IMG/VR virus record: IMGVR_UViG_3300046678_000420
Location: 1-64,000 of that record
From: a virus
Taxonomy: Duplodnaviria; Caudoviricetes
DNA length: 64,000 nt
Reading direction: 5' to 3' (one strand)
Both the position numbers and the translations under genes were made by a program. The notes beneath the pieces were generated by a model. It was not told where the DNA came from. It made no database searches and saw only the letters and a program-made list of their open reading frames with translations. Shown here piece after piece: positions 1 through 64,000 of this stretch; positions within the stretch are counted from its first letter, which is position 1, and each line of letters begins with the position of its first letter.

Positions 1-40
1 TTCGTGCAACAGCCGGAAGCACAACCGCCCGAGGGGGTGA
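1..40 (+). CDS. HNH endonuclease, 3' end only (prophage A)
   Basis: Matches the last 40 nt of HNH ORF 44629-44907 (SCNSRKHNRPRG-stop). Confidence 0.85.
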   Translation, partial: SCNSRKHNRPRG

Positions 41-46
41 CATCTC

Positions 47-505
47 ATGCCGGGGCCTCTCCCGAAACCGACCCACCTAAAAATCCTGACCGGTAATCCG
101 GGTAAGAGGCCGTTGCCTGAGAACGAACCCCAGCCGACGCGCGGCGAGCCTGTTCCGCCTGACTGGCTGGACGGGGAAGCGCTGGAGGAGTGGCGGCGCG
201 TCGTGCCGGAGCTGGCGGCGCTCGGCCTGACGGCCCTGGTGGATCGGGCCGCGCTCGTCGTGTACTGCCAGGCGTGGGCTTCCTACGTCTCCGCTTCACG
301 TCAGCTCGCGGAGCAGGGGCCGACATCGACCGGCCGGAACGGCGAGATGGTCAAGCATCCGGCCGCGCAGATCGCGCGGGACTCGGCGGACCTCATGAAC
401 AAATACGGCTCTCAGTTCGGCTTCACGCCCGCGTCGCGGGCCCGCCTGTCCATCGCCGAGCAGGACACGGGCGCCTTGGACATCGCAGCAATCATCTCCG
501 CGTAG
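47..505 (+). CDS. Terminase small subunit, P27 family
   Basis: PGPLPKPT..GNPGKR start, PPDWLD, EEWRR, YCQAW, FGFTPASRARL motifs. Confidence 0.92.
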   Translation: MPGPLPKPTHLKILTGNPGKRPLPENEPQPTRGEPVPPDWLDGEALEEWRRVVPELAALGLTALVDRAALVVYCQAWASYVSASRQLAEQGPTSTGRNGEMVKHPAAQIARDSADLMNKYGSQFGFTPASRARLSIAEQDTGALDIAAIISA

Positions 506-516
506 TTCCGCGGACC

Positions 517-526
517 GCTTTACAGC
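517..526 (+). promoter_or_regulatory. First copy of dispersed GCTTTACAGC-core palindrome (about 40 sites in window)
   Basis: Cores at 517,1072,2181,5290,5841,8335,8932,10603,13766,13889,15434,18640,19208,19950,22319,22872,25002,25765,26974,28562,29987,32306,33773,35308,35801,37682,39141,39198,39645,41386,42860,45383,46326,47379,51032,53528,54126,55812,58975,59098,60661,63440. Confidence 0.8.
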
Positions 527-627
527 TTCCGGCCGGCGCGGGGGTACGGCCGGGGGACAGCGGTTGAGGCCCGGGGTTGAGTGGGGGATTCCCCCGGGTC
601 TCCCGCACACCAACGAGAGGAGGCCCG

Positions 628-1053
628 ATGCCTCGATACGTCGCAACCAAGGTTCCACGCGTTCCGAGGGTGCCGGGCGTCCACCGGGTAGCCCGCGTTC
701 GTCGCGTGCGGCCTCCGGCTCATGTTCACCACCCGCATTCGCCGGGCTCGGTCGTGCATCGGCACCCGCACCAGGGCAACCACAACCCCAGGCCGGGCGC
801 CCACGTTCATCACCATGTCGCTTCCGGTGGTCATCACCCGCACGCGGGCAACCACGGTCACCGGCACATGGCGCCTGGCGGTCATCACCACCACATCGGC
901 GTGCACGAACACCACCATGTCGCTAAGGGCGGGCACCACCACCACAAGGGCGTCCATGAACATCACCACGTGGCGAAGGGTCATCACCACCACCACAAGG
1001 GCTCCCACGGCCACCGGCGCCACCACCACAACCACCGACACCACGGCGTCTAA
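628..1053 (+). CDS. Histidine-rich, Arg-rich basic protein (141 aa), unknown function
   Basis: GGAGG RBS before ATG 628; about one third His; 17-aa repeats; homologue at 45883-46308. Confidence 0.75.
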   Translation: MPRYVATKVPRVPRVPGVHRVARVRRVRPPAHVHHPHSPGSVVHRHPHQGNHNPRPGAHVHHHVASGGHHPHAGNHGHRHMAPGGHHHHIGVHEHHHVAKGGHHHHKGVHEHHHVAKGHHHHHKGSHGHRRHHHNHRHHGV

Positions 1054-1143
1054 GGACTTTGCCGGCGAGGAGCTGTAAAGCGCGCCGCGGTCTCCGTCAC
1101 CCCGGTTTACCGGCTGCCGGAATCACCGAGAGCCGGTTTCCTG

Positions 1144-1177
1144 TAACTCGGTTGACGCACGTGCGTCAAGCGAGTTA
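1144..1177. promoter_or_regulatory. Inverted pair of TAACTC-NN-TTGACGCA operators overlapping a promoter for the HTH gene
   Basis: taactcggttgacgcac-gtgcgtcaagcgagtta; TTGACG -35-like and TAGAT -10-like. Confidence 0.7.
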
Positions 1178-1250
1178 GATACACCCCAAGAACAAGAACA
1201 CCCCGGCGAGTGCGGCTAACACTCCCGGGGCACGGCTTGAGGGGTACTCA

Positions 1251-2144
1251 ATGCGCATTCAGCGTACCGCGCCAGCGGTCGGATCGACCATCATCCCGAG
1301 CGAAACCGCCCGTGACCACGGCATTTCGTTCACAGCCCGGGGCATCCTGGCCTACGTCCTGTCGCTCCCGAACGGTTCTCAGGAGACCTTGAAGTCGCTC
1401 ACGGAAGCCTCTTCCGAGGGCCGCGAGCGCGTTTCTCGGGCGCTGAAGGAGCTGGAGACGGCGGGATATCTGAAGCGTCTTCGGGTGCGCGGTGAGGGTG
1501 GCCGAATGACCACTCTGGTTTCCTGGTCCGACGTGCGGGAGAACGCGGCGGAGGAGATAAAGCCGCAGGCCGCACCGGATGCCGGAAACCCGGCTGTCGG
1601 TTCGTCGGCACATAACCCCTTGGGTGGTAAAGATCTAACCCTCCCCACCAACCCCCAGACGGCCGTCACGGTCGAGTCCGCCACGGAAGGGCGGGAGGGT
1701 GGTGAGATCTCTCGATCGGAAAACCTCCTCGCGGCTCTTGGCCGCGATGAGCCAAAGCTGCACCTGGGCGCGAGGGACATCCGCGCGCTGTCGCCTCTCG
1801 TTGACGAGTGGTTCTCCCTTGGCGCCGATGAGCGCCGGGTGACGGCGGTTCTGACTCTGGGCCTGCCGGAGCGGATCAACCACCCTGCCGGGCTCCTGCG
1901 GAAGCGTCTCGTTGAGAAGATGCCGATGCGGCCCCTTGAGGCCCCTGCGGCGCCCCCTGAGGCTCCCCGGCTCCGCTGCCCCGTCTGTGAGCGCATCAAG
2001 GCGCCTCACGCCTCCGCAGGCCTTTGTGAGCACTGCCGGGCTGCGGCTCCGGCTCCGGCTCCGGCGCCAGTCACCAGCGGTTCGCCTTCGTGGCGTGACT
2101 TGGCCCGTGAGTTCGGGATCGGGGCTCTCCCCGTAGCCGCGTAG
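1251..2144 (+). CDS. Winged-HTH protein, replication-initiator-like, with C-terminal Cys zinc ribbon
   Basis: ISFTARGILAYVLSLP..GRERVSRALKELETAGYL pattern; HPAGLLRKRL; CPVC..CEHC. Confidence 0.7.
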   Translation: MRIQRTAPAVGSTIIPSETARDHGISFTARGILAYVLSLPNGSQETLKSLTEASSEGRERVSRALKELETAGYLKRLRVRGEGGRMTTLVSWSDVRENAAEEIKPQAAPDAGNPAVGSSAHNPLGGKDLTLPTNPQTAVTVESATEGREGGEISRSENLLAALGRDEPKLHLGARDIRALSPLVDEWFSLGADERRVTAVLTLGLPERINHPAGLLRKRLVEKMPMRPLEAPAAPPEAPRLRCPVCERIKAPHASAGLCEHCRAAAPAPAPAPVTSGSPSWRDLAREFGIGALPVAA

Positions 2145-2214
2145 CAGTCCCTCCCCCTCCCGTCGACGAAACCGCGGGGCGCTTTACAGCGTCCCGCCGG
2201 CATGCCGTGAGGGG

Positions 2215-3867
2215 GTGCAGATGTTCCTTGCCCCGCACGCTCCGGCGAATGCCGCTGAGGGCACGTTCATCTGGGACGCCTCCAAGGCCGATCAGGTCGT
2301 CAACTTCTTTGAGCGGGTCTTGGTCCACACCAAGGGGCGCCACGCGCGGACCCCGTTCCTTCTGACCGACTGGCAGAAGGACGAGATCGTTAGGCCGCTC
2401 TTCGGGACGCTCGCCTATGACGAGCAGTACGACGAGTACGTACGTCAGTACCGCGTTGCGTGGCTGGAGATGGCCCGCAAGAACGGGAAATCCGAACTCG
2501 CGTCCGGCTTCGCCCTGTACGGCCTTGTAGGCGACGGGGAGGAGTCCGCAGAGGTCTACTCCGTCGCGGCTGACCGCGACCAAGCCTCATTGGTGTTCGA
2601 CGTCGCTAAGCGGATGGTCGAGCTTTCCCCGGTCCTTTCCCGGCGTCTTGAGATCGTCGCTTCTAAGAAGCGCATCATCGACCCGGCCACGAACAGCTTT
2701 TACGCAGTGCTGCCCGGAGACGCCTCCGGCGCTCTCGGCACCAACCCGTCAATGGTCCTGTTCGACGAGGTTCTGACGCAGAAAGACCGCCATCTATGGG
2801 ACGCGATGCGTCAGGGTTTCGGTACCCGGCGTCAGCCGATTCTCATTGCCACCACTACCGCCGCGTACACGTCGGCGCGATTCGCATTGGAGGAGCACGA
2901 ATATGGAGAAGGTCTCCTCAAGAATCCTGCCGCCGACCCTGCCCGGTTTGTGTTCATGCGAAACACACCGCGTGATTGGAACTGGCGAGACGAAGGCCAG
3001 CCTGCCAATCCCGACACTGGAGAGCCCGCAACCGGCTGGTACCACGCCAATCCGGCCCTTGGAGATTTCCTCTCCATCGGAAACCTCCGATCCGAAGCCG
3101 TAGAGGCCGAGTCCAAGCCGTCCGCCGAGAACGCGTTCCGCGTTTTCCGACTGAACCAGTGGACTTCTCAAGCTGAGCGCTGGCTCGATATGCAGACGTG
3201 GGACCGCAACGGGGAAACCCCGGTTCTGCGTGAGCACCTGGCGGGCCGTTGCTGCTATGCAGGGCTCGACCTGGCGAGCGTTTCTGACTTCACGGCGTGG
3301 GTTCTGCTCTTCCCGGGCTCGCCGGACGATCCGGACGCCGAGGGATTCACCATTCTGCCGCGTTTCTGGATTCCGTCGAAGGCTCTCAAGGCGCGTGGCG
3401 TGCAGCGCTCGACGCTTGAGTACTGGGCGCAAATGGGCTGGCTCACAATCACTGACGGGGACGTTACTGATTACCGCGTCGTTAGGGCCGAGATCGAGAA
3501 GGACGCCGAAGATTTCTGCATTGATCTCTTCGGCTATGACCCGTGGAACGCGACAAACCTTGTTACGGAGCTGGAAGACGGCGGATTAGAGGGTGTTAAG
3601 GCCCCTCAGACGTCTGCGCGCATGACCGATCCGTGCAAGTGGATGGAAACCCTTCTAGCTGAGGGAGTCCTTAGGCACGGCGGTAATCCCGTGCTCCGCT
3701 GGATGGCGGACAACGTCGAAGTGCAATACACGGGCGACGGCCTTTTCAAGCCGTCTAAGGCCAAGTCTGGCGACAAGATCGACGGGATTTCAGCGCTGCT
3801 GAACGCGCTTTTCGTCGCATTTACCGAGGATGACACAGGAATGGGCTTCATCAGCCTCGACGACTAA
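2215..3867 (+). CDS. terL: Terminase large subunit
   Basis: Walker A-like ARKNGKS, VLFDE Walker B, GLDLAS nuclease, KIDGISA end. Confidence 0.95.
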   Translation: MQMFLAPHAPANAAEGTFIWDASKADQVVNFFERVLVHTKGRHARTPFLLTDWQKDEIVRPLFGTLAYDEQYDEYVRQYRVAWLEMARKNGKSELASGFALYGLVGDGEESAEVYSVAADRDQASLVFDVAKRMVELSPVLSRRLEIVASKKRIIDPATNSFYAVLPGDASGALGTNPSMVLFDEVLTQKDRHLWDAMRQGFGTRRQPILIATTTAAYTSARFALEEHEYGEGLLKNPAADPARFVFMRNTPRDWNWRDEGQPANPDTGEPATGWYHANPALGDFLSIGNLRSEAVEAESKPSAENAFRVFRLNQWTSQAERWLDMQTWDRNGETPVLREHLAGRCCYAGLDLASVSDFTAWVLLFPGSPDDPDAEGFTILPRFWIPSKALKARGVQRSTLEYWAQMGWLTITDGDVTDYRVVRAEIEKDAEDFCIDLFGYDPWNATNLVTELEDGGLEGVKAPQTSARMTDPCKWMETLLAEGVLRHGGNPVLRWMADNVEVQYTGDGLFKPSKAKSGDKIDGISALLNALFVAFTEDDTGMGFISLDD

Positions 3868-3881
3868 CAGGGGGGTGGCTG

Positions 3882-4058
3882 ATGGGCCGTCGCGCGATCG
3901 TGCGGGAAGTGACGTCCACGCTGGTAGAGGCTGTGGGAGCCGTGACAGTGGCCTACGGGCTGGCTCAGGTGTACCGGCCGCTCGGGTGGATCCTTGGGGG
4001 CGCCTTCGTGGCCCTGGCGGGCTTCTCGCTGTCGGCGAAGCCGGGTGAACAGCGTTGA
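3882..4058 (+). CDS. Small 2-TM membrane protein before portal (58 aa)
   Basis: Read directly: MGRRAIVREV..LGWILGGAFVALAGFSL..EQR; stop overlaps portal TTG; homologue at 49079. Confidence 0.7.
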   Translation: MGRRAIVREVTSTLVEAVGAVTVAYGLAQVYRPLGWILGGAFVALAGFSLSAKPGEQR

Positions 4059-5359
4059 GCATATTCACCCGCATTGAGAAGCGCACTGGGGGTCTCGGCT
4101 GGCTCGCTAGTCAGCCCCCGGTGGACTGGGTTCGTAACGCCTTCCTGGCTAACGACCCCGTTTACTCGGGGAAGCAGATCAACGAGCAGACGGCCATGCA
4201 GGTTAGCGCGGTCTATTACTGCGTTGGCCTCATCACGGACGCTATCGCGTCCCTGCCTATCGACGTCTTCAAGGACTATCCGGACGGCACGACCGAGCAC
4301 GTTCGGCCCCCGGCGTGGTTGCGCAAGCCCAATTACCGCATGACCCCGTTCGACTTCTGGCAGCGGGTAGTCATGTCGCTGCTGGTGGCCGGGAACGCCT
4401 ACATCTTCACCCTGCGGAACGGCAAGGGCGACATTGTCGAAGTGTGGCCCATTCACCCGTCGTGGGTGTACCCGTTCCCCGAAGAGGGCACGACCAACGT
4501 TCTGTATGACGTGAACGGCGTCACGATGGATCAGACCGAGATTCTTCATATCCCGGCGCTGTCGATGCCCGGCTACCTCACGGGCCTTTCGCCGCTTGAG
4601 GCGGCCCGGCAGGCTATCGGTATCTCGATGGTGACAGAGGAATTCGGCGCCCGGTTCTTCTCGCAGGGCGCCTACATGTCCGGCATCATTCAGCACCCCG
4701 GCAAGGCGAACCCGGAAGAGGCTAAGCGCCTCAAGGAAGACTTCGTCAAGAAGCACCAGGGCGTAGCCAACAGTCACGCCGTGGGAATTCTGACCGGCGG
4801 CGCTTCCTGGCACCCGATCACCATCACGCCGGAACAAAGCCAGTTCCTTCAGACACGCAACTTCACGAAGGCGGACATCGCCTTGTTCTACCGGGTCCCC
4901 GCTTACCGGGTTGACCCGGCCGTCACGTCCTCTTGGGGTCGTGGCGTCGAAGAGCAGAACTACGCCATGGCGCAAGACACCTTGCACCCGTGGGCGGCAC
5001 GCATCGAGCAGGCCATCTCGACTTTTCTTCTGCCGGGTTTCCAGACCATGCGTTTCAACATGGACGCCCGCCTCAGGGCGAAGCTCTCGGAGCGCTACCA
5101 GGCTCACGCACTGGCCATTCAGAACGGGATGAAGAGCCCCGACGAAGTCCGGGCCGAAGAGGGCATGTCGCCGATCCCGGACGGCAAGGGAGAGCAGTTC
5201 TACCGCCCGGCGAACATCGTCGGTATCGACGAAGACCTGCCCACCGTGGGCGATTGGAAGAAGATCCCGGCCGCGGTGGATGGAGGCGAGCTTTACAGCC
5301 CTCCGCCGGCCCCGGTGCCGGGGCAGGACGGGGGGAATGAACATGAGCCTGCTCCTTGA
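4055..5359 (+). CDS. Portal protein, HK97 family
   Basis: SAVYYCV..IASLP, GNAY, GLSPL, QFLQTR, NEVR-like DEVRAEEGM. Confidence 0.93.
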   Translation: MSIFTRIEKRTGGLGWLASQPPVDWVRNAFLANDPVYSGKQINEQTAMQVSAVYYCVGLITDAIASLPIDVFKDYPDGTTEHVRPPAWLRKPNYRMTPFDFWQRVVMSLLVAGNAYIFTLRNGKGDIVEVWPIHPSWVYPFPEEGTTNVLYDVNGVTMDQTEILHIPALSMPGYLTGLSPLEAARQAIGISMVTEEFGARFFSQGAYMSGIIQHPGKANPEEAKRLKEDFVKKHQGVANSHAVGILTGGASWHPITITPEQSQFLQTRNFTKADIALFYRVPAYRVDPAVTSSWGRGVEEQNYAMAQDTLHPWAARIEQAISTFLLPGFQTMRFNMDARLRAKLSERYQAHALAIQNGMKSPDEVRAEEGMSPIPDGKGEQFYRPANIVGIDEDLPTVGDWKKIPAAVDGGELYSPPPAPVPGQDGGNEHEPAP

Positions 5360-5996
5360 GCGCAGGTCGGTTGAGACACAGTTCGACATCGCCGCCAAGG
5401 GCGACGGGTGGACGTTCACCGGATACGCCGCGAAGTATGGGACGCGGTCTCACGACCTCGGAGGCTTTACGGAAACGGTCCAGGCGGGCGCGTTCACCCG
5501 CGCGCTCGGCGAGGGCCAGGACGTGAGGGCCCTCATCAACCATGACGCGGGTCTCATCTTGGGCCGGACCGCGTCCGGCACGCTGAAGCTGGCGGAGGAC
5601 TCGACCGGGCTGCACTACGAGGTGGACGCGCCAGACACCAGCTACGCGCGGGACCTGGCGGAGTCGATGCAGCGGGGCGACGTCACACAGTCGTCCTTCG
5701 CGTTTCGCGTCCGTGAGGACGACTGGCAGCGGGAGGGCCGCTCGCGGCTGCGGACGCTGATCGACTTAGACCTACTCGACGTTTCGCCGGTCACCTATCC
5801 AGCGTACGAAGACACCGAGTCCGGAGTCACCGCGGCACGTGCTTTACAGCTGGCCGCCGGCCGACTCGGCTGGGATGAGGAGAGGGACGCGCTTTCGGCG
5901 CGTGACCTGGTGGGGGCGTGGAATCCGCTTCCGCCGGAGGACAACGAGATTCTTCGGCTTGCCCTTCGGGCGATCCGGCTTAGGGGCCGTGCCTGA
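5343..5996 (+). CDS. Prohead protease, HK97 (U35) type
   Basis: FTGYAA, GAF, LINHD, LGRT, SSFAF, DVSPVTYPAY. Confidence 0.92.
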   Translation: MSLLLERRSVETQFDIAAKGDGWTFTGYAAKYGTRSHDLGGFTETVQAGAFTRALGEGQDVRALINHDAGLILGRTASGTLKLAEDSTGLHYEVDAPDTSYARDLAESMQRGDVTQSSFAFRVREDDWQREGRSRLRTLIDLDLLDVSPVTYPAYEDTESGVTAARALQLAAGRLGWDEERDALSARDLVGAWNPLPPEDNEILRLALRAIRLRGRA

Positions 5997-6019
5997 CGGC
6001 ACTAGCTCCAAACACACAT

Positions 6020-6047
6020 GAGGCACCTCGGGGAGGGGTGCCTCTTT
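6020..6047 (+). terminator. Stem-loop followed by T-run between protease and capsid genes
   Basis: gaggcacc-tcgggagg-ggtgcctc-ttt; an analogous hairpin occurs at about 51212-51242. Confidence 0.45.
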
Positions 6048-6090
6048 CGTTTGGCCGCGAACGGCGGCCCCTTGGGGGAGGTACCAACCT

Positions 6091-7359
6091 TTGAGTTACG
6101 CACAGCAGGCCGAAGAGATCCTGACTCAGCGCGCGAACATCTTCGAGCAGCGCAAGGCCATCACCGACGCCGTAGACGGCGAGCCGACTGCGGAGCAGCG
6201 GACCCAGCTCGACCGCATGGACGCGGACCTGAACCGCCTGGGCGCGGAGGCCCGCTCCATCGTGGAGGAGGGCGAGCGGGAGGCGGAGGCGCAGGAGCTG
6301 CGGGACCGCGCTACCCGACTGGGCGTCAAGGCCGGGGTCTTCACTGGCGAGCAGCAGCGGCAGATGCAGGGCGGCCCGTCCCTGTCCGACGAGATCCGGA
6401 ACCTGGGCTTCGGCCAGGAGCTGACCGTGGGCGCGGACCTCTACATGAAGCCTGGCGAGGAGGCTCGTGCCGCGCTGGCGGCCGAATCCCGAGTCGCGAC
6501 CACCGGCAGCGCCGCGAACGCGGGCGCCACCATCCCGACGACCTTCGTTGCGAGGGTCTTGGAGTACATGCTTCCGCAGATCGGCGTGTGGCAGGCGGGC
6601 CCGACCATCATCACCACCGCTGGCGGCGAGCCGATGACCTTCCCGCGCCTGACCGCGCGGCCCACCGTCGCCCCGGTCGCGGAGAATTCCGCGTTCCCGA
6701 CTTCCGACGCGGCGTTCAACAACTTCACTCTGAACGCCAAGAAGTACGGTGTCATCGTTCAGGTCTCCAAGGAGATGGTGCAGGACAGCGGCATTGACAT
6801 TGCCGGGTTCATCGCTCAGCAGGCGGGCATCATGGCGGGCCGTCAGGTCGCGCATGACCTTCTGATCGGTTCCGGCACCGGCGGTACTCCGACAGGCCTT
6901 CTGACCGCCGCTGTCGCGGCCAATGCCGGTACGACCATGGGCACCATCGGCGCCATTTCCGGTGACGACATCATCGCGCTGTATTACAGCGTCATCGACT
7001 CCTACCGGAAGAACGCGAAGTTCTTGATGGCGGATGCGACTGTGGGCAAGCTTCGCGGCGTCAAGGACGCCTATGGTCAGTACCTTTGGCAGCCCGGTCT
7101 TGTCTCCGGCGCTCCGGACATGCTCCTCGGAAAGCCGGTTGTTACGGACGTCAACATGCCGACCGTGGCCACCGGGAACAACGCGGTCGCCTTCGGCGAC
7201 TTCTCGACCTACTTCGTCCGGCAGGTCAACGGCGTTCAGGTGGAGAAGTCCTTCGAGTTCGGTTGGGGTTCCGACCTGGTCTCGTACAAGGTGACTTGGC
7301 GCGGCGACGGGAACCTGTCCGACACCACCGGTTCGGTTAAGACGCTGGTCGGTAAGTAA
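6091..7359 (+). CDS. Major capsid protein, HK97 fold
   Basis: N-terminal coiled delta domain, KKYGVIVQVSKEMVQDS, GQYLWQP, LLGKPVV, FGDFS. Confidence 0.93.
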   Translation: MSYAQQAEEILTQRANIFEQRKAITDAVDGEPTAEQRTQLDRMDADLNRLGAEARSIVEEGEREAEAQELRDRATRLGVKAGVFTGEQQRQMQGGPSLSDEIRNLGFGQELTVGADLYMKPGEEARAALAAESRVATTGSAANAGATIPTTFVARVLEYMLPQIGVWQAGPTIITTAGGEPMTFPRLTARPTVAPVAENSAFPTSDAAFNNFTLNAKKYGVIVQVSKEMVQDSGIDIAGFIAQQAGIMAGRQVAHDLLIGSGTGGTPTGLLTAAVAANAGTTMGTIGAISGDDIIALYYSVIDSYRKNAKFLMADATVGKLRGVKDAYGQYLWQPGLVSGAPDMLLGKPVVTDVNMPTVATGNNAVAFGDFSTYFVRQVNGVQVEKSFEFGWGSDLVSYKVTWRGDGNLSDTTGSVKTLVGK

Positions 7360-7423
7360 GCCGTTAGCGGGTTAGGGGAGGGCCTTAGGGTCCTCTCCTT
7401 TCTCATGCCCGGAGGGGGGTCCT

Positions 7424-8296
7424 ATGAGGCTCGTTCGCGGCTACGCCGGGGTACTGAGCACAACGTTTATGACCGACGAGACCCCCATTGACGCGGGGGC
7501 AGTCACGGTCACGGTTACTAACGCGGCTGGCGCGGTTGTAGCGTCTGGCGCTGCAACGACTCCGAGCACTGGAAACTACACGTTCCCTATGGCTCCGCAA
7601 ACGGCCCTCGGGCCGTTAGTCGTTAGCTGGGTTAGCGCAACGCTAACGCAGACGACAAGCGCCGAAGTGGTCGGCTCGACCCTAATCGCGCTACCTGACC
7701 TGCGGGCATCCGATCCCGCGTTCTCGAACACGGCCAAGTTCCCCACGGCCGCCCTGGCGGCGGCGAGGGATGCGGTAACCGACGAGTTCGCCCGCATCTG
7801 CGGACGCTCGTTCATCCCGCGTGGCAACACCTACACGGTGACGCTCGACAACACGGGCTATGTCCTATTGCCCGATGCCGACCTTAGGACGGTCGTTAGC
7901 GCATCGGTCGATGGCGTTACGCAAACGGGTCTGACTACAGACCCAATCGGCTTGGTTTACGGCCTTCCGTCGATGCAGGCGCTAACGCTGCAAGAGCTTT
8001 GGGACGGGTCGATAGGCTCCGGGGCTCCCGGCCCCGGCCTGTGCGTCATCACCTACGAGTACGGGTTCACCCAGGTCCCTAACGACTTGTATCGGGCCGC
8101 GATTCAGCGCGGCCGGTTCATCCTCGCGGCTATCGCGTCGGGCATTCCCGACCGTGCAACGTCTTTCGTTGCAACCGAGGGCGGGTCCTTCACCCTGGCG
8201 ACGCCGGGTTCTGGCGTCTGGCAGACCGGCATTCCCGACGTTGACGCAGTGCTAGCCCGGTACACCATCGCGCCTAAGGGCGTGGTCGTGGCATGA
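7424..8296 (+). CDS. Putative head-to-tail adaptor
   Basis: Position after capsid; YEYGF..VPNDLYRAA; GIPDVDAVLARY end. Confidence 0.65.
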   Translation: MRLVRGYAGVLSTTFMTDETPIDAGAVTVTVTNAAGAVVASGAATTPSTGNYTFPMAPQTALGPLVVSWVSATLTQTTSAEVVGSTLIALPDLRASDPAFSNTAKFPTAALAAARDAVTDEFARICGRSFIPRGNTYTVTLDNTGYVLLPDADLRTVVSASVDGVTQTGLTTDPIGLVYGLPSMQALTLQELWDGSIGSGAPGPGLCVITYEYGFTQVPNDLYRAAIQRGRFILAAIASGIPDRATSFVATEGGSFTLATPGSGVWQTGIPDVDAVLARYTIAPKGVVVA

Positions 8297-8715
8297 GCAC
8301 TAACGCATTGCTCGTCAAGGCTGCGATCCAGACCGCTTTACAGCAGTCGGCCGGCCTAGTGGACGTGCCGATCATCTGGGGACCCGACCCGAGACACCAG
8401 CCGCAGCGCTGGATTCTCCTCGGGCAAATCCACTGGGATCACGAACGATGGGCCACGAACAGGTCAAAAGAAGAGACGTTCACTATCGACCTGATCTCAG
8501 AGGTAATGCTTACGGCCTCTACGGCGTTCGACGCCGAAACTCAGGCTGCTGAACTCTCCGGGATCGTCGAGGACATCGTCAAGGCATCTCCCGGTTTCGG
8601 GCTCTCCGGAATCGTCACATCCATCTACAGCCCTGGGCGGCTGCTCTCTTTTCCCGCTGATGACCGCTGGGTTGGCCAAATGCACGGCGAACTCAAGGTC
8701 ACAGCCCGCGACTAA
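8293..8715 (+). CDS. Putative tail terminator/neck protein
   Basis: Position and size (140 aa); homologue at 53486. Confidence 0.55.
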   Translation: MSTNALLVKAAIQTALQQSAGLVDVPIIWGPDPRHQPQRWILLGQIHWDHERWATNRSKEETFTIDLISEVMLTASTAFDAETQAAELSGIVEDIVKASPGFGLSGIVTSIYSPGRLLSFPADDRWVGQMHGELKVTARD

Positions 8716-8729
8716 CGGGGGTTCTCACC

Positions 8730-9092
8730 TTGTCTCAGGTCCTCTACACGGGCCCGCTGGCTGGCGTTGTGACGCCGGACGGCACCCAGTTCCCGAAGGG
8801 CGTTCCGATCACGGTCTCTGACGAGCTGGCGGCGTCCCTTCTGCTTCAGACGTTCATCGACGCGACTGCGGCCCCGGCGGCTACGACTGCCACGACTGAC
8901 GCCACCACCACGACGACTACGCCGGCCACGAGCTTTACAGCTCCCGCCGCGGTTCCTGCTCCGGACCCGACTCCGGCCCCTGCTCCGACTCCGGCGCAGG
9001 ACCCGGCCCCGGTCGTCTCCGATCCGACTCCGGCCCCTGCGCCGGACCAGACCGCGACCGTCCTTGCTCCGGTTAGCGGGGTGACTGCGTAA
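8730..9092 (+). CDS. Small protein with Pro/Ala/Thr-rich tail before major tail gene
   Basis: Conserved N-terminus in both copies, variable PAPDPT repeats. Confidence 0.6.
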   Translation: MSQVLYTGPLAGVVTPDGTQFPKGVPITVSDELAASLLLQTFIDATAAPAATTATTDATTTTTTPATSFTAPAAVPAPDPTPAPAPTPAQDPAPVVSDPTPAPAPDQTATVLAPVSGVTA

Positions 9093-10075
9093 TGGGCACG
9101 TACACAGTTCATGACAGTTACCTCGGCATGTCGGCAGAGACGACCTACGCAACGGGCGTCGCCGCTTCCCGGTTCTTCGAGTTCGAGACCGAGTCCATCA
9201 CCGGCAAGTACCCCCGCATCGACTCCAAGGCGGCGCGGGCAGGTACGCGCGTGCTGCGGACCGACCGGTGGGCCCCGAACCCGAAGGGCGCGGACGGCTC
9301 GGTCAAGTTGGAAGTCTTGGACACCGGCTTCGGCCTGCTGTTCAAGAACATGCTCGGGGTGGCTGCTCTGGGAGCGCCGACCGGTGGATATACGCCGATG
9401 ACGTTCACCATCGGCTCGCTCCTCGGCTTGTCGTCCACGTGGCAGGTTGGCCGCTACAGCACGGACGGCAGCCTGACGCCGTTCACGTACATGGGCGGGA
9501 AGGTCCACAACTGGGAGTTGGCTTCCGCCGTTGACGGCGTGCTCGGCCTGACGCTCAATCTCGACTTCGCGACAGAGACGATCGGCGCGGGCTCTGGCGC
9601 TACCGCCCTGTCTACTCCGACCTACGGCACTGGCTCTCAGCTCTTCACCTACATCGGTGGCTCGGCCACCGTGGCAGGACAGCAGTTCGCCGTGCACGAC
9701 GTGATGGTCAAGGGCGACAACAAGCTGAAGGTGGACCGCTACTTCATGGCCAACGGGGGCGTGAAGAAGGAACCTCTTGAGCAGGATCTTCGCGCCGTCA
9801 ACTGGGAGTTGAAGGGGGAGTTCGACGGCATCGCTCAGTACAACCGGGTTGCTTCCGTGACCAACGCGGGGGCCACGGCGGCGATTGTCATGAACTGGGC
9901 GACGCCTCAGGGCGGCGCCCTCCAGATCACGATCCCGAATGCGCGGTTCGACGGCGGCGCCCCGCACGCGGACGGCACGAAGATTCCCGAGATCTCGTTC
10001 ACCGGCCTCGCCCTCGATGACGGCGCGAGCCCGCCTATCAGCGTCGTCTACACCACGAAGGACGCGGCGCCGTAA
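9092..10075 (+). CDS. Major tail tube protein
   Basis: Position, 327 aa, beta-rich; ETTYATGVA..FFEFETESI pattern. Confidence 0.8.
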   Translation: MGTYTVHDSYLGMSAETTYATGVAASRFFEFETESITGKYPRIDSKAARAGTRVLRTDRWAPNPKGADGSVKLEVLDTGFGLLFKNMLGVAALGAPTGGYTPMTFTIGSLLGLSSTWQVGRYSTDGSLTPFTYMGGKVHNWELASAVDGVLGLTLNLDFATETIGAGSGATALSTPTYGTGSQLFTYIGGSATVAGQQFAVHDVMVKGDNKLKVDRYFMANGGVKKEPLEQDLRAVNWELKGEFDGIAQYNRVASVTNAGATAAIVMNWATPQGGALQITIPNARFDGGAPHADGTKIPEISFTGLALDDGASPPISVVYTTKDAAP

Positions 10076-10591
10076 GTGCCGTATCAGTCCGGCCAGGGCC
10101 GGGGCAGTCAGTTCACTAGTAAATACTCCAACGACTTCAGCCAAAAAATACAGATCGAGGGCCTGTACGAATTCCTGGCTCAGGTCAAGACCACGGCCCC
10201 ACAGGTTGTGGGGCAGGTCTCGGAGACAAACAAACTCGCGGCCGACATGGTGAAGGACGCGGCCAAGTCGAAGGCGTCCGGCCTAGGTGGCGTTGCGAAT
10301 AAGGCCGCTGGGTCGCTGGCGACGTCGAAGGCAACGCGCCAGGCATCCGTGCGTCTCGGCCAAGGAATGGCCTTCGCATTTGGCGCCGAGTTCGGCGCCA
10401 AGAGATACAACCAATTCAAGCCGTGGCGCGGCAATCAGTGGGTGGCCGGTGACGGCCCTGCTAGTGGTGTCGGCTACTTCCTGTACCCCGCGATTCGCGA
10501 GCAGCGCGCGGACGTAGAGCGCATCTACATGGCTTCCATGATGCGGCTCATGAGAGAAGCGGGCTTCCGGGTCAACGACCTGGACGAGTAG
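10076..10591 (+). CDS. Putative tail completion protein (HK97 gp10-like)
   Basis: IEGL..L, AEFG, FLYPA motifs. Confidence 0.55.
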   Translation: MPYQSGQGRGSQFTSKYSNDFSQKIQIEGLYEFLAQVKTTAPQVVGQVSETNKLAADMVKDAAKSKASGLGGVANKAAGSLATSKATRQASVRLGQGMAFAFGAEFGAKRYNQFKPWRGNQWVAGDGPASGVGYFLYPAIREQRADVERIYMASMMRLMREAGFRVNDLDE

Positions 10592-10665
10592 CACCGCGGT
10601 TCGCTTTACAGCGCCCCGCCGGCCAAGTGTCGGCGGGGCTTCCTACTTCCTGAAGGAGTCCCCCT

Positions 10666-10974
10666 ATGTCTGAAGTTCTGAAGCTCGACCCCGAAGACCT
10701 GTCCATCGGCGACCTGGAGGATTTCGAGGAGATCACCGGCCAGTCCCTCACTGACGCGCTGAAGGCACGTCCCGTGCTCGACGAGGACGGCAACCGGCAG
10801 TTTGACGAGAAGGGCCGCCCTCTGTCTGAGGCGCAGCTCTCGGCGAAGGTCATCAAGGCACTCGTCTTCGTCGTGAAGCGTCGTGACAATCCGGCTTTCA
10901 CGCTGGAGGACGCGCGGCATGTCCGCATCTCTGATCTGAAGTTCGCTGAGGCGGACGCGGAGGGAAACGGCTAA
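10666..10974 (+). CDS. Tail assembly chaperone (G)
   Basis: Directly upstream of tape measure; ends at GGGAAAC slippery site. Confidence 0.8.
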   Translation: MSEVLKLDPEDLSIGDLEDFEEITGQSLTDALKARPVLDEDGNRQFDEKGRPLSEAQLSAKVIKALVFVVKRRDNPAFTLEDARHVRISDLKFAEADAEGNG

Positions 10975-11126
10975 AGCTGGACCGGCTTAAGGAATGGGCG
11001 TTGCTTGCCCGTTTCTACGGCTGGACCCCAGCACAAATACGGGGGCTAACGCTGTCCGAGTACCGGGTGATGCTCGGGTACGCGGAAGCGCTACGGGATT
11101 CGGGGGTAGACCGTGGCGGCTGGTGA
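10962..11126 (+). CDS. Tail assembly chaperone GT extension via -1 frameshift at GGGAAAC (10962-10968)
   Basis: -1 frame reads RLKLDRLKEWALLARFYGWTPAQIRGLTLSEY..; conserved at 56171. Confidence 0.8.
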   Translation, partial: GKRLKLDRLKEWALLARFYGWTPAQIRGLTLSEYRVMLGYAEALRDSGVDRGGW

Positions 11127-14037
11127 GAAGATTCTCCGCGTCATCATCGCGGGTGATGCGCTCGGCGCTGTCGGCGCTCTTGAGTCGCTGTCTCATGGGC
11201 TTGAACGAGCGCATAGTGATGCGGATACTCACGGCGGCGGGATTGTGTCGTCTATGGGCGGTGCCGCTAAGGGTGTCGCTCTTTTCGCTGTAGGCGCGGC
11301 GGCGTCGCTCGGCGCGGTAGCGGCGGAGATCTATCATCTCGGCTCGGGCTACGAGCAGAACTTGAACGCCATTCAGGCTTTCACTCATTCGACTAACGAT
11401 CAGATGAAGTCGCTTGAGAACCAGCTCTATTCGATGTCGCCCAAGTTCGCGCAGATGGGCCAGACCGTCAGTGACGGTTCAGAGGCCCTTTACGAACTGA
11501 CTAAGGCTGGTGCGTCCACTAAGGACGGCATGGCCGAGCTTGTGCCGACTATGGCTCTGGCGAAGGCGACGAACACGGATTACGCCGAGTCGGCCAAGGA
11601 GATGACGCGGGTCCTTGATTCGTTCGGCCTCAAGGCCGACCAGGCGAGCAGCGTTGCGGACATCCTGACCAACGCTACGCACACGTCTACTCAGACGCTT
11701 CAGGACATGGCCGATGGCTTGAAGTACACATCCGTTGCGGCGCACGACTTCGGCATTGACCTTCAGACGACGGCCGCCGTCACTGCTATGTACGCGAACG
11801 CCGGTATTCAAGGCACGCAGGCCGGTACGGCATTCCGCCAGATGCTTCTGAATCTTTCGGCGCCAACGAAGCAGGCTAAGGACGCAATCAAGGCCATTGG
11901 TCTTCAGGCGTTCGATGCGCAGGGCCACATGAGGCCGCTGTCGGATATCTTCCAGCAGTTGCAAGACAAGTTCGGCAAGGGTCTGGACACTCACAGCCTT
12001 GAGAAGATCGCGCCCGACCTTAAGGCGATATTCGGGGCCCGTGGCGTTGAACCTATCATGGCCGCCATCAAGCAAGGCGGCGGCGGCCTCGATCAGTACA
12101 TCAAGCTGATGAACCGGACGGGCGAGGCGTCGGCTATTGCTGAGGCCAAGAGCAAGGGTCTTTCGGGCACTTTCAACATGCTCGGGGCCACGATGGAGTC
12201 CGCCTCGCAGCACCTCTATATGCAGGTCGGTCCGAAGCTGGCGACCTTCCTGGACCCCTTTGTGGAGCGCCTTCCGGGCTATCTGTCGAAGGCGGCAAAG
12301 TACGGGGAAGAGATCTGGACCGCGCTTTCCGATCCAGGTAAGTCCGCGAAGGGGCCGAACGGCAGAAGCGGATTCACGAAGGGCCTTGTCGAGGTCGGCA
12401 AGGTCGTTCACGGTGAAGTGCTTCCGGCCCTCGGCGAGATAGCCAGTTTCGTAAAGGACGACGTCGTTCCGGAAGTCGAGCGGTTCGGAAAGATGTTCGT
12501 CACACAGGTCGTTCCTTTCGTCGCTCGGGTGTCATCCGACATAGGGCGGATGCTGCTCCCGATCCTGCGGGACGTCGGCCGATTCATAAAGGTTGAAATC
12601 CTCCCCATGTTGAAGCAGTGGGGCGAGTTTATCTCAACTGTCGTGATTCCCAAGATGGAGCTTATCTGGACCAAGGTCCGCCCCATCTTGCAAATGCTGA
12701 CCGACTACATCCAAAAGAAGGTCGTTCCACTTCTCTATTGGGCGGCCGAGCAGATGAAGCCGCTGATGAAGGATTTCGAGGCGCTGATCTCGCAGCTTCT
12801 AGATGCGCTAGCCGGGCTCTATGGCTTTTTGGCTCCGGTCATTAAGTGGCTGATCGACAATTTGGGCGGCCCGCTGCTCAGCGCTGTAAAGGGATTCCTT
12901 GGCGGAGTCTTCCAGCTCGTAAAGGGCGTGATCGAATTCGCGCGTGGGCTTCTCGATTTCCTGAAGGGGATTTTTACCGGCGATTGGTCGAAGGTGTGGC
13001 ACGGGCTGTCAGAGATGGCGGCCGGGGTCATGAATGCCCTAGTCGGACTTTTGCGGGCGCTGATCTTCGGCAAGCTCGTTCGGCTATTCATCGAAGGCGG
13101 AAAGGCTTTGATGGATGCCGCAGAGGCGCCGTTTAAGTGGATCGCCGACCGGGTTGGTTCGTTCAGCTCGGACGTGGTTTACGGTTTTACGCGCCTCAAG
13201 CAACTTGCCGGGGCGGTTTGGGATTCCATGTGGGAATCCGTGACCTCGACTTTGTCGGATGCGATGAAGTCCATGGGTGACAATGTCGTTCGGCTCGGCG
13301 CGGATGTCCTCAAGTGGTTCCAGGATTTGCCGGGCGTGCTGGGTCGGCTGCTCGCCGACGCCGGACAGTGGCTCGTTGATACCGGCGTGAAGCTCCTTAC
13401 GGGGCTGAAGAACGGCATCGTGAACGGCGTGAAGGCGGTCTATTCGTGGTTCACCACGGACCTGCCTAACGGCGTGAACTCTGCTCTTTCGAGTATCGGT
13501 TCGTGGCTCGAAAACGCCGGAATCAACATGATGGAAGGCTTCATCAAGGGCGTTGGCGACATGGCCGGGAAGGTGAAGGACTCGGCCGTAAACGCGGTCA
13601 AGGGCGCCTATGACGGCGTGAAGTCCTTCCTTGGTATCAACTCCCCGTCGCGCCTCTATGCCGAGGTCGGCGGCCACACGGGCCAGGGCTACGTCAACGG
13701 CATCGTGGCCAAGACGAAGGCTGTCCATGATGCCGTGGTGGGCATGGTGACTGTGCCGGCCAACCGCTTTACAGCGGCCTTCCGTCAGCAGCAGCAGACC
13801 GCGACCACGGCGGCGGCAACGGCCGCCAGGAACGCCGGTCAACTGTGGGCCTCTACGGGAGTCGGCGGCCCGGTTCAGCCGGCCGGAGGCTTTACAGTGC
13901 CCGTCACTATCAACGTGGCCGGTTCCATCCAGGCTGAGCGGGATTTCGCTCGCACCATGTCTCAGTCGATCCGAGACGAGATCCGCCAGATAGCACGCCG
14001 CAACGGCGGCAAGACAGGCCTTACGGGGGCCTTCTAG
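11113..14037 (+). CDS. Tape measure protein, TP901 family
   Basis: 974 aa helical; LKY..VAA, AGIQGTQAGTAFR, GINSPSR motifs. Confidence 0.93.
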   Translation: MAAGEKILRVIIAGDALGAVGALESLSHGLERAHSDADTHGGGIVSSMGGAAKGVALFAVGAAASLGAVAAEIYHLGSGYEQNLNAIQAFTHSTNDQMKSLENQLYSMSPKFAQMGQTVSDGSEALYELTKAGASTKDGMAELVPTMALAKATNTDYAESAKEMTRVLDSFGLKADQASSVADILTNATHTSTQTLQDMADGLKYTSVAAHDFGIDLQTTAAVTAMYANAGIQGTQAGTAFRQMLLNLSAPTKQAKDAIKAIGLQAFDAQGHMRPLSDIFQQLQDKFGKGLDTHSLEKIAPDLKAIFGARGVEPIMAAIKQGGGGLDQYIKLMNRTGEASAIAEAKSKGLSGTFNMLGATMESASQHLYMQVGPKLATFLDPFVERLPGYLSKAAKYGEEIWTALSDPGKSAKGPNGRSGFTKGLVEVGKVVHGEVLPALGEIASFVKDDVVPEVERFGKMFVTQVVPFVARVSSDIGRMLLPILRDVGRFIKVEILPMLKQWGEFISTVVIPKMELIWTKVRPILQMLTDYIQKKVVPLLYWAAEQMKPLMKDFEALISQLLDALAGLYGFLAPVIKWLIDNLGGPLLSAVKGFLGGVFQLVKGVIEFARGLLDFLKGIFTGDWSKVWHGLSEMAAGVMNALVGLLRALIFGKLVRLFIEGGKALMDAAEAPFKWIADRVGSFSSDVVYGFTRLKQLAGAVWDSMWESVTSTLSDAMKSMGDNVVRLGADVLKWFQDLPGVLGRLLADAGQWLVDTGVKLLTGLKNGIVNGVKAVYSWFTTDLPNGVNSALSSIGSWLENAGINMMEGFIKGVGDMAGKVKDSAVNAVKGAYDGVKSFLGINSPSRLYAEVGGHTGQGYVNGIVAKTKAVHDAVVGMVTVPANRFTAAFRQQQQTATTAAATAARNAGQLWASTGVGGPVQPAGGFTVPVTINVAGSIQAERDFARTMSQSIRDEIRQIARRNGGKTGLTGAF

Positions 14038-14085
14038 TAACGGGGGGAGGTCGGGGCTCCGCGCTATGCGCGGGGCCCCCTCTGC

Positions 14086-17000
14086 ATGTCTACAACTCTT
14101 GGTGTTCACATCGGCTGGGATGCGAACTTGCCGGACCAGTACGTCAAGTACAGCGACGTGTCCGGCTACGTGACGCAGGTGGATACACAGCGGGGCCGCT
14201 CGACCGAGCTGGACGACATCCAGACCGGCACCGCATCCGTTGTCCTCGACAACTCGGACGGCCGGTTCACTCCGGGCCGCGCCTACGGCAAGGAGCTGCT
14301 TCCCGACAACATTCGGACCTCGACCGCATGGACCAGCCACAGCACGGGGTTCACGGCGGGGACGAATACGACCCTGAGTTCGGCCTCCGCGCACACGCTG
14401 TCGTGGTCGGCCAGCCTCAAGGCCGTTGTGTCCGCAGGCGTGGCGGGGAACCGCATCGTCAGGACTACGGCGGTCCCGGTGACTCCAGGACTCCAGTACC
14501 GGGCTGCGGTGATGTCGATGGCGCTCTCGGGAACGCTCCAGGCTCAGGCTGCAATCCGCTTTTACGACTCTTCCGGGAATGACCTCGGTAACGGCACCGA
14601 CTATGACACGACTTGGAAGCAGTACGCGGACGTTGTCCGCGCGTCGATGCCGGTGGCGTACCACCGGATGAACGACGCCGGAGGCGCCTCGTGCGCCCCG
14701 ACTGCGGGCCGGGACCCGATGGTCACGTATAACGTTGCGGCTGGCGCCGCTGGCTCCTCGTGGGCGGCTGGCGGTACCGCTTCGGCAGGCGTCTTCAACG
14801 GGACCAGCTCCGTCGCGGAGGCTTGCGGTATCCCGCTGGCTACGGTCGTGAACAACTCCTATTCGGCCGGAGCGTCTTCGGTCGAGCTTTGGTTCAACAC
14901 CACCACCCCGGGCGGCCTTCTGGCTGATGCCCCTTCGGGGGTGATGTCTCACAGCTACCCCAACCCCGTTCAGTACACCATCAGCAGCGCGGGCACTCCG
15001 GTGACCGGCGCCGCGCTGATACCGCTGGCCCATATCGGCACGGACGGCTACCTGTACTGCCAGGGCTCAGTCAAGAGCACGTTTCCCGTCAATGACGGCT
15101 TGTGGCATCACCTGGTGATCGCGGGCGCCGCCTTCTACCTCGACGGTGTCCAGTTCGGTACTGGCTCGGGGAGTGGCGCCTCGCGTGCGGTCCTGGGCTA
15201 CGTGGACTTCTCGTATAGCAGCTATCCCGGGGGTATCACCGGCAAGCCCGCTACGGGCTGGTTCAACGGCCGTATGGCAGACGTGGCGCTGTACCGCCAC
15301 GCGCTGACGCCCCAGACGGTCGCAGACCACTACCGGCATGGGGTGGCCGGGCTCCGTCCCGTGCAGTCCTCAGGCAGCGCGTACCCACTCCCGTGGGGGC
15401 TCCTCACCAGTGGGGTCACCGCGCCGGCGAATGCCTTTACAGCGTCCGTTGAAGTCGTCACCAGCAATGCGGGCACCTTCTACTTCGACTCGTTCTCTCT
15501 GCGGACGGTCTCACCGTTCTACGGCCGCATACGGCCGCGCCGGAGGGTCCGGGTGTTCGCCACGACCGGGCAGAACCTCATGCCTCCAGGGCTGAACCTC
15601 GGCTATCAGACGTACAGCGGCATCCCGGCAGGGGTGGACGACAACGAAACCGGGACGTGGATTCTTGCGAACGGAACGAACCTTTCGTTTGACCCATCGA
15701 CCAACGTAACGACGTATGCCGCTAACTCGTCGTCGGTGTCCGGGCTCTCGCTCTACGGCCCGTCAGGGAACGGGATTTCGGTCCCGTGGATGCTGCTTCC
15801 GGGAAGCACCTACACGTTCCAGGCACAGGTTGCCGCCTGGCGGTTTGCCGCGAACAGCACAGGCGTAACCATCGGCATTAACACGACCGTGAACTCTCAG
15901 CCGGGCTCTTCGACGTACTTCAACGGATCGGTGCCGGTACAGCACGTCAGCCCCGGTGACGTGTCTTGGAAGACGGTTTCTTGGACGTTCACCATCCCGA
16001 GCACCTACGTCCAGCCCGAGTTTCTGTTCACGGTCTACACCAGCGAAACCCTGTCGTCGGGCTCCACCTACGCGTGGCAGACCGCACTCAGGAACCTTCA
16101 ACTGGTCGATGTCACCAACGGCCAGACCATCCCGGCCTATCAGGCTGGCGATGCGACCATGCCGGTTTTCGTCGGCGTGGCGGACAAGTGGGAAAGCACC
16201 ACCGAGTACGACCAGGTCGCGACGGTTCAACTGTCCTGCTCGGACATGATGAGGGCTCTCGGAGAGTCTCAGATGTCGAGTGCGCCTCAGTCGATGGGGT
16301 TCCGGCCTGACTGGAACTGCCTTGGCTCTTGGGACCTCGGCCAGGAAGATCAGTTCGACAATGTGGCGAACGTCGCCCCGAATCAGGCATTCGGGACGGC
16401 CCTGATCTACTCGGCTAACACGGCGGCTGTGAACAACCTGTTCATTAGCGAGAGTCCGAATGTCAACCTTACGGGGCGGTATCTGCCCCAGGGGAACGGC
16501 GGCATCAACTTCCAAACGGCGCTGTGTCAGTACCTGCTTTCGTTCGGGAAGCTTCCGGCTAAGGGCTCGGTCGAGTTCTGGTTCCGGCCGTACAACAACG
16601 CAGGCAGCCCTGACGTATGGAACGGCGGCGACAACCTGATCTGTGGGTCAGGGCCGTTCCTGAGCATGTATATCGGCAGTGGCGGAGTTGGTCAGGTGTC
16701 GTGTGGCTGGAACGGCCGTAAGGCCACTTCGACTAACATCGCGCCGGGTTCCCCGGCCAACATGATGACCCGGGGTGGCCACGTGGCTATGGAGGTCGTT
16801 ACCTCGGGCGGCGCTTCCCCTACGGCATCGGTGCAGGTCTTCTACAACGGAACATCCGTCGTCTCGTCTAGCGGCGAGTCGTTTGGCCCGGTTGCCGAGC
16901 AGTACAACGGGAACTATTCGGCGTTCTCGATCGGCGGTGACCGCAACTTTACCGACCCGATTTCAGGGGTGTCGCTGGCGCAGTTCTGTGGCGAGGTCTA

Positions 17001-17826
17001 CGCACCGGCCATGTACGGCAACACCGGCATGGACTGGGCTACCCGGGTCAACCTGTTTTCTGTCTCGCTCGGCTACGCCGTCAACACTCCGTTGAACAAC
17101 GGTAGCGTCATCAGCGCGACGCAAACCCAACTGCCTTGGATTGTGGCCGCCTCCGGCATGACGCTTCCGCTCACGGTCGGGTCTACGTCCTCACCGGCCG
17201 ATGTGCCGATCTTTAACGGCGGAACTGGCCTTGACGCCTTCAAGACTCAGGCCGCTCAGACCATGGGCATGGTCGTATTCAACCGGTACGGCGCTCTCTC
17301 GATCCAAGACAGCGCGTTCCGGCAGTCTGGGAACGACGTGTATTCATTCGACTGCACGGGAGCCACCGGCCCGGATAGCGCAATGCTGTACGTGAACGAC
17401 ATCGACCGGACCTGGACTTCGGTCCAGCTCAACGGCGATGACGGAACGACCACGTGGAACTCTTTTGCCGGGTGGTCTCAGTACGGGTGGCACCAGCAGG
17501 CGCAGACCGTTCAGAACTACACGGCATCGACCGGCGGCTATGCGTGGGGCTTCCTGGCGAACTATCTGCAACCGACTGCGCGAATCGACTCGGCTTCGTT
17601 CACCGTCACCAACAACGCTCTGGCTGCCACGGCGCTGTTGGTGGATATCGGTTCGCACGTTCAGTTCATGGACCTTCCCGACAACGCCCCCGGGGACGGG
17701 CCCTACGGGGCCTACATGTGTTGGGTGGAATCGGTGAAGGTCTCGGCGCAAGCCCAGGGCGGCGTGATTGTGCCAACGGTTCAGATCACGCTTTCCCCGG
17801 ACTTCACCTATGTACCGATCATGTAA
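14086..17826 (+). CDS. Large tail tip/receptor-binding protein with CBM-like and LamG-like domains
   Basis: After TMP; TQRGR..GTASVVLDNSDGRFTP; PVAYHRMND, SVELWF, VNDGLWHHL, MADVALY. Confidence 0.8.
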   Translation: MSTTLGVHIGWDANLPDQYVKYSDVSGYVTQVDTQRGRSTELDDIQTGTASVVLDNSDGRFTPGRAYGKELLPDNIRTSTAWTSHSTGFTAGTNTTLSSASAHTLSWSASLKAVVSAGVAGNRIVRTTAVPVTPGLQYRAAVMSMALSGTLQAQAAIRFYDSSGNDLGNGTDYDTTWKQYADVVRASMPVAYHRMNDAGGASCAPTAGRDPMVTYNVAAGAAGSSWAAGGTASAGVFNGTSSVAEACGIPLATVVNNSYSAGASSVELWFNTTTPGGLLADAPSGVMSHSYPNPVQYTISSAGTPVTGAALIPLAHIGTDGYLYCQGSVKSTFPVNDGLWHHLVIAGAAFYLDGVQFGTGSGSGASRAVLGYVDFSYSSYPGGITGKPATGWFNGRMADVALYRHALTPQTVADHYRHGVAGLRPVQSSGSAYPLPWGLLTSGVTAPANAFTASVEVVTSNAGTFYFDSFSLRTVSPFYGRIRPRRRVRVFATTGQNLMPPGLNLGYQTYSGIPAGVDDNETGTWILANGTNLSFDPSTNVTTYAANSSSVSGLSLYGPSGNGISVPWMLLPGSTYTFQAQVAAWRFAANSTGVTIGINTTVNSQPGSSTYFNGSVPVQHVSPGDVSWKTVSWTFTIPSTYVQPEFLFTVYTSETLSSGSTYAWQTALRNLQLVDVTNGQTIPAYQAGDATMPVFVGVADKWESTTEYDQVATVQLSCSDMMRALGESQMSSAPQSMGFRPDWNCLGSWDLGQEDQFDNVANVAPNQAFGTALIYSANTAAVNNLFISESPNVNLTGRYLPQGNGGINFQTALCQYLLSFGKLPAKGSVEFWFRPYNNAGSPDVWNGGDNLICGSGPFLSMYIGSGGVGQVSCGWNGRKATSTNIAPGSPANMMTRGGHVAMEVVTSGGASPTASVQVFYNGTSVVSSSGESFGPVAEQYNGNYSAFSIGGDRNFTDPISGVSLAQFCGEVYAPAMYGNTGMDWATRVNLFSVSLGYAVNTPLNNGSVISATQTQLPWIVAASGMTLPLTVGSTSSPADVPIFNGGTGLDAFKTQAAQTMGMVVFNRYGALSIQDSAFRQSGNDVYSFDCTGATGPDSAMLYVNDIDRTWTSVQLNGDDGTTTWNSFAGWSQYGWHQQAQTVQNYTASTGGYAWGFLANYLQPTARIDSASFTVTNNALAATALLVDIGSHVQFMDLPDNAPGDGPYGAYMCWVESVKVSAQAQGGVIVPTVQITLSPDFTYVPIM

Positions 17827-17835
17827 GGGGGGGTC

Positions 17836-18099
17836 TTGTCTTACGAGGCCATGATTTCAACGGTGGCAGTTGTCGCGGGCGGCCTGGGTATCGGCTCGGG
17901 CGCCCGCGCCCGCGTGAAGGCCGCCGCGCACGTCTCCACCATCGAGGTGTGGCGGGAAGAGGCTGAGGCGCAGAAGGCCAGGGGCGACCGGCTAGAGGCG
18001 GCCGTACATGAGCTGTCTGAGCAGATCACTGCTCTGCGCAACGAGGTTCAGCGACTCACGGGTGTGCTCCGGGCTGTAGCTCCGGAGCTTCTTTCCTGA
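17836..18099 (+). CDS. Small membrane-anchored coiled-coil protein (lysis-associated)
   Basis: N-terminal TM then coiled coil; homologue at 63068. Confidence 0.6.
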   Translation: MSYEAMISTVAVVAGGLGIGSGARARVKAAAHVSTIEVWREEAEAQKARGDRLEAAVHELSEQITALRNEVQRLTGVLRAVAPELLS

Positions 18100-18117
18100 G
18101 GCCCTGGGTTGGCGCAA

Positions 18118-18480
18118 CTAGTTCGACGCCAAAGCCCTGCCGATGTGAACGACGACTGCCGGTGTTCCGATCTCACGGGGGACCACAGGAGTCCCGATGC
18201 TGTCTGGGATCACGGGTGTTCCGATCTCACGGGGGACCACAGGAGTCCCGATGCTGTCTGGGATCACGGGCGGTGTTCCCCCGTAGCTGGGTGCCCTGGC
18301 CGGTCCCGCTGTCGTGACATGACCTGGTGGCCGCTCTGCCTGCGTGTTTGAACGCGCAACCTTGGTCTCTTCATACAGCCATGCCGTGCCGCTGGCAGCA
18401 AGCGGCACCACAGCTATCAAGGTGCCAACTACCTGCGAGATGTTAGCGAGCACGCTTAGTCGTTCACGGAAGACAGACAC
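18118..18480 (-). CDS. Inserted membrane protein with repeat tail (A-specific)
   Basis: Hydrophobic N-terminus, IGTPV repeats; region absent from copy B. Confidence 0.45.
   Translation of the reverse strand: MSVFRERLSVLANISQVVGTLIAVVPLAASGTAWLYEETKVARSNTQAERPPGHVTTAGPARAPSYGGTPPVIPDSIGTPVVPREIGTPVIPDSIGTPVVPREIGTPAVVVHIGRALASN
18161..18268. repeat. Exact tandem duplication, 2 x 54 bp
   Basis: ggtgttccgatctcacggggg..gggatcacg starts at 18161 and 18215. Confidence 0.9.
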
Positions 18481-18565
18481 GTCTACCTCGCTTTCAAGGT
18501 CATCGAAATCTCGCCGCCATCAAGTTAGACCGCTGATTCTACATTTGATCCAATTCGGGGGACGA

Positions 18566-19549
18566 ATGACAACAACTGAAACAATCCTTAACGTCGCGCG
18601 GGGCCAGCTCGGGACCATCGAGAACTCGGCCGGCGACACGCTTTACAGCGACTGGTACGGGCTGGCGGATGAGTCCTGGTGCGACATGTTCGTGTCGTGG
18701 GTGGGTGCGACCGCCGGGGCGGCGAACATCATCGGCCACTTCGCCTACTGCCCGTCTCACGTCAGCTGGTTCAAGAACCGGGGGCAGTGGGGCAAGGCGC
18801 CGAAGGTCGGCGCCATCGTGTTCTTCGACTGGAACGGCGACGGCGAGGCCGATCACGTCGGCATCGTGGAGACCGTCAACCCTGACGGCTCCGTGGGCAC
18901 GATCGAGGGCAACTCCACGAACCCGGCGGGCGGCCGGTACGGGGTATTCCGACACACCGAGTGGCCCAGTTCCATCCTGGGATATGGCTACCCGGCGTAT
19001 GACGCCGTGGGGAACGTGACCGCTGGCGCCCCGAAGACGTACACCGTGAAGCGCGGAGACACCCTCTTCGGTATCGCGGCGGTCCTGGGCGTGTCCTTGT
19101 CGGCTCTGCTCGCGGTGAACCCGAGCGAGGCAAAGCACCCGAACGCGATACAGCCGGGCGACGTTCTCAAGGTTCCGGCGGCTACGGCCCCGGCCACCGC
19201 GGGGCCGACTGTAAAGCCTCCGGCCGGCAAGCCGACCCCGGCCAAGCCGACTACGCCCACGCCGAAGCCTCCGGCTCCAGTGAGTAAGCCTCCGGTATCG
19301 GCTTCGCCGACCAGCCCCGCACACGCGCGGGTGCTGTCCTACGGCGCGTCTGGTGACGACGTGCGGCGCATTCAGCAGTGCCTGGCTGATCGCGGCTACA
19401 ACCAGCCCGTCACGGGCTGGTACGGCCCTATCACCTCGGGGAATGTCCGCTACTTCCTGTCGCTGCGCTCTTGGCTCTGGACCAAGGGCGTAGGCGGCCC
19501 GGACGGCATCGCCGGGCCTCTCACCCAGACCGAGATCTGCAAGTTCTAA
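18566..19549 (+). CDS. Endolysin: CHAP + LysM + Pro linker + peptidoglycan-binding domain
   Basis: WCDMFVSW, DHVGIV, TIEGN; YTVKRGDTLFGIA; LSYGASGDDVRRIQ. Confidence 0.9.
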   Translation: MTTTETILNVARGQLGTIENSAGDTLYSDWYGLADESWCDMFVSWVGATAGAANIIGHFAYCPSHVSWFKNRGQWGKAPKVGAIVFFDWNGDGEADHVGIVETVNPDGSVGTIEGNSTNPAGGRYGVFRHTEWPSSILGYGYPAYDAVGNVTAGAPKTYTVKRGDTLFGIAAVLGVSLSALLAVNPSEAKHPNAIQPGDVLKVPAATAPATAGPTVKPPAGKPTPAKPTTPTPKPPAPVSKPPVSASPTSPAHARVLSYGASGDDVRRIQQCLADRGYNQPVTGWYGPITSGNVRYFLSLRSWLWTKGVGGPDGIAGPLTQTEICKF

Positions 19550-19564
19550 TCCAAGGGGGAACGC

Positions 19565-19939
19565 ATGAACCTGTCTCTGTTCAAGTTCAAGGCCGCTACT
19601 GAGCCGGTATGGCTGGTTCAGGGCCTGTCGGCCCTGGTGTCGATCGGCTCCGCTGTCGCGGGTGGGGATGACTGGCGGTCCTACATTCCGGCTCTGCTCA
19701 CGGCAGCGTCCGCGCCGCTTCTGCGGTCCCGGGTGGTCCCGATTCAGAAGATGGCCGATCTGGTGAACATCGCTCTTCACACTCCGGCGCCGGGCGGCGG
19801 TCCGGTCATCGTGCAGGACGTGAAGGCCACCGTGAAGGACGCGGAGAAGACCATCCAGGACGTCATGAAGGCTGCGAACACCGCTGGCCTGACCGTGTCC
19901 ACGCCTTCGGGTCCGGCGGTTCTGCCGCCTCAGCACTAA
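19565..19939 (+). CDS. Putative holin
   Basis: After endolysin; EPVW..two hydrophobic helices..LRSRVVP. Confidence 0.65.
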   Translation: MNLSLFKFKAATEPVWLVQGLSALVSIGSAVAGGDDWRSYIPALLTAASAPLLRSRVVPIQKMADLVNIALHTPAPGGGPVIVQDVKATVKDAEKTIQDVMKAANTAGLTVSTPSGPAVLPPQH

Positions 19940-19986
19940 CCGGCGGAGAGCTGTAAAGCTCCCCGCTGGCCTACCGGAAACGAGTA

Positions 19987-20017
19987 GCCCCCTGCCCTCT
20001 GGCAGGGGGCCTTTTTT
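19987..20017 (+). terminator. Intrinsic terminator ending late operon
   Basis: gccccctgcc-ctct-ggcagggggc followed by T6. Confidence 0.85.
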
Positions 20018-20021
20018 CATA

Positions 20022-20058
20022 TCTCCCTTGACACGTCTTGCGTCAAATGGATTACACT
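20022..20058 (+). promoter_or_regulatory. Promoter for integrase operon with overlapping operator variants
   Basis: TTGACA (20028) .. TACACT (20053); tgcgtcaaatggatta at 20039. Confidence 0.5.
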
Positions 20059-20103
20059 TGAGTTCGTTCCCGCAGGTGGCGGGCCTGATTGGAGGTGTGC
20101 CGG

Positions 20104-20286
20104 GTGACCATTCAGCGCCGTATCAACTCGACAGCAGTGGATAGCGACGGCAATGAGAACACTGCTAGATTCCGGCACGGCGCACGGTCCGGCCCGCACG
20201 TTACCTCTTGGGCGTGTTCAGCGGAGCCCGACTCCGCCAAATATCGCAGGCTTCTGGGGCTGCTCTTCGACGTGGACCAGCCGTAA
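20104..20286 (+). CDS. Small basic protein upstream of integrase (60 aa)
   Basis: GGAGG RBS, GTG start, in ORF track frame. Confidence 0.5.
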   Translation: MTIQRRINSTAVDSDGNENTARFRHGARSGPHVTSWACSAEPDSAKYRRLLGLLFDVDQP

Positions 20287-20355
20287 GGACCTGAACATGG
20301 GTGACCCCGGCGGTGCGCTAACACCCCGGGGTCTGGCCAGTCTGGAAGGACTGAC

Positions 20356-22428
20356 ATGACGAACGGTACTCGTTTTCGTGACCCTGGCCTCCGTAACGCG
20401 CAACTTCGCGCGGCGGCATACGGGCGGGTTTCTACGGCGGATCAGGTACTCGGGTACGGGGTTGCGGACCAAGATCAATCGTTCGACCAATGGGAGCGCG
20501 AGAACCCCACGGCTACCGTGGTCGGCCGGTTCTACGACCTGGCCGTGAGCGGCGCACTCGAAACCCGCGACGAGATGGAAAAGGTCGAAGAACTCGCCCA
20601 CGCGAAAAAGGTCAACTGCATCGTTGTCCCCAAGGTTGACCGCATCGGCCGGACCGTCCGGGCTTCCCTTCAGTGGGTCTGGCGCATGCAGGACATCGGC
20701 GTTCACTTCATCTCGATTCATGAGCGCATCGACACCAGCGAGCCGTTTGGCATGGAACGCTTCATGCGCTACGTCGAGTTTGCCGAGATGGAGTATCAGC
20801 GCATCCGTGAGCGCACCATGGGCGGCAAGGAGATCAAGGTAGCCCTTGGCGGCTGGCCTGGCGGACCGGCGCCGTATGGCTTCGAAATCGTGGGGAAGGG
20901 GCAGCGGGGATCAACCCTAGGTCCCTGCGCTGCCGAGATCACCGTCTTGGAAGAGGCCGTCTCCCTGCTGGTGGACGAGGGATTCAACTACGGTCAGACC
21001 GCCACGGCGCTGAACTCACTGAGCCTCTTCAACCGGTCCGGCGGCCCGTGGGACGGGGCAAACCTTCATCTGCGACTGCGGCACACCGCGCTTGACGGCT
21101 ACGTGACGTACCGGAAGACCACCGGGTACGGCGCGAACAAGACCAAGGTGTGGGAAGACGGAACGCCGGTTTACGGCGAGTCGATACAGATTCCCGTCCC
21201 GCAGATACTTCCGGGCGAGAGGGTTACGGCACTCAGGGCGGCCATGAAGCGCTTGGAGCCGAAGAACGCCCGCCGCCCGAATGAGGAATACCCGCTGTCG
21301 AAGCGCATCCACGGCTCATGCGGTCACGTGTACGTGGGCAACATGGCGCGGACAAGTTACAACAAGCGTGGATACGTGTGCCAAGGAGGGCTCGCCTTCT
21401 ACGTGAAGAACAAGGAAGAGCGCTGCGATGACGGGCGGCTCGACGCGGACGCTATTGAGCAAGCCGTGTGGGAGCAGGTCGTCAAGCTTCTGGGCGACGA
21501 CAAGCGGCTTCGCGCCCTCGCCCAAGACTGGATAGCTGCGCTGCCCGGGAACCGGGACAAGTATCAGGAACGCGAAGCGTCCCTGATCAAGCAGGTGAAG
21601 AAGCAGAAGGATCTTATTGACCGGCGAGTCGTGGACTACGTCAAGCAGGGGGTAGACGCCAAGATCATGACTGCCGCAACCAAGGCCCTGGAGAAGGAGC
21701 TTGGCGACATGGAGACGCAGCTTGCAGAGGCTCAGCACTGGCTCCAGCAAAACGAGCAGGCCGCCGGGCAGATCGAACGCATCAGCGCCCTAGCGTCTGG
21801 CGCTGCGGGTCGTCTGTTGTCGATGGGACGTGCCGAGCGGGCCGAGATCATCGCCATGTTTGATATCGAGGTCACTCCGCAGGATCATCGGATCTTCGTG
21901 GACAATGGCGGTAACAAAGGCGAAGCCGTGGAGTGGCACTTGGAGACCGGGAGCCTTGTCCCTGATGCGGTCTCCGAGGACGAGTGGTCGAAGGTCGAGA
22001 TGTTCTTGTCCGAGCGAGGCTCTATGCCCAACCTCCGGGGAGGGTCGCACCCGCGTTTGGTCGTGAACGGAATCCTGCTCAAGCTCCGCACGGGCGTTGC
22101 CTGGCGTGATGTCCCCGAGGAGTACGGCAACTGGCGGAAGGTGCAGCGTTGGCAATTCGACTGGATGCAGCGTGGCGTCTGGCCCGAACTGGTGGCGCTT
22201 CTGAACGAGCGGGGAGGCGGTAGCCCGGTCTACCGGGTGCCGCCGCTTCCGCCGCTCGTCATCACCGGGAAGCTGTTCGCGGACCTCATCACGTCCCTGG
22301 ACACCGTGCCGGCGGAGAGCTTTAAAGCGGAGGGCGGAACGGTACACGCTCCGTATGGGAAAACCGGCCTATCCAGTCCAGCTACTTCATATAGTCCGTG
22401 TACCTTTAGCCTCACCTACACCGGCTGA
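20356..22428 (+). CDS. int: Large serine recombinase (integrase) with IS5-transposase-like DUF4096 segment near C-terminus
   Basis: YGRVST catalytic Ser, KVDRIGR, GGPAPYG, zinc ribbon, coiled coil; EWSKVE..VNGILLKLRTGVAWRDVPEEYGNW..W. Confidence 0.9.
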   Translation: MTNGTRFRDPGLRNAQLRAAAYGRVSTADQVLGYGVADQDQSFDQWERENPTATVVGRFYDLAVSGALETRDEMEKVEELAHAKKVNCIVVPKVDRIGRTVRASLQWVWRMQDIGVHFISIHERIDTSEPFGMERFMRYVEFAEMEYQRIRERTMGGKEIKVALGGWPGGPAPYGFEIVGKGQRGSTLGPCAAEITVLEEAVSLLVDEGFNYGQTATALNSLSLFNRSGGPWDGANLHLRLRHTALDGYVTYRKTTGYGANKTKVWEDGTPVYGESIQIPVPQILPGERVTALRAAMKRLEPKNARRPNEEYPLSKRIHGSCGHVYVGNMARTSYNKRGYVCQGGLAFYVKNKEERCDDGRLDADAIEQAVWEQVVKLLGDDKRLRALAQDWIAALPGNRDKYQEREASLIKQVKKQKDLIDRRVVDYVKQGVDAKIMTAATKALEKELGDMETQLAEAQHWLQQNEQAAGQIERISALASGAAGRLLSMGRAERAEIIAMFDIEVTPQDHRIFVDNGGNKGEAVEWHLETGSLVPDAVSEDEWSKVEMFLSERGSMPNLRGGSHPRLVVNGILLKLRTGVAWRDVPEEYGNWRKVQRWQFDWMQRGVWPELVALLNERGGGSPVYRVPPLPPLVITGKLFADLITSLDTVPAESFKAEGGTVHAPYGKTGLSSPATSYSPCTFSLTYTG

Positions 22429-22494
22429 CCTGCTCTCGGGCGACTTTAAGCGTGTCCTCAGGGCCCCCTTAGAGTCGGCCCCTACCCTTGCTCC

Positions 22495-22869
22495 ATGGAT
22501 GAGAATCGTGCCCGCCGCGTCGTGGATGCCCTCCGCGAACGCGGCGTGGACGCGCACATGGCGAAGGTGAGCGTCTACCAGTTCGGCGTGCGAGTGATGC
22601 TCCCCGACGGTCGGCAAGCAGAGTGGGATACAGACAACACAGTCGCGCTGGAAGCGCAGGTCCTCCGGGATGGGGTATTGGTGGGTTTCGTCCCCACGCT
22701 CCCGGGTTCTGAGGATTTCGACGAACAGCAGACCATCGACGCGATCCTGACCACGGACTATGACCAGCCGATAGCGACCCGGCGGACTGCGCCCCTGCCG
22801 CCCTTGAAGGCGCTGCCACGCGAGGGCGGCGTGTTCCGCCGGTTCCTCGAAGGCTTCCGGGAGCGCTAG
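22495..22869 (+). CDS. Host-like conserved actinomycete hypothetical protein
   Basis: Resembles, from memory, a widespread Streptomyces chromosomal protein (LPDGR..WDTD..LEAQV.RDGVLVGFVP..DYD); not verified. Confidence 0.65.
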   Translation: MDENRARRVVDALRERGVDAHMAKVSVYQFGVRVMLPDGRQAEWDTDNTVALEAQVLRDGVLVGFVPTLPGSEDFDEQQTIDAILTTDYDQPIATRRTAPLPPLKALPREGGVFRRFLEGFRER

Positions 22870-22994
22870 CTGCTTTACAGCTCGCGGTCGGCACACCGCC
22901 CTGCCCTGCTCACGGTTTGCTCACACTCCTTTGCCGATCTTTTACGGAGCGGGTTCGAGGGGCCTCTTCGGTATAGACGGGCCGCTCTTGGTTC

Positions 22995-23010
22995 TAGAAC
23001 GCGCGTTCGA
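22995..23010. promoter_or_regulatory. LexA (SOS) box-like site
   Basis: TAGAAC-GCGC-GTTCGA versus actinobacterial TCGAAC-N4-GTTCGA (1 mismatch). Confidence 0.55.
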
Positions 23011-23280
23011 ACTCATTAGTTCTGACGTGCAACGAACCCGGACGCCTGACCCACTGGTCTATTTGCTACAGCGTGTAATAGTTGCCCGCTGTAAACACAG
23101 GGCCCTTATGTATTTAATGAGCATAACCCTCTTGACCAGCGGCGGAGCAGAAGCCTTTAGGAATAGGCTCGCTTGTCAAGGGAGATAGGATCGCTTAGAG
23201 TAATCCCCACGCGGTCGGCAATCCGGCCCGCGCGGGCCCGCAGGGGGCATGACTATTGGTTGGATGGGACATCGGTAGCC

Positions 23281-23763
23281 ATGGGAACCGAACGAGTGAT
23301 CAAGGCCTCTAACGCCGAGATCGCGGCGCAGCTTGAGGCCGGTAAGACCACGGCCGAACTCGCCGAGAAATACGGCGTGCAGCCTCAGTCAATTAGACGG
23401 GTTGCCCGGCTGGCCGGATGGGGCCCCGGGCGCGCCGCCAGCACTCGCGTGCTGCCCTGGCGGGGCATCGGCCCAGCCGCTCACTCACCCGCCGCGAGGG
23501 GTCTCCGCGCGCAGCTCCGCATCGAAGCTGTAGCCGAGGAGCAGGGGATTAGCCGCGATGAGGCAGCGGAGCAGGAACTGTCAGGCCGCAACCTGATCAC
23601 TTACCGAAACTGGAAGGCGGAGCGGGACGCCACTGACACCGTCGTCATGTTTGATCGGGACCTTGGTCCCAGCTCCGACAACCCGGCGTCGCCGGAGCAT
23701 GGGCTTCTGTACTACGCCAAAAGGCGTGAGGACACGCCCAAGGATCAGTATTACCAGTTGTAA
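23281..23763 (+). CDS. Immunity repressor, L5 gp71-like
   Basis: N-terminal HTH (TAELAEKYGVQPQSI), LPW, H..ARGLR, W..D.VVMFD, Y..RR; start uncertain (23260 or 23281). Confidence 0.7.
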   Translation: MGTERVIKASNAEIAAQLEAGKTTAELAEKYGVQPQSIRRVARLAGWGPGRAASTRVLPWRGIGPAAHSPAARGLRAQLRIEAVAEEQGISRDEAAEQELSGRNLITYRNWKAERDATDTVVMFDRDLGPSSDNPASPEHGLLYYAKRREDTPKDQYYQL

Positions 23764-24330
23764 TCAGTAAGTCAGCGAAAAGTGAGGGTACTCGCCTAGG
23801 GCGGGTGCCCTTTTGTTTTGTTACTCGTCAGTAAATTTTGCTCGACCATGGCAGCTTGTTAACCGTTCACGTAAGGCCCTAGGGTGTGGTCCACGGCGGA
23901 CAGCCAACCCGGCAACGCTCCTGGTCAAGGTGGGGATAACAGCACGTCAGTACGGCCGGACCGCGTCCGGGGAACGGAGTCAGGTTGTGGCGGGGACAGC
24001 GGTATGCGCGGGAGAGGCGCCCGCATCTTGCATCGATGCAGCACCGCAGTGCGTTGTGTGCGGGGAGGGCTCCGGCAGGGCCCTGGGCCGCTTTCTCGGG
24101 GAGTACCAACTCCACATAGATCTTGGCGCGGAAGCGTGGGAGTGGAGCTTTGAACGGTCAACTCTCATCTTCATAGCTGGTAGCCACACCCTCGCGGAAA
24201 GTAGTTACCGTAACTCGATTGACGCAGGCGTACGAGTGCCCTACTGTTCTACTTGTGCCGCTGAGACAGCGGCCGACAGAGGGCTTCTACCGGGTACGGC
24301 AATCGTCGTCTACGCCGAGTAAAAGAATTC

Positions 24331-24361
24331 AGGGCCTCCCGCACTAGCGGGTGGGCCCTTT
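24331..24361 (+). terminator. Stem-loop terminator
   Basis: agggcctcccgc-acta-gcgggtgggccc-ttt. Confidence 0.6.
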
Positions 24362-24407
24362 CTTGCGCCCTCTGTGTAACTCACTTGACGCATGGAGGTC
24401 GGACTAA

Positions 24408-24722
24408 TTGAGTGACACGATCGAGCAGGGCGCACGACACGAGTTCGCTTCCGGTCAGTACCCGGAAGACCTGTTCTCCTTCCAGGCGATCACCAATCAC
24501 GACGGCCGGGCCGCCCTGTCCCTGTCCATCTCCGAGGGCTCCAGCGTCTTCGCCGAAACGGTCCTCACCCTTCCCCAGCTCGCTGAGTTCGCTCGGAGCA
24601 TGCTCGCCGCACTAACGCAGGTGGCCGAGCTGGAACAGGCAAGCTTCGCCGGTCGCTGGCTCGACAGGCTGAAGGCCGGGATCGTCGAGAACCCGTTCAA
24701 GCCGTCCGAGGACGGCTCCTGA
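24408..24722 (+). CDS. Hypothetical protein, first early gene
   Basis: GGAGG RBS; operator at 24377 just upstream. Confidence 0.65.
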   Translation: MSDTIEQGARHEFASGQYPEDLFSFQAITNHDGRAALSLSISEGSSVFAETVLTLPQLAEFARSMLAALTQVAELEQASFAGRWLDRLKAGIVENPFKPSEDGS

Positions 24723-25567
24723 CGGCCACACACCGGTCCGTCTCACAGCTCACTACGTGGGCTCGTTGCGGGGAGTCCTACAGGCTCGAACGAGTCGCCA
24801 GGGCTCCGCAGACACCCGCCGCGTGGACTCTCCAGGGCACGGCCGTTCACGCGGCCGTGGAGGCCTTCGAGAAGTCCGGACGGGTGATCGGTCATGACGG
24901 CGCGCTGGAGGTCTACTACGCGGCTTGGGACGCCGGTCTAGCAGAGATGCAGGCCCGGGAGCCCGACATGTCGAAGTGGCTCACCGGCTCGAAGACGACA
25001 GGCTTTACAGACGCTGGCCGGCGTCGCGGACGCGGAGCCGATCAGGTCATCGGCTACTGCCTCGCTGTCCGGTCGAGCCCGTTCGTGATCTGGGAGTCCC
25101 CAGACGGCCCCGCCGTCGAGTTGGAGTTCCGCATCACGCTCGGTGGCGTCGAAGTCGTCGGCTTCATCGACCAAGTCTTAGAAGCCCCTGACGGGGGCTT
25201 GCACGTCCGAGACCTCAAGACCGGTACCAAGCTTCCCGACAGCCCGCTTCAGCTCGGCGTCTACGCCGAAGCGGTGGAGCAGACATGGGGGATTCGCCCC
25301 CGCTGGGGCGACTACTTCATGTGCAAGAACAACGCACCGACCAAGCCAGCCGACTTGAGCGGCTACACGGCGGACCGCTTGGGCCGCTGGTTCGCGCGGC
25401 TGGACCGCGCAGTCAAAGCAGGCGTCTTCATCCCGTCCCCCGGGGACGCCTGCCGAACGTGTGCCGTGGCGCGCTGGTGCGACGCGGTGGGGGAAGACCC
25501 AGACACCTACGGAGGCGGCATTGACCCTGAAATACAACACCTCACTGAAGTACGGCGCGGCCCATGA
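24719..25567 (+). CDS. PD-(D/E)XK exonuclease (RecB/Cas4-like)
   Basis: HRSVSQL..C..YRL, GTAVH, GFIDQV, DLKTG, QLGVY, C..C....C; N-terminus extends to CTG at 24719. Confidence 0.85.
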   Translation: MTATHRSVSQLTTWARCGESYRLERVARAPQTPAAWTLQGTAVHAAVEAFEKSGRVIGHDGALEVYYAAWDAGLAEMQAREPDMSKWLTGSKTTGFTDAGRRRGRGADQVIGYCLAVRSSPFVIWESPDGPAVELEFRITLGGVEVVGFIDQVLEAPDGGLHVRDLKTGTKLPDSPLQLGVYAEAVEQTWGIRPRWGDYFMCKNNAPTKPADLSGYTADRLGRWFARLDRAVKAGVFIPSPGDACRTCAVARWCDAVGEDPDTYGGGIDPEIQHLTEVRRGP

Positions 25568-25919
25568 CGCGCCCTGGCTGACCGTCGAGTCCGACAATGA
25601 GGAGGAGCTGCACGCCGCGTTGGCGTCGCTGGCCGCTCCGGATTCCGACTTCTTCGCTGTGCTCGGTCGTGCCATCGGCGCGTTCAAGACCGGCGGTGTC
25701 CTAGGTGAGGTTCTGGGCGCTCAGGTGCTCCCCTCGGCTCAGGCTCCGGCTGTGCCGGCCGGAGGCTTTACAGCTCCCCCCGCGGTTCCGCAGGGCGGCG
25801 GTGAGGCGAAGTACTGCGCTCACGGGCTGCGCAACTTCAAGAGCGGCACCAACAAGAACGGCAAGGCGTACAGCGGATACTTCTGCTCGGCGAACCAGTG
25901 CCCGCCCGAGTGGGGCTGA
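25521..25919 (+). CDS. Hypothetical protein with C-terminal Cys/His motif
   Basis: GGAGG RBS, TTG start; HDAPWL; CAHG..YFC..C. Confidence 0.65.
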   Translation: MTLKYNTSLKYGAAHDAPWLTVESDNEEELHAALASLAAPDSDFFAVLGRAIGAFKTGGVLGEVLGAQVLPSAQAPAVPAGGFTAPPAVPQGGGEAKYCAHGLRNFKSGTNKNGKAYSGYFCSANQCPPEWG

Positions 25920-25927
25920 TTCGCTGA

Positions 25928-26725
25928 ATGCTGAGTCTTGCCCGCGCACGCTTCACGCGGGGCTCAGCCGGTGAACCCCTTCCCGCAGTCTTCAAGGCCC
26001 TCTCCGGCCAAGGTGTCCACTTCCGCCAGGGGCAGCTAGCACTCATCGCGGCTGCCCCCGGTGTGGGCAAATCCCTGCTCTCCCTCACGCTCGCTATCCG
26101 GGCCGGTCTGCCATGCCTGTATTTCTCGGCGGACACGGACCAGGCCACCATGACCATTCGCGCTGCCGCGATGGTCTCCGGCTGGACGACGGGGGACATA
26201 GAGCAGGCCCTAGACGCGGGAATGACGGAAACGCTTGATGTGCAGCTACACAAGTGGTCGCACATTCAGTTTGACTTCAAGGCGTCGCCCACAGCGACGG
26301 ACGTCGAAGAGGAACTGAAAGCGTTCCGTCAGGTTTACGGCGACTGGCCCTCACTCATCGTTGTTGACAACATCTCGAATCTCGACAACGAGCTGAACAC
26401 TGACGGCTTCCAGTCCCTCGAAGGGACTTGTGACTTTCTGCATGAGCTGGCCCGGGAAACCGGCGCTTGTGTGGTTGGTCTCCACCACGTAACCGGCGAC
26501 TTTGACGACGGCACTAAGCCCCCGTCTTTGTCTTCCCTCCGGGGCAAGGTGTCGAAGGTCCCGGAGTTGGTCTTGGCTCTTCACCGCATAGGCGGAGATT
26601 CCTACGAGGGGAATCGGTCTATCGGTGTCAGCCCGGTGAAGAACCGGACCGGGAAGTCTGACCCGTCCGGCGGATGGTTTCTTCCGCTGGCTGTCGATCT
26701 CGAACGAATGGCGGTGACTGGATGA
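25928..26725 (+). CDS. DnaB-like/RecA-fold helicase (AAA ATPase)
   Basis: AAPGVGKS, IVVDNI, LHH, VKNRTG. Confidence 0.88.
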   Translation: MLSLARARFTRGSAGEPLPAVFKALSGQGVHFRQGQLALIAAAPGVGKSLLSLTLAIRAGLPCLYFSADTDQATMTIRAAAMVSGWTTGDIEQALDAGMTETLDVQLHKWSHIQFDFKASPTATDVEEELKAFRQVYGDWPSLIVVDNISNLDNELNTDGFQSLEGTCDFLHELARETGACVVGLHHVTGDFDDGTKPPSLSSLRGKVSKVPELVLALHRIGGDSYEGNRSIGVSPVKNRTGKSDPSGGWFLPLAVDLERMAVTG

Positions 26726-27114
26726 CGAATGGTCGCGCCAGCAAGTCCAAGGGCTACCGGGGTGAAACCGAATTCGTGGAGGCCGCGATAGAGGAAGGGT
26801 TCCCCGAAGCCGGACGCAACGGCAGCGTCTACGGATCGAAGGACCGGGGAGATGTCCACGGCATTCCCGGGTGGGTGATTCAGGTCAAGAGCGTGGCCGT
26901 AGCCCAGATCCCTTCCTTCATCAAGGACGCCTCAGAGCAGGCGGTGAACGCTGGTGTTCGCCTCTACTGCGTCGCTTTAAAGCTGCGCGGCAAGCACATG
27001 CGAGAAGGCGTCATCGTGATGCCGGTCAAACAGTGGTTCGGGATGGTGAGAGAAGCGGAGGAGATGCGTGCAGAGATCAAGGCACTCCGGCGGCTCCTCA
27101 ATCCCGAAGCTTGA
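26722..27114 (+). CDS. Holliday junction resolvase-like nuclease
   Basis: SKSKGYRGE, DRGDVHG, VIQVK. Confidence 0.75.
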   Translation: MTNGRASKSKGYRGETEFVEAAIEEGFPEAGRNGSVYGSKDRGDVHGIPGWVIQVKSVAVAQIPSFIKDASEQAVNAGVRLYCVALKLRGKHMREGVIVMPVKQWFGMVREAEEMRAEIKALRRLLNPEA

Positions 27115-27487
27115 CATCGCACAGGTACTCGAACACTACGGCGCATCGCACGTTCCGGAAGGCCGTGAACGCTCCATGCGATGCCCCTTTCACGGGGAGG
27201 ACCGAACGCCTTCCGGCTCGGTCAACACGGACACTGGCCTGTTCTTTTGTTTCACCTGCGGGATTGGTGGGGACGGTTGGGCACTCATTCAGGCAAGGGA
27301 GGGATTGAGCTTTCGTGAAGCTCGCGAGTTCGCGGCTGGCGTATTTGGCGCAGGCGACGGAGACATACAGCAAGGCCCTTCGCGGGTCACTCGCCGACGA
27401 GTATTTGACGACGAAGCGGGGACTGAGCGCGGACAGCAAGACATATTTTCGGCTGGGCTTCGTCGCCGACCCTTTGCCGGGTCATGA
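27068..27487 (+). CDS. Primase zinc-binding domain (CHC2)
   Basis: CPFHGEDRTPS, FFCFTC. Confidence 0.85.
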   Translation: MQRSRHSGGSSIPKLDIAQVLEHYGASHVPEGRERSMRCPFHGEDRTPSGSVNTDTGLFFCFTCGIGGDGWALIQAREGLSFREAREFAAGVFGAGDGDIQQGPSRVTRRRVFDDEAGTERGQQDIFSAGLRRRPFAGS

Positions 27488-27962
27488 GAAGTACCGGGGT
27501 CACCTGTCCGTTCCCTATGTGACTAGGGCCGGGATCGTGGCCATGAGGTTCCGTCGCATCGGCGACGGCGCAGGCCCCAAGTACCTTTCCGAACCGGGCG
27601 AAGAATCGCGCCTATACCACCCCGAGGGCTTCTTTCGACACGAGCGCTACATCTGCTTGTGCGAAGGCGAGATAGACACGATGACCGCCGTTCAGGCCGG
27701 GCTACCGGCCGTGGGCGTGCCGGGGGCGAACTCGTGGGCCCGGTTCTTCTACCGGGCCTTTGACGGCTACGACGCCGTGTTCATCCTCGCCGACCAGGAC
27801 GACAAGGGAGCCGGACAAGGCTTCGCCGAGAAGGTAGCTGGCCAGATCAAGGCCGCTCGCATCATCCCCATGACCCATCAGGGCCAGGGCCACGACGTCA
27901 ATTCGCTCGTCATGGAGCACGGCGCGGACGCGCTGATATCAAAGATCGGAGTTGAGCTGTGA
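27315..27962 (+). CDS. Primase TOPRIM catalytic part
   Basis: FRLG, MRFRR, KYL, CEGEIDTM, GVPG, DQDDKGAG, DVNS. Confidence 0.88.
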   Translation: MKLASSRLAYLAQATETYSKALRGSLADEYLTTKRGLSADSKTYFRLGFVADPLPGHEKYRGHLSVPYVTRAGIVAMRFRRIGDGAGPKYLSEPGEESRLYHPEGFFRHERYICLCEGEIDTMTAVQAGLPAVGVPGANSWARFFYRAFDGYDAVFILADQDDKGAGQGFAEKVAGQIKAARIIPMTHQGQGHDVNSLVMEHGADALISKIGVEL

Positions 27963-28264
27963 GCATCAAGTACCCGCCTGGCCTGATGAAGTTCGGGATC
28001 TCGTCGTCTGACTTGGGCCTGGCCGTGAACGTGTTCCTGTTCGGTGCGGTCGAGCGCATCAGCGGGACCGGCGCAGAGCAGTACGAGAAGCGCGACAAGA
28101 ACGGCGCGCCGTTCCAGGCGTTCGAGGAGATGACCCCGCTTGAACTGGTCCGGGCGGCTCGGGAAGAGGTGCAGGACCTCGGCGTGTACGCCGCGATGAC
28201 GGATCTCCGGTTGGCCCGGCTGCAATCGTCCCTCGCGGGCACGGTCGTGGGTGATGCCCGATGA
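27959..28264 (+). CDS. Hypothetical protein
   Basis: Coupled GTGA overlap; G.EQY..FE...REE..D pattern. Confidence 0.65.
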   Translation: MSIKYPPGLMKFGISSSDLGLAVNVFLFGAVERISGTGAEQYEKRDKNGAPFQAFEEMTPLELVRAAREEVQDLGVYAAMTDLRLARLQSSLAGTVVGDAR

Positions 28265-28623
28265 GTGACATCAGGGTTGAGCTGGACTTGGAACCGGCGG
28301 CCCTCGCCGGGATCTACCGGTGGCACGGCTGGCCCCTGGCCCTATGCGAGGAATCCACGCCTACGGCCGACGACATCACGGAGCTGGTGACACACGTGGT
28401 GACGGAGGTTGCCGCCGTTGACCCCGGCTCGTACGTCTCCCTCGGCCGGGTGCTGGCCATCCGAGACACGGAGATGCCGCACGCAATCGAGGTCGCGCTA
28501 GTCATCGGCGTGGCCTGGATCGGAGACGACGAAGACCCCGACGCTCCCGCGCCGGCGAACCGCTTTACAGACGGCGCCGCGGACTGGGGCCACGACATCC
28601 TGAACGAGGGGGAGAGCAAGTGA
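28261..28623 (+). CDS. Hypothetical acidic protein
   Basis: ATGA overlaps on both sides. Confidence 0.6.
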   Translation: MSDIRVELDLEPAALAGIYRWHGWPLALCEESTPTADDITELVTHVVTEVAAVDPGSYVSLGRVLAIRDTEMPHAIEVALVIGVAWIGDDEDPDAPAPANRFTDGAADWGHDILNEGESK

Positions 28624-29384
28624 GCGACTGGAAAACGATTCTGTGCCTGCCGGACTACCAGGTTCCTTACCATGACGCGAAGCTGGTCCGGACGCTGACG
28701 CGGCTGGTGGGTGACCTTCAGCCGGACACGGTCGTTCACGTCGGCGATTTCCTCGACAGCCCGGAGCCGTCGCGCTGGTCTCGCGGCGCGGCAGGCGAGT
28801 ACGCCGGGACCCTTCAGAAGTCGCTCGACCAGGCAACCGACGTCCTCATAGATCTGCGCGTGGTCTATGACGGCCCGATCGTGCTGAAGCTCGGCAACCA
28901 CGACCGACGCATTCAGGACTACGTCCGCCGGTACGCTCCGGCGCTGGCGCCGCTGCGGGCACTGGACTTCGGGCGGCTCATCGGCGCGGACCGTCTGAAC
29001 GTGGAGATCTGCCACGGCGTCTACGAGGTCGCCCCCGGCTGGCTCGTCGCCCACGGCGATGAGGGCTCGTTGTCGCGGTACGCGGGCGGCACGGCCGCCG
29101 GTCTGGCCCAGAAGTTCGGCAAGAGCGTGGTCTGTGGGCACACGCACCGCGCGGGCCTGATCCCCCACTCGACCGGCTACAACGGCCGGACCCGGTCCCT
29201 GTTCGGGATGGAGGTCGGGCACGCCATGGACCTGAAGCGCGCGGGCTACCTGAAGGCGGGGGCAGCCAACTGGCAACAGGCTTTCGGCGTCTTGAGGACC
29301 AACGGCAAGACCACCATCCCGACCCTTGTCCCTGTGGTTGATCGACGGTTCACCTTTGACGGTGCCGTCTACGACGTGAAGTGA
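28620..29384 (+). CDS. Calcineurin-like metallophosphoesterase
   Basis: PDYQ, GDFLD, GNHD, AHGD, GHTHR. Confidence 0.88.
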   Translation: MSDWKTILCLPDYQVPYHDAKLVRTLTRLVGDLQPDTVVHVGDFLDSPEPSRWSRGAAGEYAGTLQKSLDQATDVLIDLRVVYDGPIVLKLGNHDRRIQDYVRRYAPALAPLRALDFGRLIGADRLNVEICHGVYEVAPGWLVAHGDEGSLSRYAGGTAAGLAQKFGKSVVCGHTHRAGLIPHSTGYNGRTRSLFGMEVGHAMDLKRAGYLKAGAANWQQAFGVLRTNGKTTIPTLVPVVDRRFTFDGAVYDVK

Positions 29385-29393
29385 GGTGAGCTG

Positions 29394-29975
29394 TTGCTGA
29401 CGCATGACGACTACGAGCGGGTGTCTGAGATCGTGAAGCGGGCCGCTCGGGGCCTCGCTAAGTCCTGGCCGGGCATCGACGGGGAGGACATCGAGCAAGA
29501 GATCTGGGTGGGCCTGGTCAAGGACTGGCCGAAGCTCCCGGATGATGACGGCCTGATCCGGCATCGTGCTTGGAAGCACGGCCTGAAGTACTGCCACGAC
29601 GAGCGGTATTTCTACACGCTGCGCTCGGCGGAGTGGGTCTACACCCCGAGCGAGGTACGGGCCCTGTTTCGGGACTGCTTCTTTGACCCCGTGTGGTGGG
29701 AGGACATGCCCACGAAGGAAGCGGACAACAGCCTCAAGGCCGGGGGCGTGGTCGTGCTTCTGTGGGACCTGCGGAACGTCTGGGACTCGCTGAGTGACGA
29801 CCAGCGGGAGGACATCGGCCGCGTGTACCGGGATCAGGCCGAGGTGACCTCCGCCGAGCGGAAGGCGTGTCAGAGGGCCGTTGACGTCGCCACGGAGAAG
29901 CTGAACCGGCGGATGGAGTATCAGACGCTTGTCCGCCGTGGGGTTGACGCGGACCGGGAGGCGCTTCGAGTGTGA
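29394..29975 (+). CDS. Sigma-factor-like transcription regulator
   Basis: EDIEQEIW; C-terminal LSDDQRE..HTH. Confidence 0.6.
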   Translation: MLTHDDYERVSEIVKRAARGLAKSWPGIDGEDIEQEIWVGLVKDWPKLPDDDGLIRHRAWKHGLKYCHDERYFYTLRSAEWVYTPSEVRALFRDCFFDPVWWEDMPTKEADNSLKAGGVVVLLWDLRNVWDSLSDDQREDIGRVYRDQAEVTSAERKACQRAVDVATEKLNRRMEYQTLVRRGVDADREALRV

Positions 29976-30003
29976 GCCGGCCGCGAGCTGTAAAGCGAAC
30001 CGC

Positions 30004-30034
30004 AGGCCCCTGGTCTTCTGGCCGGGGGCCTTTT
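30004..30034 (+). terminator. Stem-loop terminator after replication operon
   Basis: ggcccctgg-tcttctgg-ccgggggcc-tttt. Confidence 0.6.
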
Positions 30035-30116
30035 GGCGCTCTTGACGAGACTCCGTTCCGCCGTAAGGCTCCATAGGAGCGCAACATTCGACAACCTTTG
30101 AGGCAGGGGACAGACA

Positions 30117-30335
30117 GTGCGCCTAACATTCATCGGCAAGGACCCGGAGTCGAATCCGAACGGCTCACCAACCGTGTACCGCACGGACCGAGGAACCTGG
30201 GTGGTGCAGGGCTGGGACATCACTGATCCCGCTGTGCTTGCTCAGATGCACATCCCCGAGGGTGAGACGTGCGTGGAGATCCCGGATCGGATGCTTCAGT
30301 TCTTCAGTCAGGAAGGTCATGGAGTCGATCAGTGA
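30117..30335 (+). CDS. Small conserved actinomycete protein associated with XRE/DUF6879 triads
   Basis: FIGKDPES..SPTVY.TD...VVQGW..VEIP. Confidence 0.75.
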   Translation: MRLTFIGKDPESNPNGSPTVYRTDRGTWVVQGWDITDPAVLAQMHIPEGETCVEIPDRMLQFFSQEGHGVDQ

Positions 30336-30837
30336 GGGTGAGTTCGGCGAGCTGCTGACCACGTTCAAGCGCGACGCGATCCACCTCGAACAGCGCGACG
30401 CCTACGGCACTGAGATTGAGCTGCCGTACATGGCGAAGTGGGCGGCCGGGGAGCCGGATGACCTGGCGTGGCTCAACGAGTGGTGCGAGTCGCTGCGGGA
30501 GCATGTTGCGGCTGGCCGGTCGGTGCGGCGTGCCCGCATCGTCTCCGAACCTTTGAGCGACTATCAGCGCTGGTCGTACAGCATCGCTCAGCCGATGGTC
30601 GATGCTGGCGAAGATATCCGTTGGGTTCCTCGCCGCCGGGTGTCGTCGCTTGCCCTGCCGGGTAACGACTACTACCTGTTTGACGATCGACTTGCCGTGT
30701 TCCTGATCTACGCGGGTAACGGGCTCGCGGTGGACCGGCTTGCTTCCACTGATCCCGCCGACCTGAAGCTATGCCGGTCGGCGTTTGAAGAGGTGTGGAA
30801 GCTGTCCATCCCGCACCGTGACTACGAAGCCGTCTAG
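30319..30837 (+). CDS. DUF6879-like protein
   Basis: HLEQRDAY, RRARIVSEPLSDYQRW, GEDIRWVPR, LPGNDYYLFD. Confidence 0.75.
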   Translation: MESISEGEFGELLTTFKRDAIHLEQRDAYGTEIELPYMAKWAAGEPDDLAWLNEWCESLREHVAAGRSVRRARIVSEPLSDYQRWSYSIAQPMVDAGEDIRWVPRRRVSSLALPGNDYYLFDDRLAVFLIYAGNGLAVDRLASTDPADLKLCRSAFEEVWKLSIPHRDYEAV

Positions 30838-31687
30838 CGCCGCGCAGCAAGCGCGCGAGGCACTTGGGGTTCGTCTGCGCGATCTACGCAAAGACGCTGA
30901 CCTGACTGCCCGTGCGCTTGCTGCGGAGACCGGCATTCACTACACGCGGATCAGCAAGGTTGAGAACGGTTCCGTCTCCCCTTCTGAGCACGAGGTTCAT
31001 ACCTGGTGCCGGGCGTGCGGGGCTGAGGACCAGGACCCGGACCTTATCGCCACTCTGCGGACCGTTGAGTCAGCCTACGTCGAGCACCGACGCCAGAGCC
31101 GATCAGGCATGAAGCGCGTTCTTGGGGCGCACACGCCCCAGCTCTACGAACAGACCCAGGTGTTCCGGATCTATGAACACAACGTCGTGCCGGGGCTGTT
31201 CCAGACGGCTGACTACACCCGGTCCATGCTGGAGTTCTGGATCAGGTTTCTCAACACCCCGAACGACGTTGACGAAGCGCTGGCCGTCCGCGTTCAGCGT
31301 CAACAGGTGATCTACCGGCCGGATAAGCGTTTCTTCGTCGTGTTGGAAGAGCAGGCGCTTCGGACCTGGTTCGGGAGCGCGGAAGTCCAGGCCGGTCAGC
31401 TCGACCGGTTGTTGACTGTGATGTCCCTGCCGAACGTGTCGCTAGGGATCATTCCCCTGATGATTGAGCGTGACGGTGTGGCATCCGCCGGATTCTGGAT
31501 CTTCGATGATCTGCTTGTCGCGTTGGAGACTCCGACAGCTGGTATCGAGGTGACTCGCCCTCAGGAGATCGGGCTCTATGCCCGCATGTTCGATCACATG
31601 AAGGCTTCCGCCGTCTATGGCGCAAGTGCCCGTGCGCTAATCACACGAGCGTCCGAGGAGACCATGAACGGTCGCGAGTACGGGTGA
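30818..31687 (+). CDS. XRE-family HTH regulator with DUF5753 domain
   Basis: LRDLRK..ISKVENG; YE..VVPGLFQTADY; EEQAL; VETP-like ALETP. Confidence 0.88.
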   Translation: MTTKPSSAAQQAREALGVRLRDLRKDADLTARALAAETGIHYTRISKVENGSVSPSEHEVHTWCRACGAEDQDPDLIATLRTVESAYVEHRRQSRSGMKRVLGAHTPQLYEQTQVFRIYEHNVVPGLFQTADYTRSMLEFWIRFLNTPNDVDEALAVRVQRQQVIYRPDKRFFVVLEEQALRTWFGSAEVQAGQLDRLLTVMSLPNVSLGIIPLMIERDGVASAGFWIFDDLLVALETPTAGIEVTRPQEIGLYARMFDHMKASAVYGASARALITRASEETMNGREYG

Positions 31688-31749
31688 CCGATAGGCAACA
31701 TCTGTCAACTTCGTAGACGCGGTCTCAGTGCCCTTCTTAACGTCGGACC

Positions 31750-32076
31750 ATGACGCAGAGGAGCGCGAGCGCACCCATGAGTGAAGAGAACCCCACCCCC
31801 CGCCGCGTCCTAGCGCTGCTTGCGGAGGAACCCTCCTATCTGCCCATGCGGACGGTACGGCTTCCTGACGGGCTGACCCTCGGCGAGGTCACCTCGGGCG
31901 ACCTGATCGGGGTTGAAGGCCGCTGGTATCCGGTCCTCGGGTGCACGTCGGTCAACGGATGGGTCACGGTGGACCGGTCCGGCGCAACGAATCTGACGGC
32001 GCACGAGTCCACGCCTGTTTACCTCGCGCGGAGGGAGCCGGTCCGTGAGCCCGTGGCCCAGGGCCAGCGGCCATGA
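31750..32076 (+). CDS. Hypothetical protein
   Basis: ORF track; coupled to next ORF. Confidence 0.55.
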   Translation: MTQRSASAPMSEENPTPRRVLALLAEEPSYLPMRTVRLPDGLTLGEVTSGDLIGVEGRWYPVLGCTSVNGWVTVDRSGATNLTAHESTPVYLARREPVREPVAQGQRP

Positions 32077-32312
32077 GCGGGACGGCAGCAACCGCGAGAG
32101 CGCAGGACCTTAAGGCCGGTCAACGCGTCTACATAGGCCGCCTTGGTCGCTGGTGCACCCTGTCCGCTGATGCCAAGACGCACCGTCTCTCACGGAATCT
32201 GATCCGGCTGGAGTTCGCCGAGATACCGAACGAGTACCGCAGGGTCAACGAAGCGGTACAGGTCCGGCCGCCGCGCCGAAGGGTCGGCGCCGACGCCGGC
32301 CGCGAGCTGTAA
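32073..32312 (+). CDS. Hypothetical protein
   Basis: ATGA overlap; ends at a palindrome site. Confidence 0.55.
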   Translation: MSGTAATARAQDLKAGQRVYIGRLGRWCTLSADAKTHRLSRNLIRLEFAEIPNEYRRVNEAVQVRPPRRRVGADAGREL

Positions 32313-32412
32313 AGCAAGCCGCGGCCTTTTGAACCACCCGCCTGCTCGTGACTTCCCCCCGTGGCGCGGGCGGGCGGGTGTTCCACAACCACCCCCGAAG
32401 GAACGAAGCCCG

Positions 32413-32592
32413 TTGAGCGAGAAGAACGACCCGCCGAACATCAGCGGGATTCCGCAGTTGGACGCCTACCTTGCAACGCGCCTGACCCCCGAGGAGCAGG
32501 AGCAGATGCGGCAGACCTACGTCGATGGAGACCCGGAGGGCAGTCAGGCGATCGTGAACAAGGCGAACATCCGCAACGAGAACAAGAAGTAG
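32413..32592 (+). CDS. Small hypothetical protein
   Basis: TTG start after GAAGG; high-GC3 codons. Confidence 0.5.
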   Translation: MSEKNDPPNISGIPQLDAYLATRLTPEEQEQMRQTYVDGDPEGSQAIVNKANIRNENKK

Positions 32593-32596
32593 AGCC

Positions 32597-32785
32597 GTGG
32601 TTTACGAACCGCCGCCGAATCCTGACGACTGGATCTGTGACGCACTGCCCTCGCGCCGCACGTCGGAGTCGTCGGACACGCGTCACGCGGCCCTTTACCG
32701 CCAGGAAGAGCCGATCACGTGGGATGCGATACGCGCTGCACGGCCCGTCTACGAACCGCGCCACGGCGGCCTGACAGCCCGCTAG
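32597..32785 (+). CDS. Small hypothetical protein
   Basis: ORF track; follows previous stop closely. Confidence 0.4.
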   Translation: MVYEPPPNPDDWICDALPSRRTSESSDTRHAALYRQEEPITWDAIRAARPVYEPRHGGLTAR

Positions 32786-32817
32786 TCATGCATGTCCCTC
32801 CGAGCAAGGGAGAGCAC

Positions 32818-33366
32818 ATGAACAGGAAAGTAATCGCGACGCTGATCCTTGCCGGACTGGTCATCGTCAGCACGAGCGGAGCGTCCGGCGGATGCGGGAG
32901 TGGCGGCGACGGAGGCACATCCGCGCCTGCGGTGGGGGCGGGTGGCGAACAGTCCGCTCCGAGCGAGGAGCACAGTTCAGCCGAGGAGACGGCCGACGAG
33001 CCGAGCGAGCCACCGGACGAGGGACACGACCCGTGCAACGCCCACCTGTCGCCGATCACAGTAGGTCACAAGGTCTCAGCAACCCTCACGGTCGGGCCGT
33101 GCGCCGACCAGCCCGAGGAGTACAGCGGGTCTTTGACGCTCCAGTACGGGACCGGCGAACTTCCCCACCTGAAGTGGACGACAGCGACTCTCATCCCGAT
33201 CTACAGCGAGAACGCGACGCAACCGATCTCGGCTCCGTGCCAAGATGCGTACTGGGTGGTCGTGTACGACGCGGCCGGACGTGACGCCCACGGGAAAGAC
33301 TTCCAGAGCACTCACAGCGTCTTCCTCGAAGAGAACCAATTCCCACGGAAGGCGAACTGTCCATGA
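32818..33366 (+). CDS. Secreted protein or lipoprotein
   Basis: Basic N-terminus, hydrophobic stretch, SGGC; Cys pairs in C-terminal domain. Confidence 0.6.
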   Translation: MNRKVIATLILAGLVIVSTSGASGGCGSGGDGGTSAPAVGAGGEQSAPSEEHSSAEETADEPSEPPDEGHDPCNAHLSPITVGHKVSATLTVGPCADQPEEYSGSLTLQYGTGELPHLKWTTATLIPIYSENATQPISAPCQDAYWVVVYDAAGRDAHGKDFQSTHSVFLEENQFPRKANCP

Positions 33367-33779
33367 GCGAAGAACCCGCCGCCCCCGTTGCGGCGCTTGT
33401 GGGCGTCCCCGCCGGTACAGGTAGCGCCTTCATCCCCGACTACAAGTTCCCGGGGGCCACGCGCCTGCGCACGGCGGTCGGTTCAACTCTCCTGTTCGCG
33501 CTCGTCAACCATCCCCGAGCCACTGACCCCGAAGTCCGAGAGCGGTACCAGCGCCACCGGCACGACTTCCAGGACACAGAGCTTGTGGTGAACGGCGAGA
33601 CCTATCCGGCGGTCGAAGTCCAAGACGCCGAGATCGGCATCCGCGTTCGCGCTGCGGCTGTGAACGGCCTCACTGTGGTCACCACGTTCCCGGTTGATCA
33701 GAACGTCCCCGGCGTCCGCGTGACGTGGCCGGAGAGTGGCGACGCCGACCGGTCTCCTGACGCCGGCCAAGCGCTGTAA
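33363..33779 (+). CDS. Hypothetical protein
   Basis: ATGA overlap with previous gene. Confidence 0.55.
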   Translation: MSEEPAAPVAALVGVPAGTGSAFIPDYKFPGATRLRTAVGSTLLFALVNHPRATDPEVRERYQRHRHDFQDTELVVNGETYPAVEVQDAEIGIRVRAAAVNGLTVVTTFPVDQNVPGVRVTWPESGDADRSPDAGQAL

Positions 33780-34030
33780 AGCGCGCGTGTGAGCCGTACC
33801 CCACACGCGCTATGCTGATCCCTGCTTCCTCGTTCAACGCTTTCCTTTCGAGGTGTGTTGTGACTTGCTGGCAATCGAGTTGAGGAAGCGCAGAGCCCCC
33901 GCCCTAGTGGCGGGGGTTTTGCTTTTCACCTGCGGGTTCGGAATTATCTATAACTCGCTTGACGCAAGGTGGGTGGAGGTCTTATCGTTTTGCCATGCCC
34001 GAGGGGGCATGGAAACGGACGGTTGCCAGC

Positions 34031-34135
34031 ATGTCTAAGTCGTTCAGCAAGGGCGAGCGTAAGACCTCCGGAAAGTCTGATCGGGAGTTCCGCCGGATGC
34101 GGAAGACGGCCCGGAAGGCGGAGGGGGAAAAGTGA
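34031..34135 (+). CDS. Small basic peptide (34 aa)
   Basis: Read directly: MSKSFSKGERK..KAEGEK; stop overlaps next GTG. Confidence 0.45.
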   Translation: MSKSFSKGERKTSGKSDREFRRMRKTARKAEGEK

Positions 34136-34857
34136 AGAAATCCCCGAAGGACAAGAAGAAGTCGGTCGCGCGGTACCCGGTCGCGTTGGTGTTCACGCTG
34201 CTCGCGGCCGGTGTGTACGTGAACGTGCGGCACGGTGCGGCTCACGGCAAGCCGCTGAAGCTGTACCCGATTGAGGCCGGGGTCATATCGGCGCTGCCAA
34301 CGCTGATCACCGCTGCGAGCATTCACCTCCTGGTCCTCACGTTCGAGGGGAAGCGACGCCCCGCAAAGCTCCACGGGTTCCTTGCCCGCCTGGGAGTTCT
34401 CGGGATCTCAGCGGCTGCGTTCCGGGTCTCGTATGACGCCTGGACCACGGTAAGCAAGGCGGCCGGTATCCGGGGCAGCCTGAGCGGCTATCTCCCATGG
34501 ATCACGGAGGGGTTCTTGGCCTTCGCGGTCTACGCGGCGTGGGTGGTGCAGATGCAGAATCGGGATGAGGAAGTCCCGGGGGAGCCTCAGGCTCCTGTCG
34601 CGCCGGTCATCCCGAACACGGTGGAAGAGATGCAAGACGAGTGGGCTAAGGAGCCCCCGCAGGCGGAGCCAATGCCCGCGCCTGCGATACCGGAACCGGA
34701 GGTAACGAGCCCTTCGGCGAGCCAGTTTCCGGGGCCCGCAGCTCCCGCCCTTCGCGGGGCCGCTGACTTCATGGCCATGGCCAACCAGGCGACGCACCCT
34801 AATACCCGCGCCTACTGGATGAAGCTTCATCACGCTCAAGGCAAGACCCAGATCTGA
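34132..34857 (+). CDS. Multi-TM membrane protein, DUF2637/SpdA-like, Pro-rich tail
   Basis: Four hydrophobic segments; AAAFRVSY..LPWITEG. Confidence 0.65.
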   Translation: MKKSPKDKKKSVARYPVALVFTLLAAGVYVNVRHGAAHGKPLKLYPIEAGVISALPTLITAASIHLLVLTFEGKRRPAKLHGFLARLGVLGISAAAFRVSYDAWTTVSKAAGIRGSLSGYLPWITEGFLAFAVYAAWVVQMQNRDEEVPGEPQAPVAPVIPNTVEEMQDEWAKEPPQAEPMPAPAIPEPEVTSPSASQFPGPAAPALRGAADFMAMANQATHPNTRAYWMKLHHAQGKTQI

Positions 34858-34871
34858 GAGGCGCTGAACTA

Positions 34872-35240
34872 GTGGAAATCGTGATTCGACGGGTGGCTGA
34901 CGACTTGGACAACACGCAGGACGCGACGGAGACCATTCCGTTCGCCTTCGACGGCATGGACCTTGAGATTGACCTCTCGGAGGCCAACGCTCTTGAGTTC
35001 CGGCTGATGATGGCGCGGTACGTCAACGCAGCCCGGCCGCGCGTGAAGAAGGCCCCGAAGGGGAAGGCCCGCAAGTCCTCCTCGGGCTACGACGTGCCGA
35101 AGGTGCGGAGGTGGTGGGGCGAGAGCTGGGAGGCGGAGGGTTTGCCGGAGCCATCGGACCGGGCCCGCATCCCGAACGCGGTCAGGGACCGGGCGATAGA
35201 GCGGGGCGTGATTGCGCCTCTTCTGCAACTGGCTGCCTGA
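34872..35240 (+). CDS. lsr2: Lsr2-like protein, divergent paralogue
   Basis: DDLD..FAFDG..EIDLSEAN; C-terminal VRRW..DRARIP. Confidence 0.8.
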   Translation: MEIVIRRVADDLDNTQDATETIPFAFDGMDLEIDLSEANALEFRLMMARYVNAARPRVKKAPKGKARKSSSGYDVPKVRRWWGESWEAEGLPEPSDRARIPNAVRDRAIERGVIAPLLQLAA

Positions 35241-35249
35241 GAGACAGAG

Positions 35250-35281
35250 AACCCCCGGGGCTACGGCTCCGGGGGTTTTTC
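35250..35281 (+). terminator. Terminator after first lsr2
   Basis: aacccccggggc-tacg-gctccgggggtt-ttt. Confidence 0.7.
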
Positions 35282-35404
35282 GTGCTCTCACTCTGTGCCG
35301 GCCAGGTGCTTTAAAGCCGGTTGGATGGATGATTCGGGTTGCTTGGATGTGCGCGCGTCGGGCATCATCACCGACGACAGGCTTTCTACAGAATGGTTGG
35401 ACCA

Positions 35405-35746
35405 GTGGCCAAGCGGGTTATTGAGGTTTTCAACGACGACTTGGACGGCACCGAGGGCGCCAGCACCGTGAAGTTTGGTCTTGACGGCAAGTCGTATGAG
35501 ATCGACCTCGGGTCGAAGAACGAAAAGGCGCTCAGGAAGGTGCTGGAAAAGTACGTGGCGGCAGCCACCCCGGTACGGGCGAGCGATGCAGGTCCGGGGC
35601 GCCGTAAGTACGGCACCGGCCCTGTACGCCGGGACACGAAGCACATCCGTGAGTGGCTGCGCGGTCAGGGCGTCGAGATCAGCGACCGAGGCCGTATCCC
35701 CACGGACCTCATGCAGCGCTACCAGGCTGCGAACCCCGGCCGCTGA
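35405..35746 (+). CDS. lsr2: Lsr2 nucleoid-associated protein
   Basis: MAKRV..DDLDG..VKFGLDGKSYEIDL..N; IREW..G..ISDRGRIP. Confidence 0.92.
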   Translation: MAKRVIEVFNDDLDGTEGASTVKFGLDGKSYEIDLGSKNEKALRKVLEKYVAAATPVRASDAGPGRRKYGTGPVRRDTKHIREWLRGQGVEISDRGRIPTDLMQRYQAANPGR

Positions 35747-36052
35747 AGGCGCGCGTTAAGGGCCAGCCTTCGGGCTGGCCCTTCGTCATGCCGGCGGGGA
35801 GCTTTACAGCTCCCCGCGGTTCGTCTGTGGCGCTGCCAGCGGTCAGACAGAAGCTACTTTGTCGCTGTCATCTTCGTGGCTGTGTCCTGGTCGGCCGCGT
35901 CCTCGGCTCTTTCGGCTTCAAGGATCTTCGTCAGCTTGCTTCTGGCTCGCTTGAGGTGCCGCTTGCTGCCCCTGGAGCTTATGAGGAGATCCGGGTTCGG
36001 CTCGAACGGCGGGAGTTTGGCCATGGGGTGCTCCTACGTGGGCGTTTGGTAC

Positions 36053-36550
36053 TCACAGCTTAAGTGCGGTCACCGACACGAGCAAGCCTAGTCCTACCGA
36101 CAGAAAGAGGGCGGACCATCCTAGAAGCAGGCTCTTGAGCCCGACATCCAGCTCATCGAGTTGGTAGGCCCCAACGGTGGTATCGATGATCAACAACAGT
36201 GCATCATCTGGATCTTTATCAGCCAGGTCACGCAGCTCACGGGGCCCTTCAGTCACTCTAGACCCACGAAGAAAGAACAACACTACCGCAGCAATTAAAC
36301 CGGACAGGGCCGCTGCTGCTTGGGCCGCCAACGCAAGATTTCCGGGGTCAGCGGCTTGCGCAATAAAGCCAACCACAAGGCCATCGAAACCAAGCAGTAA
36401 ACCAGCTTTGGCATCGATTGCCCGCGTATATTTTTCCTGGGCCTTGACGCGCATAGCTATTGCTTGTCGAACCACGTCTAGCGCGGGGTACTTGGGCGGG
36501 TCAGGAGCGGGCGCTGGTTCACCAGGTCCTATGGTCGGGGCTGCGCACAT
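36053..36550 (-). CDS. Membrane protein, PycTM/DUF5706-like
   Basis: AIDAKAGLLLGFDG, second TM, C-terminal K..LL.W TM; lower GC. Confidence 0.55.
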   Translation of the reverse strand: MCAAPTIGPGEPAPAPDPPKYPALDVVRQAIAMRVKAQEKYTRAIDAKAGLLLGFDGLVVGFIAQAADPGNLALAAQAAAALSGLIAAVVLFFLRGSRVTEGPRELRDLADKDPDDALLLIIDTTVGAYQLDELDVGLKSLLLGWSALFLSVGLGLLVSVTALKL

Positions 36551-36773
36551 GGATATTATCCCACCCTGTTGATTGTTCTCGCGCCACTTGGAAGGCCGCC
36601 CGAGGCTGCCACAAAGGCAGCCGTTCGGGGGACGACGTGGGTTTTGCATGTGTGGAGGCGTCGCCCGCACGGTCGCATGAATGAACCCCACCAGCCGCTA
36701 CGTCAGCGGGCCGGAGTGCAGGTTGGCGTTGGTCGTTGCATCGTGAAGCGATCGCCTACGTCAAGGAGGACCA

Positions 36774-37238
36774 GTGGCTACAGCTGGCGGGAACGATATC
36801 GCAACCCTCAATGACAAGCTCCGCCGAAAGTCGGCCAAAATGCCGGATCTGCTTCGTGAAGTCTTGTGGTTGGTGTTCATCGTTGCAGTGCCATATTACG
36901 CGCTTGTAATAAAGCACGGTTGGGGTGAATCGGTGCGTAATGGTGACCTCTTCTTGTTTAATATAACGGCGCTGGCAGCAGTCCTCTTTGAATGGTTGGT
37001 AAGTAAACCACCAAGTTTTCCAGAGTTTCTCCGTCCGTCATATTTCCTCTTTTTGGGGGTCATCGGCTTTGGGGCACTTGGATGGACTGTCTATCTCTTC
37101 GCCGATTCACCATTGCCGCATTCGCCACGAGAGGTCCAAATATTCGTTGCGATCGGATTTGCGTTAATTATGCCGATTCATAGAATTGCAAAACGGGAGC
37201 CAGGTGCCGAGGGCGCCGAACCGGAGGAAACAAGCTAA
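36774..37238 (+). CDS. 4-TM membrane protein, low GC
   Basis: AAGGAGG RBS; four hydrophobic segments; many A/T-ending codons. Confidence 0.7.
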   Translation: MATAGGNDIATLNDKLRRKSAKMPDLLREVLWLVFIVAVPYYALVIKHGWGESVRNGDLFLFNITALAAVLFEWLVSKPPSFPEFLRPSYFLFLGVIGFGALGWTVYLFADSPLPHSPREVQIFVAIGFALIMPIHRIAKREPGAEGAEPEETS

Positions 37239-37248
37239 GCTAGAGCAG

Positions 37249-37905
37249 TTACCACAGGCCTTCTTGCCCAACGGCCTCCGCGTGGCGTTCACGCTTAATC
37301 GGCACAATCAGACCCCGAAATGTCGGCCCGTACTTGACGAGTATGGGTTCCTCGGGGTCGCGGATCATCCAATCTGCCTTCCGCTCGTTCTTGTCCGACT
37401 TCACCAGCCGGAACCGGCTCGCTAGGCCCATGTCCAGCAGAAACACGCTCGACGGGTCCTCATAGCGCTCGAACAGTTCGCGCAGGCCGCGCCAGGCAGC
37501 CGGAGACGTCATCCCCGCCGCGTCCTCTACGGACTCGCGGGCCGCCCCGGCTTGCAGCACCAGACCGTCACCCGGGAACCAGGACAGCATGACGTCTTGC
37601 TTCGGGTGCTGCCGACAGAACGACGTGATGGTGTCGAGCCCTTCGCGGGGGATCTCAATCTCGGTGACGGCACCGCGGGTTGCTGTAAAGCCTCCGGCCG
37701 GCTGAATCGGTGCCGAGTCGAACGCTGCTGCGTATGGGTCGCCGCCCAGGATCGTCAGCACGTTGTCCGGCGTGAGGGTCATCATCACGGACCGGATGGT
37801 GGGGTTCTTCTTGTGAACGTGGCCGATGTTCCCGGCGACGCGAACAAGCGTGTCCGCGTCCATGGTCCAGGCCGCTACGGGTTCGCTCAGAGTCGTTCTC
37901 CTCAT
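37249..37905 (-). CDS. Sliding-clamp (beta)-like fold protein, tentative
   Basis: GGDPYAAA, WRGLRELF, LVKYG..FRGLIVPIK end. Confidence 0.45.
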   Translation of the reverse strand: MRRTTLSEPVAAWTMDADTLVRVAGNIGHVHKKNPTIRSVMMTLTPDNVLTILGGDPYAAAFDSAPIQPAGGFTATRGAVTEIEIPREGLDTITSFCRQHPKQDVMLSWFPGDGLVLQAGAARESVEDAAGMTSPAAWRGLRELFERYEDPSSVFLLDMGLASRFRLVKSDKNERKADWMIRDPEEPILVKYGPTFRGLIVPIKRERHAEAVGQEGLW

Positions 37906-37946
37906 CGGGGATGCAGAAGGCCCCGCCGGAGCGGGGCCTCAGGGGG

Positions 37947-38126
37947 TCATTCGCAGTCGCTCCCGTAGCGATGGGGGAAGTCGAGGGCGCACTCATCGCA
38001 CACGAACTCGTCGTCCAGCTCCGACATCAACCCGTGTTCGGTCCAGTGACCGCACTCCGTGCACTGGTAGGGGGCTCGGTCGTCCTCTACCTCGTACTCT
38101 CCGAGGTCGTCATAGTCGCCCATCAT
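37947..38126 (-). CDS. Small acidic zinc-finger protein
   Basis: CTEC..CDEC. Confidence 0.55.
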   Translation of the reverse strand: MMGDYDDLGEYEVEDDRAPYQCTECGHWTEHGLMSELDDEFVCDECALDFPHRYGSDCE

Positions 38127-38245
38127 CCGGCGCCCTTGAGGAACACCGCGCCGAGGAGCAGCATCCCGACCTCTGCGCAGAGAATCGCGACGAACCAGAA
38201 AACCCAGACAACGAGGAAGTACGCCCACGGGGGCAGGTCCCGCAC
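38123..38245 (-). CDS. Single-pass membrane peptide (40 aa)
   Basis: Read directly: MRDLPPWAYFLVVWVFWFVAIL..; ATGA overlap. Confidence 0.5.
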   Translation of the reverse strand: MRDLPPWAYFLVVWVFWFVAILCAEVGMLLLGAVFLKGAG

Positions 38246-38308
38246 TCAGCACCTTCTTTCAACACGAAGGGCCACCCCGAAGGGTGGCCCCGATGGATTG
38301 GGGAGGGG

Positions 38309-38554
38309 TCAGGACTTGACCCACGGGCCGATCTGCCGCGAGACGATCCACGCGGGGACGTCCGGGTGTTGCTCGTCGAAGTAGGCAAGGTCCAGGACGG
38401 CTAGCACCTCGGCGCTGTAGACGCCGATCACTTCGCCGCCTTCGACGATGACGGCCCACTCGGTCACCATGTTGTCCACGATGGTGTGAAGCTCGATGTT
38501 GTCGAGGAACAGGCGCACGACTTCGTTAAAGGCGTCTTCTATCAGCGTGCCCAT
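38309..38554 (-). CDS. Hypothetical protein
   Basis: ATG after GAAAGG; high-GC3 codons. Confidence 0.55.
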   Translation of the reverse strand: MGTLIEDAFNEVVRLFLDNIELHTIVDNMVTEWAVIVEGGEVIGVYSAEVLAVLDLAYFDEQHPDVPAWIVSRQIGPWVKS

Positions 38555-38558
38555 TCGG

Positions 38559-38750
38559 TCAGGCTGCCTTTCCGTAGTTGTAACCATGGTCGTAGACGTA
38601 GAAAGCCTCACGGATACGAGCCGACGCGGAGCGGAGTCCTTCCGGGTTGTCCTCGGAGATGGACTGAAGGCGCATCACAGCGACCATGTGTTCCGGGTAC
38701 TGCGAGTACTGGGTGATGGACTGCAAGGCCGCGTCGAGCGTGTATCCCAC
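38559..38750 (-). CDS. Hypothetical protein
   Basis: GGAGG RBS; downstream of promoter/operator at about 38800-38827. Confidence 0.55.
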   Translation of the reverse strand: MGYTLDAALQSITQYSQYPEHMVAVMRLQSISEDNPEGLRSASARIREAFYVYDHGYNYGKAA

Positions 38751-39719
38751 TGCCTAACCTCCCGGGGGTGGTGGTGTGCTGGCTCCGCCACCGTATCTCC
38801 CTTGATGCAGATGCGTCAATGGAGTTATGCCACGATTCCCGGCGGGGCCCCAAGGGGGACCCATCGAGTCCGCTTCATGGGTCGCGATTTGCGGACTGAT
38901 TCAGGGTTCAGATTCAGGGCCGTGTTTCCGTGCCCATTCTTGAGGCCGTTCCTGAGTCCATTTTCGGGGCCGTTTTGCGGGCCGCTTTCGGGGCCGCCTT
39001 CTAGCGGAGCCTGGTCCTCGTGGCGCTCCGCGTTGTGGGGCGCGACTTGGCGACCGTGACGCCGTTCCCTTCGAGGCGCCCACCGGCCAACCATCTGCAC
39101 GCCACTAGCGCTGTGTCCTGGGGGTTCAGCTCCGCGGGCTGCTTTACAGCTCCTCGCCGGCCTAGGCGACCGGACTTCGTCGACGAACGCGGCGCCTGCT
39201 TTACAGCTCGCGGCCGGCACGGCTTGCGCGTGCGCCAGCTCGGTTACGTGAAGGTCGTACGCGGTGGATTTTCGAGTCTGCCGACCGGCAGCCGGAGCCC
39301 GTCCGGGGCGGGGCCCGAAAATGACCACGTCGGCCGTGGGTCGCTGGTCGATGACCCTACTTGCAAAAATTTTGTGCTTGGCTGCAACCTCGGCGGGCAC
39401 GCACGAGGGCTACAAACTGCCCCTCGGCCCGGTTGGCGCAGATCCCCACATGTTTGCCCGACAATTCCCGGTGATGTCTCGAGATGTCTGTTTAGAGGCA
39501 TAGGAGTGCCTTTGTAGGGTCGGCGGAAAGCAATTTCGGGCAGTCCTTACACGGCCCTTTTCGGGCCGTCGTTCTACCGCGTCTGACCAGCATTCCACCC
39601 GCGTTCGGCCAGGTCAAACCCTGTTTTCATACCTCCCTTGACACGCTTTACAGCGGTCGTGCATCGTCTTGCCTCGCCAGCAAGACACCGAACATCGGAA
39701 CGACCGAAAGGGAATGCAC

Positions 39720-40790
39720 ATGCCTAGCGCTTACAAGACTCGTGAGGCCTGGCTACACGCGGCACGCAAGCTCATGCAGAAGCGCTTTGAGCGCGCCGGG
39801 GTCAGCGTTCCGACCGACGTGCATATCAGCGTGGGTTTCAAGCCTGGCGGCGGCCCGGAATCGGCGAAAGTGATGGGGTGCTGCTATGTGCGCCTCGCGT
39901 CATCCGGCAACGTGAACGAGATATTCATCTCGCCGGAGTGGGATAACCCCGCTGACGTGCTGGAAACCCTCGCACATGAGCTGATTCATGCCGCGTCGGA
40001 CTGCCAGGATGGGCACGGCCCCGGATTCAAGCGGGACGCGCTGGCATTTGGGTTCCTGTCGCCGATGACATCCACACCGGCCAGCGATGAGCTGAAGTGT
40101 TTTCTTCGCATGGTCGCGGCCACCCTGGGGCCGTTCCCGCATTCGGCTACTCGCATCATGGCTCTCAAGCGCCGTCCGAAGACTGACCCGGTGAAGCCTG
40201 ACGGGAACTCTTCGACCGGCGAGAGCGGCGGCGGGAAGGCTCATTCCGGCCGCCCGAAGCAAGGCACGTCAATGCTCAAGCTTGAGTGCGTCAACCCCAC
40301 ATGCGGTTTCATCGCACGCGCCACGGCGAAAAACCTTGACCTCGGAATGCCTATCTGCGCATGCGGTACGCCCCTCTCGTCTCCGCAGTACGCGGAGGTG
40401 CTGTATGAGCGGCTGTTCAACGTCGGGCCCTGGCAGGGTGACCCCTGGTATGGGTTCGGGCAGGAACCGGCACGGCTTGAGAAGCGCCGCGAGTGGTCGC
40501 GGGCCCGTGGGTTCCTGCCTGCGCTCGGCGTCGCGGTCACCACCGCCGTTAAGGCCGTGGCCAAAAAGGCCGCTAAGCCTAAGGCTCCGACTCTTCCCGC
40601 TCCCACTGCTGACGCGCTCGCCAAGATGCGAAAGACGCTTTCGGAGTACTACTTGGAGCCGTACCCGGCAACTCTCGCCGATGAGGAACGGCACTCCGAA
40701 GAGGCTCTGTACATGTGGGACCTGGCCGAACAATTGGCTTCCCTGTTCCAAGACATCGACGCTGCAATGACCGACACCGTTACCGCCTAA
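39720..40790 (+). CDS. SprT-like zinc metalloprotease with Cys zinc ribbon
   Basis: LAHELIHA, GHGPGFK, CVNPTC..CAC. Confidence 0.75.
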   Translation: MPSAYKTREAWLHAARKLMQKRFERAGVSVPTDVHISVGFKPGGGPESAKVMGCCYVRLASSGNVNEIFISPEWDNPADVLETLAHELIHAASDCQDGHGPGFKRDALAFGFLSPMTSTPASDELKCFLRMVAATLGPFPHSATRIMALKRRPKTDPVKPDGNSSTGESGGGKAHSGRPKQGTSMLKLECVNPTCGFIARATAKNLDLGMPICACGTPLSSPQYAEVLYERLFNVGPWQGDPWYGFGQEPARLEKRREWSRARGFLPALGVAVTTAVKAVAKKAAKPKAPTLPAPTADALAKMRKTLSEYYLEPYPATLADEERHSEEALYMWDLAEQLASLFQDIDAAMTDTVTA

Positions 40791-40808
40791 GCAGAGAAGG
40801 GGTTAGCC

Positions 40809-41315
40809 ATGAAGTCTTGGAACTACGACGCTCCCAAGATGGTGCTTGACGTCCGCGTGGATTACTCGACTGTGCTTATCGCGCCGGACGGTCACGAGAT
40901 GTTCGGCCGGAATCAGCTCCGGCCATACGAGCTCCGCGAGATTCGCGAAACGATGGCGGAGGCGCTGACTCCCAAGGGCTACCGGCTCAAGGTTGAGCGG
41001 CACGTGAGCACGTGGTGGGTTCCCGCGTGTTGGTACTGCCAGGCTCGCCCGTGTGCGATCGACTTCGACTGTGACGGCCCTTACCGCCGGGTCGTCTGTG
41101 AGCAAGAGCAGTGCCAGCGGGGAAGCAACCCGGATAATCGCGATTGGGTGACGGGCCGGGGTCCGCTTTGGGGGCCGGAGCATCCCGAGTGGGGGCCCGC
41201 GACGGACCCGGAAGGCGTCGAGTTGTGCGGCGGGTGGTGCGTCCTGACGGCCGGACACGATGCGGACGGCACTAACAGGCACGTGGACGCCACCGGCTAC
41301 GCGTTCAGCCGCTAA
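40809..41315 (+). CDS. Hypothetical protein with Cys motifs
   Basis: CWYC..C..C; followed by terminator. Confidence 0.55.
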   Translation: MKSWNYDAPKMVLDVRVDYSTVLIAPDGHEMFGRNQLRPYELREIRETMAEALTPKGYRLKVERHVSTWWVPACWYCQARPCAIDFDCDGPYRRVVCEQEQCQRGSNPDNRDWVTGRGPLWGPEHPEWGPATDPEGVELCGGWCVLTAGHDADGTNRHVDATGYAFSR

Positions 41316-41323
41316 GAGCAAGC

Positions 41324-41355
41324 AAGGGGTTAGGCCGCTGGCCTAACCCCTTGCT
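41324..41355. terminator. Stem-loop terminator
   Basis: aaggggttaggcc-gct-ggcctaaccccttg. Confidence 0.7.
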
Positions 41356-41452
41356 TGCGTCCTCAGCATAACTCCCTTGACGCACGCTTTAAAGCCTGGC
41401 AAGATCTGGCCTGCCAGCAAGACACCATCCGCACTAACCGAGAGGCAAGACC

Positions 41453-42139
41453 GTGAGCATCCACAACGGCAGCTATCGCCCGAACGCTAAGGGCGCGACC
41501 TCGCTCCGCGACGCTCGCCCGTTGTATGTCGGAAACGACCGGGTCACCGTTGAGGTTTACCCCTGGGAGGGTGGCCAGTGGATGACCATCTTCATTGGTT
41601 GCTCGCACAAGGCTTTTGAGGGCCCGATTCCCGCTGGCATCGAATACGACGCGGAGTTCTACGGCTTCATTTATGAAAGCGTTGAGGCCTTTGCCGCTAA
41701 GCGGGCAAAGGTGGAGGCGTCTAAGGCGGAGCCGGTTAAGGCCGCGACCCCGAAGCACGGAAGGCGGACCATGGGCGAGTATGAGACCCGGTTCGGATTC
41801 ATCTACGCGAACTTCACCACCATCGGGCAGGCGGCTCACGAAGCGCGCGTGAGCGTCTACATAGACGACGCGACGCGTTGCCCGCACCCGTTGCCTGCGT
41901 TCTGCGTTGCTCTCGCGGATCAGACGCCGGAGTCGGTCCGCCTGGCCCTCCGGACCGCCACTGAGCGCATGGGTCGAGAATTCAGCGTGGCGGGCATGAC
42001 GTGGAACCCGTCCTACGAAGGCTTCCGGGGTGTGCAGTGGTATCCGGACACCCGCCGTCCGGTGAACGGCCGCATCCTGCGGGACAGCATCGCGATTCCG
42101 GCCGTCCGGCGTCCGGCGCACGCTAAGGCGGCTGCGTAA
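41453..42139 (+). CDS. Hypothetical protein
   Basis: Own promoter at 41377; GAGAGG RBS. Confidence 0.6.
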   Translation: MSIHNGSYRPNAKGATSLRDARPLYVGNDRVTVEVYPWEGGQWMTIFIGCSHKAFEGPIPAGIEYDAEFYGFIYESVEAFAAKRAKVEASKAEPVKAATPKHGRRTMGEYETRFGFIYANFTTIGQAAHEARVSVYIDDATRCPHPLPAFCVALADQTPESVRLALRTATERMGREFSVAGMTWNPSYEGFRGVQWYPDTRRPVNGRILRDSIAIPAVRRPAHAKAAA

Positions 42140-42351
42140 TGGCGTGGGTGGCGTTCCTCGCCGTTGTGGCCCTGGGGTTCTATGCGACCCGAGCAAAGGT
42201 CAAGGACGCGGAGCGGATTACGGCTCAAGAGCGGGCCCGCGAGCAAGCGGCCCGGTACGCGGAAGCGCGAGCGCTCAAGGAAGCGGAAGAGATCAGAGCC
42301 CGTCAACCGGCACCACGCCGGGGCCGTCCCCGGAAAACCACAACCCCATAG
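42139..42351 (+). CDS. Small membrane-anchored coiled-coil protein
   Basis: TAATG overlap; N-terminal TM. Confidence 0.55.
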   Translation: MAWVAFLAVVALGFYATRAKVKDAERITAQERAREQAARYAEARALKEAEEIRARQPAPRRGRPRKTTTP

Positions 42352-42360
42352 CGCGCAACG

Positions 42361-42388
42361 AAAGGGCCCTCTTCGGAGGGCCCTTTTT
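42361..42388. terminator. Bidirectional terminator
   Basis: aaagggccctc-ttcg-gagggcccttttt. Confidence 0.8.
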
Positions 42389-42529
42389 CGTGCCCTGGCA
42401 CACCTGCGGAGAGAAACGGCCGGAGAGCGATTCTAAGCCCCGGCCGGCCTGGGGTTGCCTGCCGGGATACCCGGGATATGAGAAAGGCCCCTCACGGGGC
42501 TGTGAGAGGCCTTCCCGGGGTTGTTCTAT

Positions 42530-42799
42530 CTAGCAGCCCATCGCGCCGAAAACGAAGTGAGGTGTCGGCGAAGCGACTTCAACCGCCATGGCAATGATTC
42601 GCTTGTCCCACGCCAGGACTCCGGGCCACCGTTCGAAAGCCTCCGCCGTCGCCTCCTGGACGTCATCCGCAGACACGTAGACAGTAGTAACCAGCCGCCC
42701 ATAAGAGGCAGACGTAGCAAGACCCCTGCCGAGGTCTTCCGGGGGCGGGGCACCCTCCGCGTCCATGTCCCACACGGCCGTCACGGCGTAGTCAGTCAT
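42530..42799 (-). CDS. Hypothetical protein
   Basis: ORF track; part of leftward small-gene cluster. Confidence 0.5.
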   Translation of the reverse strand: MTDYAVTAVWDMDAEGAPPPEDLGRGLATSASYGRLVTTVYVSADDVQEATAEAFERWPGVLAWDKRIIAMAVEVASPTPHFVFGAMGC

Positions 42800-42873
42800 G
42801 CCGCCATCCTGCCAGAAACGCAGAGAGACCCACCCCGGTTAAGAGGTGGGTCTACACGCGCTTTACAGCGCGC

Positions 42874-43152
42874 CTACAGCTCCGAGAAATCCACTCCGAA
42901 CATACCTAGCCAGTGAGACAGGCGTATCACGTCTCGCACGCTCTCCGGGTACGGATGGCGCATGCGCGCCCGGACCGCGTCCGGCGTGTCCTGCCACCTA
43001 TCCGCCGGAACCCAGATCACCCGAACCCACGTGGTGACGCTTCCGGCCCTCCGGCCCGGGGTGTACTCCACCGTGACTTTGTAGCCCTGGGAAACGGCTA
43101 TCTCGGATAGGCGGTCTACGGCGGCCGGAATCTCGACCATACCGCCGGTCAC
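42874..43152 (-). CDS. Hypothetical protein
   Basis: Coupled to upstream ORF. Confidence 0.5.
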   Translation of the reverse strand: MTGGMVEIPAAVDRLSEIAVSQGYKVTVEYTPGRRAGSVTTWVRVIWVPADRWQDTPDAVRARMRHPYPESVRDVIRLSHWLGMFGVDFSEL

Positions 43153-43358
43153 TCAGCATCACCCGTGATGTACTCCCAAGCGGCATCCTTCGCGTTATCG
43201 AACGTGGCGAATCCCACGCCTATGAACTCCTCATCCACCCACGCGGAAATCCGACCGTCGTGCTCACGAACGACCTTTGCCGCGCTATGGGCAAACGGGT
43301 GGACCAGGTCCCACCGGTTCGGCCCGAACGGCTTCCACTCGAATCCGTAGCCGCTCAT
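43149..43358 (-). CDS. Hypothetical protein (MSGYGFEW..)
   Basis: ATGA overlap with upstream peptide gene. Confidence 0.6.
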   Translation of the reverse strand: MSGYGFEWKPFGPNRWDLVHPFAHSAAKVVREHDGRISAWVDEEFIGVGFATFDNAKDAAWEYITGDAE

Positions 43359-43540
43359 GAGCAATCCCCACCCATGAAACCGCCGATATTGCCGAAGAAT
43401 CCGATCTCGCCCCGGTACTCGAATCCAACACAGTGCGTGGCGTCCGTCTGGACGACCACACCGGCCTGTCCCGGGTTGCTGTACGTCTGGACGTGGCCGC
43501 CGCTCACAGCGGCTATCAGGGCCAACAGCAAGGCAATCAC
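43355..43540 (-). CDS. Small secreted peptide, paralogue 2
   Basis: Signal-like N-terminus; C-terminal GVVVQ..C.G.E..G..GFFGN..GF.GGDCS; start 43540 or 43546. Confidence 0.6.
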   Translation of the reverse strand: MIALLLALIAAVSGGHVQTYSNPGQAGVVVQTDATHCVGFEYRGEIGFFGNIGGFMGGDCS

Positions 43541-43752
43541 GAGCAATCGCCACCCTTGAAACCGAAGGCGTTACCGAAATACCCGACGTGACCGCCAGTC
43601 TCATACCCGATGCACTGACCGTGCCCGAACTGAACGACCACACCTCGATTCATTGACTTGTGCCCGTAGCCGTACGTCATCCAATGCCAGTGATGCACGT
43701 GGTGTGTGACCAGGACGTGCAAGAGAACCGACAGTGCGTGATACCAGGACAT
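43537..43752 (-). CDS. Small His/Trp-rich peptide, paralogue 1
   Basis: GAAGG RBS, ATG 43752; same C-terminal motif. Confidence 0.6.
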   Translation of the reverse strand: MSWYHALSVLLHVLVTHHVHHWHWMTYGYGHKSMNRGVVVQFGHGQCIGYETGGHVGYFGNAFGFKGGDCS

Positions 43753-44399
43753 GCGCTTGTGCCTTCCATGTGTCGTGTCAGCCGCTCCGTGGGCTCGGTG
43801 CGGCCGGTCTTGCTGGCAAGGCACATGTCTAGGCCCCAGGTCACCAGTGCGTCAAGTGAGGTACGGGTCACTGCGAATGAGGCGCACATCACATTCACCA
43901 GGTAGACCAATCAGCCATCCAGTCGAGGCCGGCTTGGACTAAGCAGCTGGTCATACGGGCCATATGGGCCCGGGGGGTCACTAGACCACACCCATACACC
44001 CATCGCCCGGAGCCGACCAGGGCGACGGCCGGACAACAGCCAAGCCGCCATGTCATAGTCTGTCCGACTTTGGCTAATCCAAGATGCCCGGATTCAATCA
44101 ATGATAGCCGCTGGATTGAAGACACTACCCATATGGGGGTGTCATAAGTCTAATGTCCGTTTTGCACAAGACCCGCGCAGGCTTATTTTTTTCGCCGCAA
44201 GTTAGATCGACTTTGGTGATGGAGACGCCAAAAGGCCCTCCCGGGACTGGAGGGCCACTTTCGATGACCATCCGGCCCTGGGAGGGCCGTGGTTCGAGGA
44301 TTGCACGGCTTGGGGCCGTGCGTCAAGCGAGTTAGATCCCCTGGTCAGGCATGCGTGATGCAGATCACACGGCCTAGTGTCCTCTCTTCGACGAGACGA

Positions 44400-44620
44400 C
44401 AGACCCTATGTCTATGGGGGGTAAGGGGGGGTCTACTTACCTCATAGGCCCGACAGGGCCCTATGTATCTACCTCATAGCTTTCAGTAACGAGCCTCTGA
44501 GGGCTCGCATCTCTTAACCTTCGGCCGCTAAGGCGGCCTCTAAGGAGCCAGCCCTTAAGGCTGGCTCTTATAGAGGGTGCTTCAACATCCGGCCGATAAC
44601 GGCCTTCCGGCCGTTTGGGG
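44400..44620. other. Non-coding cluster of consecutive hairpins upstream of HNH
   Basis: At least five inverted repeats plus tacctcatag direct repeat. Confidence 0.6.
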
Positions 44621-44628
44621 GTTAACTC

Positions 44629-44907
44629 ATGCCACGGTCGATGTGCCGCCGCTGTCGGCGGCTAGTCCCGTTAGGGCAACCCTTCTGCTGGGAACACAGG
44701 GCAGCCGATCGTTACTCGGCTGCATGGAACTTAAACAGTAAGGCCGCTAGAGCGGCTAACCCTTTCTGCGTCAAGTGTGGATCGGTATTCGATCTCACGG
44801 CTGATCACATCATTCCGCGTTCACGCGGCGGGACTGACCACATGTCGAACATTCAGGTTCTCTGCCGTTCGTGCAACAGCCGGAAGCACAACCGCCCGAG
44901 GGGGTGA
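44629..44907 (+). CDS. HNH endonuclease (packaging-associated)
   Basis: CVKC..DHIIPRSRGGTD..N.QVLCRSCN. Confidence 0.93.
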   Translation: MPRSMCRRCRRLVPLGQPFCWEHRAADRYSAAWNLNSKAARAANPFCVKCGSVFDLTADHIIPRSRGGTDHMSNIQVLCRSCNSRKHNRPRG

Positions 44908-44913
44908 CATCTC

Positions 44914-45372
44914 ATGCCGGGGCCTCTCCCGAAACCGACCCACCTAAAAATCCTGACCGGTAATCCGGGTAAGAGGCCGCTGCCTGAGCACGAACCCCAG
45001 CCCACCAGGGGCGAACCGATTCCGCCTGACTGGCTGGACGGGGAAGCCCTGGAGGAATGGCGGCGCGTCGTCCCGGAGCTGGCGGCGCTGGGCCTGACTG
45101 CCTTGGTGGACCGGGCCGCGCTGGTCGTGTACTGCCAGGCATGGGCTTCTTACGTCTCCGCTTCACGTCAGCTCGCGGAGCAGGGGCCGACTTCGACCGG
45201 ACGCAACGGCGAGATGGTCAAGCATCCGGCCGCGCAGATCGCGCGGGACTCGGCGGACCTGATGAACAAGTTCGGGAGTCAGTTCGGCTTCACGCCCGCT
45301 TCGCGGGCTCGCCTGTCCATTCCCGAGCAGGACTCGGGGGCCTTGGACATCGCAGCAATCATCTCCGCGTAG
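44914..45372 (+). CDS. Terminase small subunit, P27 family (B)
   Basis: Near-identical protein to 47-505. Confidence 0.92.
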   Translation: MPGPLPKPTHLKILTGNPGKRPLPEHEPQPTRGEPIPPDWLDGEALEEWRRVVPELAALGLTALVDRAALVVYCQAWASYVSASRQLAEQGPTSTGRNGEMVKHPAAQIARDSADLMNKFGSQFGFTPASRARLSIPEQDSGALDIAAIISA

Positions 45373-45466
45373 CCCGCGGAGCGCTTTACAGCTTCCGGCC
45401 GGCGCGGGGGTACGGCCGGGGGACGGTGGTTGAGGCCGGGGGTTGAGTCTTGCTCCCCCCGGTCTC

Positions 45467-45811
45467 CTACTTCCCGATGAAGAGGGCGAGCATCGCGGCG
45501 ATGCCCGAGAGGAGTCCGCCAATTGCGCTTACGGCTGTCCACGAAATCTGGCGGGGCGGACGCACGAGCCTGGGTTCTCGTGGGGCGGGTGCACCGTGCC
45601 TGATCGGTTCGGAGCGGGAGGTCTGTTGAGCCGTTCGCACCGCAGCTCTATCGGGGCCGCGCCCGCGCCTCTGTCGCGCGCGCTTCCGCCTGTCCTTCCG
45701 GTCGCCCAGTTCAATGACCAACCAAAGAATGAACCAGACCACGCCCGTGCCCCAGATCGGCGAGGTCACCAAAGCGATCCCAGCGGCGTCGTTGATTGCG
45801 GACCCCCTCAT
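45467..45811 (-). CDS. Inserted 2-TM membrane protein (B-specific)
   Basis: Region absent from copy A; TM-basic linker-TM. Confidence 0.5.
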   Translation of the reverse strand: MRGSAINDAAGIALVTSPIWGTGVVWFILWLVIELGDRKDRRKRARQRRGRGPDRAAVRTAQQTSRSEPIRHGAPAPREPRLVRPPRQISWTAVSAIGGLLSGIAAMLALFIGK

Positions 45812-45882
45812 CGGCAGCTGAGCAATAGGCGGATCGTAGCAAAGCTCTGTGATCGAATTTGCCTGGTTGGAGGTGACAAGAG

Positions 45883-46308
45883 ATGCCTCGGTACGTCGCA
45901 ACGAAGGTTCCCCGTGTTCCGCGAGTCCCCGGCGTTCACCGGGTGGCGCGGGTTCGCCGCGTGCGGCCTCCGTCCCATGTTCACTACCCGCATTCGCCGG
46001 GGTCGGTGGTGCATCGGCATCCGCATCAGGGCAACCACAACCCGCGCCCCGGGGCGCATGTTCACCACCATGCCGCCAGCGGCGGCCACCACGCGCACGC
46101 GGGCAACCACGGTCACCGGCACGTCGCATCGGGCGGGCATCACCCGCACAAGGGTGTGCACGAGCATCACCACGTTGTGGCTGGCCGCCATCACCCGCAT
46201 AAGGGTGTTCACGAGCACCACCACGTCCCGAAGGGGCGACACCACCACCACAAGGGGAGCCACGGCCATCGGAGACACCATCACGCGCACCGGCACCACG
46301 GCGTGTAG
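45883..46308 (+). CDS. Histidine-rich protein (B)
   Basis: Homologue of 628-1053, same length. Confidence 0.75.
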   Translation: MPRYVATKVPRVPRVPGVHRVARVRRVRPPSHVHYPHSPGSVVHRHPHQGNHNPRPGAHVHHHAASGGHHAHAGNHGHRHVASGGHHPHKGVHEHHHVVAGRHHPHKGVHEHHHVPKGRHHHHKGSHGHRRHHHAHRHHGV

Positions 46309-46458
46309 AGCCGCGCCGGCCGGACGCTGTAAAGCTCGCGTCTGTACCTTGCTTGACGCATGACGCGTCAAGGGAGTTAGATCATGCCTCAAGACACGGA
46401 AGACCCCGGCGGGTGCTGGACACACCCCCGGGGCTTGGCTTGAGGAGCTGCACTCCAC

Positions 46459-47343
46459 ATGCGCATTCAGCGTACCCCGCAACAAGGTTTCTTCACCATC
46501 GTTCCGAACGCGACGGCGCGTGATCACGGCCTGTCGTTCACGGCCCGGGGCATCCTGGCCTACCTGCTGTCGCTCCCGGCTGGCCGCTCTGAGACGGTCA
46601 TGAGCCTGTCTGAGAAGTCGGTGGAGGGTCGCAAGGCCGTTTCGGCTGCGATGACGGAGCTTGAGGAGCGCGGTTACCTGGCTCGCAAGCGGGTTCGCGG
46701 TGAGGCGGGGCAGATCACCACTGACGTTGTGGTCTTCGACATGCGCGACGGCGCATCTCCCCAGGTCGCGCCGAACGACACTCCAGTGTCGGTCGGTGGC
46801 CCGGTCGCCGGTTCGTCGGTCGATAACCCCATAGAAGACTTGGTAGAAAACTCCCCCCTCCCTACCCCCGTGACGGCCCCGGCTCTGACCGAGTCGGCCC
46901 CGGAGGGGCGGGCGGGGGGTGAGATATCTCGATCGGAAACCCTTCTCGCCGAGGTCGGCCGGGCTGACGCACGGCTACACCTGTCGGTGCGGGATCTGCG
47001 CAAGCTGGCCCCGCTGGTCGAGGCGTGGTTCGAGCGGGGCGCGGACGAGCGCTTGGTGAAGCTGGCGCTTACGGCGGGCCTTCCGGAGCGGGTGCAGCAC
47101 CCCGCCGGGCTGCTGCGGAAGCGCCTCGAAGACAAAATGCCCGCAACGGCTCCCGTGGCCCCTGTGGCGGCCCCGCAGGCTCCCCGGCATGAGTGCCCCG
47201 AGTGCCAGCGTCCTGTGATCACTGCGGGCCTGTGCAAGTCATGCGCCGGGGACGCCCCGGCAACGGCCACCCCCATTTCGGGCCCGGTCTCCTGGCGAGA
47301 CCTGGCTAAGAGCTTCGCCCCGGGCGCCTTCGCTACGGCCTGA
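46459..47343 (+). CDS. Winged-HTH initiator-like protein (B)
   Basis: Diverged homologue of 1251-2144. Confidence 0.7.
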   Translation: MRIQRTPQQGFFTIVPNATARDHGLSFTARGILAYLLSLPAGRSETVMSLSEKSVEGRKAVSAAMTELEERGYLARKRVRGEAGQITTDVVVFDMRDGASPQVAPNDTPVSVGGPVAGSSVDNPIEDLVENSPLPTPVTAPALTESAPEGRAGGEISRSETLLAEVGRADARLHLSVRDLRKLAPLVEAWFERGADERLVKLALTAGLPERVQHPAGLLRKRLEDKMPATAPVAPVAAPQAPRHECPECQRPVITAGLCKSCAGDAPATATPISGPVSWRDLAKSFAPGAFATA

Positions 47344-47418
47344 CGCCCCTCCCCTCTCCGTCGACCAAACCGCGGGGCGCTTTACAGCGTCCCGCCGGCC
47401 TGATGCGAGGGGGTGTAG

Positions 47419-49068
47419 ATGCTCCTTGCCCCCCACGCCCCGGCGAACGCTGCATCCGGCACCTTCATATGGGACCAGGCCGCAGCTGACCGAGTCGTCG
47501 CGTTCTTCGAGCGCGTCTTGGTCCACACCAAGGGCAGGCACGCACGGACACCCTTCCTCCTGACCGACTGGCAGAGGGACGAGATCGTACGGCCCTTGTT
47601 CGGCACGCTCGCCTATGACGAGCAGTACGACGAGTACGTACGTCAGTACCGCGTCGCCTGGCTTGAGATGGCCCGCAAGAACGGCAAGTCAGAATTGGCG
47701 TCCGGCTTTGCCCTGTATGGCCTTGTAGGCGATGGGGAAGAGTCCGCCGAGGTCTATTCCGTCGCGGCTGACCGCGACCAGGCGTCGCTAGTTTTCGACG
47801 TCGCTAAGCGCATGGTCGAGCTGTCCCCGGTCCTTTCCCGGCGTCTCGAAGTCGTCGCCTCTAAGAAGCGCATCATCGACCCGGCCACGAACTCTTTCTA
47901 TGCGGTGCTGCCCGGAGATGCCTCCGGCGCTCTCGGCACCAACCCGAGCATGGTCCTCTTCGATGAGGTCTTGACTCAGAAAGACCGGCACCTGTGGGAC
48001 GCGATGCGCCAAGGGTTCGGCACCCGGCGTCAGCCGATTCTCATTGCTACTACTACCGCCGCGTACACGTCGGCGCGGTTCGCATTGGAGGAACACGAAT
48101 ATGGGGAAGGTCTCCTCAACAATCCTGCCGCCGACGCCGCCCGGTTCGTGTTCATGCGAAACACACCGAGGGATTGGGACTGGCGAGACGAAGGGCACCC
48201 CGCCAATCCCGAGACCGGAGAGCCCGCAACCGGCTGGTACCACGCCAATCCCGCTCTTGGAGATTTCCTCTCCATCGGAAACCTCCGATCCGAAGCCGTA
48301 GAAGCCGAGTCCAAGCCTTCGGCTGAGAACGCGTTCCGCGTGTTCCGGCTGAACCAGTGGACTTCTCAGGCCGAACGCTGGCTCGATATGCAGACGTGGG
48401 ACCGCAACGGGGAAACCCCGGTTCTGCGTGAGCACCTGGCGGGCCGTTGCTGCTATGCCGGGCTCGACCTGGCGAGCGTTTCCGACTTCACGGCGTGGGT
48501 GTTGCTGTTCCCGGGCTCTCCGGAGGACAAGGACGCCGAGGGGTTCACGATTCTTCCCCGCTTCTGGATTCCGTCGAAGGCGCTTAAGGCGCGTGGTGTG
48601 CAGCGTTCGACGCTTGAGTACTGGGCGCAAATGGGCTGGCTCACCATCACTGACGGGGACGTTACGGATTATCGGGTTGTTCAGGCGGAAATCGAGAAGG
48701 ACGCCGAAGATTTCTGCATTGATCTCTTCGGTTATGACCCGTGGAATGCGACAAACCTGGTTACGGAGCTGGAAGACGGCGGCTTAGAGGGCGTTAAGGC
48801 GCCTCAGACGTCTGCCCGCATGACGGACCCGTGCAAGTGGATGGAAACCCTCTTGGCTGAGGGAGTCCTTAGGCACGGCGGTAACCCCGTCCTCCGCTGG
48901 ATGGCGGACAACGTCGAAATCCAATACACGGGAGACGGCCTTTTCAAGCCGTCTAAGGCCAAATCTGGCGACAAAATCGACGGCATTTCGGCGCTCTTGA
49001 ACGCGCTTTTTGTTGCTTTTACCGAAGATGACACGGAAGTGGGCTTCATCAGCCTCGAAGATGACTAG
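47419..49068 (+). CDS. terL: Terminase large subunit (B)
   Basis: Near-identical to 2215-3867. Confidence 0.95.
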   Translation: MLLAPHAPANAASGTFIWDQAAADRVVAFFERVLVHTKGRHARTPFLLTDWQRDEIVRPLFGTLAYDEQYDEYVRQYRVAWLEMARKNGKSELASGFALYGLVGDGEESAEVYSVAADRDQASLVFDVAKRMVELSPVLSRRLEVVASKKRIIDPATNSFYAVLPGDASGALGTNPSMVLFDEVLTQKDRHLWDAMRQGFGTRRQPILIATTTAAYTSARFALEEHEYGEGLLNNPAADAARFVFMRNTPRDWDWRDEGHPANPETGEPATGWYHANPALGDFLSIGNLRSEAVEAESKPSAENAFRVFRLNQWTSQAERWLDMQTWDRNGETPVLREHLAGRCCYAGLDLASVSDFTAWVLLFPGSPEDKDAEGFTILPRFWIPSKALKARGVQRSTLEYWAQMGWLTITDGDVTDYRVVQAEIEKDAEDFCIDLFGYDPWNATNLVTELEDGGLEGVKAPQTSARMTDPCKWMETLLAEGVLRHGGNPVLRWMADNVEIQYTGDGLFKPSKAKSGDKIDGISALLNALFVAFTEDDTEVGFISLEDD

Positions 49069-49078
49069 GGGGTGGCTG

Positions 49079-49255
49079 ATGCGCCGTCGCGCGATCGTGC
49101 TTGAGGTGGTGTCCACGCTGGTTGAGGGCCTGGGAGCCCTGGGAGTGGCCTACGGTCTGGCGCAGGTTTACCGGCCCCTCGGGTGGATTCTTGGGGGCCT
49201 TTTCGTGGCCGTGGTGGGCTTCTCGCTGTCCCCGAAGCCGGGTGAGCAGCGTTGA
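49079..49255 (+). CDS. Small membrane protein (B)
   Basis: Homologue of 3882-4058. Confidence 0.7.
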   Translation: MRRRAIVLEVVSTLVEGLGALGVAYGLAQVYRPLGWILGGLFVAVVGFSLSPKPGEQR

Positions 49256-50550
49256 GTATCTTCTCCCGCATCGAGGCCCGGACGGGCGGTCTTGGCTGGC
49301 TCGCCAGTCAGCCCCCCGTTGACTGGGTCCGCAATGCCTTCCTCGCGAATGATCCCGTCTACTCGGGTAAGCAGGTCAATGAGCAAACGGCGATGCAGGT
49401 TAGCGCCGTCTACTACTGCGTTGGACTTATCACGGACGCTATCGCGTCTCTGCCTATCGACGTCTTCAAGGACTATCCGGACGGCACCACGGAGAAGGTT
49501 CGCGCCCCGGCGTGGCTGCGAAAGCCGAACTATCGGATGACCCCGTTCGACTTCTGGCAGCGGGTAGTCATGTCCCTTCTCGTGGCCGGAAACGCCTACA
49601 TCTTCACCCTGCGGAACGGTAAGGGCGACATCATCGAGGTGTGGCCCATTCACCCGAGCTGGGTCTATCCCTTCCCCGAGGAGGGAACGACCAACGTCCT
49701 GTATGACGTGAACGGCGTCACCATGGATCAGACCGAGATCATCCATATCCCGGCAATGTCGATGCCGGGCTACCTCACCGGTCTTTCGCCGCTTGAGGCG
49801 GCCCGTCAGGCAATCGGCATCTCGATGGTGACGGAGGAGTTCGGGGCCCGGTTCTTCAGCCAGGGCGCCTACATGTCCGGCATCATCCAGCACCCGGGCA
49901 AGGCGAACCCGGAAGAGGCTCGGCGCCTCAAAGAGGACTTCGTCAAGAAGCACCAGGGCGTAGCGAACTCGCATGCCGTGGGCGTTCTGACCGGTGGCGC
50001 CTCTTGGCACCCGATCACCATCACGCCCGAGCAATCCCAGTTCCTTCAGACCCGGAACTTCACGAAAGCCGACATCGCGTTGTTCTACCGGGTGCCCGCC
50101 TATCGGGTTGACCCGGCGGTCACGTCCTCTTGGGGCCGTGGCGTCGAAGAGCAGAACTACGCCATGGCTCAGGACACGTTGCACCCGTGGGCCGCACGTA
50201 TCGAGCAGGCCATATCGACGTTCCTTCTGCCGGGCTTTCAGACCATGCGTTTCAACATGGATGCCCGCTTGAGGGCGAAGCTTTCCGAGCGCTACGCGGC
50301 ACATGCGCAAGCGATCAGCTACGGCATCAAGAGCCCGGATGAAGTCCGCTCCGAGGAAGGCATGTCGCCCATTCCTGACGGCAAGGGCGATGTGTGGTAC
50401 CGCCCGGCGAACATCATCGGCATTGATGAGGATCTGCCGACAACGAACGATTGGAAAAAGCTTCCGGACGCGGTCGATGGGGGAACGATGGTTGTTCCCC
50501 CGCCTCCCCCGGAGCCTAACGGGGGTGGTGGCGAGAATGAGCCTGCTTGA
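49252..50550 (+). CDS. Portal protein (B)
   Basis: Homologue of 4055-5359; C-terminus differs. Confidence 0.93.
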   Translation: MSIFSRIEARTGGLGWLASQPPVDWVRNAFLANDPVYSGKQVNEQTAMQVSAVYYCVGLITDAIASLPIDVFKDYPDGTTEKVRAPAWLRKPNYRMTPFDFWQRVVMSLLVAGNAYIFTLRNGKGDIIEVWPIHPSWVYPFPEEGTTNVLYDVNGVTMDQTEIIHIPAMSMPGYLTGLSPLEAARQAIGISMVTEEFGARFFSQGAYMSGIIQHPGKANPEEARRLKEDFVKKHQGVANSHAVGVLTGGASWHPITITPEQSQFLQTRNFTKADIALFYRVPAYRVDPAVTSSWGRGVEEQNYAMAQDTLHPWAARIEQAISTFLLPGFQTMRFNMDARLRAKLSERYAAHAQAISYGIKSPDEVRSEEGMSPIPDGKGDVWYRPANIIGIDEDLPTTNDWKKLPDAVDGGTMVVPPPPPEPNGGGGENEPA

Positions 50551-51187
50551 GCGCAGGTCGGTTGAGACCCAGTTCGACATTGCCGCTAAGGGCGATGGGT
50601 GGACGTTCACCGGATACGCCGCGAAGTACGGAACCAGGTCTCACGACCTCGGGGGCTTCAAGGAAACCATTCGGTCGGGCGCGTTCACCCGCGCCCTCGG
50701 TGAGGGCCAAGACGTGAGGGCCCTTATCAACCATGACGCCGGTCTGATCCTGGGGCGTACAGCCTCCGGCACGCTGAAGCTGGCCGAGGACAGCACGGGC
50801 CTTCACTACGAAGTGGACGCGCCAGACACCAGCTATGCCCGTGACCTGGCGGAGTCCATGAAGCGGGGCGACGTCACGCAGTCGTCCTTTGCTTTCCGTG
50901 TCCGTGAGGACGACTGGCAGAAGGAAGGCCGCTCGCGGCTCCGGACCCTCATCGACCTTGACCTACTCGACGTCTCGCCGGTCACGTACCCGGCGTACGA
51001 GGACACAGAGTCAGGGGTCACCGCGGCGCGTGCTTTACAGCTCGCGGCCGGCCGACTGGGTTGGGATGAGGAGAGAGACGCGCTTGCGGCGCGTGACCTG
51101 GTGGGGGCGTGGAATCCGCTCCCACCGGAGGACAACGAAACGCTTCGGCTTGCCCTTCGGGCGATCCGGCTTAGGGGCCGTGCCTGA
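50537..51187 (+). CDS. Prohead protease (B)
   Basis: Homologue of 5343-5996. Confidence 0.92.
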   Translation: MSLLERRSVETQFDIAAKGDGWTFTGYAAKYGTRSHDLGGFKETIRSGAFTRALGEGQDVRALINHDAGLILGRTASGTLKLAEDSTGLHYEVDAPDTSYARDLAESMKRGDVTQSSFAFRVREDDWQKEGRSRLRTLIDLDLLDVSPVTYPAYEDTESGVTAARALQLAAGRLGWDEERDALAARDLVGAWNPLPPEDNETLRLALRAIRLRGRA

Positions 51188-51283
51188 CGGCACCAGCTCC
51201 AAACACATACAGAGGCTCACCCCTGACGGGTGGGCCTCTTTCGTTTGGCCGCGAACGGCGGCCCCTTGGGGGAGGTACCAGTT

Positions 51284-52552
51284 TTGAGTTACGCACAGCA
51301 GGCCGAAGAGATCCTGACTCAGCGCGCGAACATCTTCGAGCAGCGCAAGGCGATCACGGATTCTCTGACGGACGGCGCGGAGCCGACTGCGGAGCAGCGG
51401 ACCCAGCTCGACCGAATGGACACGGACCTGAACCGCCTCGGCGCGGAGGCCCGCTCCATCGTGGAGGAGGGCGAGCGGGAGGCTGAGGCGGCGGAGCTGC
51501 GGGACCGTGCGGCCCGGCTCGGCGTCAAGTCCGGCGTGTTCAACGGCGATCAGCAGCGCCAGAACGCGGGCGTGTCCCTGTCGGACGAGATCCGAAACCT
51601 GAACTACGGCGAGACGCTGACGGTCGGCTCGGACCTCTACATGAAGCCGGGCAGTGACGAGGTTCGGTCCGCGCTTGAGTCGCGGGTCGCGACCACCGGC
51701 AGCGCCGCGAACGCTGGCGCCACCATCCCGACGACCTTCGTCGCGCGGGTCCTGGACTACATGCTGCCGCAGATCGGCGTGTGGCAGGCAGGCCCGACCA
51801 TCATCACCACTTCCGGCGGCGAGCCGATGACCTTCCCGCGCCTGACCGGTCGGCCGACTGTCGCGCCGGTCGCGGAGAACAGCCCGTTCCCGACTTCCGA
51901 CGCCGCATTCAACAATTTCACGCTGAATGCCAAAAAGTATGGCGTGATCGTTCAGGTCTCCAAGGAAATGGTGCAGGACAGCGGCATTGACATTGCTGGG
52001 TTCATCGCTCAGCAGGCGGGCATCATGGCGGGCCGTCAGGTCGCCCATGACCTGACCGTCGGCTCCGGTACCGGCGGCGTGCCGACTGGTGTTCTGACTG
52101 CCACTGTGGCGGCGAATGCCGGTACCACCATGGGCACTGTCGGCGCCATCTCCGGTGACGACATCATCGCGCTCTACTACAGCGTGATTGACGCCTACCG
52201 GCGGAACGCGAAGTTCATGATGAATGACGCGACCGTGGGCAAGCTGCGAGGCGTCAAGGACGCCTATGGTCAGTACCTTTGGCAGCCCGGCTTGGTCTCC
52301 GGCGCCCCGGACATTCTTCTCGGCAAGCCGGTTGTGACCGACGTCAACATGCCGACCGTGGCGACCGGCAATCAGTCGGTCATCTTCGGCGACTTCTCCA
52401 CCTACTTCGTTCGCCAGGTCAACGGCGTTCAGGTCGAGAAGTCTTTCGAGTTCGGTTGGGGTTCCGACCTGGTGTCGTACAAGGTGACTTGGCGCGGCGA
52501 CGGCAACCTGTCGGACACCACGGGTGCGCTGAAGACTCTGGTCGGCAAGTAA
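51284..52552 (+). CDS. Major capsid protein (B)
   Basis: Homologue of 6091-7359. Confidence 0.93.
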   Translation: MSYAQQAEEILTQRANIFEQRKAITDSLTDGAEPTAEQRTQLDRMDTDLNRLGAEARSIVEEGEREAEAAELRDRAARLGVKSGVFNGDQQRQNAGVSLSDEIRNLNYGETLTVGSDLYMKPGSDEVRSALESRVATTGSAANAGATIPTTFVARVLDYMLPQIGVWQAGPTIITTSGGEPMTFPRLTGRPTVAPVAENSPFPTSDAAFNNFTLNAKKYGVIVQVSKEMVQDSGIDIAGFIAQQAGIMAGRQVAHDLTVGSGTGGVPTGVLTATVAANAGTTMGTVGAISGDDIIALYYSVIDAYRRNAKFMMNDATVGKLRGVKDAYGQYLWQPGLVSGAPDILLGKPVVTDVNMPTVATGNQSVIFGDFSTYFVRQVNGVQVEKSFEFGWGSDLVSYKVTWRGDGNLSDTTGALKTLVGK

Positions 52553-52616
52553 GCCGTTAGCGGGTTAGGGGAGGGCCTTAGGGTCCTCCGCTTTCTCATG
52601 CCCGGAGGGGGTGCCT

Positions 52617-53489
52617 ATGAGGCTCGTTCGCGGCTATGCCGGAGTACTGAGCGCAACGTTTATGACGGACGAAACCCCGATCGATGCCGGGGCGGTCACG
52701 GTCACAGTTACTAACGCGGCTGGCGTGGTTGTGGCGTCGGGTGCCGCATCGACTCCGAGCACGGGGATCTACACGTTTCCCATGGCTCCGCTAACCGCCC
52801 TCGGGCCGTTAGTCGTTAGCTGGGTTAGCGCGACGCTAACGCAGACAACCACCGCTGAGGTGGTCGGCTCAACCCTGTTTGCTTTGCCTGACCTGCGGGC
52901 TTCAGACCCCGCGTTCTCTAACACCACTAAGTTCCCTACGGCCGCCCTGGCGGCGGCGAGGGATGCGGTAACGGACGAGTTCGCCCGCATCTGCGGACGC
53001 TCCTTCATCCCGCGAGGCAACACCTACACGGTAACGCTCGACAACACGGGCTATGTCCTATTGCCCGATGCCGACCTCACGAAGGTGGTTAGCGCATCGG
53101 TCGATGGCGTTACGCAAACGGGCATGACCACTGACCCTATCGGGCTGGTCTACGGGCTTCCGACTATGCAGGCGCTAACGCTGCAAGAGCTTTGGAGCGG
53201 GGCGATAGGCTCCGGGGCTCCCGGCCCCGGTTTGTGCGTCATCACATACGAGTACGGGTTTACTCAGGTCCCTAACGACCTTTATCGGGCTGCGATTCAG
53301 CGCGGCCGGTTCATCCTCGCGGCTATCGCGTCGGGCATCCCCGACCGCGCAACGTCATTCGTGGCGACCGAGGGCGGATCGTTCACTCTGGCGACCCCGG
53401 GGTCTGGGGTTTGGCAGACCGGCATCCCTGACGTTGACGCAGTGCTGGCCCGATACACCATCGCGCCTAAGGGCGTGGTCGTGGCATGA
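52617..53489 (+). CDS. Putative head-to-tail adaptor (B)
   Basis: Homologue of 7424-8296. Confidence 0.65.
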   Translation: MRLVRGYAGVLSATFMTDETPIDAGAVTVTVTNAAGVVVASGAASTPSTGIYTFPMAPLTALGPLVVSWVSATLTQTTTAEVVGSTLFALPDLRASDPAFSNTTKFPTAALAAARDAVTDEFARICGRSFIPRGNTYTVTLDNTGYVLLPDADLTKVVSASVDGVTQTGMTTDPIGLVYGLPTMQALTLQELWSGAIGSGAPGPGLCVITYEYGFTQVPNDLYRAAIQRGRFILAAIASGIPDRATSFVATEGGSFTLATPGSGVWQTGIPDVDAVLARYTIAPKGVVVA

Positions 53490-53908
53490 GCACTAACGCG
53501 TTGCTCGTCAAGGCTGCCATCCAGACCGCTTTACAGCAGTCGGCCGGCCTGGTGGACGTGCCGATCATCTGGGGGCCCGACCCGAGACACCAGCCTCAGC
53601 GCTGGATTCTCCTCGGGCAAATCCACTGGGATCACGAACGCTGGGCCACGAACAGGTCCAAAGAAGAGACGTTCACTATCGACCTGATCTCAGAGGTAAT
53701 GCTTACTGCCTCTACGGCGTTCGACGCCGAAACTCAGGCCGCTGAACTCTCAGGGATTGTCGAGGACATCGTCAAGGCATCCCCCGGCTTCGGGCTCTCC
53801 GGAGTCGTCACATCCATCTACAGCCCTGGGCGGCTGCTCTCTTTTCCCGCTGATGACCGCTGGGTTGGCCAAATGCACGGCGAACTCAAAGTCACAGCCC
53901 GCGACTAA
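53486..53908 (+). CDS. Putative tail terminator (B)
   Basis: Homologue of 8293-8715. Confidence 0.55.
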   Translation: MSTNALLVKAAIQTALQQSAGLVDVPIIWGPDPRHQPQRWILLGQIHWDHERWATNRSKEETFTIDLISEVMLTASTAFDAETQAAELSGIVEDIVKASPGFGLSGVVTSIYSPGRLLSFPADDRWVGQMHGELKVTARD

Positions 53909-53923
53909 CGGGGGGTTCTTACC

Positions 53924-54301
53924 TTGTCTCAGGTCCTCTACACGGGCCCGCTGGCTGGCGTCGTGACGCCGGACGGCACCGAGTTTCCGAAGGGCGTTCC
54001 GGTCCTGGTCTCTGACGAGCTGGCGGCGTCGCTTCTGCTTCAGACCTTCGTCGATGCGACTTCGACCCCGGCGGCTACGACCGCTACGACCGACACCACC
54101 ACCACGGCGCCTACGCCGGCCGCGAGCTTTACAGCTCCCGCCGCGGTTCCGGCCCCGGCTCCCGCTCCCGCCCCGGACCCGACTCCGGCGGCTCCCGTTG
54201 CGGACCCGGCTCCGGCTGCGCCTGCTCCCGATCCGACTCCGGCCGCTGCGCCGGACCAGACCGCGACCGTCCTTGCTCCGGTTAGCGGGGTGACCGCGTA
54301 A
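53924..54301 (+). CDS. Pro/Ala/Thr-rich small protein (B)
   Basis: Homologue of 8730-9092. Confidence 0.6.
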   Translation: MSQVLYTGPLAGVVTPDGTEFPKGVPVLVSDELAASLLLQTFVDATSTPAATTATTDTTTTAPTPAASFTAPAAVPAPAPAPAPDPTPAAPVADPAPAAPAPDPTPAAAPDQTATVLAPVSGVTA

Positions 54302-55284
54302 TGGGCACGTACACAGTTCATGACAGTTACCTCGGCATGTCGGCGGAGACGACCTACGCGACCGGCGTTGCCGCGTCCCGGTTCTTCGAGTTCGAGACGG
54401 AATCCATCACCGGCAAGTACAACCGCATCGACTCCAAGGCGGCGCGGGCCGGTACCCGCGTGCTGCGGACCGACCGGTGGGCCCCGAACCCGAAGGGCGC
54501 GGACGGCTCGATCAAGCTGGAAGTCCTGGACTCCGGGTTCGGCCTCCTGCTCAAGAACATGCTTGGCGCGGTGTCGCTCGGCATCGTGACCGGTGGCTAC
54601 ACGCCGATGACGTTCACCATCGGTTCTCTCCTGGGGATCTCGTCCACCTGGCAGGTTGGCCGGTACAGCACGGACGGCTCTCTGACGCCGTTCACGTACA
54701 TGGGCGGGAAGTGCCACAACTGGGAGCTTCAGTCCGCCGTTGACGGCATCCTGGGCCTGACCCTGAATATCGACTTCGCTACGGAGACGATCGGCGCGGG
54801 TTCCGGCGCCACTGCCCTGTCTACTCCGACCTACCCGACCGGCGCGCAGCTCTTCACGTACATCGGTGGTTCGGCCACCGTGGCGGGGACGCAGTTCGCC
54901 GTGCATGACGTGATGGTCAAGGGCGACAACAAGCTGAAGGTTGACCGGTACTTCATGGCCAACAACGGCGTGAAGAAGGAGCCCCTTGAGCAGGAGCTTC
55001 GCGCGATCAACTGGGAGATGAAGGGCGAGTTTGACGGGATCGCTCAGTACAACCGGGTTGCGTCCACGACCAACGCCGGGGCTACAGCGTCCATCGTCAT
55101 GAACTGGGCGACTCCGCAGGGCGGCGCGCTTCAGGTCACGATCCCGAATGCTCGTTTCGACGGCGGCGCTCCGCACGTGGACGGCATGAAGATTCCCGAG
55201 ATCTCGTTCACCGGCCTGGCTCTCGATGACGGCACGCTTCCGCCTATCAGCGTGGTTTACACCACGAAGGACGCGGCGCCCTAA
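54301..55284 (+). CDS. Major tail tube protein (B)
   Basis: Homologue of 9092-10075. Confidence 0.8.
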   Translation: MGTYTVHDSYLGMSAETTYATGVAASRFFEFETESITGKYNRIDSKAARAGTRVLRTDRWAPNPKGADGSIKLEVLDSGFGLLLKNMLGAVSLGIVTGGYTPMTFTIGSLLGISSTWQVGRYSTDGSLTPFTYMGGKCHNWELQSAVDGILGLTLNIDFATETIGAGSGATALSTPTYPTGAQLFTYIGGSATVAGTQFAVHDVMVKGDNKLKVDRYFMANNGVKKEPLEQELRAINWEMKGEFDGIAQYNRVASTTNAGATASIVMNWATPQGGALQVTIPNARFDGGAPHVDGMKIPEISFTGLALDDGTLPPISVVYTTKDAAP

Positions 55285-55800
55285 GTGCCGTACCAGGCTG
55301 GCCAGGGCCGGGGCAGCCAGTTCACTAGTAGGTACTCCAACGACTTCAGCCAGAAAATCCAGGTCGAGGGCCTGTATGAATTCCTGGCGCAAGTCAAGAC
55401 CACGGCCCCGCAAGTTGTGGGGCAGGTCTCGGAGACAAACAAGTTGGCTGCCGACATGGTGAAGGACGCGGCCAAGTCGAAGGCGTCCGGCCTTGGTGGC
55501 GTCGCGAATAAGGCTGCTGGGTCGCTGGCGACGTCGAAGGCCACACGGCAGGCGTCCGTCCGGCTCGGCATGGGAATGGCCTTCGCCTTCGGTGCCGAGT
55601 TCGGCGCCAAGAGATACAACCAATTCAAGCCGTGGCGCGGCAATCAGTGGGTGGCCGGTGACGGCCCCGCTAGTGGCGTCGGCTACTTCCTGTATCCCGC
55701 GATTCGCGAACAGCGCGCGGACGTAGAGCGCATCTACATGGCTTCCATGATGCGGCTCATGAGAGAAGCGGGCTTCCGGGTCAACGACCTGGCGGAGTAG
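55285..55800 (+). CDS. Putative tail completion protein (B)
   Basis: Homologue of 10076-10591. Confidence 0.55.
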   Translation: MPYQAGQGRGSQFTSRYSNDFSQKIQVEGLYEFLAQVKTTAPQVVGQVSETNKLAADMVKDAAKSKASGLGGVANKAAGSLATSKATRQASVRLGMGMAFAFGAEFGAKRYNQFKPWRGNQWVAGDGPASGVGYFLYPAIREQRADVERIYMASMMRLMREAGFRVNDLAE

Positions 55801-55874
55801 TACCGCGGTTCGCTTTACAGCGCCCCGCCGGCCAAGTGTCGGCGGGGCTTCCTACTTTCAAGAGGAGTCCCCCT

Positions 55875-56183
55875 ATGTCTGAAGTTCTGAGCCTTGACCC
55901 CGAAGACCTGAGCATTGGCGACCTCGAAGACTTCGAGGAGATCACCGGCCAGGCGCTCACTGAGGCGCTGAAGTCGCGTCCCGTGCTCGACGCGGACGGC
56001 AATCGGACGTTTGACGAGAAGGGCCGCCCCCTGTCTGAGGCGCAGCTCTCGGCGAAGGTCATCAAGGCGCTGGTCTTCCTGGTCAAGCGTCGTGACAATC
56101 CGGCTTTCACGCTGGAGGACGCGCGGCATGTCCGCATCTCCGATCTGAAGTTCGCTGAGGCGGACGCGGAGGGAAACGGCTAA
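55875..56183 (+). CDS. Tail assembly chaperone G (B); GT extension to 56335 via -1 shift at GGGAAAC 56171-56177
   Basis: Homologue of 10666-11126. Confidence 0.8.
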   Translation: MSEVLSLDPEDLSIGDLEDFEEITGQALTEALKSRPVLDADGNRTFDEKGRPLSEAQLSAKVIKALVFLVKRRDNPAFTLEDARHVRISDLKFAEADAEGNG

Positions 56184-56321
56184 AGCTGGACCGGCTTAAG
56201 GAATGGGCATTGCTGGCCCGTTTCTACGGCTGGACCCCAGCACAAATACGGGGGCTAACGCTGTCCGAGTACCGGGTGTTTCTCGGGTATGCGGAAGCGC
56301 TACGGGATTCGGGGGTAGACC

Positions 56322-59246
56322 GTGGCGGCTGGTGAGAAGATTCTCCGCGTCATCATCGCGGGTGACGCGCTCGGCGCGGTCGGCGCGCTTGAGTCGCTGT
56401 CTCACGGGCTTGAGCGAGCACATAGCGAGGCGGACACTCACGGCGGCGGGATCATGTCGTCTATGGGCGGTGCCGCTAAGGGCATCGGCCTTTTCGCTGT
56501 AGGCGCGGCGGCGTCGCTCGGGGCGGTAGCGGCCGAGATCTACCATCTCGGCTCGGGCTACGAGCAGAACCTAAACGCGATTCAGGCCTTCACTCATTCG
56601 ACTAACGATCAGATGAAGTCGCTTGAGTCTCAGCTCTACTCGCTGTCGCCAAAGTTCGCGCAGATGGGCCAGACCGTTAGTGACGGCTCGCAGGCCCTTT
56701 ACGAGCTGACTAAGGCGGGCGCGTCGTCTAAGGACGGCATGGCGGAACTCGTGCCGACTATGGCTCTGGCTAAGGCGACGAACACGGATTACTCCGAGTC
56801 CGCTAAGGAGATGACGCGGGTCCTTGACTCGTTCGGCCTTAAGGCGTCGGACGCATCGACGGTTGCGGACGTCCTGACGAATGCCACTCACACGAGCACG
56901 CAGACGCTTCAGGACATGGCCGATGGCCTGAAGTACACATCCGTCGCGGCGCATGACTTCGGCATTGACCTTCAGACGACGGCCGCCGTTACTGCCATGT
57001 ACGCGAATGCGGGTATTCAGGGCACGCAGGCCGGTACGGCATTCCGTCAGATGCTTCTGAACCTGTCGGCTCCGACGAAGCAGGCCAAGGACGCAATCAA
57101 GGCCATTGGCCTTCAGGCGTTCGATGCTCAGGGCCACATGAAGCCGCTGTCAGACATCTTCCAGCAGTTGCAAGATAAGTTCGGCAAGGGCCTGGACACC
57201 CATAGCCTTGAGAAGATCGCACCGGACCTTAAGGCGATATTCGGGGCCCGTGGCGTTGAGCCCATCATGGCCGCCATCAAGCAGGGCGGCGGAGGCCTTG
57301 ACCAGTACATCAAGCTGATGAACCGGACGGGCGAGGCGAGCGCGATTGCGCAGGCCAAGAGCAAGGGCCTCTCGGGTACGTTCAACATGCTCAGTGCCAC
57401 CATGGAGTCCGCCGCACAGCACTTCTATATGCAGGTTGGCCCGAAGCTGGCAAACTTCCTGGACCCGTTTGTGGAGGCCCTTCCGGGCTACCTGTCGAAG
57501 GCGGCGAAGTACGGGCAAGAGATCTGGACTGCGCTTTCCGATCCGGGTAAGGCCGCGAAGGGTCCGGATGGCGGAAGCGGTTTCACGAAGGGCCTTGTTG
57601 AGGTCGGCAAGGTCGTGCACGGCGAGGTGCTTCCGGCCCTCGGCGAGATAGGCCGCTTCGTGAAGTCGGACGTTATCCCGGTGGTTGTTCAGTTCGGGAA
57701 GATGTTCGCCACTCAGGTAGTTCCGTTTGTGGCTCGCGTGGCATCCGACATAGGCCGGATGCTGATTCCGATCCTGCGGGATGTCGGCCGATTCGTAAAG
57801 ACTGAAATTGTCCCTGCGCTGAAGCAGTGGGGCGAGTTCGTTTCTACGGTCGTGATTCCGAAGATGGAACTTATCTGGACGAAGGTCCGCCCGATTCTGC
57901 AAATGCTGGCCGACTACATCCAAAAGAAGGTCGTCCCACTTCTTTATTGGGCGTTCGAGCAGATGAAGCCGCTCATGAAGGATTTCGAGGCGCTGATCTC
58001 GCAGGTCCTTGACGCGCTGGCCTCGCTCTACGGATTCCTGGCGCCGGTGATCAAGTGGCTGATTGACACTTTCGGCGGCCCGCTGATCGACGTGGTTAAG
58101 GGATTCCTTCTCGGCGTGTTCCAGATGGTTAAGGGCGTGATCGAGGTAGCGCTCGGACTTCTCGATTTCCTGAAGGGGATTTTCACCGGCGACTGGGGGA
58201 AGATCTGGCACGGACTGGCCGAGATCGTCTCTGGAGTCTTCAACTTCATTGTTGGACTTCTCCGGGCGGTAATCTTCGGCAAGATTGTGAAGATATTCGT
58301 CGAGGGCGGAAAGCTTTTGATGGATGCCATCGAAGCGCCTTTCGAGTGGATTGCCGCACGGGTCGAATCTTTCGGCTCGGATATAGCCTACGGTTTTACG
58401 CGGCTGAAGCAGGTTGCCGGAGCGATTTGGAAGACGCTTTGGGATGACGCGACTTCGCTTCTTTCTAACGCCATGAAGTCTATGAGCGACAATGTCGTGC
58501 GGATCGGTGCGGATATCCTGAAGTGGTTCCAGGATTTGCCGGGCGAACTGGGTCGGCTTCTCGCGAACGCCGGACAGTGGCTTATCGACACCGGTACGAA
58601 GCTGCTTACCGGCCTGAAGAATGGCCTCCTCTCCGGCGTGAAGGCGGTCTATTCGTGGTTCACCTCGGATCTGCCAACCGGGGTGAAGGGCGTCCTTTCG
58701 GACGTTGGTTCGTGGCTCGAAGACTCCGGCCTTCACATGATGGAAGGCTTCATCAAGGGCATAGAGGATATGGCCGGGAAGGTGAAGGATTCGGCCGTGG
58801 GCGTCGTCAAGGGCGCCTATAACGGGGTGAAGTCCTTCCTAGGCATCAACAGCCCTTCGCGCCTGTATACGGAGGTCGGCGGGCACACGGGTCAGGGCTA
58901 CGTCAACGGAATCGCGGCCAAGACACAGGCAGTCCATGACGCAGTGGTGGGCATGGTGACTGTGCCGGCCAACCGCTTTACAGCGGCCTTCCGTCAGCAG
59001 CAGCAGACCGCGACCACGGCGGCGGCAACGGCCGCCAGGAACGCCGGTCAACTGTGGGCCTCTACCGGAGTCGGCGGCCCGGCTCAGCCGGCCGGAGGCT
59101 TTACAGTGCCCGTCACTATCAACGTGGCCGGGAGCATCCAGGCTGAGCGGGATTTCGCTCGCACCATGTCTCAGTCGATCCGAGACGAGATCCGCCAGAT
59201 AGCCCGCCGTAACGGCGGCAAGACAGGCCTTACGGGGGCCTTCTAA
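56322..59246 (+). CDS. Tape measure protein (B)
   Basis: Same 974-aa length as A. Confidence 0.93.
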   Translation: MAAGEKILRVIIAGDALGAVGALESLSHGLERAHSEADTHGGGIMSSMGGAAKGIGLFAVGAAASLGAVAAEIYHLGSGYEQNLNAIQAFTHSTNDQMKSLESQLYSLSPKFAQMGQTVSDGSQALYELTKAGASSKDGMAELVPTMALAKATNTDYSESAKEMTRVLDSFGLKASDASTVADVLTNATHTSTQTLQDMADGLKYTSVAAHDFGIDLQTTAAVTAMYANAGIQGTQAGTAFRQMLLNLSAPTKQAKDAIKAIGLQAFDAQGHMKPLSDIFQQLQDKFGKGLDTHSLEKIAPDLKAIFGARGVEPIMAAIKQGGGGLDQYIKLMNRTGEASAIAQAKSKGLSGTFNMLSATMESAAQHFYMQVGPKLANFLDPFVEALPGYLSKAAKYGQEIWTALSDPGKAAKGPDGGSGFTKGLVEVGKVVHGEVLPALGEIGRFVKSDVIPVVVQFGKMFATQVVPFVARVASDIGRMLIPILRDVGRFVKTEIVPALKQWGEFVSTVVIPKMELIWTKVRPILQMLADYIQKKVVPLLYWAFEQMKPLMKDFEALISQVLDALASLYGFLAPVIKWLIDTFGGPLIDVVKGFLLGVFQMVKGVIEVALGLLDFLKGIFTGDWGKIWHGLAEIVSGVFNFIVGLLRAVIFGKIVKIFVEGGKLLMDAIEAPFEWIAARVESFGSDIAYGFTRLKQVAGAIWKTLWDDATSLLSNAMKSMSDNVVRIGADILKWFQDLPGELGRLLANAGQWLIDTGTKLLTGLKNGLLSGVKAVYSWFTSDLPTGVKGVLSDVGSWLEDSGLHMMEGFIKGIEDMAGKVKDSAVGVVKGAYNGVKSFLGINSPSRLYTEVGGHTGQGYVNGIAAKTQAVHDAVVGMVTVPANRFTAAFRQQQQTATTAAATAARNAGQLWASTGVGGPAQPAGGFTVPVTINVAGSIQAERDFARTMSQSIRDEIRQIARRNGGKTGLTGAF

Positions 59247-59294
59247 TAACGGGGGGAGGTCGGGGCTCCGCGCTATGCGCGGGGCCCCTTCTGT

Positions 59295-62200
59295 ATGTCT
59301 ACAACTCTTGGTGTTCACATCGGCTGGGATGCGAACCTTCCGGACCAGTACGTCAAGTACAGCGACGTGTCCGGCTACGTGACGCAGGTGGATACGCAGC
59401 GGGGCCGCTCGACGGAGCTGGACGACATCCAGACCGGTACCGCAACCGTCGCGCTCGACAACTCGGACGGCCGGTTCACTCCGGGCCGCGCCTACGGCAA
59501 GGAACTGCTTCCCGACAACATTCGGACCTCGACCGGTTGGACCAGCCACAGCACGGGGTTCACGGGGGGAACGAATACGACCCTGAGTTCTGCATCCGCG
59601 CACACGCTGTCGTGGACAGCCAGCCTCAAGGCCGTTGTGTCCGCAGGGGTGGCGGGAAACCGCATCGTCCGGACTTCGACTGTCCCAGTGACTCCAGGAC
59701 TCCAGTACCGGGCCTCGGCAATGTCGATGGCGCTCACGGGGACGCTTCAGGCTCAGATGGCAATCCGGTTCTACGACTCTTCCGGGAACGACCTCGGCAA
59801 CGGCACCGACTACGACACGACATGGAAGCAGTACGCGGACGTCGTCCGCGCATCGATGCCGGTGGCCTACCACCGGATGAACGACGCCGGAGGCAACTCC
59901 TGTGCCCCGACTGCGGGGCGGGACCCGATGGTCACGTACAACGTGACGGCTGGCGCCGCTGGCTCCTCGTGGGCCGCTGGCGGCACCGCTTCGGCAGGCG
60001 CGTTCAATGGCACGTCTTCCGTTGCGGAGCCTTGCGGTATCCCCCTGGCGACTGTCGTGAACAACGCCGCGTCGGCCGGGGTATCTTCGGTCGAGTTGTG
60101 GTTCAACACCACCACCCCGGGCGGTCTTCTGGCCGATGCCCCTTCGGCGCTGATGGCTAGCGGTGGCTACAACCCTCCCGTGCAGTACACCATCAGCAGC
60201 GCGGGCACTCCGGTGACCGGCGGCGCGCTGTTCCCTGTGGCCTACATCGGCACGGACGGCTACCTGTACTGCCAGCAAAACGGGTACATGGCGAGCCCGC
60301 CAAAGAGCACATTCCCGGTTAACGACGGCCTTTGGCATCACCTGGTGATTGCTGGCAGTGCTTGTTACCTCGACGGGGTTCAGTTCGGCACGGGGACCGT
60401 GAGCCTTTCGCGCCCAGTCCTCGGCTATGTGGACTTCTCCGCCTCTGCGCCGTCGGGTGCGTGGGTCGCTAAGCCGACTACGGGCTGGTTCAAGGGCAGC
60501 ATGGCCGATGTGGCGCTGTACCGCCACGCGCTGACGCCTCAGACAGTCGCAGACCACTACCGGCATGGCGTGGCAGGGCTCCGTCCCGTGCAGTCCACGG
60601 GCAGCGCGTACCCACTCCCGTGGGGGCTCCTCACCAGTGGGGTCACCGCGCCGGCGAATGCCTTTACAGCGGCCGTTGAAGTCGTCACCGGCAACGCGGG
60701 GACGTTCTACTTCGACTCGTTCTCTCTGCGCACGGTCTCACCGTTCTACGGCCGTATCCGGCCGCGTCGGCGGGTCCGGATCTTCGCCACGACCGGACAG
60801 AACTTGATGCCTCCGGGTATGAACCTCGGCTATCAGACGTACAGCGGCATCCCCGCTGGAGTGGATGACAACGAAACCGGGACGTGGATTCTCGCGAGCG
60901 GGACGAACCTTTCGTTTGACCCGTCGAGCGGCGTGACAACGTATGCCGCTAACTCGTCGTCGGTTTCAGGGCTCTCGCTCTATGGGCCATCAGGCAACGG
61001 GATTTCGGTCCCGTGGATGTTGCTGCCCGGGAACACGTACACCTTCCAATGCCAGGTTGCATGCTGGCGGTTCGCTGCGAACAGCACAGGCGTAACCATC
61101 GGCATCAACACGACCGTGAACTCTCAGCCGGGTTCTTCGACGTACTTCAACGGCTCGGTACCGACTCAGCACATCACCGTGGGCGACGTGTCTTGGAAGA
61201 CGGTTTCGTGGACGTTCACGATCCCCACGACCTACACGCAGCCCGAATTTCTGCTCACGGTCTTCACCAGCGAAACCGTGTCCTCGGGCACGACGTTTGG
61301 ATGGCAAACCGCCCTCAGGAACCTTCAGCTCGTCGATGTGACCAACGGCCAGACCATCCCGGCCTATCAGGCCGGTGACGCCACCATGCCCGTGTTCGTG
61401 GGCGTGGCGGACAAGTGGGAGAGCACCACGGAGTACGACCAGGTTGCGCAGATGCAACTGTCGTGCTCGGACATGATGCGGGCTCTCGGCGAGTCTCAGA
61501 TGTCAAGCGCGCCTCAGTCGCTGGGCTTCCGACCTGACTGGAACTGCATAGGCTCCTGGGACCTCAGCCAGCAACTCGACCTAAACGGCGACTGTGCGAA
61601 TGTCGCCCCCAATCAGCTATTGGGTACGGCTCAGGTCTACTCGGCTAACACCGCGTCCGTGAGCAACATGTTCATTAGCGAGGCTCCGAACGTCAGCCTT
61701 CCGGGGCGCTATCTTCCCCAGGGGAACGGCGGCATCAACTTCCAAACGGCGCTATGCCAGTACTTGCTTTCATTCGGGAAGCTTCCGGCTAAGGGCTCGG
61801 TCGAGTTCTGGTTCCGGCCGTTCAACAACGCGGGGACTAACGACGTCTGGAACGGCGGCGACAACCTGATCTGTGGGTCAGGGCCTTTCTTGAGCATGTA
61901 TATCGGGTCCGGCGGGGTTGGCCAGGTGTCGTGTGGGTGGAACGGCCGTAAGGCCACTTCGACTAACGTCGCGCCGGGTTCCCCGGCGAACCTGATGACC
62001 CGTGGTGGCCACGTGGCTATGGAGGTCATCACCTCGGGCGGTGCGTCGCCCACGGCTTCGGTGCAGGTCTTCTACAACGGGATATCTGTCGTCTCGTCTA
62101 GCGGCGAGTCGTTCGGCCCGGTCGCCGAGCAGTACAACGGCCACTCTTCGGCGTTCTCGATCGGCGGTGACCGAAATTTCACCGACCCGATTTCGGGGGT

Positions 62201-63056
62201 TTCGCTGGCTCAGTTCTGTGGCGAGGTCTATTCACCGGCCATGTACGGCAACACCGGTATGGACTGGGCTACCAGGGTCAACCTGTTCTCTGTCTCGGTT
62301 GGCTTTGCCGTCAACACTCCGGTGAACAACGGCAGCGTCATCAGCGCGACGCAAACCCAACTGCCTTGGATTGTGGCCGCTTCGGGCATGACGTTTCCGC
62401 TCACGGTCGGGTCTGCATCCTCGCCCGCCGATGTGCCGATCTTCAGCAGCGGGACCGGTCTTGACGCGTTCAAGACGCAGGCCGCTCAGACCATGGGCAT
62501 GGTCGTGTTCAATCGGTACGGCGCCTTGTCGATCCAAGACAGTTCGTTCCGGCAGTCCGGGAACGACGTGTATTCGTTCGACTGCACGGGGGCTACCGGG
62601 CCGGATAGCGCAATGCTGTACGTGAATGACATCGACCGGACATGGACTTCCGTTCAGCTTAACGGAGATGACGGATCGACCACGTGGAACAGCTTTGCCG
62701 GGTGGTCTCAGTACGGGTGGCATCAGCAGGCGCAGACCGTTCAGAACTACACAGCCGCGACCGGCGGCTATGCGTGGGGCTTCCTGGCGAACTATCTGCA
62801 ACCGACTGCACGAATCGACTCGGCGACGTTCACCGTGGCCAACAACGCTCTGGCTGCCACGGCGCTGTTGGTGGATATCGGTTCGCACGTTCAGTTCCTC
62901 GACCTCCCCGACAACGCCCCGGGAGACGGCCCCTATGGGGCCTACATGTGTTGGGTGGAATCGGTGAAGGTCACGGCGCAAGCCCAGGGCGGCGTGATCG
63001 TGCCAACGGTTCAGATCACGCTTTCCCCGGACTTCACCTATGTACCGATCATGTAA
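59295..63056 (+). CDS. Large tail tip/receptor-binding protein (B)
   Basis: Homologue of 14086-17826. Confidence 0.8.
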   Translation: MSTTLGVHIGWDANLPDQYVKYSDVSGYVTQVDTQRGRSTELDDIQTGTATVALDNSDGRFTPGRAYGKELLPDNIRTSTGWTSHSTGFTGGTNTTLSSASAHTLSWTASLKAVVSAGVAGNRIVRTSTVPVTPGLQYRASAMSMALTGTLQAQMAIRFYDSSGNDLGNGTDYDTTWKQYADVVRASMPVAYHRMNDAGGNSCAPTAGRDPMVTYNVTAGAAGSSWAAGGTASAGAFNGTSSVAEPCGIPLATVVNNAASAGVSSVELWFNTTTPGGLLADAPSALMASGGYNPPVQYTISSAGTPVTGGALFPVAYIGTDGYLYCQQNGYMASPPKSTFPVNDGLWHHLVIAGSACYLDGVQFGTGTVSLSRPVLGYVDFSASAPSGAWVAKPTTGWFKGSMADVALYRHALTPQTVADHYRHGVAGLRPVQSTGSAYPLPWGLLTSGVTAPANAFTAAVEVVTGNAGTFYFDSFSLRTVSPFYGRIRPRRRVRIFATTGQNLMPPGMNLGYQTYSGIPAGVDDNETGTWILASGTNLSFDPSSGVTTYAANSSSVSGLSLYGPSGNGISVPWMLLPGNTYTFQCQVACWRFAANSTGVTIGINTTVNSQPGSSTYFNGSVPTQHITVGDVSWKTVSWTFTIPTTYTQPEFLLTVFTSETVSSGTTFGWQTALRNLQLVDVTNGQTIPAYQAGDATMPVFVGVADKWESTTEYDQVAQMQLSCSDMMRALGESQMSSAPQSLGFRPDWNCIGSWDLSQQLDLNGDCANVAPNQLLGTAQVYSANTASVSNMFISEAPNVSLPGRYLPQGNGGINFQTALCQYLLSFGKLPAKGSVEFWFRPFNNAGTNDVWNGGDNLICGSGPFLSMYIGSGGVGQVSCGWNGRKATSTNVAPGSPANLMTRGGHVAMEVITSGGASPTASVQVFYNGISVVSSSGESFGPVAEQYNGHSSAFSIGGDRNFTDPISGVSLAQFCGEVYSPAMYGNTGMDWATRVNLFSVSVGFAVNTPVNNGSVISATQTQLPWIVAASGMTFPLTVGSASSPADVPIFSSGTGLDAFKTQAAQTMGMVVFNRYGALSIQDSSFRQSGNDVYSFDCTGATGPDSAMLYVNDIDRTWTSVQLNGDDGSTTWNSFAGWSQYGWHQQAQTVQNYTAATGGYAWGFLANYLQPTARIDSATFTVANNALAATALLVDIGSHVQFLDLPDNAPGDGPYGAYMCWVESVKVTAQAQGGVIVPTVQITLSPDFTYVPIM

Positions 63057-63067
63057 GGGGGGGGGTC

Positions 63068-63379
63068 TTGTCTTACGAGACCGTGATTTCAACGGTGGCA
63101 GTCATCGCGGGTGGCCTGGGCATCAGCTCGGGCGCCCGCGCCCGTGTGAAGGCCGCTGCGCACGTTTCCACCATCGAGGTGTGGCGGGAAGAGGCGGAGG
63201 CCCAGAAGGCCCGTGGTGACCGTCTAGAGGCGGGCATGGCGAGTATGCGCGAGGAGTTCAAGCGCGTTTCTGACGAACTGACCCTAGTCAAGGGCGAACT
63301 TGTCCGCCTCACAAAGATGCTTCGGGCTGTAGCTCCGGAGCTGGTTTCAAACAAGGGGGAGTTTGATGACGACGACTGA
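63068..63379 (+). CDS. Membrane-anchored coiled-coil protein (B)
   Basis: Homologue of 17836-18099 with longer coil. Confidence 0.6.
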   Translation: MSYETVISTVAVIAGGLGISSGARARVKAAAHVSTIEVWREEAEAQKARGDRLEAGMASMREEFKRVSDELTLVKGELVRLTKMLRAVAPELVSNKGEFDDDD

Positions 63380-64000
63380 GACTGTTCTCAACGTGGCGCG
63401 GGGCCAGGTCGGGACCACTGAGAATTCAGCCGGCGACACGCTTTACAGCGACTGGTACGGGCTGCCGTCCGAGTCGTGGTGCGACATGTTCGTGTCCTGG
63501 GTCGGTAGCACTGCCGGTGCTACGGACATCATCGGCAAGTTCGCGTACTGCCCGGCTCACGTGAACTGGTTCAAGGGCCGGGGCCAGTGGGGCTCTGAGC
63601 CCCGAGTCGGGGCCGTGGTGTTCTTCGACTGGAATGGGGACGGGGAGGCCGATCACGTCGGCCTGGTCGAGAAGGTCAACCCGAACGGCTCCATCGGCAC
63701 GATCGAGGGCAACTCCACGAACCCCAGCGGGGGCCGCTTCGGCGTGTTCCGGCACACGGAAAGCGCGCCGTACATCCTGGGCTACGGCTACCCGGCATAT
63801 GACGCTCTGGGCAACGTGACCGCTGGCGGGGCGAAGACCTACACGGTTCGGAAGGGTGACACTCTCTGGGGTATCGCGGCCGTCCTGGGCGTGTCCCTGT
63901 CGGCTCTGCTCGCAGCGAACCCGGGCGAGGCGAAGCACCCGAGCGCGATTCAGCCGGGAGACGTTCTCAAGGTTCCTGCGGCCACGGCCCCGGCAACCGC
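63366..64000 (+). CDS. Endolysin CHAP-LysM (B), truncated by window end
   Basis: Homologue of 18566-19549. Confidence 0.9.
   Translation, partial: MTTTETVLNVARGQVGTTENSAGDTLYSDWYGLPSESWCDMFVSWVGSTAGATDIIGKFAYCPAHVNWFKGRGQWGSEPRVGAVVFFDWNGDGEADHVGLVEKVNPNGSIGTIEGNSTNPSGGRFGVFRHTESAPYILGYGYPAYDALGNVTAGGAKTYTVRKGDTLWGIAAVLGVSLSALLAANPGEAKHPSAIQPGDVLKVPAATAPAT

Follow-up and report, generated by a model that had tools for sequence, protein, structure and literature searches.

Several groups of actinophages carry operator-like sites dispersed as arrays; the only readers known are gp71-type repressors, and the repeats of Cluster O have none. Examples are the operator/stoperator arrays of the Cluster A mycobacteriophages, with L5 gp71 and Bxb1 gp69 (PMC9283540, PMC6550527), and the repressor–stoperator systems reported in R4-like Streptomyces phages (PMC10276819) and Cluster CA Rhodococcus phages (PMC5721134). 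The Cluster O mycobacteriophages carry a 17-bp dyad repeat, TGTTCGGNNNCCGAACA, with 34 copies in Corndog; a dimeric protein was predicted as its ligand, and no function had been assigned to it (PMC4351075). SPRTN and Wss1 are DNA-dependent metalloproteases; the DNA binding of SPRTN shows no sequence preference, and the enzyme clears DNA–protein crosslinks (PMC5127644, PMC5128726). Cluster AZ Arthrobacter phages have no known immunity repressor, and their SprT-like protease, gp46, is implicated in lysogeny; Liebe, with a truncated SprT-like protein, forms clear plaques, and the near-identical Maureen forms turbid ones (10.1101/2025.05.26.655371).

Here we analyse a short element dispersed through the first 64,000 nucleotides (the window) of an 89,947-bp viral record. 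A sequence-only reading had reported about 40 copies of a symmetric quasi-palindrome in two prophages, with no identified reader. Units A and B of the record turn out to be separate genomes of related phages, linked cos-to-cos rather than integrated as prophages. The best candidate reader is a SprT-like protein (39720-40790) missing from the earlier list. Both “two prophages” and “no identified reader” thus call for revision.

A tripartite element dispersed over both phage genomes

The window holds 35 exact GCTKTAMAGC cores against 0.08 expected from shuffles (the earlier estimate had been well under one), and the complete record holds 49. Seven more cores with one mismatch bear identical arms, giving 42 sites in the window, and the figure of about 40 therefore holds. 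Each genome carries ~25 copies; a motif scan of three complete relatives returned 22-26 each, at conserved positions.

The usual layout is GCCGGC-N5-GCTKTAMAGC-N3/5-CCGCGG, tripartite and ~32 bp long. As described before, arms are found at most sites: GCCGG(C) lies exactly 5 bp from the core at 30 of the 35 exact sites, with CCGCGG additionally present at 16. The ~32-bp element is asymmetric and not the symmetric palindrome originally envisaged, exactly one GCCGGC box being present at 95 and two at 0 of 120 sites in five genomes. The core is nearly palindromic, with no fixed orientation relative to transcription, and the GCCGGC side points upstream at ~13 sites and downstream at ~8 (polarity domains are weakly significant). 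The arms are restriction-type palindromes purged from the rest of the genome; the GCCGGC and CCGCGG boxes that flank cores at a fixed distance are their only surviving copies. The other operator-like palindrome of the window, CTTGACGC-N4-GCGTCAAG, is separate from the element, in agreement with the distinction drawn earlier.

Approximately 60% of sites are intergenic, many of them 0-36 nt past stop codons (many elements begin 0-2 nt past the stop), and at three sites the core itself provides the TAA stop. Sites outside intergenic gaps fall within ORFs and use all three frames. A promoter-type arrangement, with TTGACA and no arms, is seen at two of the 35 exact sites; at the counterparts of 39645 and 41386 in all five genomes, the core occupies the 18-bp spacer of TTGACA promoters. 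The sequence-only reading had recognised sites past stop codons, within ORFs in different frames and in promoter spacers, and also that late-region positions are shared by both units with the exception of 5290, where B has lost the core. The sites and the proposed reader gene are listed below (strand. except where + is given).

506-537, element: core 517-526; CCGCGG-N3-core-N5-GCCGG; directly past the TerS stop; conserved in five genomes
1061-1092, element: core 1072; GCCGGC side left, CCGCGG right
2170-2201, element: core 2181; in the gap from the HTH_36 gene to TerL; GTCGAC box 19 bp upstream
5279-5310, element: core 5290; 3' end of portal gene; core lost in unit B
5830-5861, element: core 5841; in protease gene; distant relative G006 has a core at a roughly matching place
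8324-8355, element: core 8335; within ORF
8921-8952, element: core 8932; within ORF; GCCGGC left, CCGCGG at N5
10592-10623, element: core 10603; directly past stop codon
13755-13786, element: core 13766; tape-measure gene; 57 bp nearly invariant in five genomes
13878-13909, degenerate element: one-mismatch core 13889; GCCGGC arm
15423-15454, degenerate element: one-mismatch core 15434; GCCGGC arm
18629-18660, element: core 18640; within ORF
19197-19228, degenerate element: one-mismatch core 19208; both arms
19939-19970, element: core 19950; directly past stop; arms swapped between A and B; canonical terminator follows at 19986-20017
22308-22339, element: core 22319; 3' end of serine integrase gene
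22861-22892, element: core 22872; 2 nt past stop
24991-25022, degenerate element: one-mismatch core 25002
25754-25785, element: core 25765; within ORF
26963-26994, site: core 26974; in RusA-like gene; without arms
28551-28582, degenerate element: one-mismatch core 28562; exact in B and G003
29976-30007, element: core 29987; adjoins stop of sigma-like gene
32295-32326, element: core 32306 forms the TAA stop of ORF 32073-32312
33762-33793, element: core 33773 forms the TAA stop of 33363-33779
35297-35328, element: core 35308; between both Lsr2 genes
35790-35821, element: core 35801; past second Lsr2 gene; strong hairpin; unit A only
37671-37702, element: core 37682; within clamp-like gene (minus strand)
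39130-39161, element: core 39141; first of a pair 57 bp apart; 800-bp non-coding region
39187-39218, element: core 39198; GTCGAC box upstream
39638-39668, +, promoter-type site: TTGACA-c-core(39645)-N7-CATCGT; core in 18-bp spacer; drives SprT-like gene
39720-40790, +, SprT-like zinc protease gene: zinc ribbon and C-terminal extension; proposed reader
41377-41409, +, promoter-type site: TTGACG-cac-core(41386)-...; drives 41453-42139
42849-42880, element: core 42860; ACACGCGC-type arms; between two minus-strand genes
45372-45403, unit B counterpart of 517: core 45383
46315-46346, unit B counterpart of 1072: core 46326
47368-47399, unit B counterpart of 2181: core 47379
51021-51052, unit B counterpart of 5841: core 51032
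53517-53548, unit B counterpart of 8335: core 53528
54115-54146, unit B counterpart of 8932: core 54126
55801-55832, unit B counterpart of 10603: core 55812
58964-58995, unit B counterpart of 13766: core 58975
59087-59118, unit B degenerate element: one-mismatch core 59098
60650-60681, unit B degenerate element: one-mismatch core 60661
63429-63460, unit B counterpart of 18640: core 63440

The element is conserved and read as duplex DNA

The sites are real and are selected as DNA. Their conservation footprint extends over ~32 bp, with values of 0.97 (intergenic) and 0.91 (in ORFs) for the core, ~0.81-0.86 for the arms and 0.67-0.78 for the far flanks. Element positions are kept across genomes of only 72-88% identity; between genomes, copies arise, vanish or change through point substitution, and insertions or deletions of 30 bp are absent; at orthologous positions the K/M orientation can be reversed, as can that of the arms. 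The element is read as double-stranded DNA, with four tests counting against hairpins, which agrees with the earlier suggestion of an array of sites for a protein that reads the duplex.

That the elements instead work as RNA or single-strand DNA hairpins (terminators, REP-like mRNA stabilisers, priming or nicking signals) appears very improbable. The consensus arms are partly complementary, stop codons are adjoined by many sites, and unit B retains an 8-bp-stem hairpin at 5290 though the core is lost; the clean stems remarked on earlier do exist at ~5 of 26 unit A sites (strong folds at 2181, 5841, 19950, 32306 and 35801), the remainder being without a strong hairpin. However, mean folding energy is close to that of flank-shuffled controls (-15.0 vs -14.3), arm mirror complementarity is near permutation level, and a G.G/C.C mismatch is conserved at arm position 8 (complementarity 0.10 vs 0.38 expected). 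No compensatory evolution was seen in the arms, native arms being no more stable than chimeric ones (p = 0.47), and orthologous sites flip loop as well as arm orientation. Arms are, furthermore, missing from promoter-type sites and from every relative outside the A lineage, canonical terminators are features separate from the elements, and Rfam holds no match for the element; the extruded hairpins once suggested find no support in these comparisons. Nor are the recombination boundaries proposed alongside them supported: it is barely credible that the elements are recombination linkers, or small mobile palindromic elements, shaping a mosaic genome. Although 1072, 29987, 33773 and 41386 adjoin the ends of alignable segments, homology breakpoints are not enriched at elements, lying no closer to them than to random gene boundaries (p = 0.24-0.87), and both the substitutional gain and loss of copies and their positional conservation in diverged genomes count against this reading.

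The core word travels with a SprT-like gene

The recognition word takes the form xTKTAMAx', spelled GCTKTAMAGC in the A lineage and G006, CGTKTAMACG in a sister clade (14, 15 and 9 copies), GCTGTACAGC in the nearest SprT relatives and CGTGTACACG in L170; the xTKTAMAx' spellings, among them GTTTAAAC, RTTTAMAC and CGTGTAAACG, share a TKTAMA centre. Spelling class follows the SprT-like clade and shifts between closely related phages of the same metagenomes. The C...G flank spelling and the arms are new in the A lineage.

Every array-bearing genome examined has a SprT-like gene. A word excess (p<1e-4) is present at 42 of 70 IMG/VR loci with a SprT-like homologue and at 0 of 32 control loci (Fisher 4e-10, related phages in the association counts being non-independent samples); at the other 28 of the 70 no excess reaches this threshold, some spelling the word otherwise and others showing nothing. 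The word occurs <=250 bp upstream of the SprT-like gene at 50 of 75 loci against 21 expected, and a core lies in or beside that gene's promoter in the A lineage, G006, G012, G011 and G013. The association holds in cultured Arthrobacter, Streptomyces and Microbacterium phages; word counts in cultured phages are 17 in Maureen, 41 in Crosby, 16 in Mabodamaca, 5 in ECO1230-10 and 7 in Mica (0-1 matches for the reversed pattern as control), and Maureen, Mabodamaca and ECO1230-10 have a copy 20-50 nt upstream of the SprT-like gene. The word family as a whole spans phages of Actinobacteria and Proteobacteria, always with the phage's own SprT-like gene, and no other gene tracking the word was found across these unrelated phages (GC from 0.33 to 0.71). 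This pairing of word array and SprT-like gene appears in no paper of the literature searched.

The product of 39720-40790 is predicted to comprise a Spartan-type zinc metalloprotease domain and a small zinc ribbon. H86, E87, H90 and H99, an HExxH motif and downstream His forming the zinc site, are invariant in 32 homologue sequences. PHROG 6361 matches the protein at 2.4e-36, its cultured-phage homologues carry the annotation SprT-like protease, and the PF10263 profile scores 21.7 bits (cut-off 25.6). The best PDB match of the predicted model (pLDDT 85) is human SPRTN 6MDW; E-values of the top matches are weak (6MDW, probability 1.00, E 4e-3; 6MDX, 0.99, 3e-2), with abylysin 4JIU next. To our knowledge, sequence-specific binding is not known for SprT/Spartan proteases.

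Candidate readers of the array

Because gene and word co-occur in unrelated phages, the spelling tracks the clade and a site lies at the gene's own promoter, we take the SprT-like protein as candidate reader; on balance, the elements are probably dsDNA docking and operator sites for this protein of the phage's own. Its binding of the sites, and the consequences of binding, we infer from this co-variation and co-occurrence. The clear plaques of Liebe, against the turbid ones of Maureen, offer a published hint in favour of this protein. The word association could also stem from a tightly linked gene, or the SprT-like gene could merely be a regulated target.

The readers put forward by the sequence-only reading fare poorly. 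The HTH protein at 1251 is unlikely to read the core, being absent from relatives that retain the core array; Lsr2 is an unlikely reader too, since it cannot read class-specific flanks and many other AT-rich tracts are present; the sigma-like protein is equally unlikely, phages with its homologue and without a SprT-like match showing no word excess. Outside that list, a WhiJ-like HTH, which the sister clade lacks, is an unlikely reader as well.

Another reading, that the sites are operators or stoperators of a different phage regulator (an unrecognised immunity repressor) with the SprT-like gene as target or linked passenger, we regard as rather unlikely. Placement in promoter spacers would suit any repressor, several small proteins without annotated function are encoded around 38.1-38.8 and 42.5-43.8 kb, and the A lineage, G006 and G012 all encode an HTH protein (23296-23763). 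Nevertheless, the recognition helix of this HTH protein differs among A, G001 and G006 despite their common core, the sister clade is without the WhiJ-like HTH, G006 and G012 are without the HTH_36 protein, a 204-aa protein appears clamp-like, and no other gene was found to track the word across unrelated phages. Pfam and PHROGs scans of ~60 proteins gave no match to a repressor-like family. It is improbable, too, that a host protein (transcription factor, nucleoid protein or restriction-modification component) reads sites copied by the phage from a host signal, as the restriction-type arms might suggest. Across 185,579 species genomes the extended motif yields only 10 matches, each single, at chance level and scattered over unrelated taxa, and no multi-copy matches to the element occur in these representative genomes (a set that may not include the host). 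Moreover, the word accompanies the phage's own gene in phages of two phyla, and its spelling differs between close relatives from the same metagenomes.

A model for docking of the SprT-like protein

Under docking by the SprT-like protein, the lineage would spell as GCTKTAMAGC a recognition word found alongside SprT-like genes in many unrelated phages. In each genome two promoters have the core in their -35/-10 spacer, and protein bound there would shut the promoter; the SprT-like gene's own promoter is among the two, which would provide autoregulation together with early-gene control. The ~20 other copies, mostly past stop codons and some in genes, would spread the protein over the chromosome every ~1.8 kb, where it may act as a stoperator-like roadblock or silencer, as a DNA-tethered protease, or as both. 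RNA runs were also searched for this phage, and none contains it. An ordinary repressor needs no invariant catalytic residues, a point counter to the model, and the post-docking action of the SprT-like protein is therefore ambiguous. Abutment of stop codons and the GCCGGC/CCGCGG arms are left unexplained by the model; the lineage-specific arms pose a second puzzle, in that restriction-type palindromes are tolerated inside elements only.

A bolder scheme, which we consider quite unlikely, casts the SprT-like protein as a sequence-addressed, DNA-tethered protease, parked approximately every 2 kb and degrading adjacent host proteins. Such a protease would underlie immunity and lysogeny here and in Cluster AZ-like phages without a classical repressor, and GCCGGC/CCGCGG could in this lineage serve as bait or landing pads bringing a host DNA-binding protein within its reach. 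The weak point of the bait idea is that the palindromes are purged everywhere else, so that it is hard to see what a trap would protect.

Were the pairing of word and SprT-like protein true, it would explain the widespread “SprT-like protease” gene of Arthrobacter, Microbacterium, Streptomyces and Proteobacteria phages, bear on the immunity system of Cluster AZ phages, and make this the first Spartan-family protease with sequence specificity. For the array itself, a Spartan-like zinc protease bearing a zinc ribbon is a concrete, testable and unexpected candidate reader.

Comparison with known systems

The array resembles Cluster A-type stoperators in having tens of copies of a short site over a ~45-50 kb temperate actinophage genome, in their enrichment in short intergenic gaps by stop codons, in the presence of the same site in early promoters (here by position) and in the different spellings used by related lineages. 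The Cluster A stoperator, however, is an asymmetric 13-bp site with one orientation to transcription, whereas the site here is tripartite, spans 32 bp and has a near-palindromic core of free orientation; the Cluster A reader is a two-domain HTH repressor of gp71 type, of which none was detected here (Pfam/PHROGs), the candidate being a zinc protease with a zinc ribbon. Like the element, whose core is near-palindromic, the Cluster O repeat is dispersed, dyad-symmetric, located partly in genes and partly between them, and without a link to rearrangements, but it has another sequence and lacks restriction-type arms, and no reader was proposed for it. There is also a likeness to the other xTKTAMAx' arrays, which share the TKTAMA centre, copies scattered in genes and gaps, and a copy upstream of the SprT-like gene; these spell their flanks G...C, whereas the A lineage spells C...G (GCT...AGC), adds the GCCGGC and CCGCGG boxes and encodes a SprT-like protein ~140 aa longer. 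The 39720-40790 product has in common with SPRTN and Wss1 the HExxH...H zinc site, the SPRTN 6MDW fold and, at the C terminus, a small module for DNA binding; what we propose here, docking directed by the sequence of a dispersed word, has not been described for that family.

Two joined phage genomes carry a dense array of one element

The core GCTKTAMAGC matches 35 times in the window against 0.08 expected from shuffles (49 times across the full 89,947-bp record), and seven further cores with one mismatch and the same arms bring the window to 42 sites, confirming the count of about 40 made in an initial sequence-only reading. The record itself is composed of two ~45 kb phage genomes, 86–90% identical, which lie head to tail and are joined cos-to-cos:

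Unit A, record positions 1–44867
Unit B, record positions 44868–89947

Gene order in both units runs from TerS through a large serine integrase mid-genome to an HNH endonuclease; these are therefore genomes in virion order, not integrated prophages as had been claimed. Read depth over the A and B parts differs between public runs (13–17 versus 68–99 in run X3, 0–4 versus 30–50 in run X4), which points to an assembly join of two co-occurring strains rather than to tandem prophages. The public runs that hold the phage are of rhizosphere DNA only, and no RNA run containing it is listed among them. Among 50,697 phage records we found no near relative of the DNA, of the HTH protein or of a 204-residue protein (37249–37863, minus strand), and scanning a genome collection with the extended motif returned only 10 single matches in unrelated taxa, so neither host nor prophage was found in that collection.

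Anatomy of the element

When 107 distinct sites are oriented, the consensus reads GCCGGC (99–100%)–N5–GCTgTAAAGC–N3–CCGCGG. Across five genomes (A, B and the complete relatives G001–G003), a single GCCGGC box is present at 95 of 120 sites and two at none; CCGCGG sits 3 bp off the opposite side of the core in 42 of these 95 and 5 bp off in some others. A further class of promoter-type sites (12/120) has TTGACA replacing an arm. The core variants TTTACA, TGTAAA and TTTAAA are exchanged at orthologous positions, GCTGTACAGC being never found in the A lineage, and the site with its core at 19950 has its arms on swapped sides in A and B. Some 60% of sites are intergenic, many of them starting 0–2 nt past a stop codon, and at three sites the core itself supplies the TAA stop. 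A two-block, replichore-like polarity in the side taken by GCCGGC (p ~0.01 in A) was not robust, with p values of 0.17–0.96 in B and G001–G003.

The arm words belong to the many 6-bp palindromes that are strongly avoided in the whole window and in G001–G003 (observed/expected: CTCGAG 1/58, CTGCAG 1/23, GTCGAC 13/77, GGATCC 2/24, GAGCTC 7/60). Over four genomes CCGCGG occurs 47 times versus 160 expected, with 45 of the 47 inside elements, and GCCGGC 107 times versus 264 expected, with 74 inside elements.

The array is conserved while its spelling changes between clades

A query made of the core and a single arm returned many rhizosphere metagenome contigs from IMG/VR. The complete relatives G001, G002 and G003 (72–85% nucleotide identity to A) contain 26, 22 and 23 cores, respectively, and site positions are orthologous across all five genomes. 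Mean identity to A is 0.97 for the cores of intergenic sites and 0.91 for those of in-ORF sites, falling to ~0.81–0.86 in the arms and 0.67–0.78 in the farther flanks, such that the footprint spans ~32 bp. Copies differ between genomes by point substitutions, and clean 30-bp insertions or deletions were never seen. Judged from this comparison, the array is a family trait evidently under selection. At 5290 the core is lost in B (record 50490–50520), where the portal gene keeps an 8-bp-stem hairpin, GGGGGAAC...GTTCCCCC, in the same position at its 3′ end.

A distant relative (G006, capsid protein 62–63% identical to A) holds 17 copies of CTKTAMAG versus 0.8 expected, without GC arms. The sister clade (G011–G015, TerL 63–66% identical) uses CGTKTAMACG, likewise without arms and placed in or beside promoters (14, 15, 9, 7 and 4 copies, versus 0 for the reversed control). 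This switch in spelling between classes looks like the pattern expected of a co-evolving protein–site pair. In G006 a tRNA-Leu(CAG) gene adjoins the TerS end (locus L070, 861–940).

Two putative operator types at promoters

A recurrent promoter class in these genomes has CTTGACRC as its −35 element. At promoters 39637 and 41376 the core lies within the 18-bp spacer between the −35 and a TANNNT-like −10 in all five genomes; G002 and G003 have extra copies of this arrangement, and such sites are without GC arms. Core-bearing promoters share the leader GCCAGCAAGACAC, which lies downstream of them as a conserved predicted transcript leader at 39669–39681, ~41420–41432 and ~43805–43816 (minus strand) and has a counterpart at the same place in the sister clade (TGTCAGCGAGA) and in G006 (TTGTCAGCAAGGA). 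A distinct palindrome, CTTGACGC-N4-GCGTCAAG, overlaps other promoters (1170; 20027, upstream of the integrase; 38795–38820). The core in promoter spacers and the separate palindrome at other promoters thus make two operator-like types, as had been suspected. The palindrome overlaps the −35 at 1150–1190, 20027–20050, 38795–38820 (the leftward 38.8 kb promoter) and, in B, 46350–46375.

Between 38830 and 39640 lies an 800-bp non-coding region with a tandem element pair, an AT-rich patch (39361–39375) and three 12-bp iteron-like repeats resembling TTTCGGGGCCG (38951–39000); this region may be a replication origin.

The elements as probable protein-read duplex sites

Extruded hairpins and recombination boundaries had both been offered as explanations of the array, and neither survives comparison with controls. 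For hairpins, the mean folding energy of −15.0 kcal/mol compares with −14.3 (sd 4.5) when flanks are shuffled, mirror complementarity of the arms is at about the level set by column composition (position 8 being a conserved mismatch), and native left/right arm pairs gain no stability over chimeric pairs assembled from orthologues (Wilcoxon p = 0.47). Canonical T-tract terminators are separate from the elements, as at 19986–20017 directly after element 19950, and Rfam returned no match. For recombination, the ends of alignable segments lie no nearer to elements than to random gene boundaries (p = 0.24–0.87). The elements are very probably duplex DNA sites read by a protein, and the suggestion of a binding array thereby stands in its protein-read part; the readers proposed for it fare worse, and we consider a SprT-like protein likelier.

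Of the proposed readers, the HTH_36/zinc-ribbon protein at 1251 has no counterpart in G006 or the sister clade, and Lsr2, whose RGR domain does not differ between the word classes, would face many other AT-rich tracts (unit A has 93 other runs of at least 5 A/T, 27 of them of at least 6). The sigma-like protein has homologues in Bxz2, Ibantik and P318, which gave no match in the search for SprT-like proteins and show no word excess (2, 1 and 8 words, where the reversed-pattern control gives 2, 5 and 11). Further candidates were also set aside: a WhiJ-like HTH_31/DUF5753 protein does not occur in the sister clade, and the HTH protein at 23296–23763 has a recognition helix that varies among genomes with the same core. 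The 204-residue protein was rejected as a repressor, being probably clamp-like because 13–38% of members of its nearest ESM Atlas clusters have a DNA polymerase III beta (sliding clamp) domain; its AF2 model is poor (pLDDT 39). A PDB sequence search with three candidates gave nothing useful.

Several neighborhoods of these genes merit description. The sigma-K-like gene follows a metallophosphoesterase gene (28620–29975), a pair common to the Cluster A mycobacteriophage Bxz2 and Thermobifida phage P318. The WhiJ-like regulator follows a DUF6879 protein (30117–31687), typically an actinobacterial chromosomal pair; the A lineage and G006 have this pair and the sister clade does not. An AT-rich stretch (36053–37238) with many runs of at least 6 A/T, present in unit A only, separates the Lsr2 genes from the clamp-like gene, which is conserved and has an element inside it. 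Between TerS and the HTH_36 gene, a His-rich 141-residue ORF (628–1053, 45883–46308) with no family match has elements on both sides.

A SprT-like protein as candidate reader

Whichever word class it uses, every array-bearing genome has the SprT-like gene (39720–40790, plus strand; a putative zinc protease with a zinc ribbon), and in the A lineage, G006, G011, G012 and G013 the promoter of this gene contains or adjoins the core of the clade concerned. We examined the pairing of GTTTAAAC-like words with this gene across phages, using 70 IMG/VR loci of at least 8 kb with a SprT-like homologue (32–53% identity, GC 0.32–0.71) and 32 control loci picked by TerL similarity. An excess of the word family xTKTAMAx′ (p < 1e-4) was seen in 42 of the 70 and in none of the controls (Fisher p = 4e-10), and the 250 bp preceding the gene contain a word at 50 of 75 loci, versus 21 expected from each locus's own word density. 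Cultured phages whose annotation includes a SprT-like protease follow suit, with GTKTAMAC counts of 17 in Arthrobacter phage Maureen, 41 in Streptomyces phage Crosby, 16 in Microbacterium phage Mabodamaca, 5 in Escherichia phage ECO1230-10 and 7 in Burkholderia phage Mica (reversed control 0–1 in all five); in Maureen, Mabodamaca and ECO1230-10 a copy precedes the gene by 20–50 nt. Loci L165–168 (51–53% identity), with the closest SprT relatives of the A lineage, use GCTGTACAGC, sharing the GCT...AGC flanks, and L170 uses CGTGTACACG.

H86, E87, H90 and H99 are invariant in 32 sequences of the protein, the zinc ribbon (KQxTRxxK...C..C...RTT.K...C..G) is kept, and human SPRTN (6MDW) is the closest structure to the AlphaFold model (pLDDT 85). 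Within the ribbon, a one-residue rule for specificity (W versus N/M) does not extend to every locus. On these sequence associations we lean toward the SprT-like protein as the likeliest reader of the elements. Arms occur only in the A lineage, where the SprT-like protein has a C-terminal extension of ~140 residues and the HTH_36 protein also occurs; the arms, known from this one lineage, could be read by either protein.

Comparison with described systems

Cluster AZ Arthrobacter phages are reported in a preprint to have no identifiable immunity repressor and to conserve a SprT-like protease; in Liebe this protein is N-terminally truncated and plaques are clear, whereas the near-identical Maureen is turbid (10.1101/2025.05.26.655371). 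The word is not described in that preprint, the literature searched contained no link between SprT-like proteins and a DNA word, and the exact core string gave primer matches only. The closest described systems are the stoperators of Cluster A and the 17-bp dyad repeats of Cluster O; the C...G spelling of the core and the restriction-palindrome arms are new here.

Follow-up and report, generated by a model that had tools for sequence, protein, structure and literature searches.

Few proteins are extremely rich in histidine, and those characterised in bacteria deal with nickel or zinc. One of these, Hpn, sequesters nickel and transfers it (PMC4671568). In eukaryotes, mammalian protamine P2 binds zinc 1:1 through conserved Cys and His residues, and the zinc assists DNA compaction (PMC7126135). 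Two viral protamine-like proteins, adenovirus pVII and baculovirus P6.9, accompany genome encapsidation (PMC10548178, PMC5899202). In tailed phages, His-x-His (HxH) iron sites occur in fibres and spikes, at the tip of T4 gp37 and at the apex of P2 gpV (PMC11705849), and the packaging HNH endonuclease gp74 of HK97 prefers Ni++ as its co-factor and carries a Zn site (PMC3592412).

The gene analysed here encodes a histidine-rich polycation in the packaging module of a phage. It represents an orphan family, and its novelty lies in this setting; we know of no protamine-like condenser in tailed phages. A first-pass annotation of the DNA had drawn attention to the gene and had proposed roles in DNA condensation, as a metal sink or as a condensate former. 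Below we examine the gene, its relatives and its surroundings, and weigh the functions that it could have.

Results

The record contains two related phage genomes

The DNA studied, referred to here as the window, covers the opening 64 kb of a virus record in IMG/VR. The record has 89,947 bp and carries a flag for direct terminal repeats; the repeat is 38 nt long and exact. Comparison of the record with itself revealed two collinear units of about 45 kb, at 1-44867 (unit A) and 44868-89947 (unit B), which are 86-92% identical, and host DNA is absent. Since related contigs measure 44.4 and 46.5 kb, we read the record as two phage genomes joined head to tail, and not as the two prophages assumed in the first-pass annotation. 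Either the tandem is genuine or two co-occurring variants were joined during assembly. About 200 nt over the A-to-B junction, from the 3' end of the HNH gene to the 5' end of terS, are almost identical in both units, suggesting that the dimer may be an assembly join.

Pfam matches in the record include a portal, an HK97-fold capsid, a CHAP/LysM/PG_binding endolysin, a large serine recombinase, Lsr2, an HNH endonuclease, a Terminase_4 small subunit and TerL. Judged by this gene content and a GC content of 63%, the phage is a temperate HK97-like siphovirus, probably of an actinobacterium, with Lsr2 and the GC content as the sole pointers to the host. The best TerL matches in species genomes, 36-42% identical over most of the protein, come from Firmicutes prophages and are uninformative on the host. 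No tRNA genes were found. The source runs, all rhizosphere metagenomes, date from 2023 and could stem from a single campaign.

A histidine-rich reading frame lies between the terminase subunits

As the first-pass annotation had placed it, the histidine-rich gene sits between the small and the large terminase subunit genes (Table 1). Counting the residues of copy A bore out its description as a protein of 141 residues with about 48 His and few acidic or aromatic residues: there are 48 His (34%), 18 Val, 18 Gly, 14 Arg, 13 Pro and 5 Lys, together with 2 Glu, no Asp and 1 Tyr, and Cys, Phe, Leu and Trp are lacking. The computed net charge is about +21 at pH 7 and +53 at pH 5.5. Among the other unit A genes of at least 100 aa the mean His content is 1.8%, and copy A alone holds 19% of the His codons in the unit A genes of that size. 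When 6,595 mechanically called ORFs were surveyed (817 kb, comprising the record and 99 related loci), only members of this family combined such a length with more than 25% His. The His-rich ORF is far beyond chance, and the original observation is confirmed. Its CAC/CAT ratio is 0.23, against 0.24 in the rest of the phage genes, so the gene looks native to the phage.

Table 1 Positions of the features discussed (nucleotides of the window)
Feature	Position	Strand	Remarks
Small terminase subunit, unit A	47..505	+	Terminase_4 / phrog_83; immediately 5' of the His-rich gene
Copy of the genome-wide ~30-bp motif	508..537		CCGCGG-N-GCTTTACAGC-N-GCCGGC; just past the terS stop
Two conserved hairpins	526..606	+	526-556 and 560-606; 3' of terS; 32 pairs
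Shine-Dalgarno (SD) sequence	615..623	+	GAGAGGAGG; 4 nt ahead of the copy A ATG
His-rich polycationic protein gene, copy A	628..1053	+	141 codons, open frame, ATG start
N-terminal Arg/Val/Pro-rich basic segment	628..717	+	residues 1-30; common to the short forms
Five in-register 17-aa His-rich units	775..1029	+	residues 50-134; 51-nt DNA period
Inverted copy of the 30-bp motif	1061..1090		just past the His-gene stop
34-bp palindrome	1144..1177		contains TTGACGC-N5-GCGTCAA; conserved module always before the HTH gene
Winged HTH protein	1251..2144	+	HTH_36 / replication-initiator-like, with C-terminal Cys4 ribbon; constant downstream neighbour
Large terminase subunit	2215..3867	+	TerL ATPase and nuclease domains (Pfam)
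HNH endonuclease, unit B	44629..44907	+	packaging-associated; 6 nt upstream of terS
Small terminase subunit, unit B	44914..45372	+	
His-rich protein gene, copy B	45883..46308	+	141 aa, 44 His, 89% identical to A

The DNA of copy A has a period of 51 nt, and the autocorrelation of its His residues peaks at lags 17 (z = 5.1) and 34 (z = 3.5), while enrichment of His at i/i+2 is weak (z = 1.8). The 17-aa repeats reported in the first-pass annotation are thus present, with the consensus GGHHxHxGVHEHHHVxx, although five units and not four can be counted in register. The sequence also contains 24 overlapping HxH motifs and two or three HExxH-like HEHHH motifs.

The family is confined to one phage clade and varies in histidine but not in charge

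Pattern scans of IMG/VR, together with a 5.8-billion-cluster database that contributed two short forms (P0002 and P0003), gave no fewer than 16 distinct homologues. All belong to a single phage clade, in which TerL shares 86-93% identity with that of the window. In all loci the gene order is HNH-TerS-X-(optional tail-fibre-like gene)-HTH-TerL, and wherever the slot X is included the His-rich gene directly follows terS on the same strand. Three classes can be told apart by length: nine long forms of 141-149 aa with 31-35% His (A, B, L003, L004/L005, L006, L007, L008, L009 and L010), one intermediate form of 125 aa with 27% His (L106), and short forms of 79-103 aa with 15-21% His (L113/L116/L120, L114, L115, L181-L183, P0002 and P0003), three of which were recovered by a wider profile (A3).

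The short forms have no 17-aa repeats. They keep the N-terminal M-A-R-x-V-x-T-R-V-x-R-[IV]-P-R-V followed by a Lys/Pro-rich stretch (alignments A3 and A4), a central P-R-x-G-A-H-V-H-H-H block and a basic, His-rich C-terminus; T7, R11, R14, V15 and V24 are invariant in long and short forms alike (alignment A3). What unites the family is the pattern [RK]-x-V-x-T-[RKH]-x-x-R-[VI]-x-R-V, the P-R-x-G-A-H-V-H-H-H block, the His-rich C-terminus and the slot after terS (alignments A1, A3 and A4). All forms carry 16-23 Arg and Lys residues, 0-3 acidic residues, a net charge of +17 to +24 and an N-terminal half rich in Arg, Lys, Pro and Val, with His numbers ranging from 12 to 52. Since the charge is constant and the His content varies, the polycationic, proline-rich core is the ancestral feature, and the His array arose by lineage-specific tandem expansion. 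Through the gain of 17-aa units the His content ranges from 15% to 35%, and the expansion of the array is recent.

Outside the clade the gene disappears. In a sister phage (L118, TerL 73% identical) and in outgroups (43-47%) the slot contains other genes or is empty. The sister phage has an HNH homologue and TerS, yet lacks the His-rich gene, as do outgroup loci with TerS and TerL, which shows that the family is dispensable for packaging machines of this type. Within the clade, loci in which TerS is 89-95% identical to that of the window carry long forms, and those in which it is 49-61% identical carry mostly intermediate or short forms, the exception being L010, a long form beside a TerS of 57%. 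The form of X therefore tracks the type of terS, with TerL uniformly conserved, indicating that the left-end block is mosaic.

Two kinds of distant match were set aside. One metagenome hit (L180) was rejected as a chance match: it falls within an open frame of 469 residues, the DNA is 71% GC, neither a start codon nor an SD is close to it, and no phage genes adjoin. Distant homologues of the HTH gene are unrelated replication genes and are not syntenic.

Selection acts on the histidine-encoding frame

Copy B keeps the length and the His register of copy A with substitutions, as had been noted earlier. Of the 84 nucleotide differences between the copies, 60 (71%) fall at codon position 3 of the His frame, and the dN/dS comparison that the first-pass annotation had suggested gave a Nei-Gojobori value of 0.086 (dS 1.03, dN 0.089). 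Omega lies between 0.06 and 0.21 in all 36 pairs of the nine long forms (dS 0.3-2.3) and between 0.13 and 0.33 in the short forms, which also have SDs and are likewise under purifying selection. Across the long forms 37 His columns are invariant, and 25 of these use both CAC and CAT; this synonymous turnover at invariant codons indicates that conservation acts on histidine identity itself.

A Val/Thr-rich frame on the opposite strand had been put forward as another possible source of the conservation. That frame is open (520-1044 in A, 45808-46527 in B), since no stop can arise when CAY, GGN and CGN codons are reverse-complemented, and its GC3 is higher. Its omega, however, is about 1.9, against 0.086 in the His frame. 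Alternative frames overall give values of 1.9-5.7, except for one with an omega of 0.22 which is closed by stop codons. Antisense or alternative-frame coding was rejected because the substitution pattern favours the His frame, and the suggestion about the opposite strand falls with it.

An SD and an ATG or GTG start are kept in every homologue. The copy A allele is intact, with no indels, in contigs from four rhizosphere runs; contigs spanning 529-2198, 560-1632 and 529-1793 show zero differences from the copy A allele region. The low dN/dS (about 0.1), the turnover of His codons, the conserved SD and start and the intact allele argue strongly that the ORF encodes a genuine protein under strong purifying selection, as the first-pass annotation had supposed.

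The protein is predicted to be disordered and lacks described relatives

AlphaFold2 returned no secondary structure either for a long form modelled with the family alignment (mean pLDDT 44.6, pTM 0.11) or for a short form (mean pLDDT 63.5, pTM 0.13), so the His-rich protein is predicted to be intrinsically disordered. Pfam, PHROG and NCBIfam gave no match to it, even at permissive E-values, a profile search of PDB sequences gave none up to E 10, and the ESM Atlas yielded no usable match. A tblastn search of 50,697 phage records was also empty, although with the low-complexity filter on this is a weak negative. Nothing was found by a word search of the 5.8-billion-cluster database with the single protein, by a profile HMM against 1.84 billion representatives (0 matches), or by scanning genome contigs with the family patterns and metagenome contigs with the long-form patterns. 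Full-text literature searches turned up neither a His-rich protein from the packaging module of a phage nor a protamine-like protein from a tailed phage. The earlier remark that no phage protein of this type has been characterised agrees with these empty libraries and literature searches.

The surrounding signals belong to the genome and to terS

In the first-pass annotation both copies of the gene were described as bracketed by 30-bp palindromes. The sites are real, but the special meaning given to them finds no support; they belong to a dispersed motif of the form CCGCGG-N-GCT[T/G]TA[C/A]AGC-N-GCCGGC. Chance would give 0.08 occurrences of its 10-nt core, GCTKTAMAGC, where the window contains 35, and about 32 sites were counted by hand in unit A with one mismatch allowed. 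Copies follow several stop codons, including those of terS, the His-rich gene and the HTH gene. The motif recurs as punctuation along the entire genome, with no specificity for the His-rich gene. In unit B the two cores lie at 45383 and 46326, the upstream copy being about 490 nt before the start codon.

The approximately 120 nt that follow the terS stop are strongly conserved and comprise a motif copy and the two hairpins. In the second hairpin two pairs show compensatory changes, one of them occurring as A-U, C-G and G-C. Rfam gave no credible match to this leader; a match to ar14 was rejected, being on the wrong strand and scoring 26 bits against a gathering score of 58.8. In copy B and in L008 several hundred extra nucleotides lie between the hairpin element and the His-rich gene. 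As the element stays beside terS despite the inserted DNA, it belongs to the 3' end of terS.

On the other side, a conserved regulatory module made of a motif copy, a palindrome and a hairpin lies directly before the HTH gene, and only there, in every locus, whether or not the fibre-like gene is present, and marks a boundary after the His-rich gene. A consensus scan of positions 1-2400 detected no promoter, although such a scan covers actinobacterial promoters poorly. The gene is flanked by the hairpins before it and a motif copy after it, with a gap of less than 25 nt between the upstream hairpin and the SD. The simplest reading is that the gene would be expressed by read-through from the late/packaging transcript.

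Discussion

A candidate accessory of DNA packaging

From composition, binding of polyanions and of transition metals should follow almost inevitably: the former is expected from a net charge of about +20 and the near-absence of acidic residues, and the latter from dozens of conserved His residues, including the HEHHH motifs. Our preferred reading, which we regard as plausible while stopping short of calling it probable, is that the protein is a protamine-P2-like, metal-modulated DNA-binding accessory of packaging in which the histidines bind metal. Three considerations favour such a packaging accessory. What stays invariant across the family is the polycation rather than the His array; the gene keeps its place next to terS and would be read together with the packaging genes; and protamine P2 provides a precedent for an Arg/His polycation that uses zinc to condense DNA (PMC7126135). 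The short forms, which keep the charge without the array, likewise favour a nucleic-acid-binding core over a pure metal sink.

If so, the protein would be made together with the packaging genes, and its basic half would bind a polyanion, most likely the phage DNA at or near the terminase-portal step. The bound polycation would neutralise, bend or condense the DNA, and a few copies might be packaged. The His array would coordinate transition-metal ions (Zn2+ or Ni2+), and the metal could then cross-link or compact the protein-DNA complex in a metal-dependent manner, as in the zinc-using protamine P2.

Several points temper this proposal. Lying in a packaging module says little about function, and unrelated fibre-like cargo can occupy the slot as well. 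An HK97-type capsid that contains a 45-kb genome probably has little space left for internal protein in bulk. Tailed phages are not known to rely on protamine-like condensers, and the absence of the family from the sister phage and the outgroups shows that this type of packaging machine can do without it. DNA binding alone would need just Arg and Lys, and the tight conservation of His could reflect a purely metal-centred role. A pH switch, one of the options in the first-pass annotation, seems unlikely for a cytoplasmic His-rich protein. We consider it rather unlikely that the idea extends to its boldest form, in which a tailed phage would condense its genome with a metal-switchable protamine-like polycation of its own that is co-packaged and loosened on a change of metal or pH at infection, the recent tandem duplication of the His array serving to tune the switch. 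Were that to be the case, it would be the first histone- or protamine-type packaging protein described in a siphovirus.

Alternative explanations

The main rival to the packaging accessory, one we think possible if somewhat unlikely, is a cytoplasmic metal buffer or metallochaperone that would supply Zn2+ or Ni2+ to phage proteins during the late burst, or withhold metal from host enzymes. Proposed clients are the adjacent packaging HNH endonuclease, the HTH protein with its Cys4 ribbon and the zinc-ribbon integrase. The 34% His content, its invariant register and the HEHHH motifs are what such a protein might show, and the gene lies two genes downstream of the HNH gene, of which the HK97 counterpart gp74 has the metal preference described above (PMC3592412); nickel sequestration and transfer by Hpn offers a further parallel (PMC4671568). 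The short forms, however, have 12-22 His, lack the repeats and retain a basic half of which a chaperone would have no obvious need, so that their paucity of His speaks against a metallochaperone as the ancestral role. The sister phage, with HNH and TerS but no His-rich gene, and the outgroup loci likewise devoid of it, argue in the same direction. We know of no metallochaperone that is a polycation of net charge +20.

A place on the virion surface or in association with fibres was also considered, the protein acting as a cationic adhesin for anionic cell-wall polymers or soil particles, or as a metal-stabilised needle resembling the HxH iron sites of T4 gp37. Six of the loci with a homologue have a tail-fibre-like gene (phrog_14726) whose start is 12-51 nt beyond the stop of the His-rich gene, a gap that suggests co-transcription, and the 24 HxH motifs of copy A recall the HxH pairs that coordinate iron in phage fibres and spikes (PMC11705849). 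Against this, no homologue of the fibre-like gene is present in either unit of the window record or in the short-form loci. The fibre-like proteins lack HxH motifs and are mildly acidic, and with a charge of just -3 to -6 they were rejected as charge-matched partners of the His-rich protein. Given also the weak i/i+2 periodicity and the lack of a predicted fold, we regard this role as improbable.

Equally improbable in our view is an RNA-binding regulator of the lambda N or HK022 Nun type, with an Arg-rich motif and a His/Zn tail acting on the hairpins or on the genome-wide motif, or alternatively a Pro/Arg-rich factor that binds the ribosome. The small size, the predicted disorder, the Arg-rich N-terminus, the covarying hairpins upstream and the 30-bp motif after many stops would suit it, but where DNA has been inserted the hairpins stay with terS and not with the His-rich gene. 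N-type regulators are early genes; the His-rich gene lies in the late/structural arm and has no similarity to such families.

More doubtful still is a lysogenic-conversion moron that would help the host to tolerate Ni, Zn, Cu or Co in the rhizosphere. The phage is temperate (serine integrase), the gap between terS and terL is a variable cargo slot, and His-rich proteins protect against nickel overload (PMC4671568). The consensus scan, however, detected no promoter-like site ahead of the gene, which has little space between hairpin and SD and sits on the late-gene strand between the terminase subunits, and the short forms would be poor metal sinks. Finally, despite the open antisense frame and its higher GC3, the excess of third-position changes and the contrast in omega between the two strands reduce to a negligible chance the view that there is no protein, the conservation stemming from the antisense Val-rich ORF or from a DNA-level repeat such as a packaging site.

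Whichever role applies, the short, intermediate and long versions found in one clade form a natural series for the effect of a His array on a disordered polycation. If DNA binding proves to be metal-dependent, this would point to a protein helping to neutralise charge when tailed phages package their DNA; should the protein be a metal chaperone, phages would manage trace metals for their packaging nucleases. The protein is compact and easily synthesised, and might be put to use as an affinity tag of natural origin or wherever DNA is to be compacted in response to metal.

Comparison with known systems

Like Hpn and Hpn-2 of Helicobacter pylori, the phage protein is small, low in complexity and very rich in His, and metal binding is expected from the composition. 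It differs from them in being a polycation of net charge +20 with an Arg/Pro/Val-rich half, in lacking Cys, in its place in a packaging module and in having His-poor short relatives, and searches of Pfam, NCBIfam, PHROG, PDB sequences and 1.84 billion representatives revealed no homology to Hpn, Hpn-2 or curated His-rich metal-binding families. With T4 gp37 and P2 gpV it shares repeated His-x-His, and a fibre-like gene adjoins in some relatives; their HxH motifs, however, lie inside folded trimeric beta-structures, whereas the phage protein matches no fibre or spike family, has no predicted secondary structure and shows the weak i+2 signal given above (z = 1.8). Lambda N and HK022 Nun are similarly small and disordered, with a basic N-terminal motif and hairpins nearby, but their sequences are dissimilar, and the His-rich gene occupies a late position between terS and terL; at the His-gene loci we found neither an early position nor a cognate hairpin linked to the gene, the hairpins being tied to terS.

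The protamine-like proteins come closer. With a net charge of +17 to +24 at pH 7, 0-3 Asp and Glu residues and no predicted fold, the family has the properties looked for in such a protein. Adenovirus pVII and baculovirus P6.9 belong to viruses of eukaryotes whose capsids have other architectures, and both proteins are Arg-rich rather than His-rich. Mammalian protamine P2 is non-homologous to the phage protein and has Cys and disulfides, where the phage protein has no Cys and a far higher fraction of His; both are Arg-rich polycations with conserved His, disordered in P2 and predicted to be so in the phage protein, and by our own reading the HRRHHHxHRRH-type C-terminal tail of the phage protein resembles P2 in composition.

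Insertions in the terS-terL gap

The gap between the small and large terminase genes (terS and terL) is an insertion hot spot. Unrelated extra DNA of several hundred nt lies between terS and the gene for the His-rich protein in unit B, the second of the record's two collinear phage units, and in two related phage loci with His-rich homologues (L008 and L006), and no convincing ORF was found in any of these three stretches. Further downstream, between the His-rich and HTH genes, six relatives carry a variable tail-fibre-like gene (phrog_14726), which in L106 and L010 includes collagen-like G-X-Y runs, and which the window's own record lacks. This is an unusual placement, with a fibre gene lying between terS and terL.

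Coordinates of features in the window and in related phage loci
Feature	Window	Related loci	Position
Extra DNA, terS to His-rich gene	45404-45882	L008:3650-3994; L006:3619-3860	
Tail-fibre-like gene (phrog_14726)		L003:1571-3118; L006:4493-5806; L009:4496-5809; L010:1051-3165; L106:1724-2776	
Conserved module	1144-1177; 46350-46385	Equivalent sites in all related loci	Always directly upstream of the wHTH/Zn-ribbon gene
Two conserved hairpins	526-606 (unit B: 45392-45470)		Directly 3' of the terS stop codon
Motif core (examples)	517; 1072; 2181; 5290; 39645; 41386		
Small conserved ORF	43537-43824 (-)	L009:2066-2293 (-)	
Large serine recombinase ORF	20356-22428		

Conserved elements and divergence within the block

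The conserved module combines a copy of the dispersed motif described below, the palindrome TTGACGC-N5-GCGTCAA and a GC hairpin. This arrangement suggests that the wHTH/Zn-ribbon gene has its own operator-controlled start within the packaging region. The same gene is the most diverged of the block: clade members share 42-57% identity with copy A. Of the hairpins that follow terS, the second spans about 20 bp and shows compensatory changes at two pairs, one of them with three pair types; neither has a U-tract and an Rfam search returned no match. They could act as a terminator or attenuator of the U-less type; a DNA or RNA element connected with packaging is another possibility.

In the four rhizosphere runs, metagenomes holding the exact allele, summed contig depth over terS (window 1-560) exceeded that of the His-rich and HTH genes (561-2200) several-fold, and several variant contigs mapped onto terS. 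Contig depth cannot rank genes, so the pattern is no more than a hint; it would fit many co-occurring variants that have terS in common and differ more in the block downstream.

Architecture of the record and other ORFs

Two phage genomes with 86-92% identity (units 1-44867 and 44868-89947) are joined head to tail in the record as a heterodimer, which has a terminal repeat of 38 nt and contains no host DNA. Across the unit junction, about 200 nt hardly differ between the two units, so instead of tandem prophages the dimer may be a chimera that assembly made from two co-occurring variants.

Elsewhere in the phage, the product of the small conserved ORF has a segment rich in His and Trp (HHVHHWHW) and a Gly-rich C-terminus with two Cys; it is a second His-enriched micro-protein, unrelated to the His-rich protein. 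The C-terminal part of the serine recombinase ORF (residues 539-612) matches DUF4096, the N-terminal domain of IS4/IS5 transposases, which may reflect a fusion or read-through into an IS remnant.

A dispersed, possibly operator-like motif

A quasi-palindromic motif of ~30 bp, CCGCGG-N-GCT[T/G]TA[C/A]AGC-N-GCCGGC, is spread genome-wide, its core occurring in 35 exact copies between positions 517 and 63449 of the window against 0.08 expected. Several copies are directly preceded by stop codons. A TTGAC box precedes the cores at 39645 and 41386, which would place these two like an operator within a promoter. Motif orientation looks mostly plus in the rightward arm and minus around 29.9-37.7 kb, a pattern that resembles a stoperator network.
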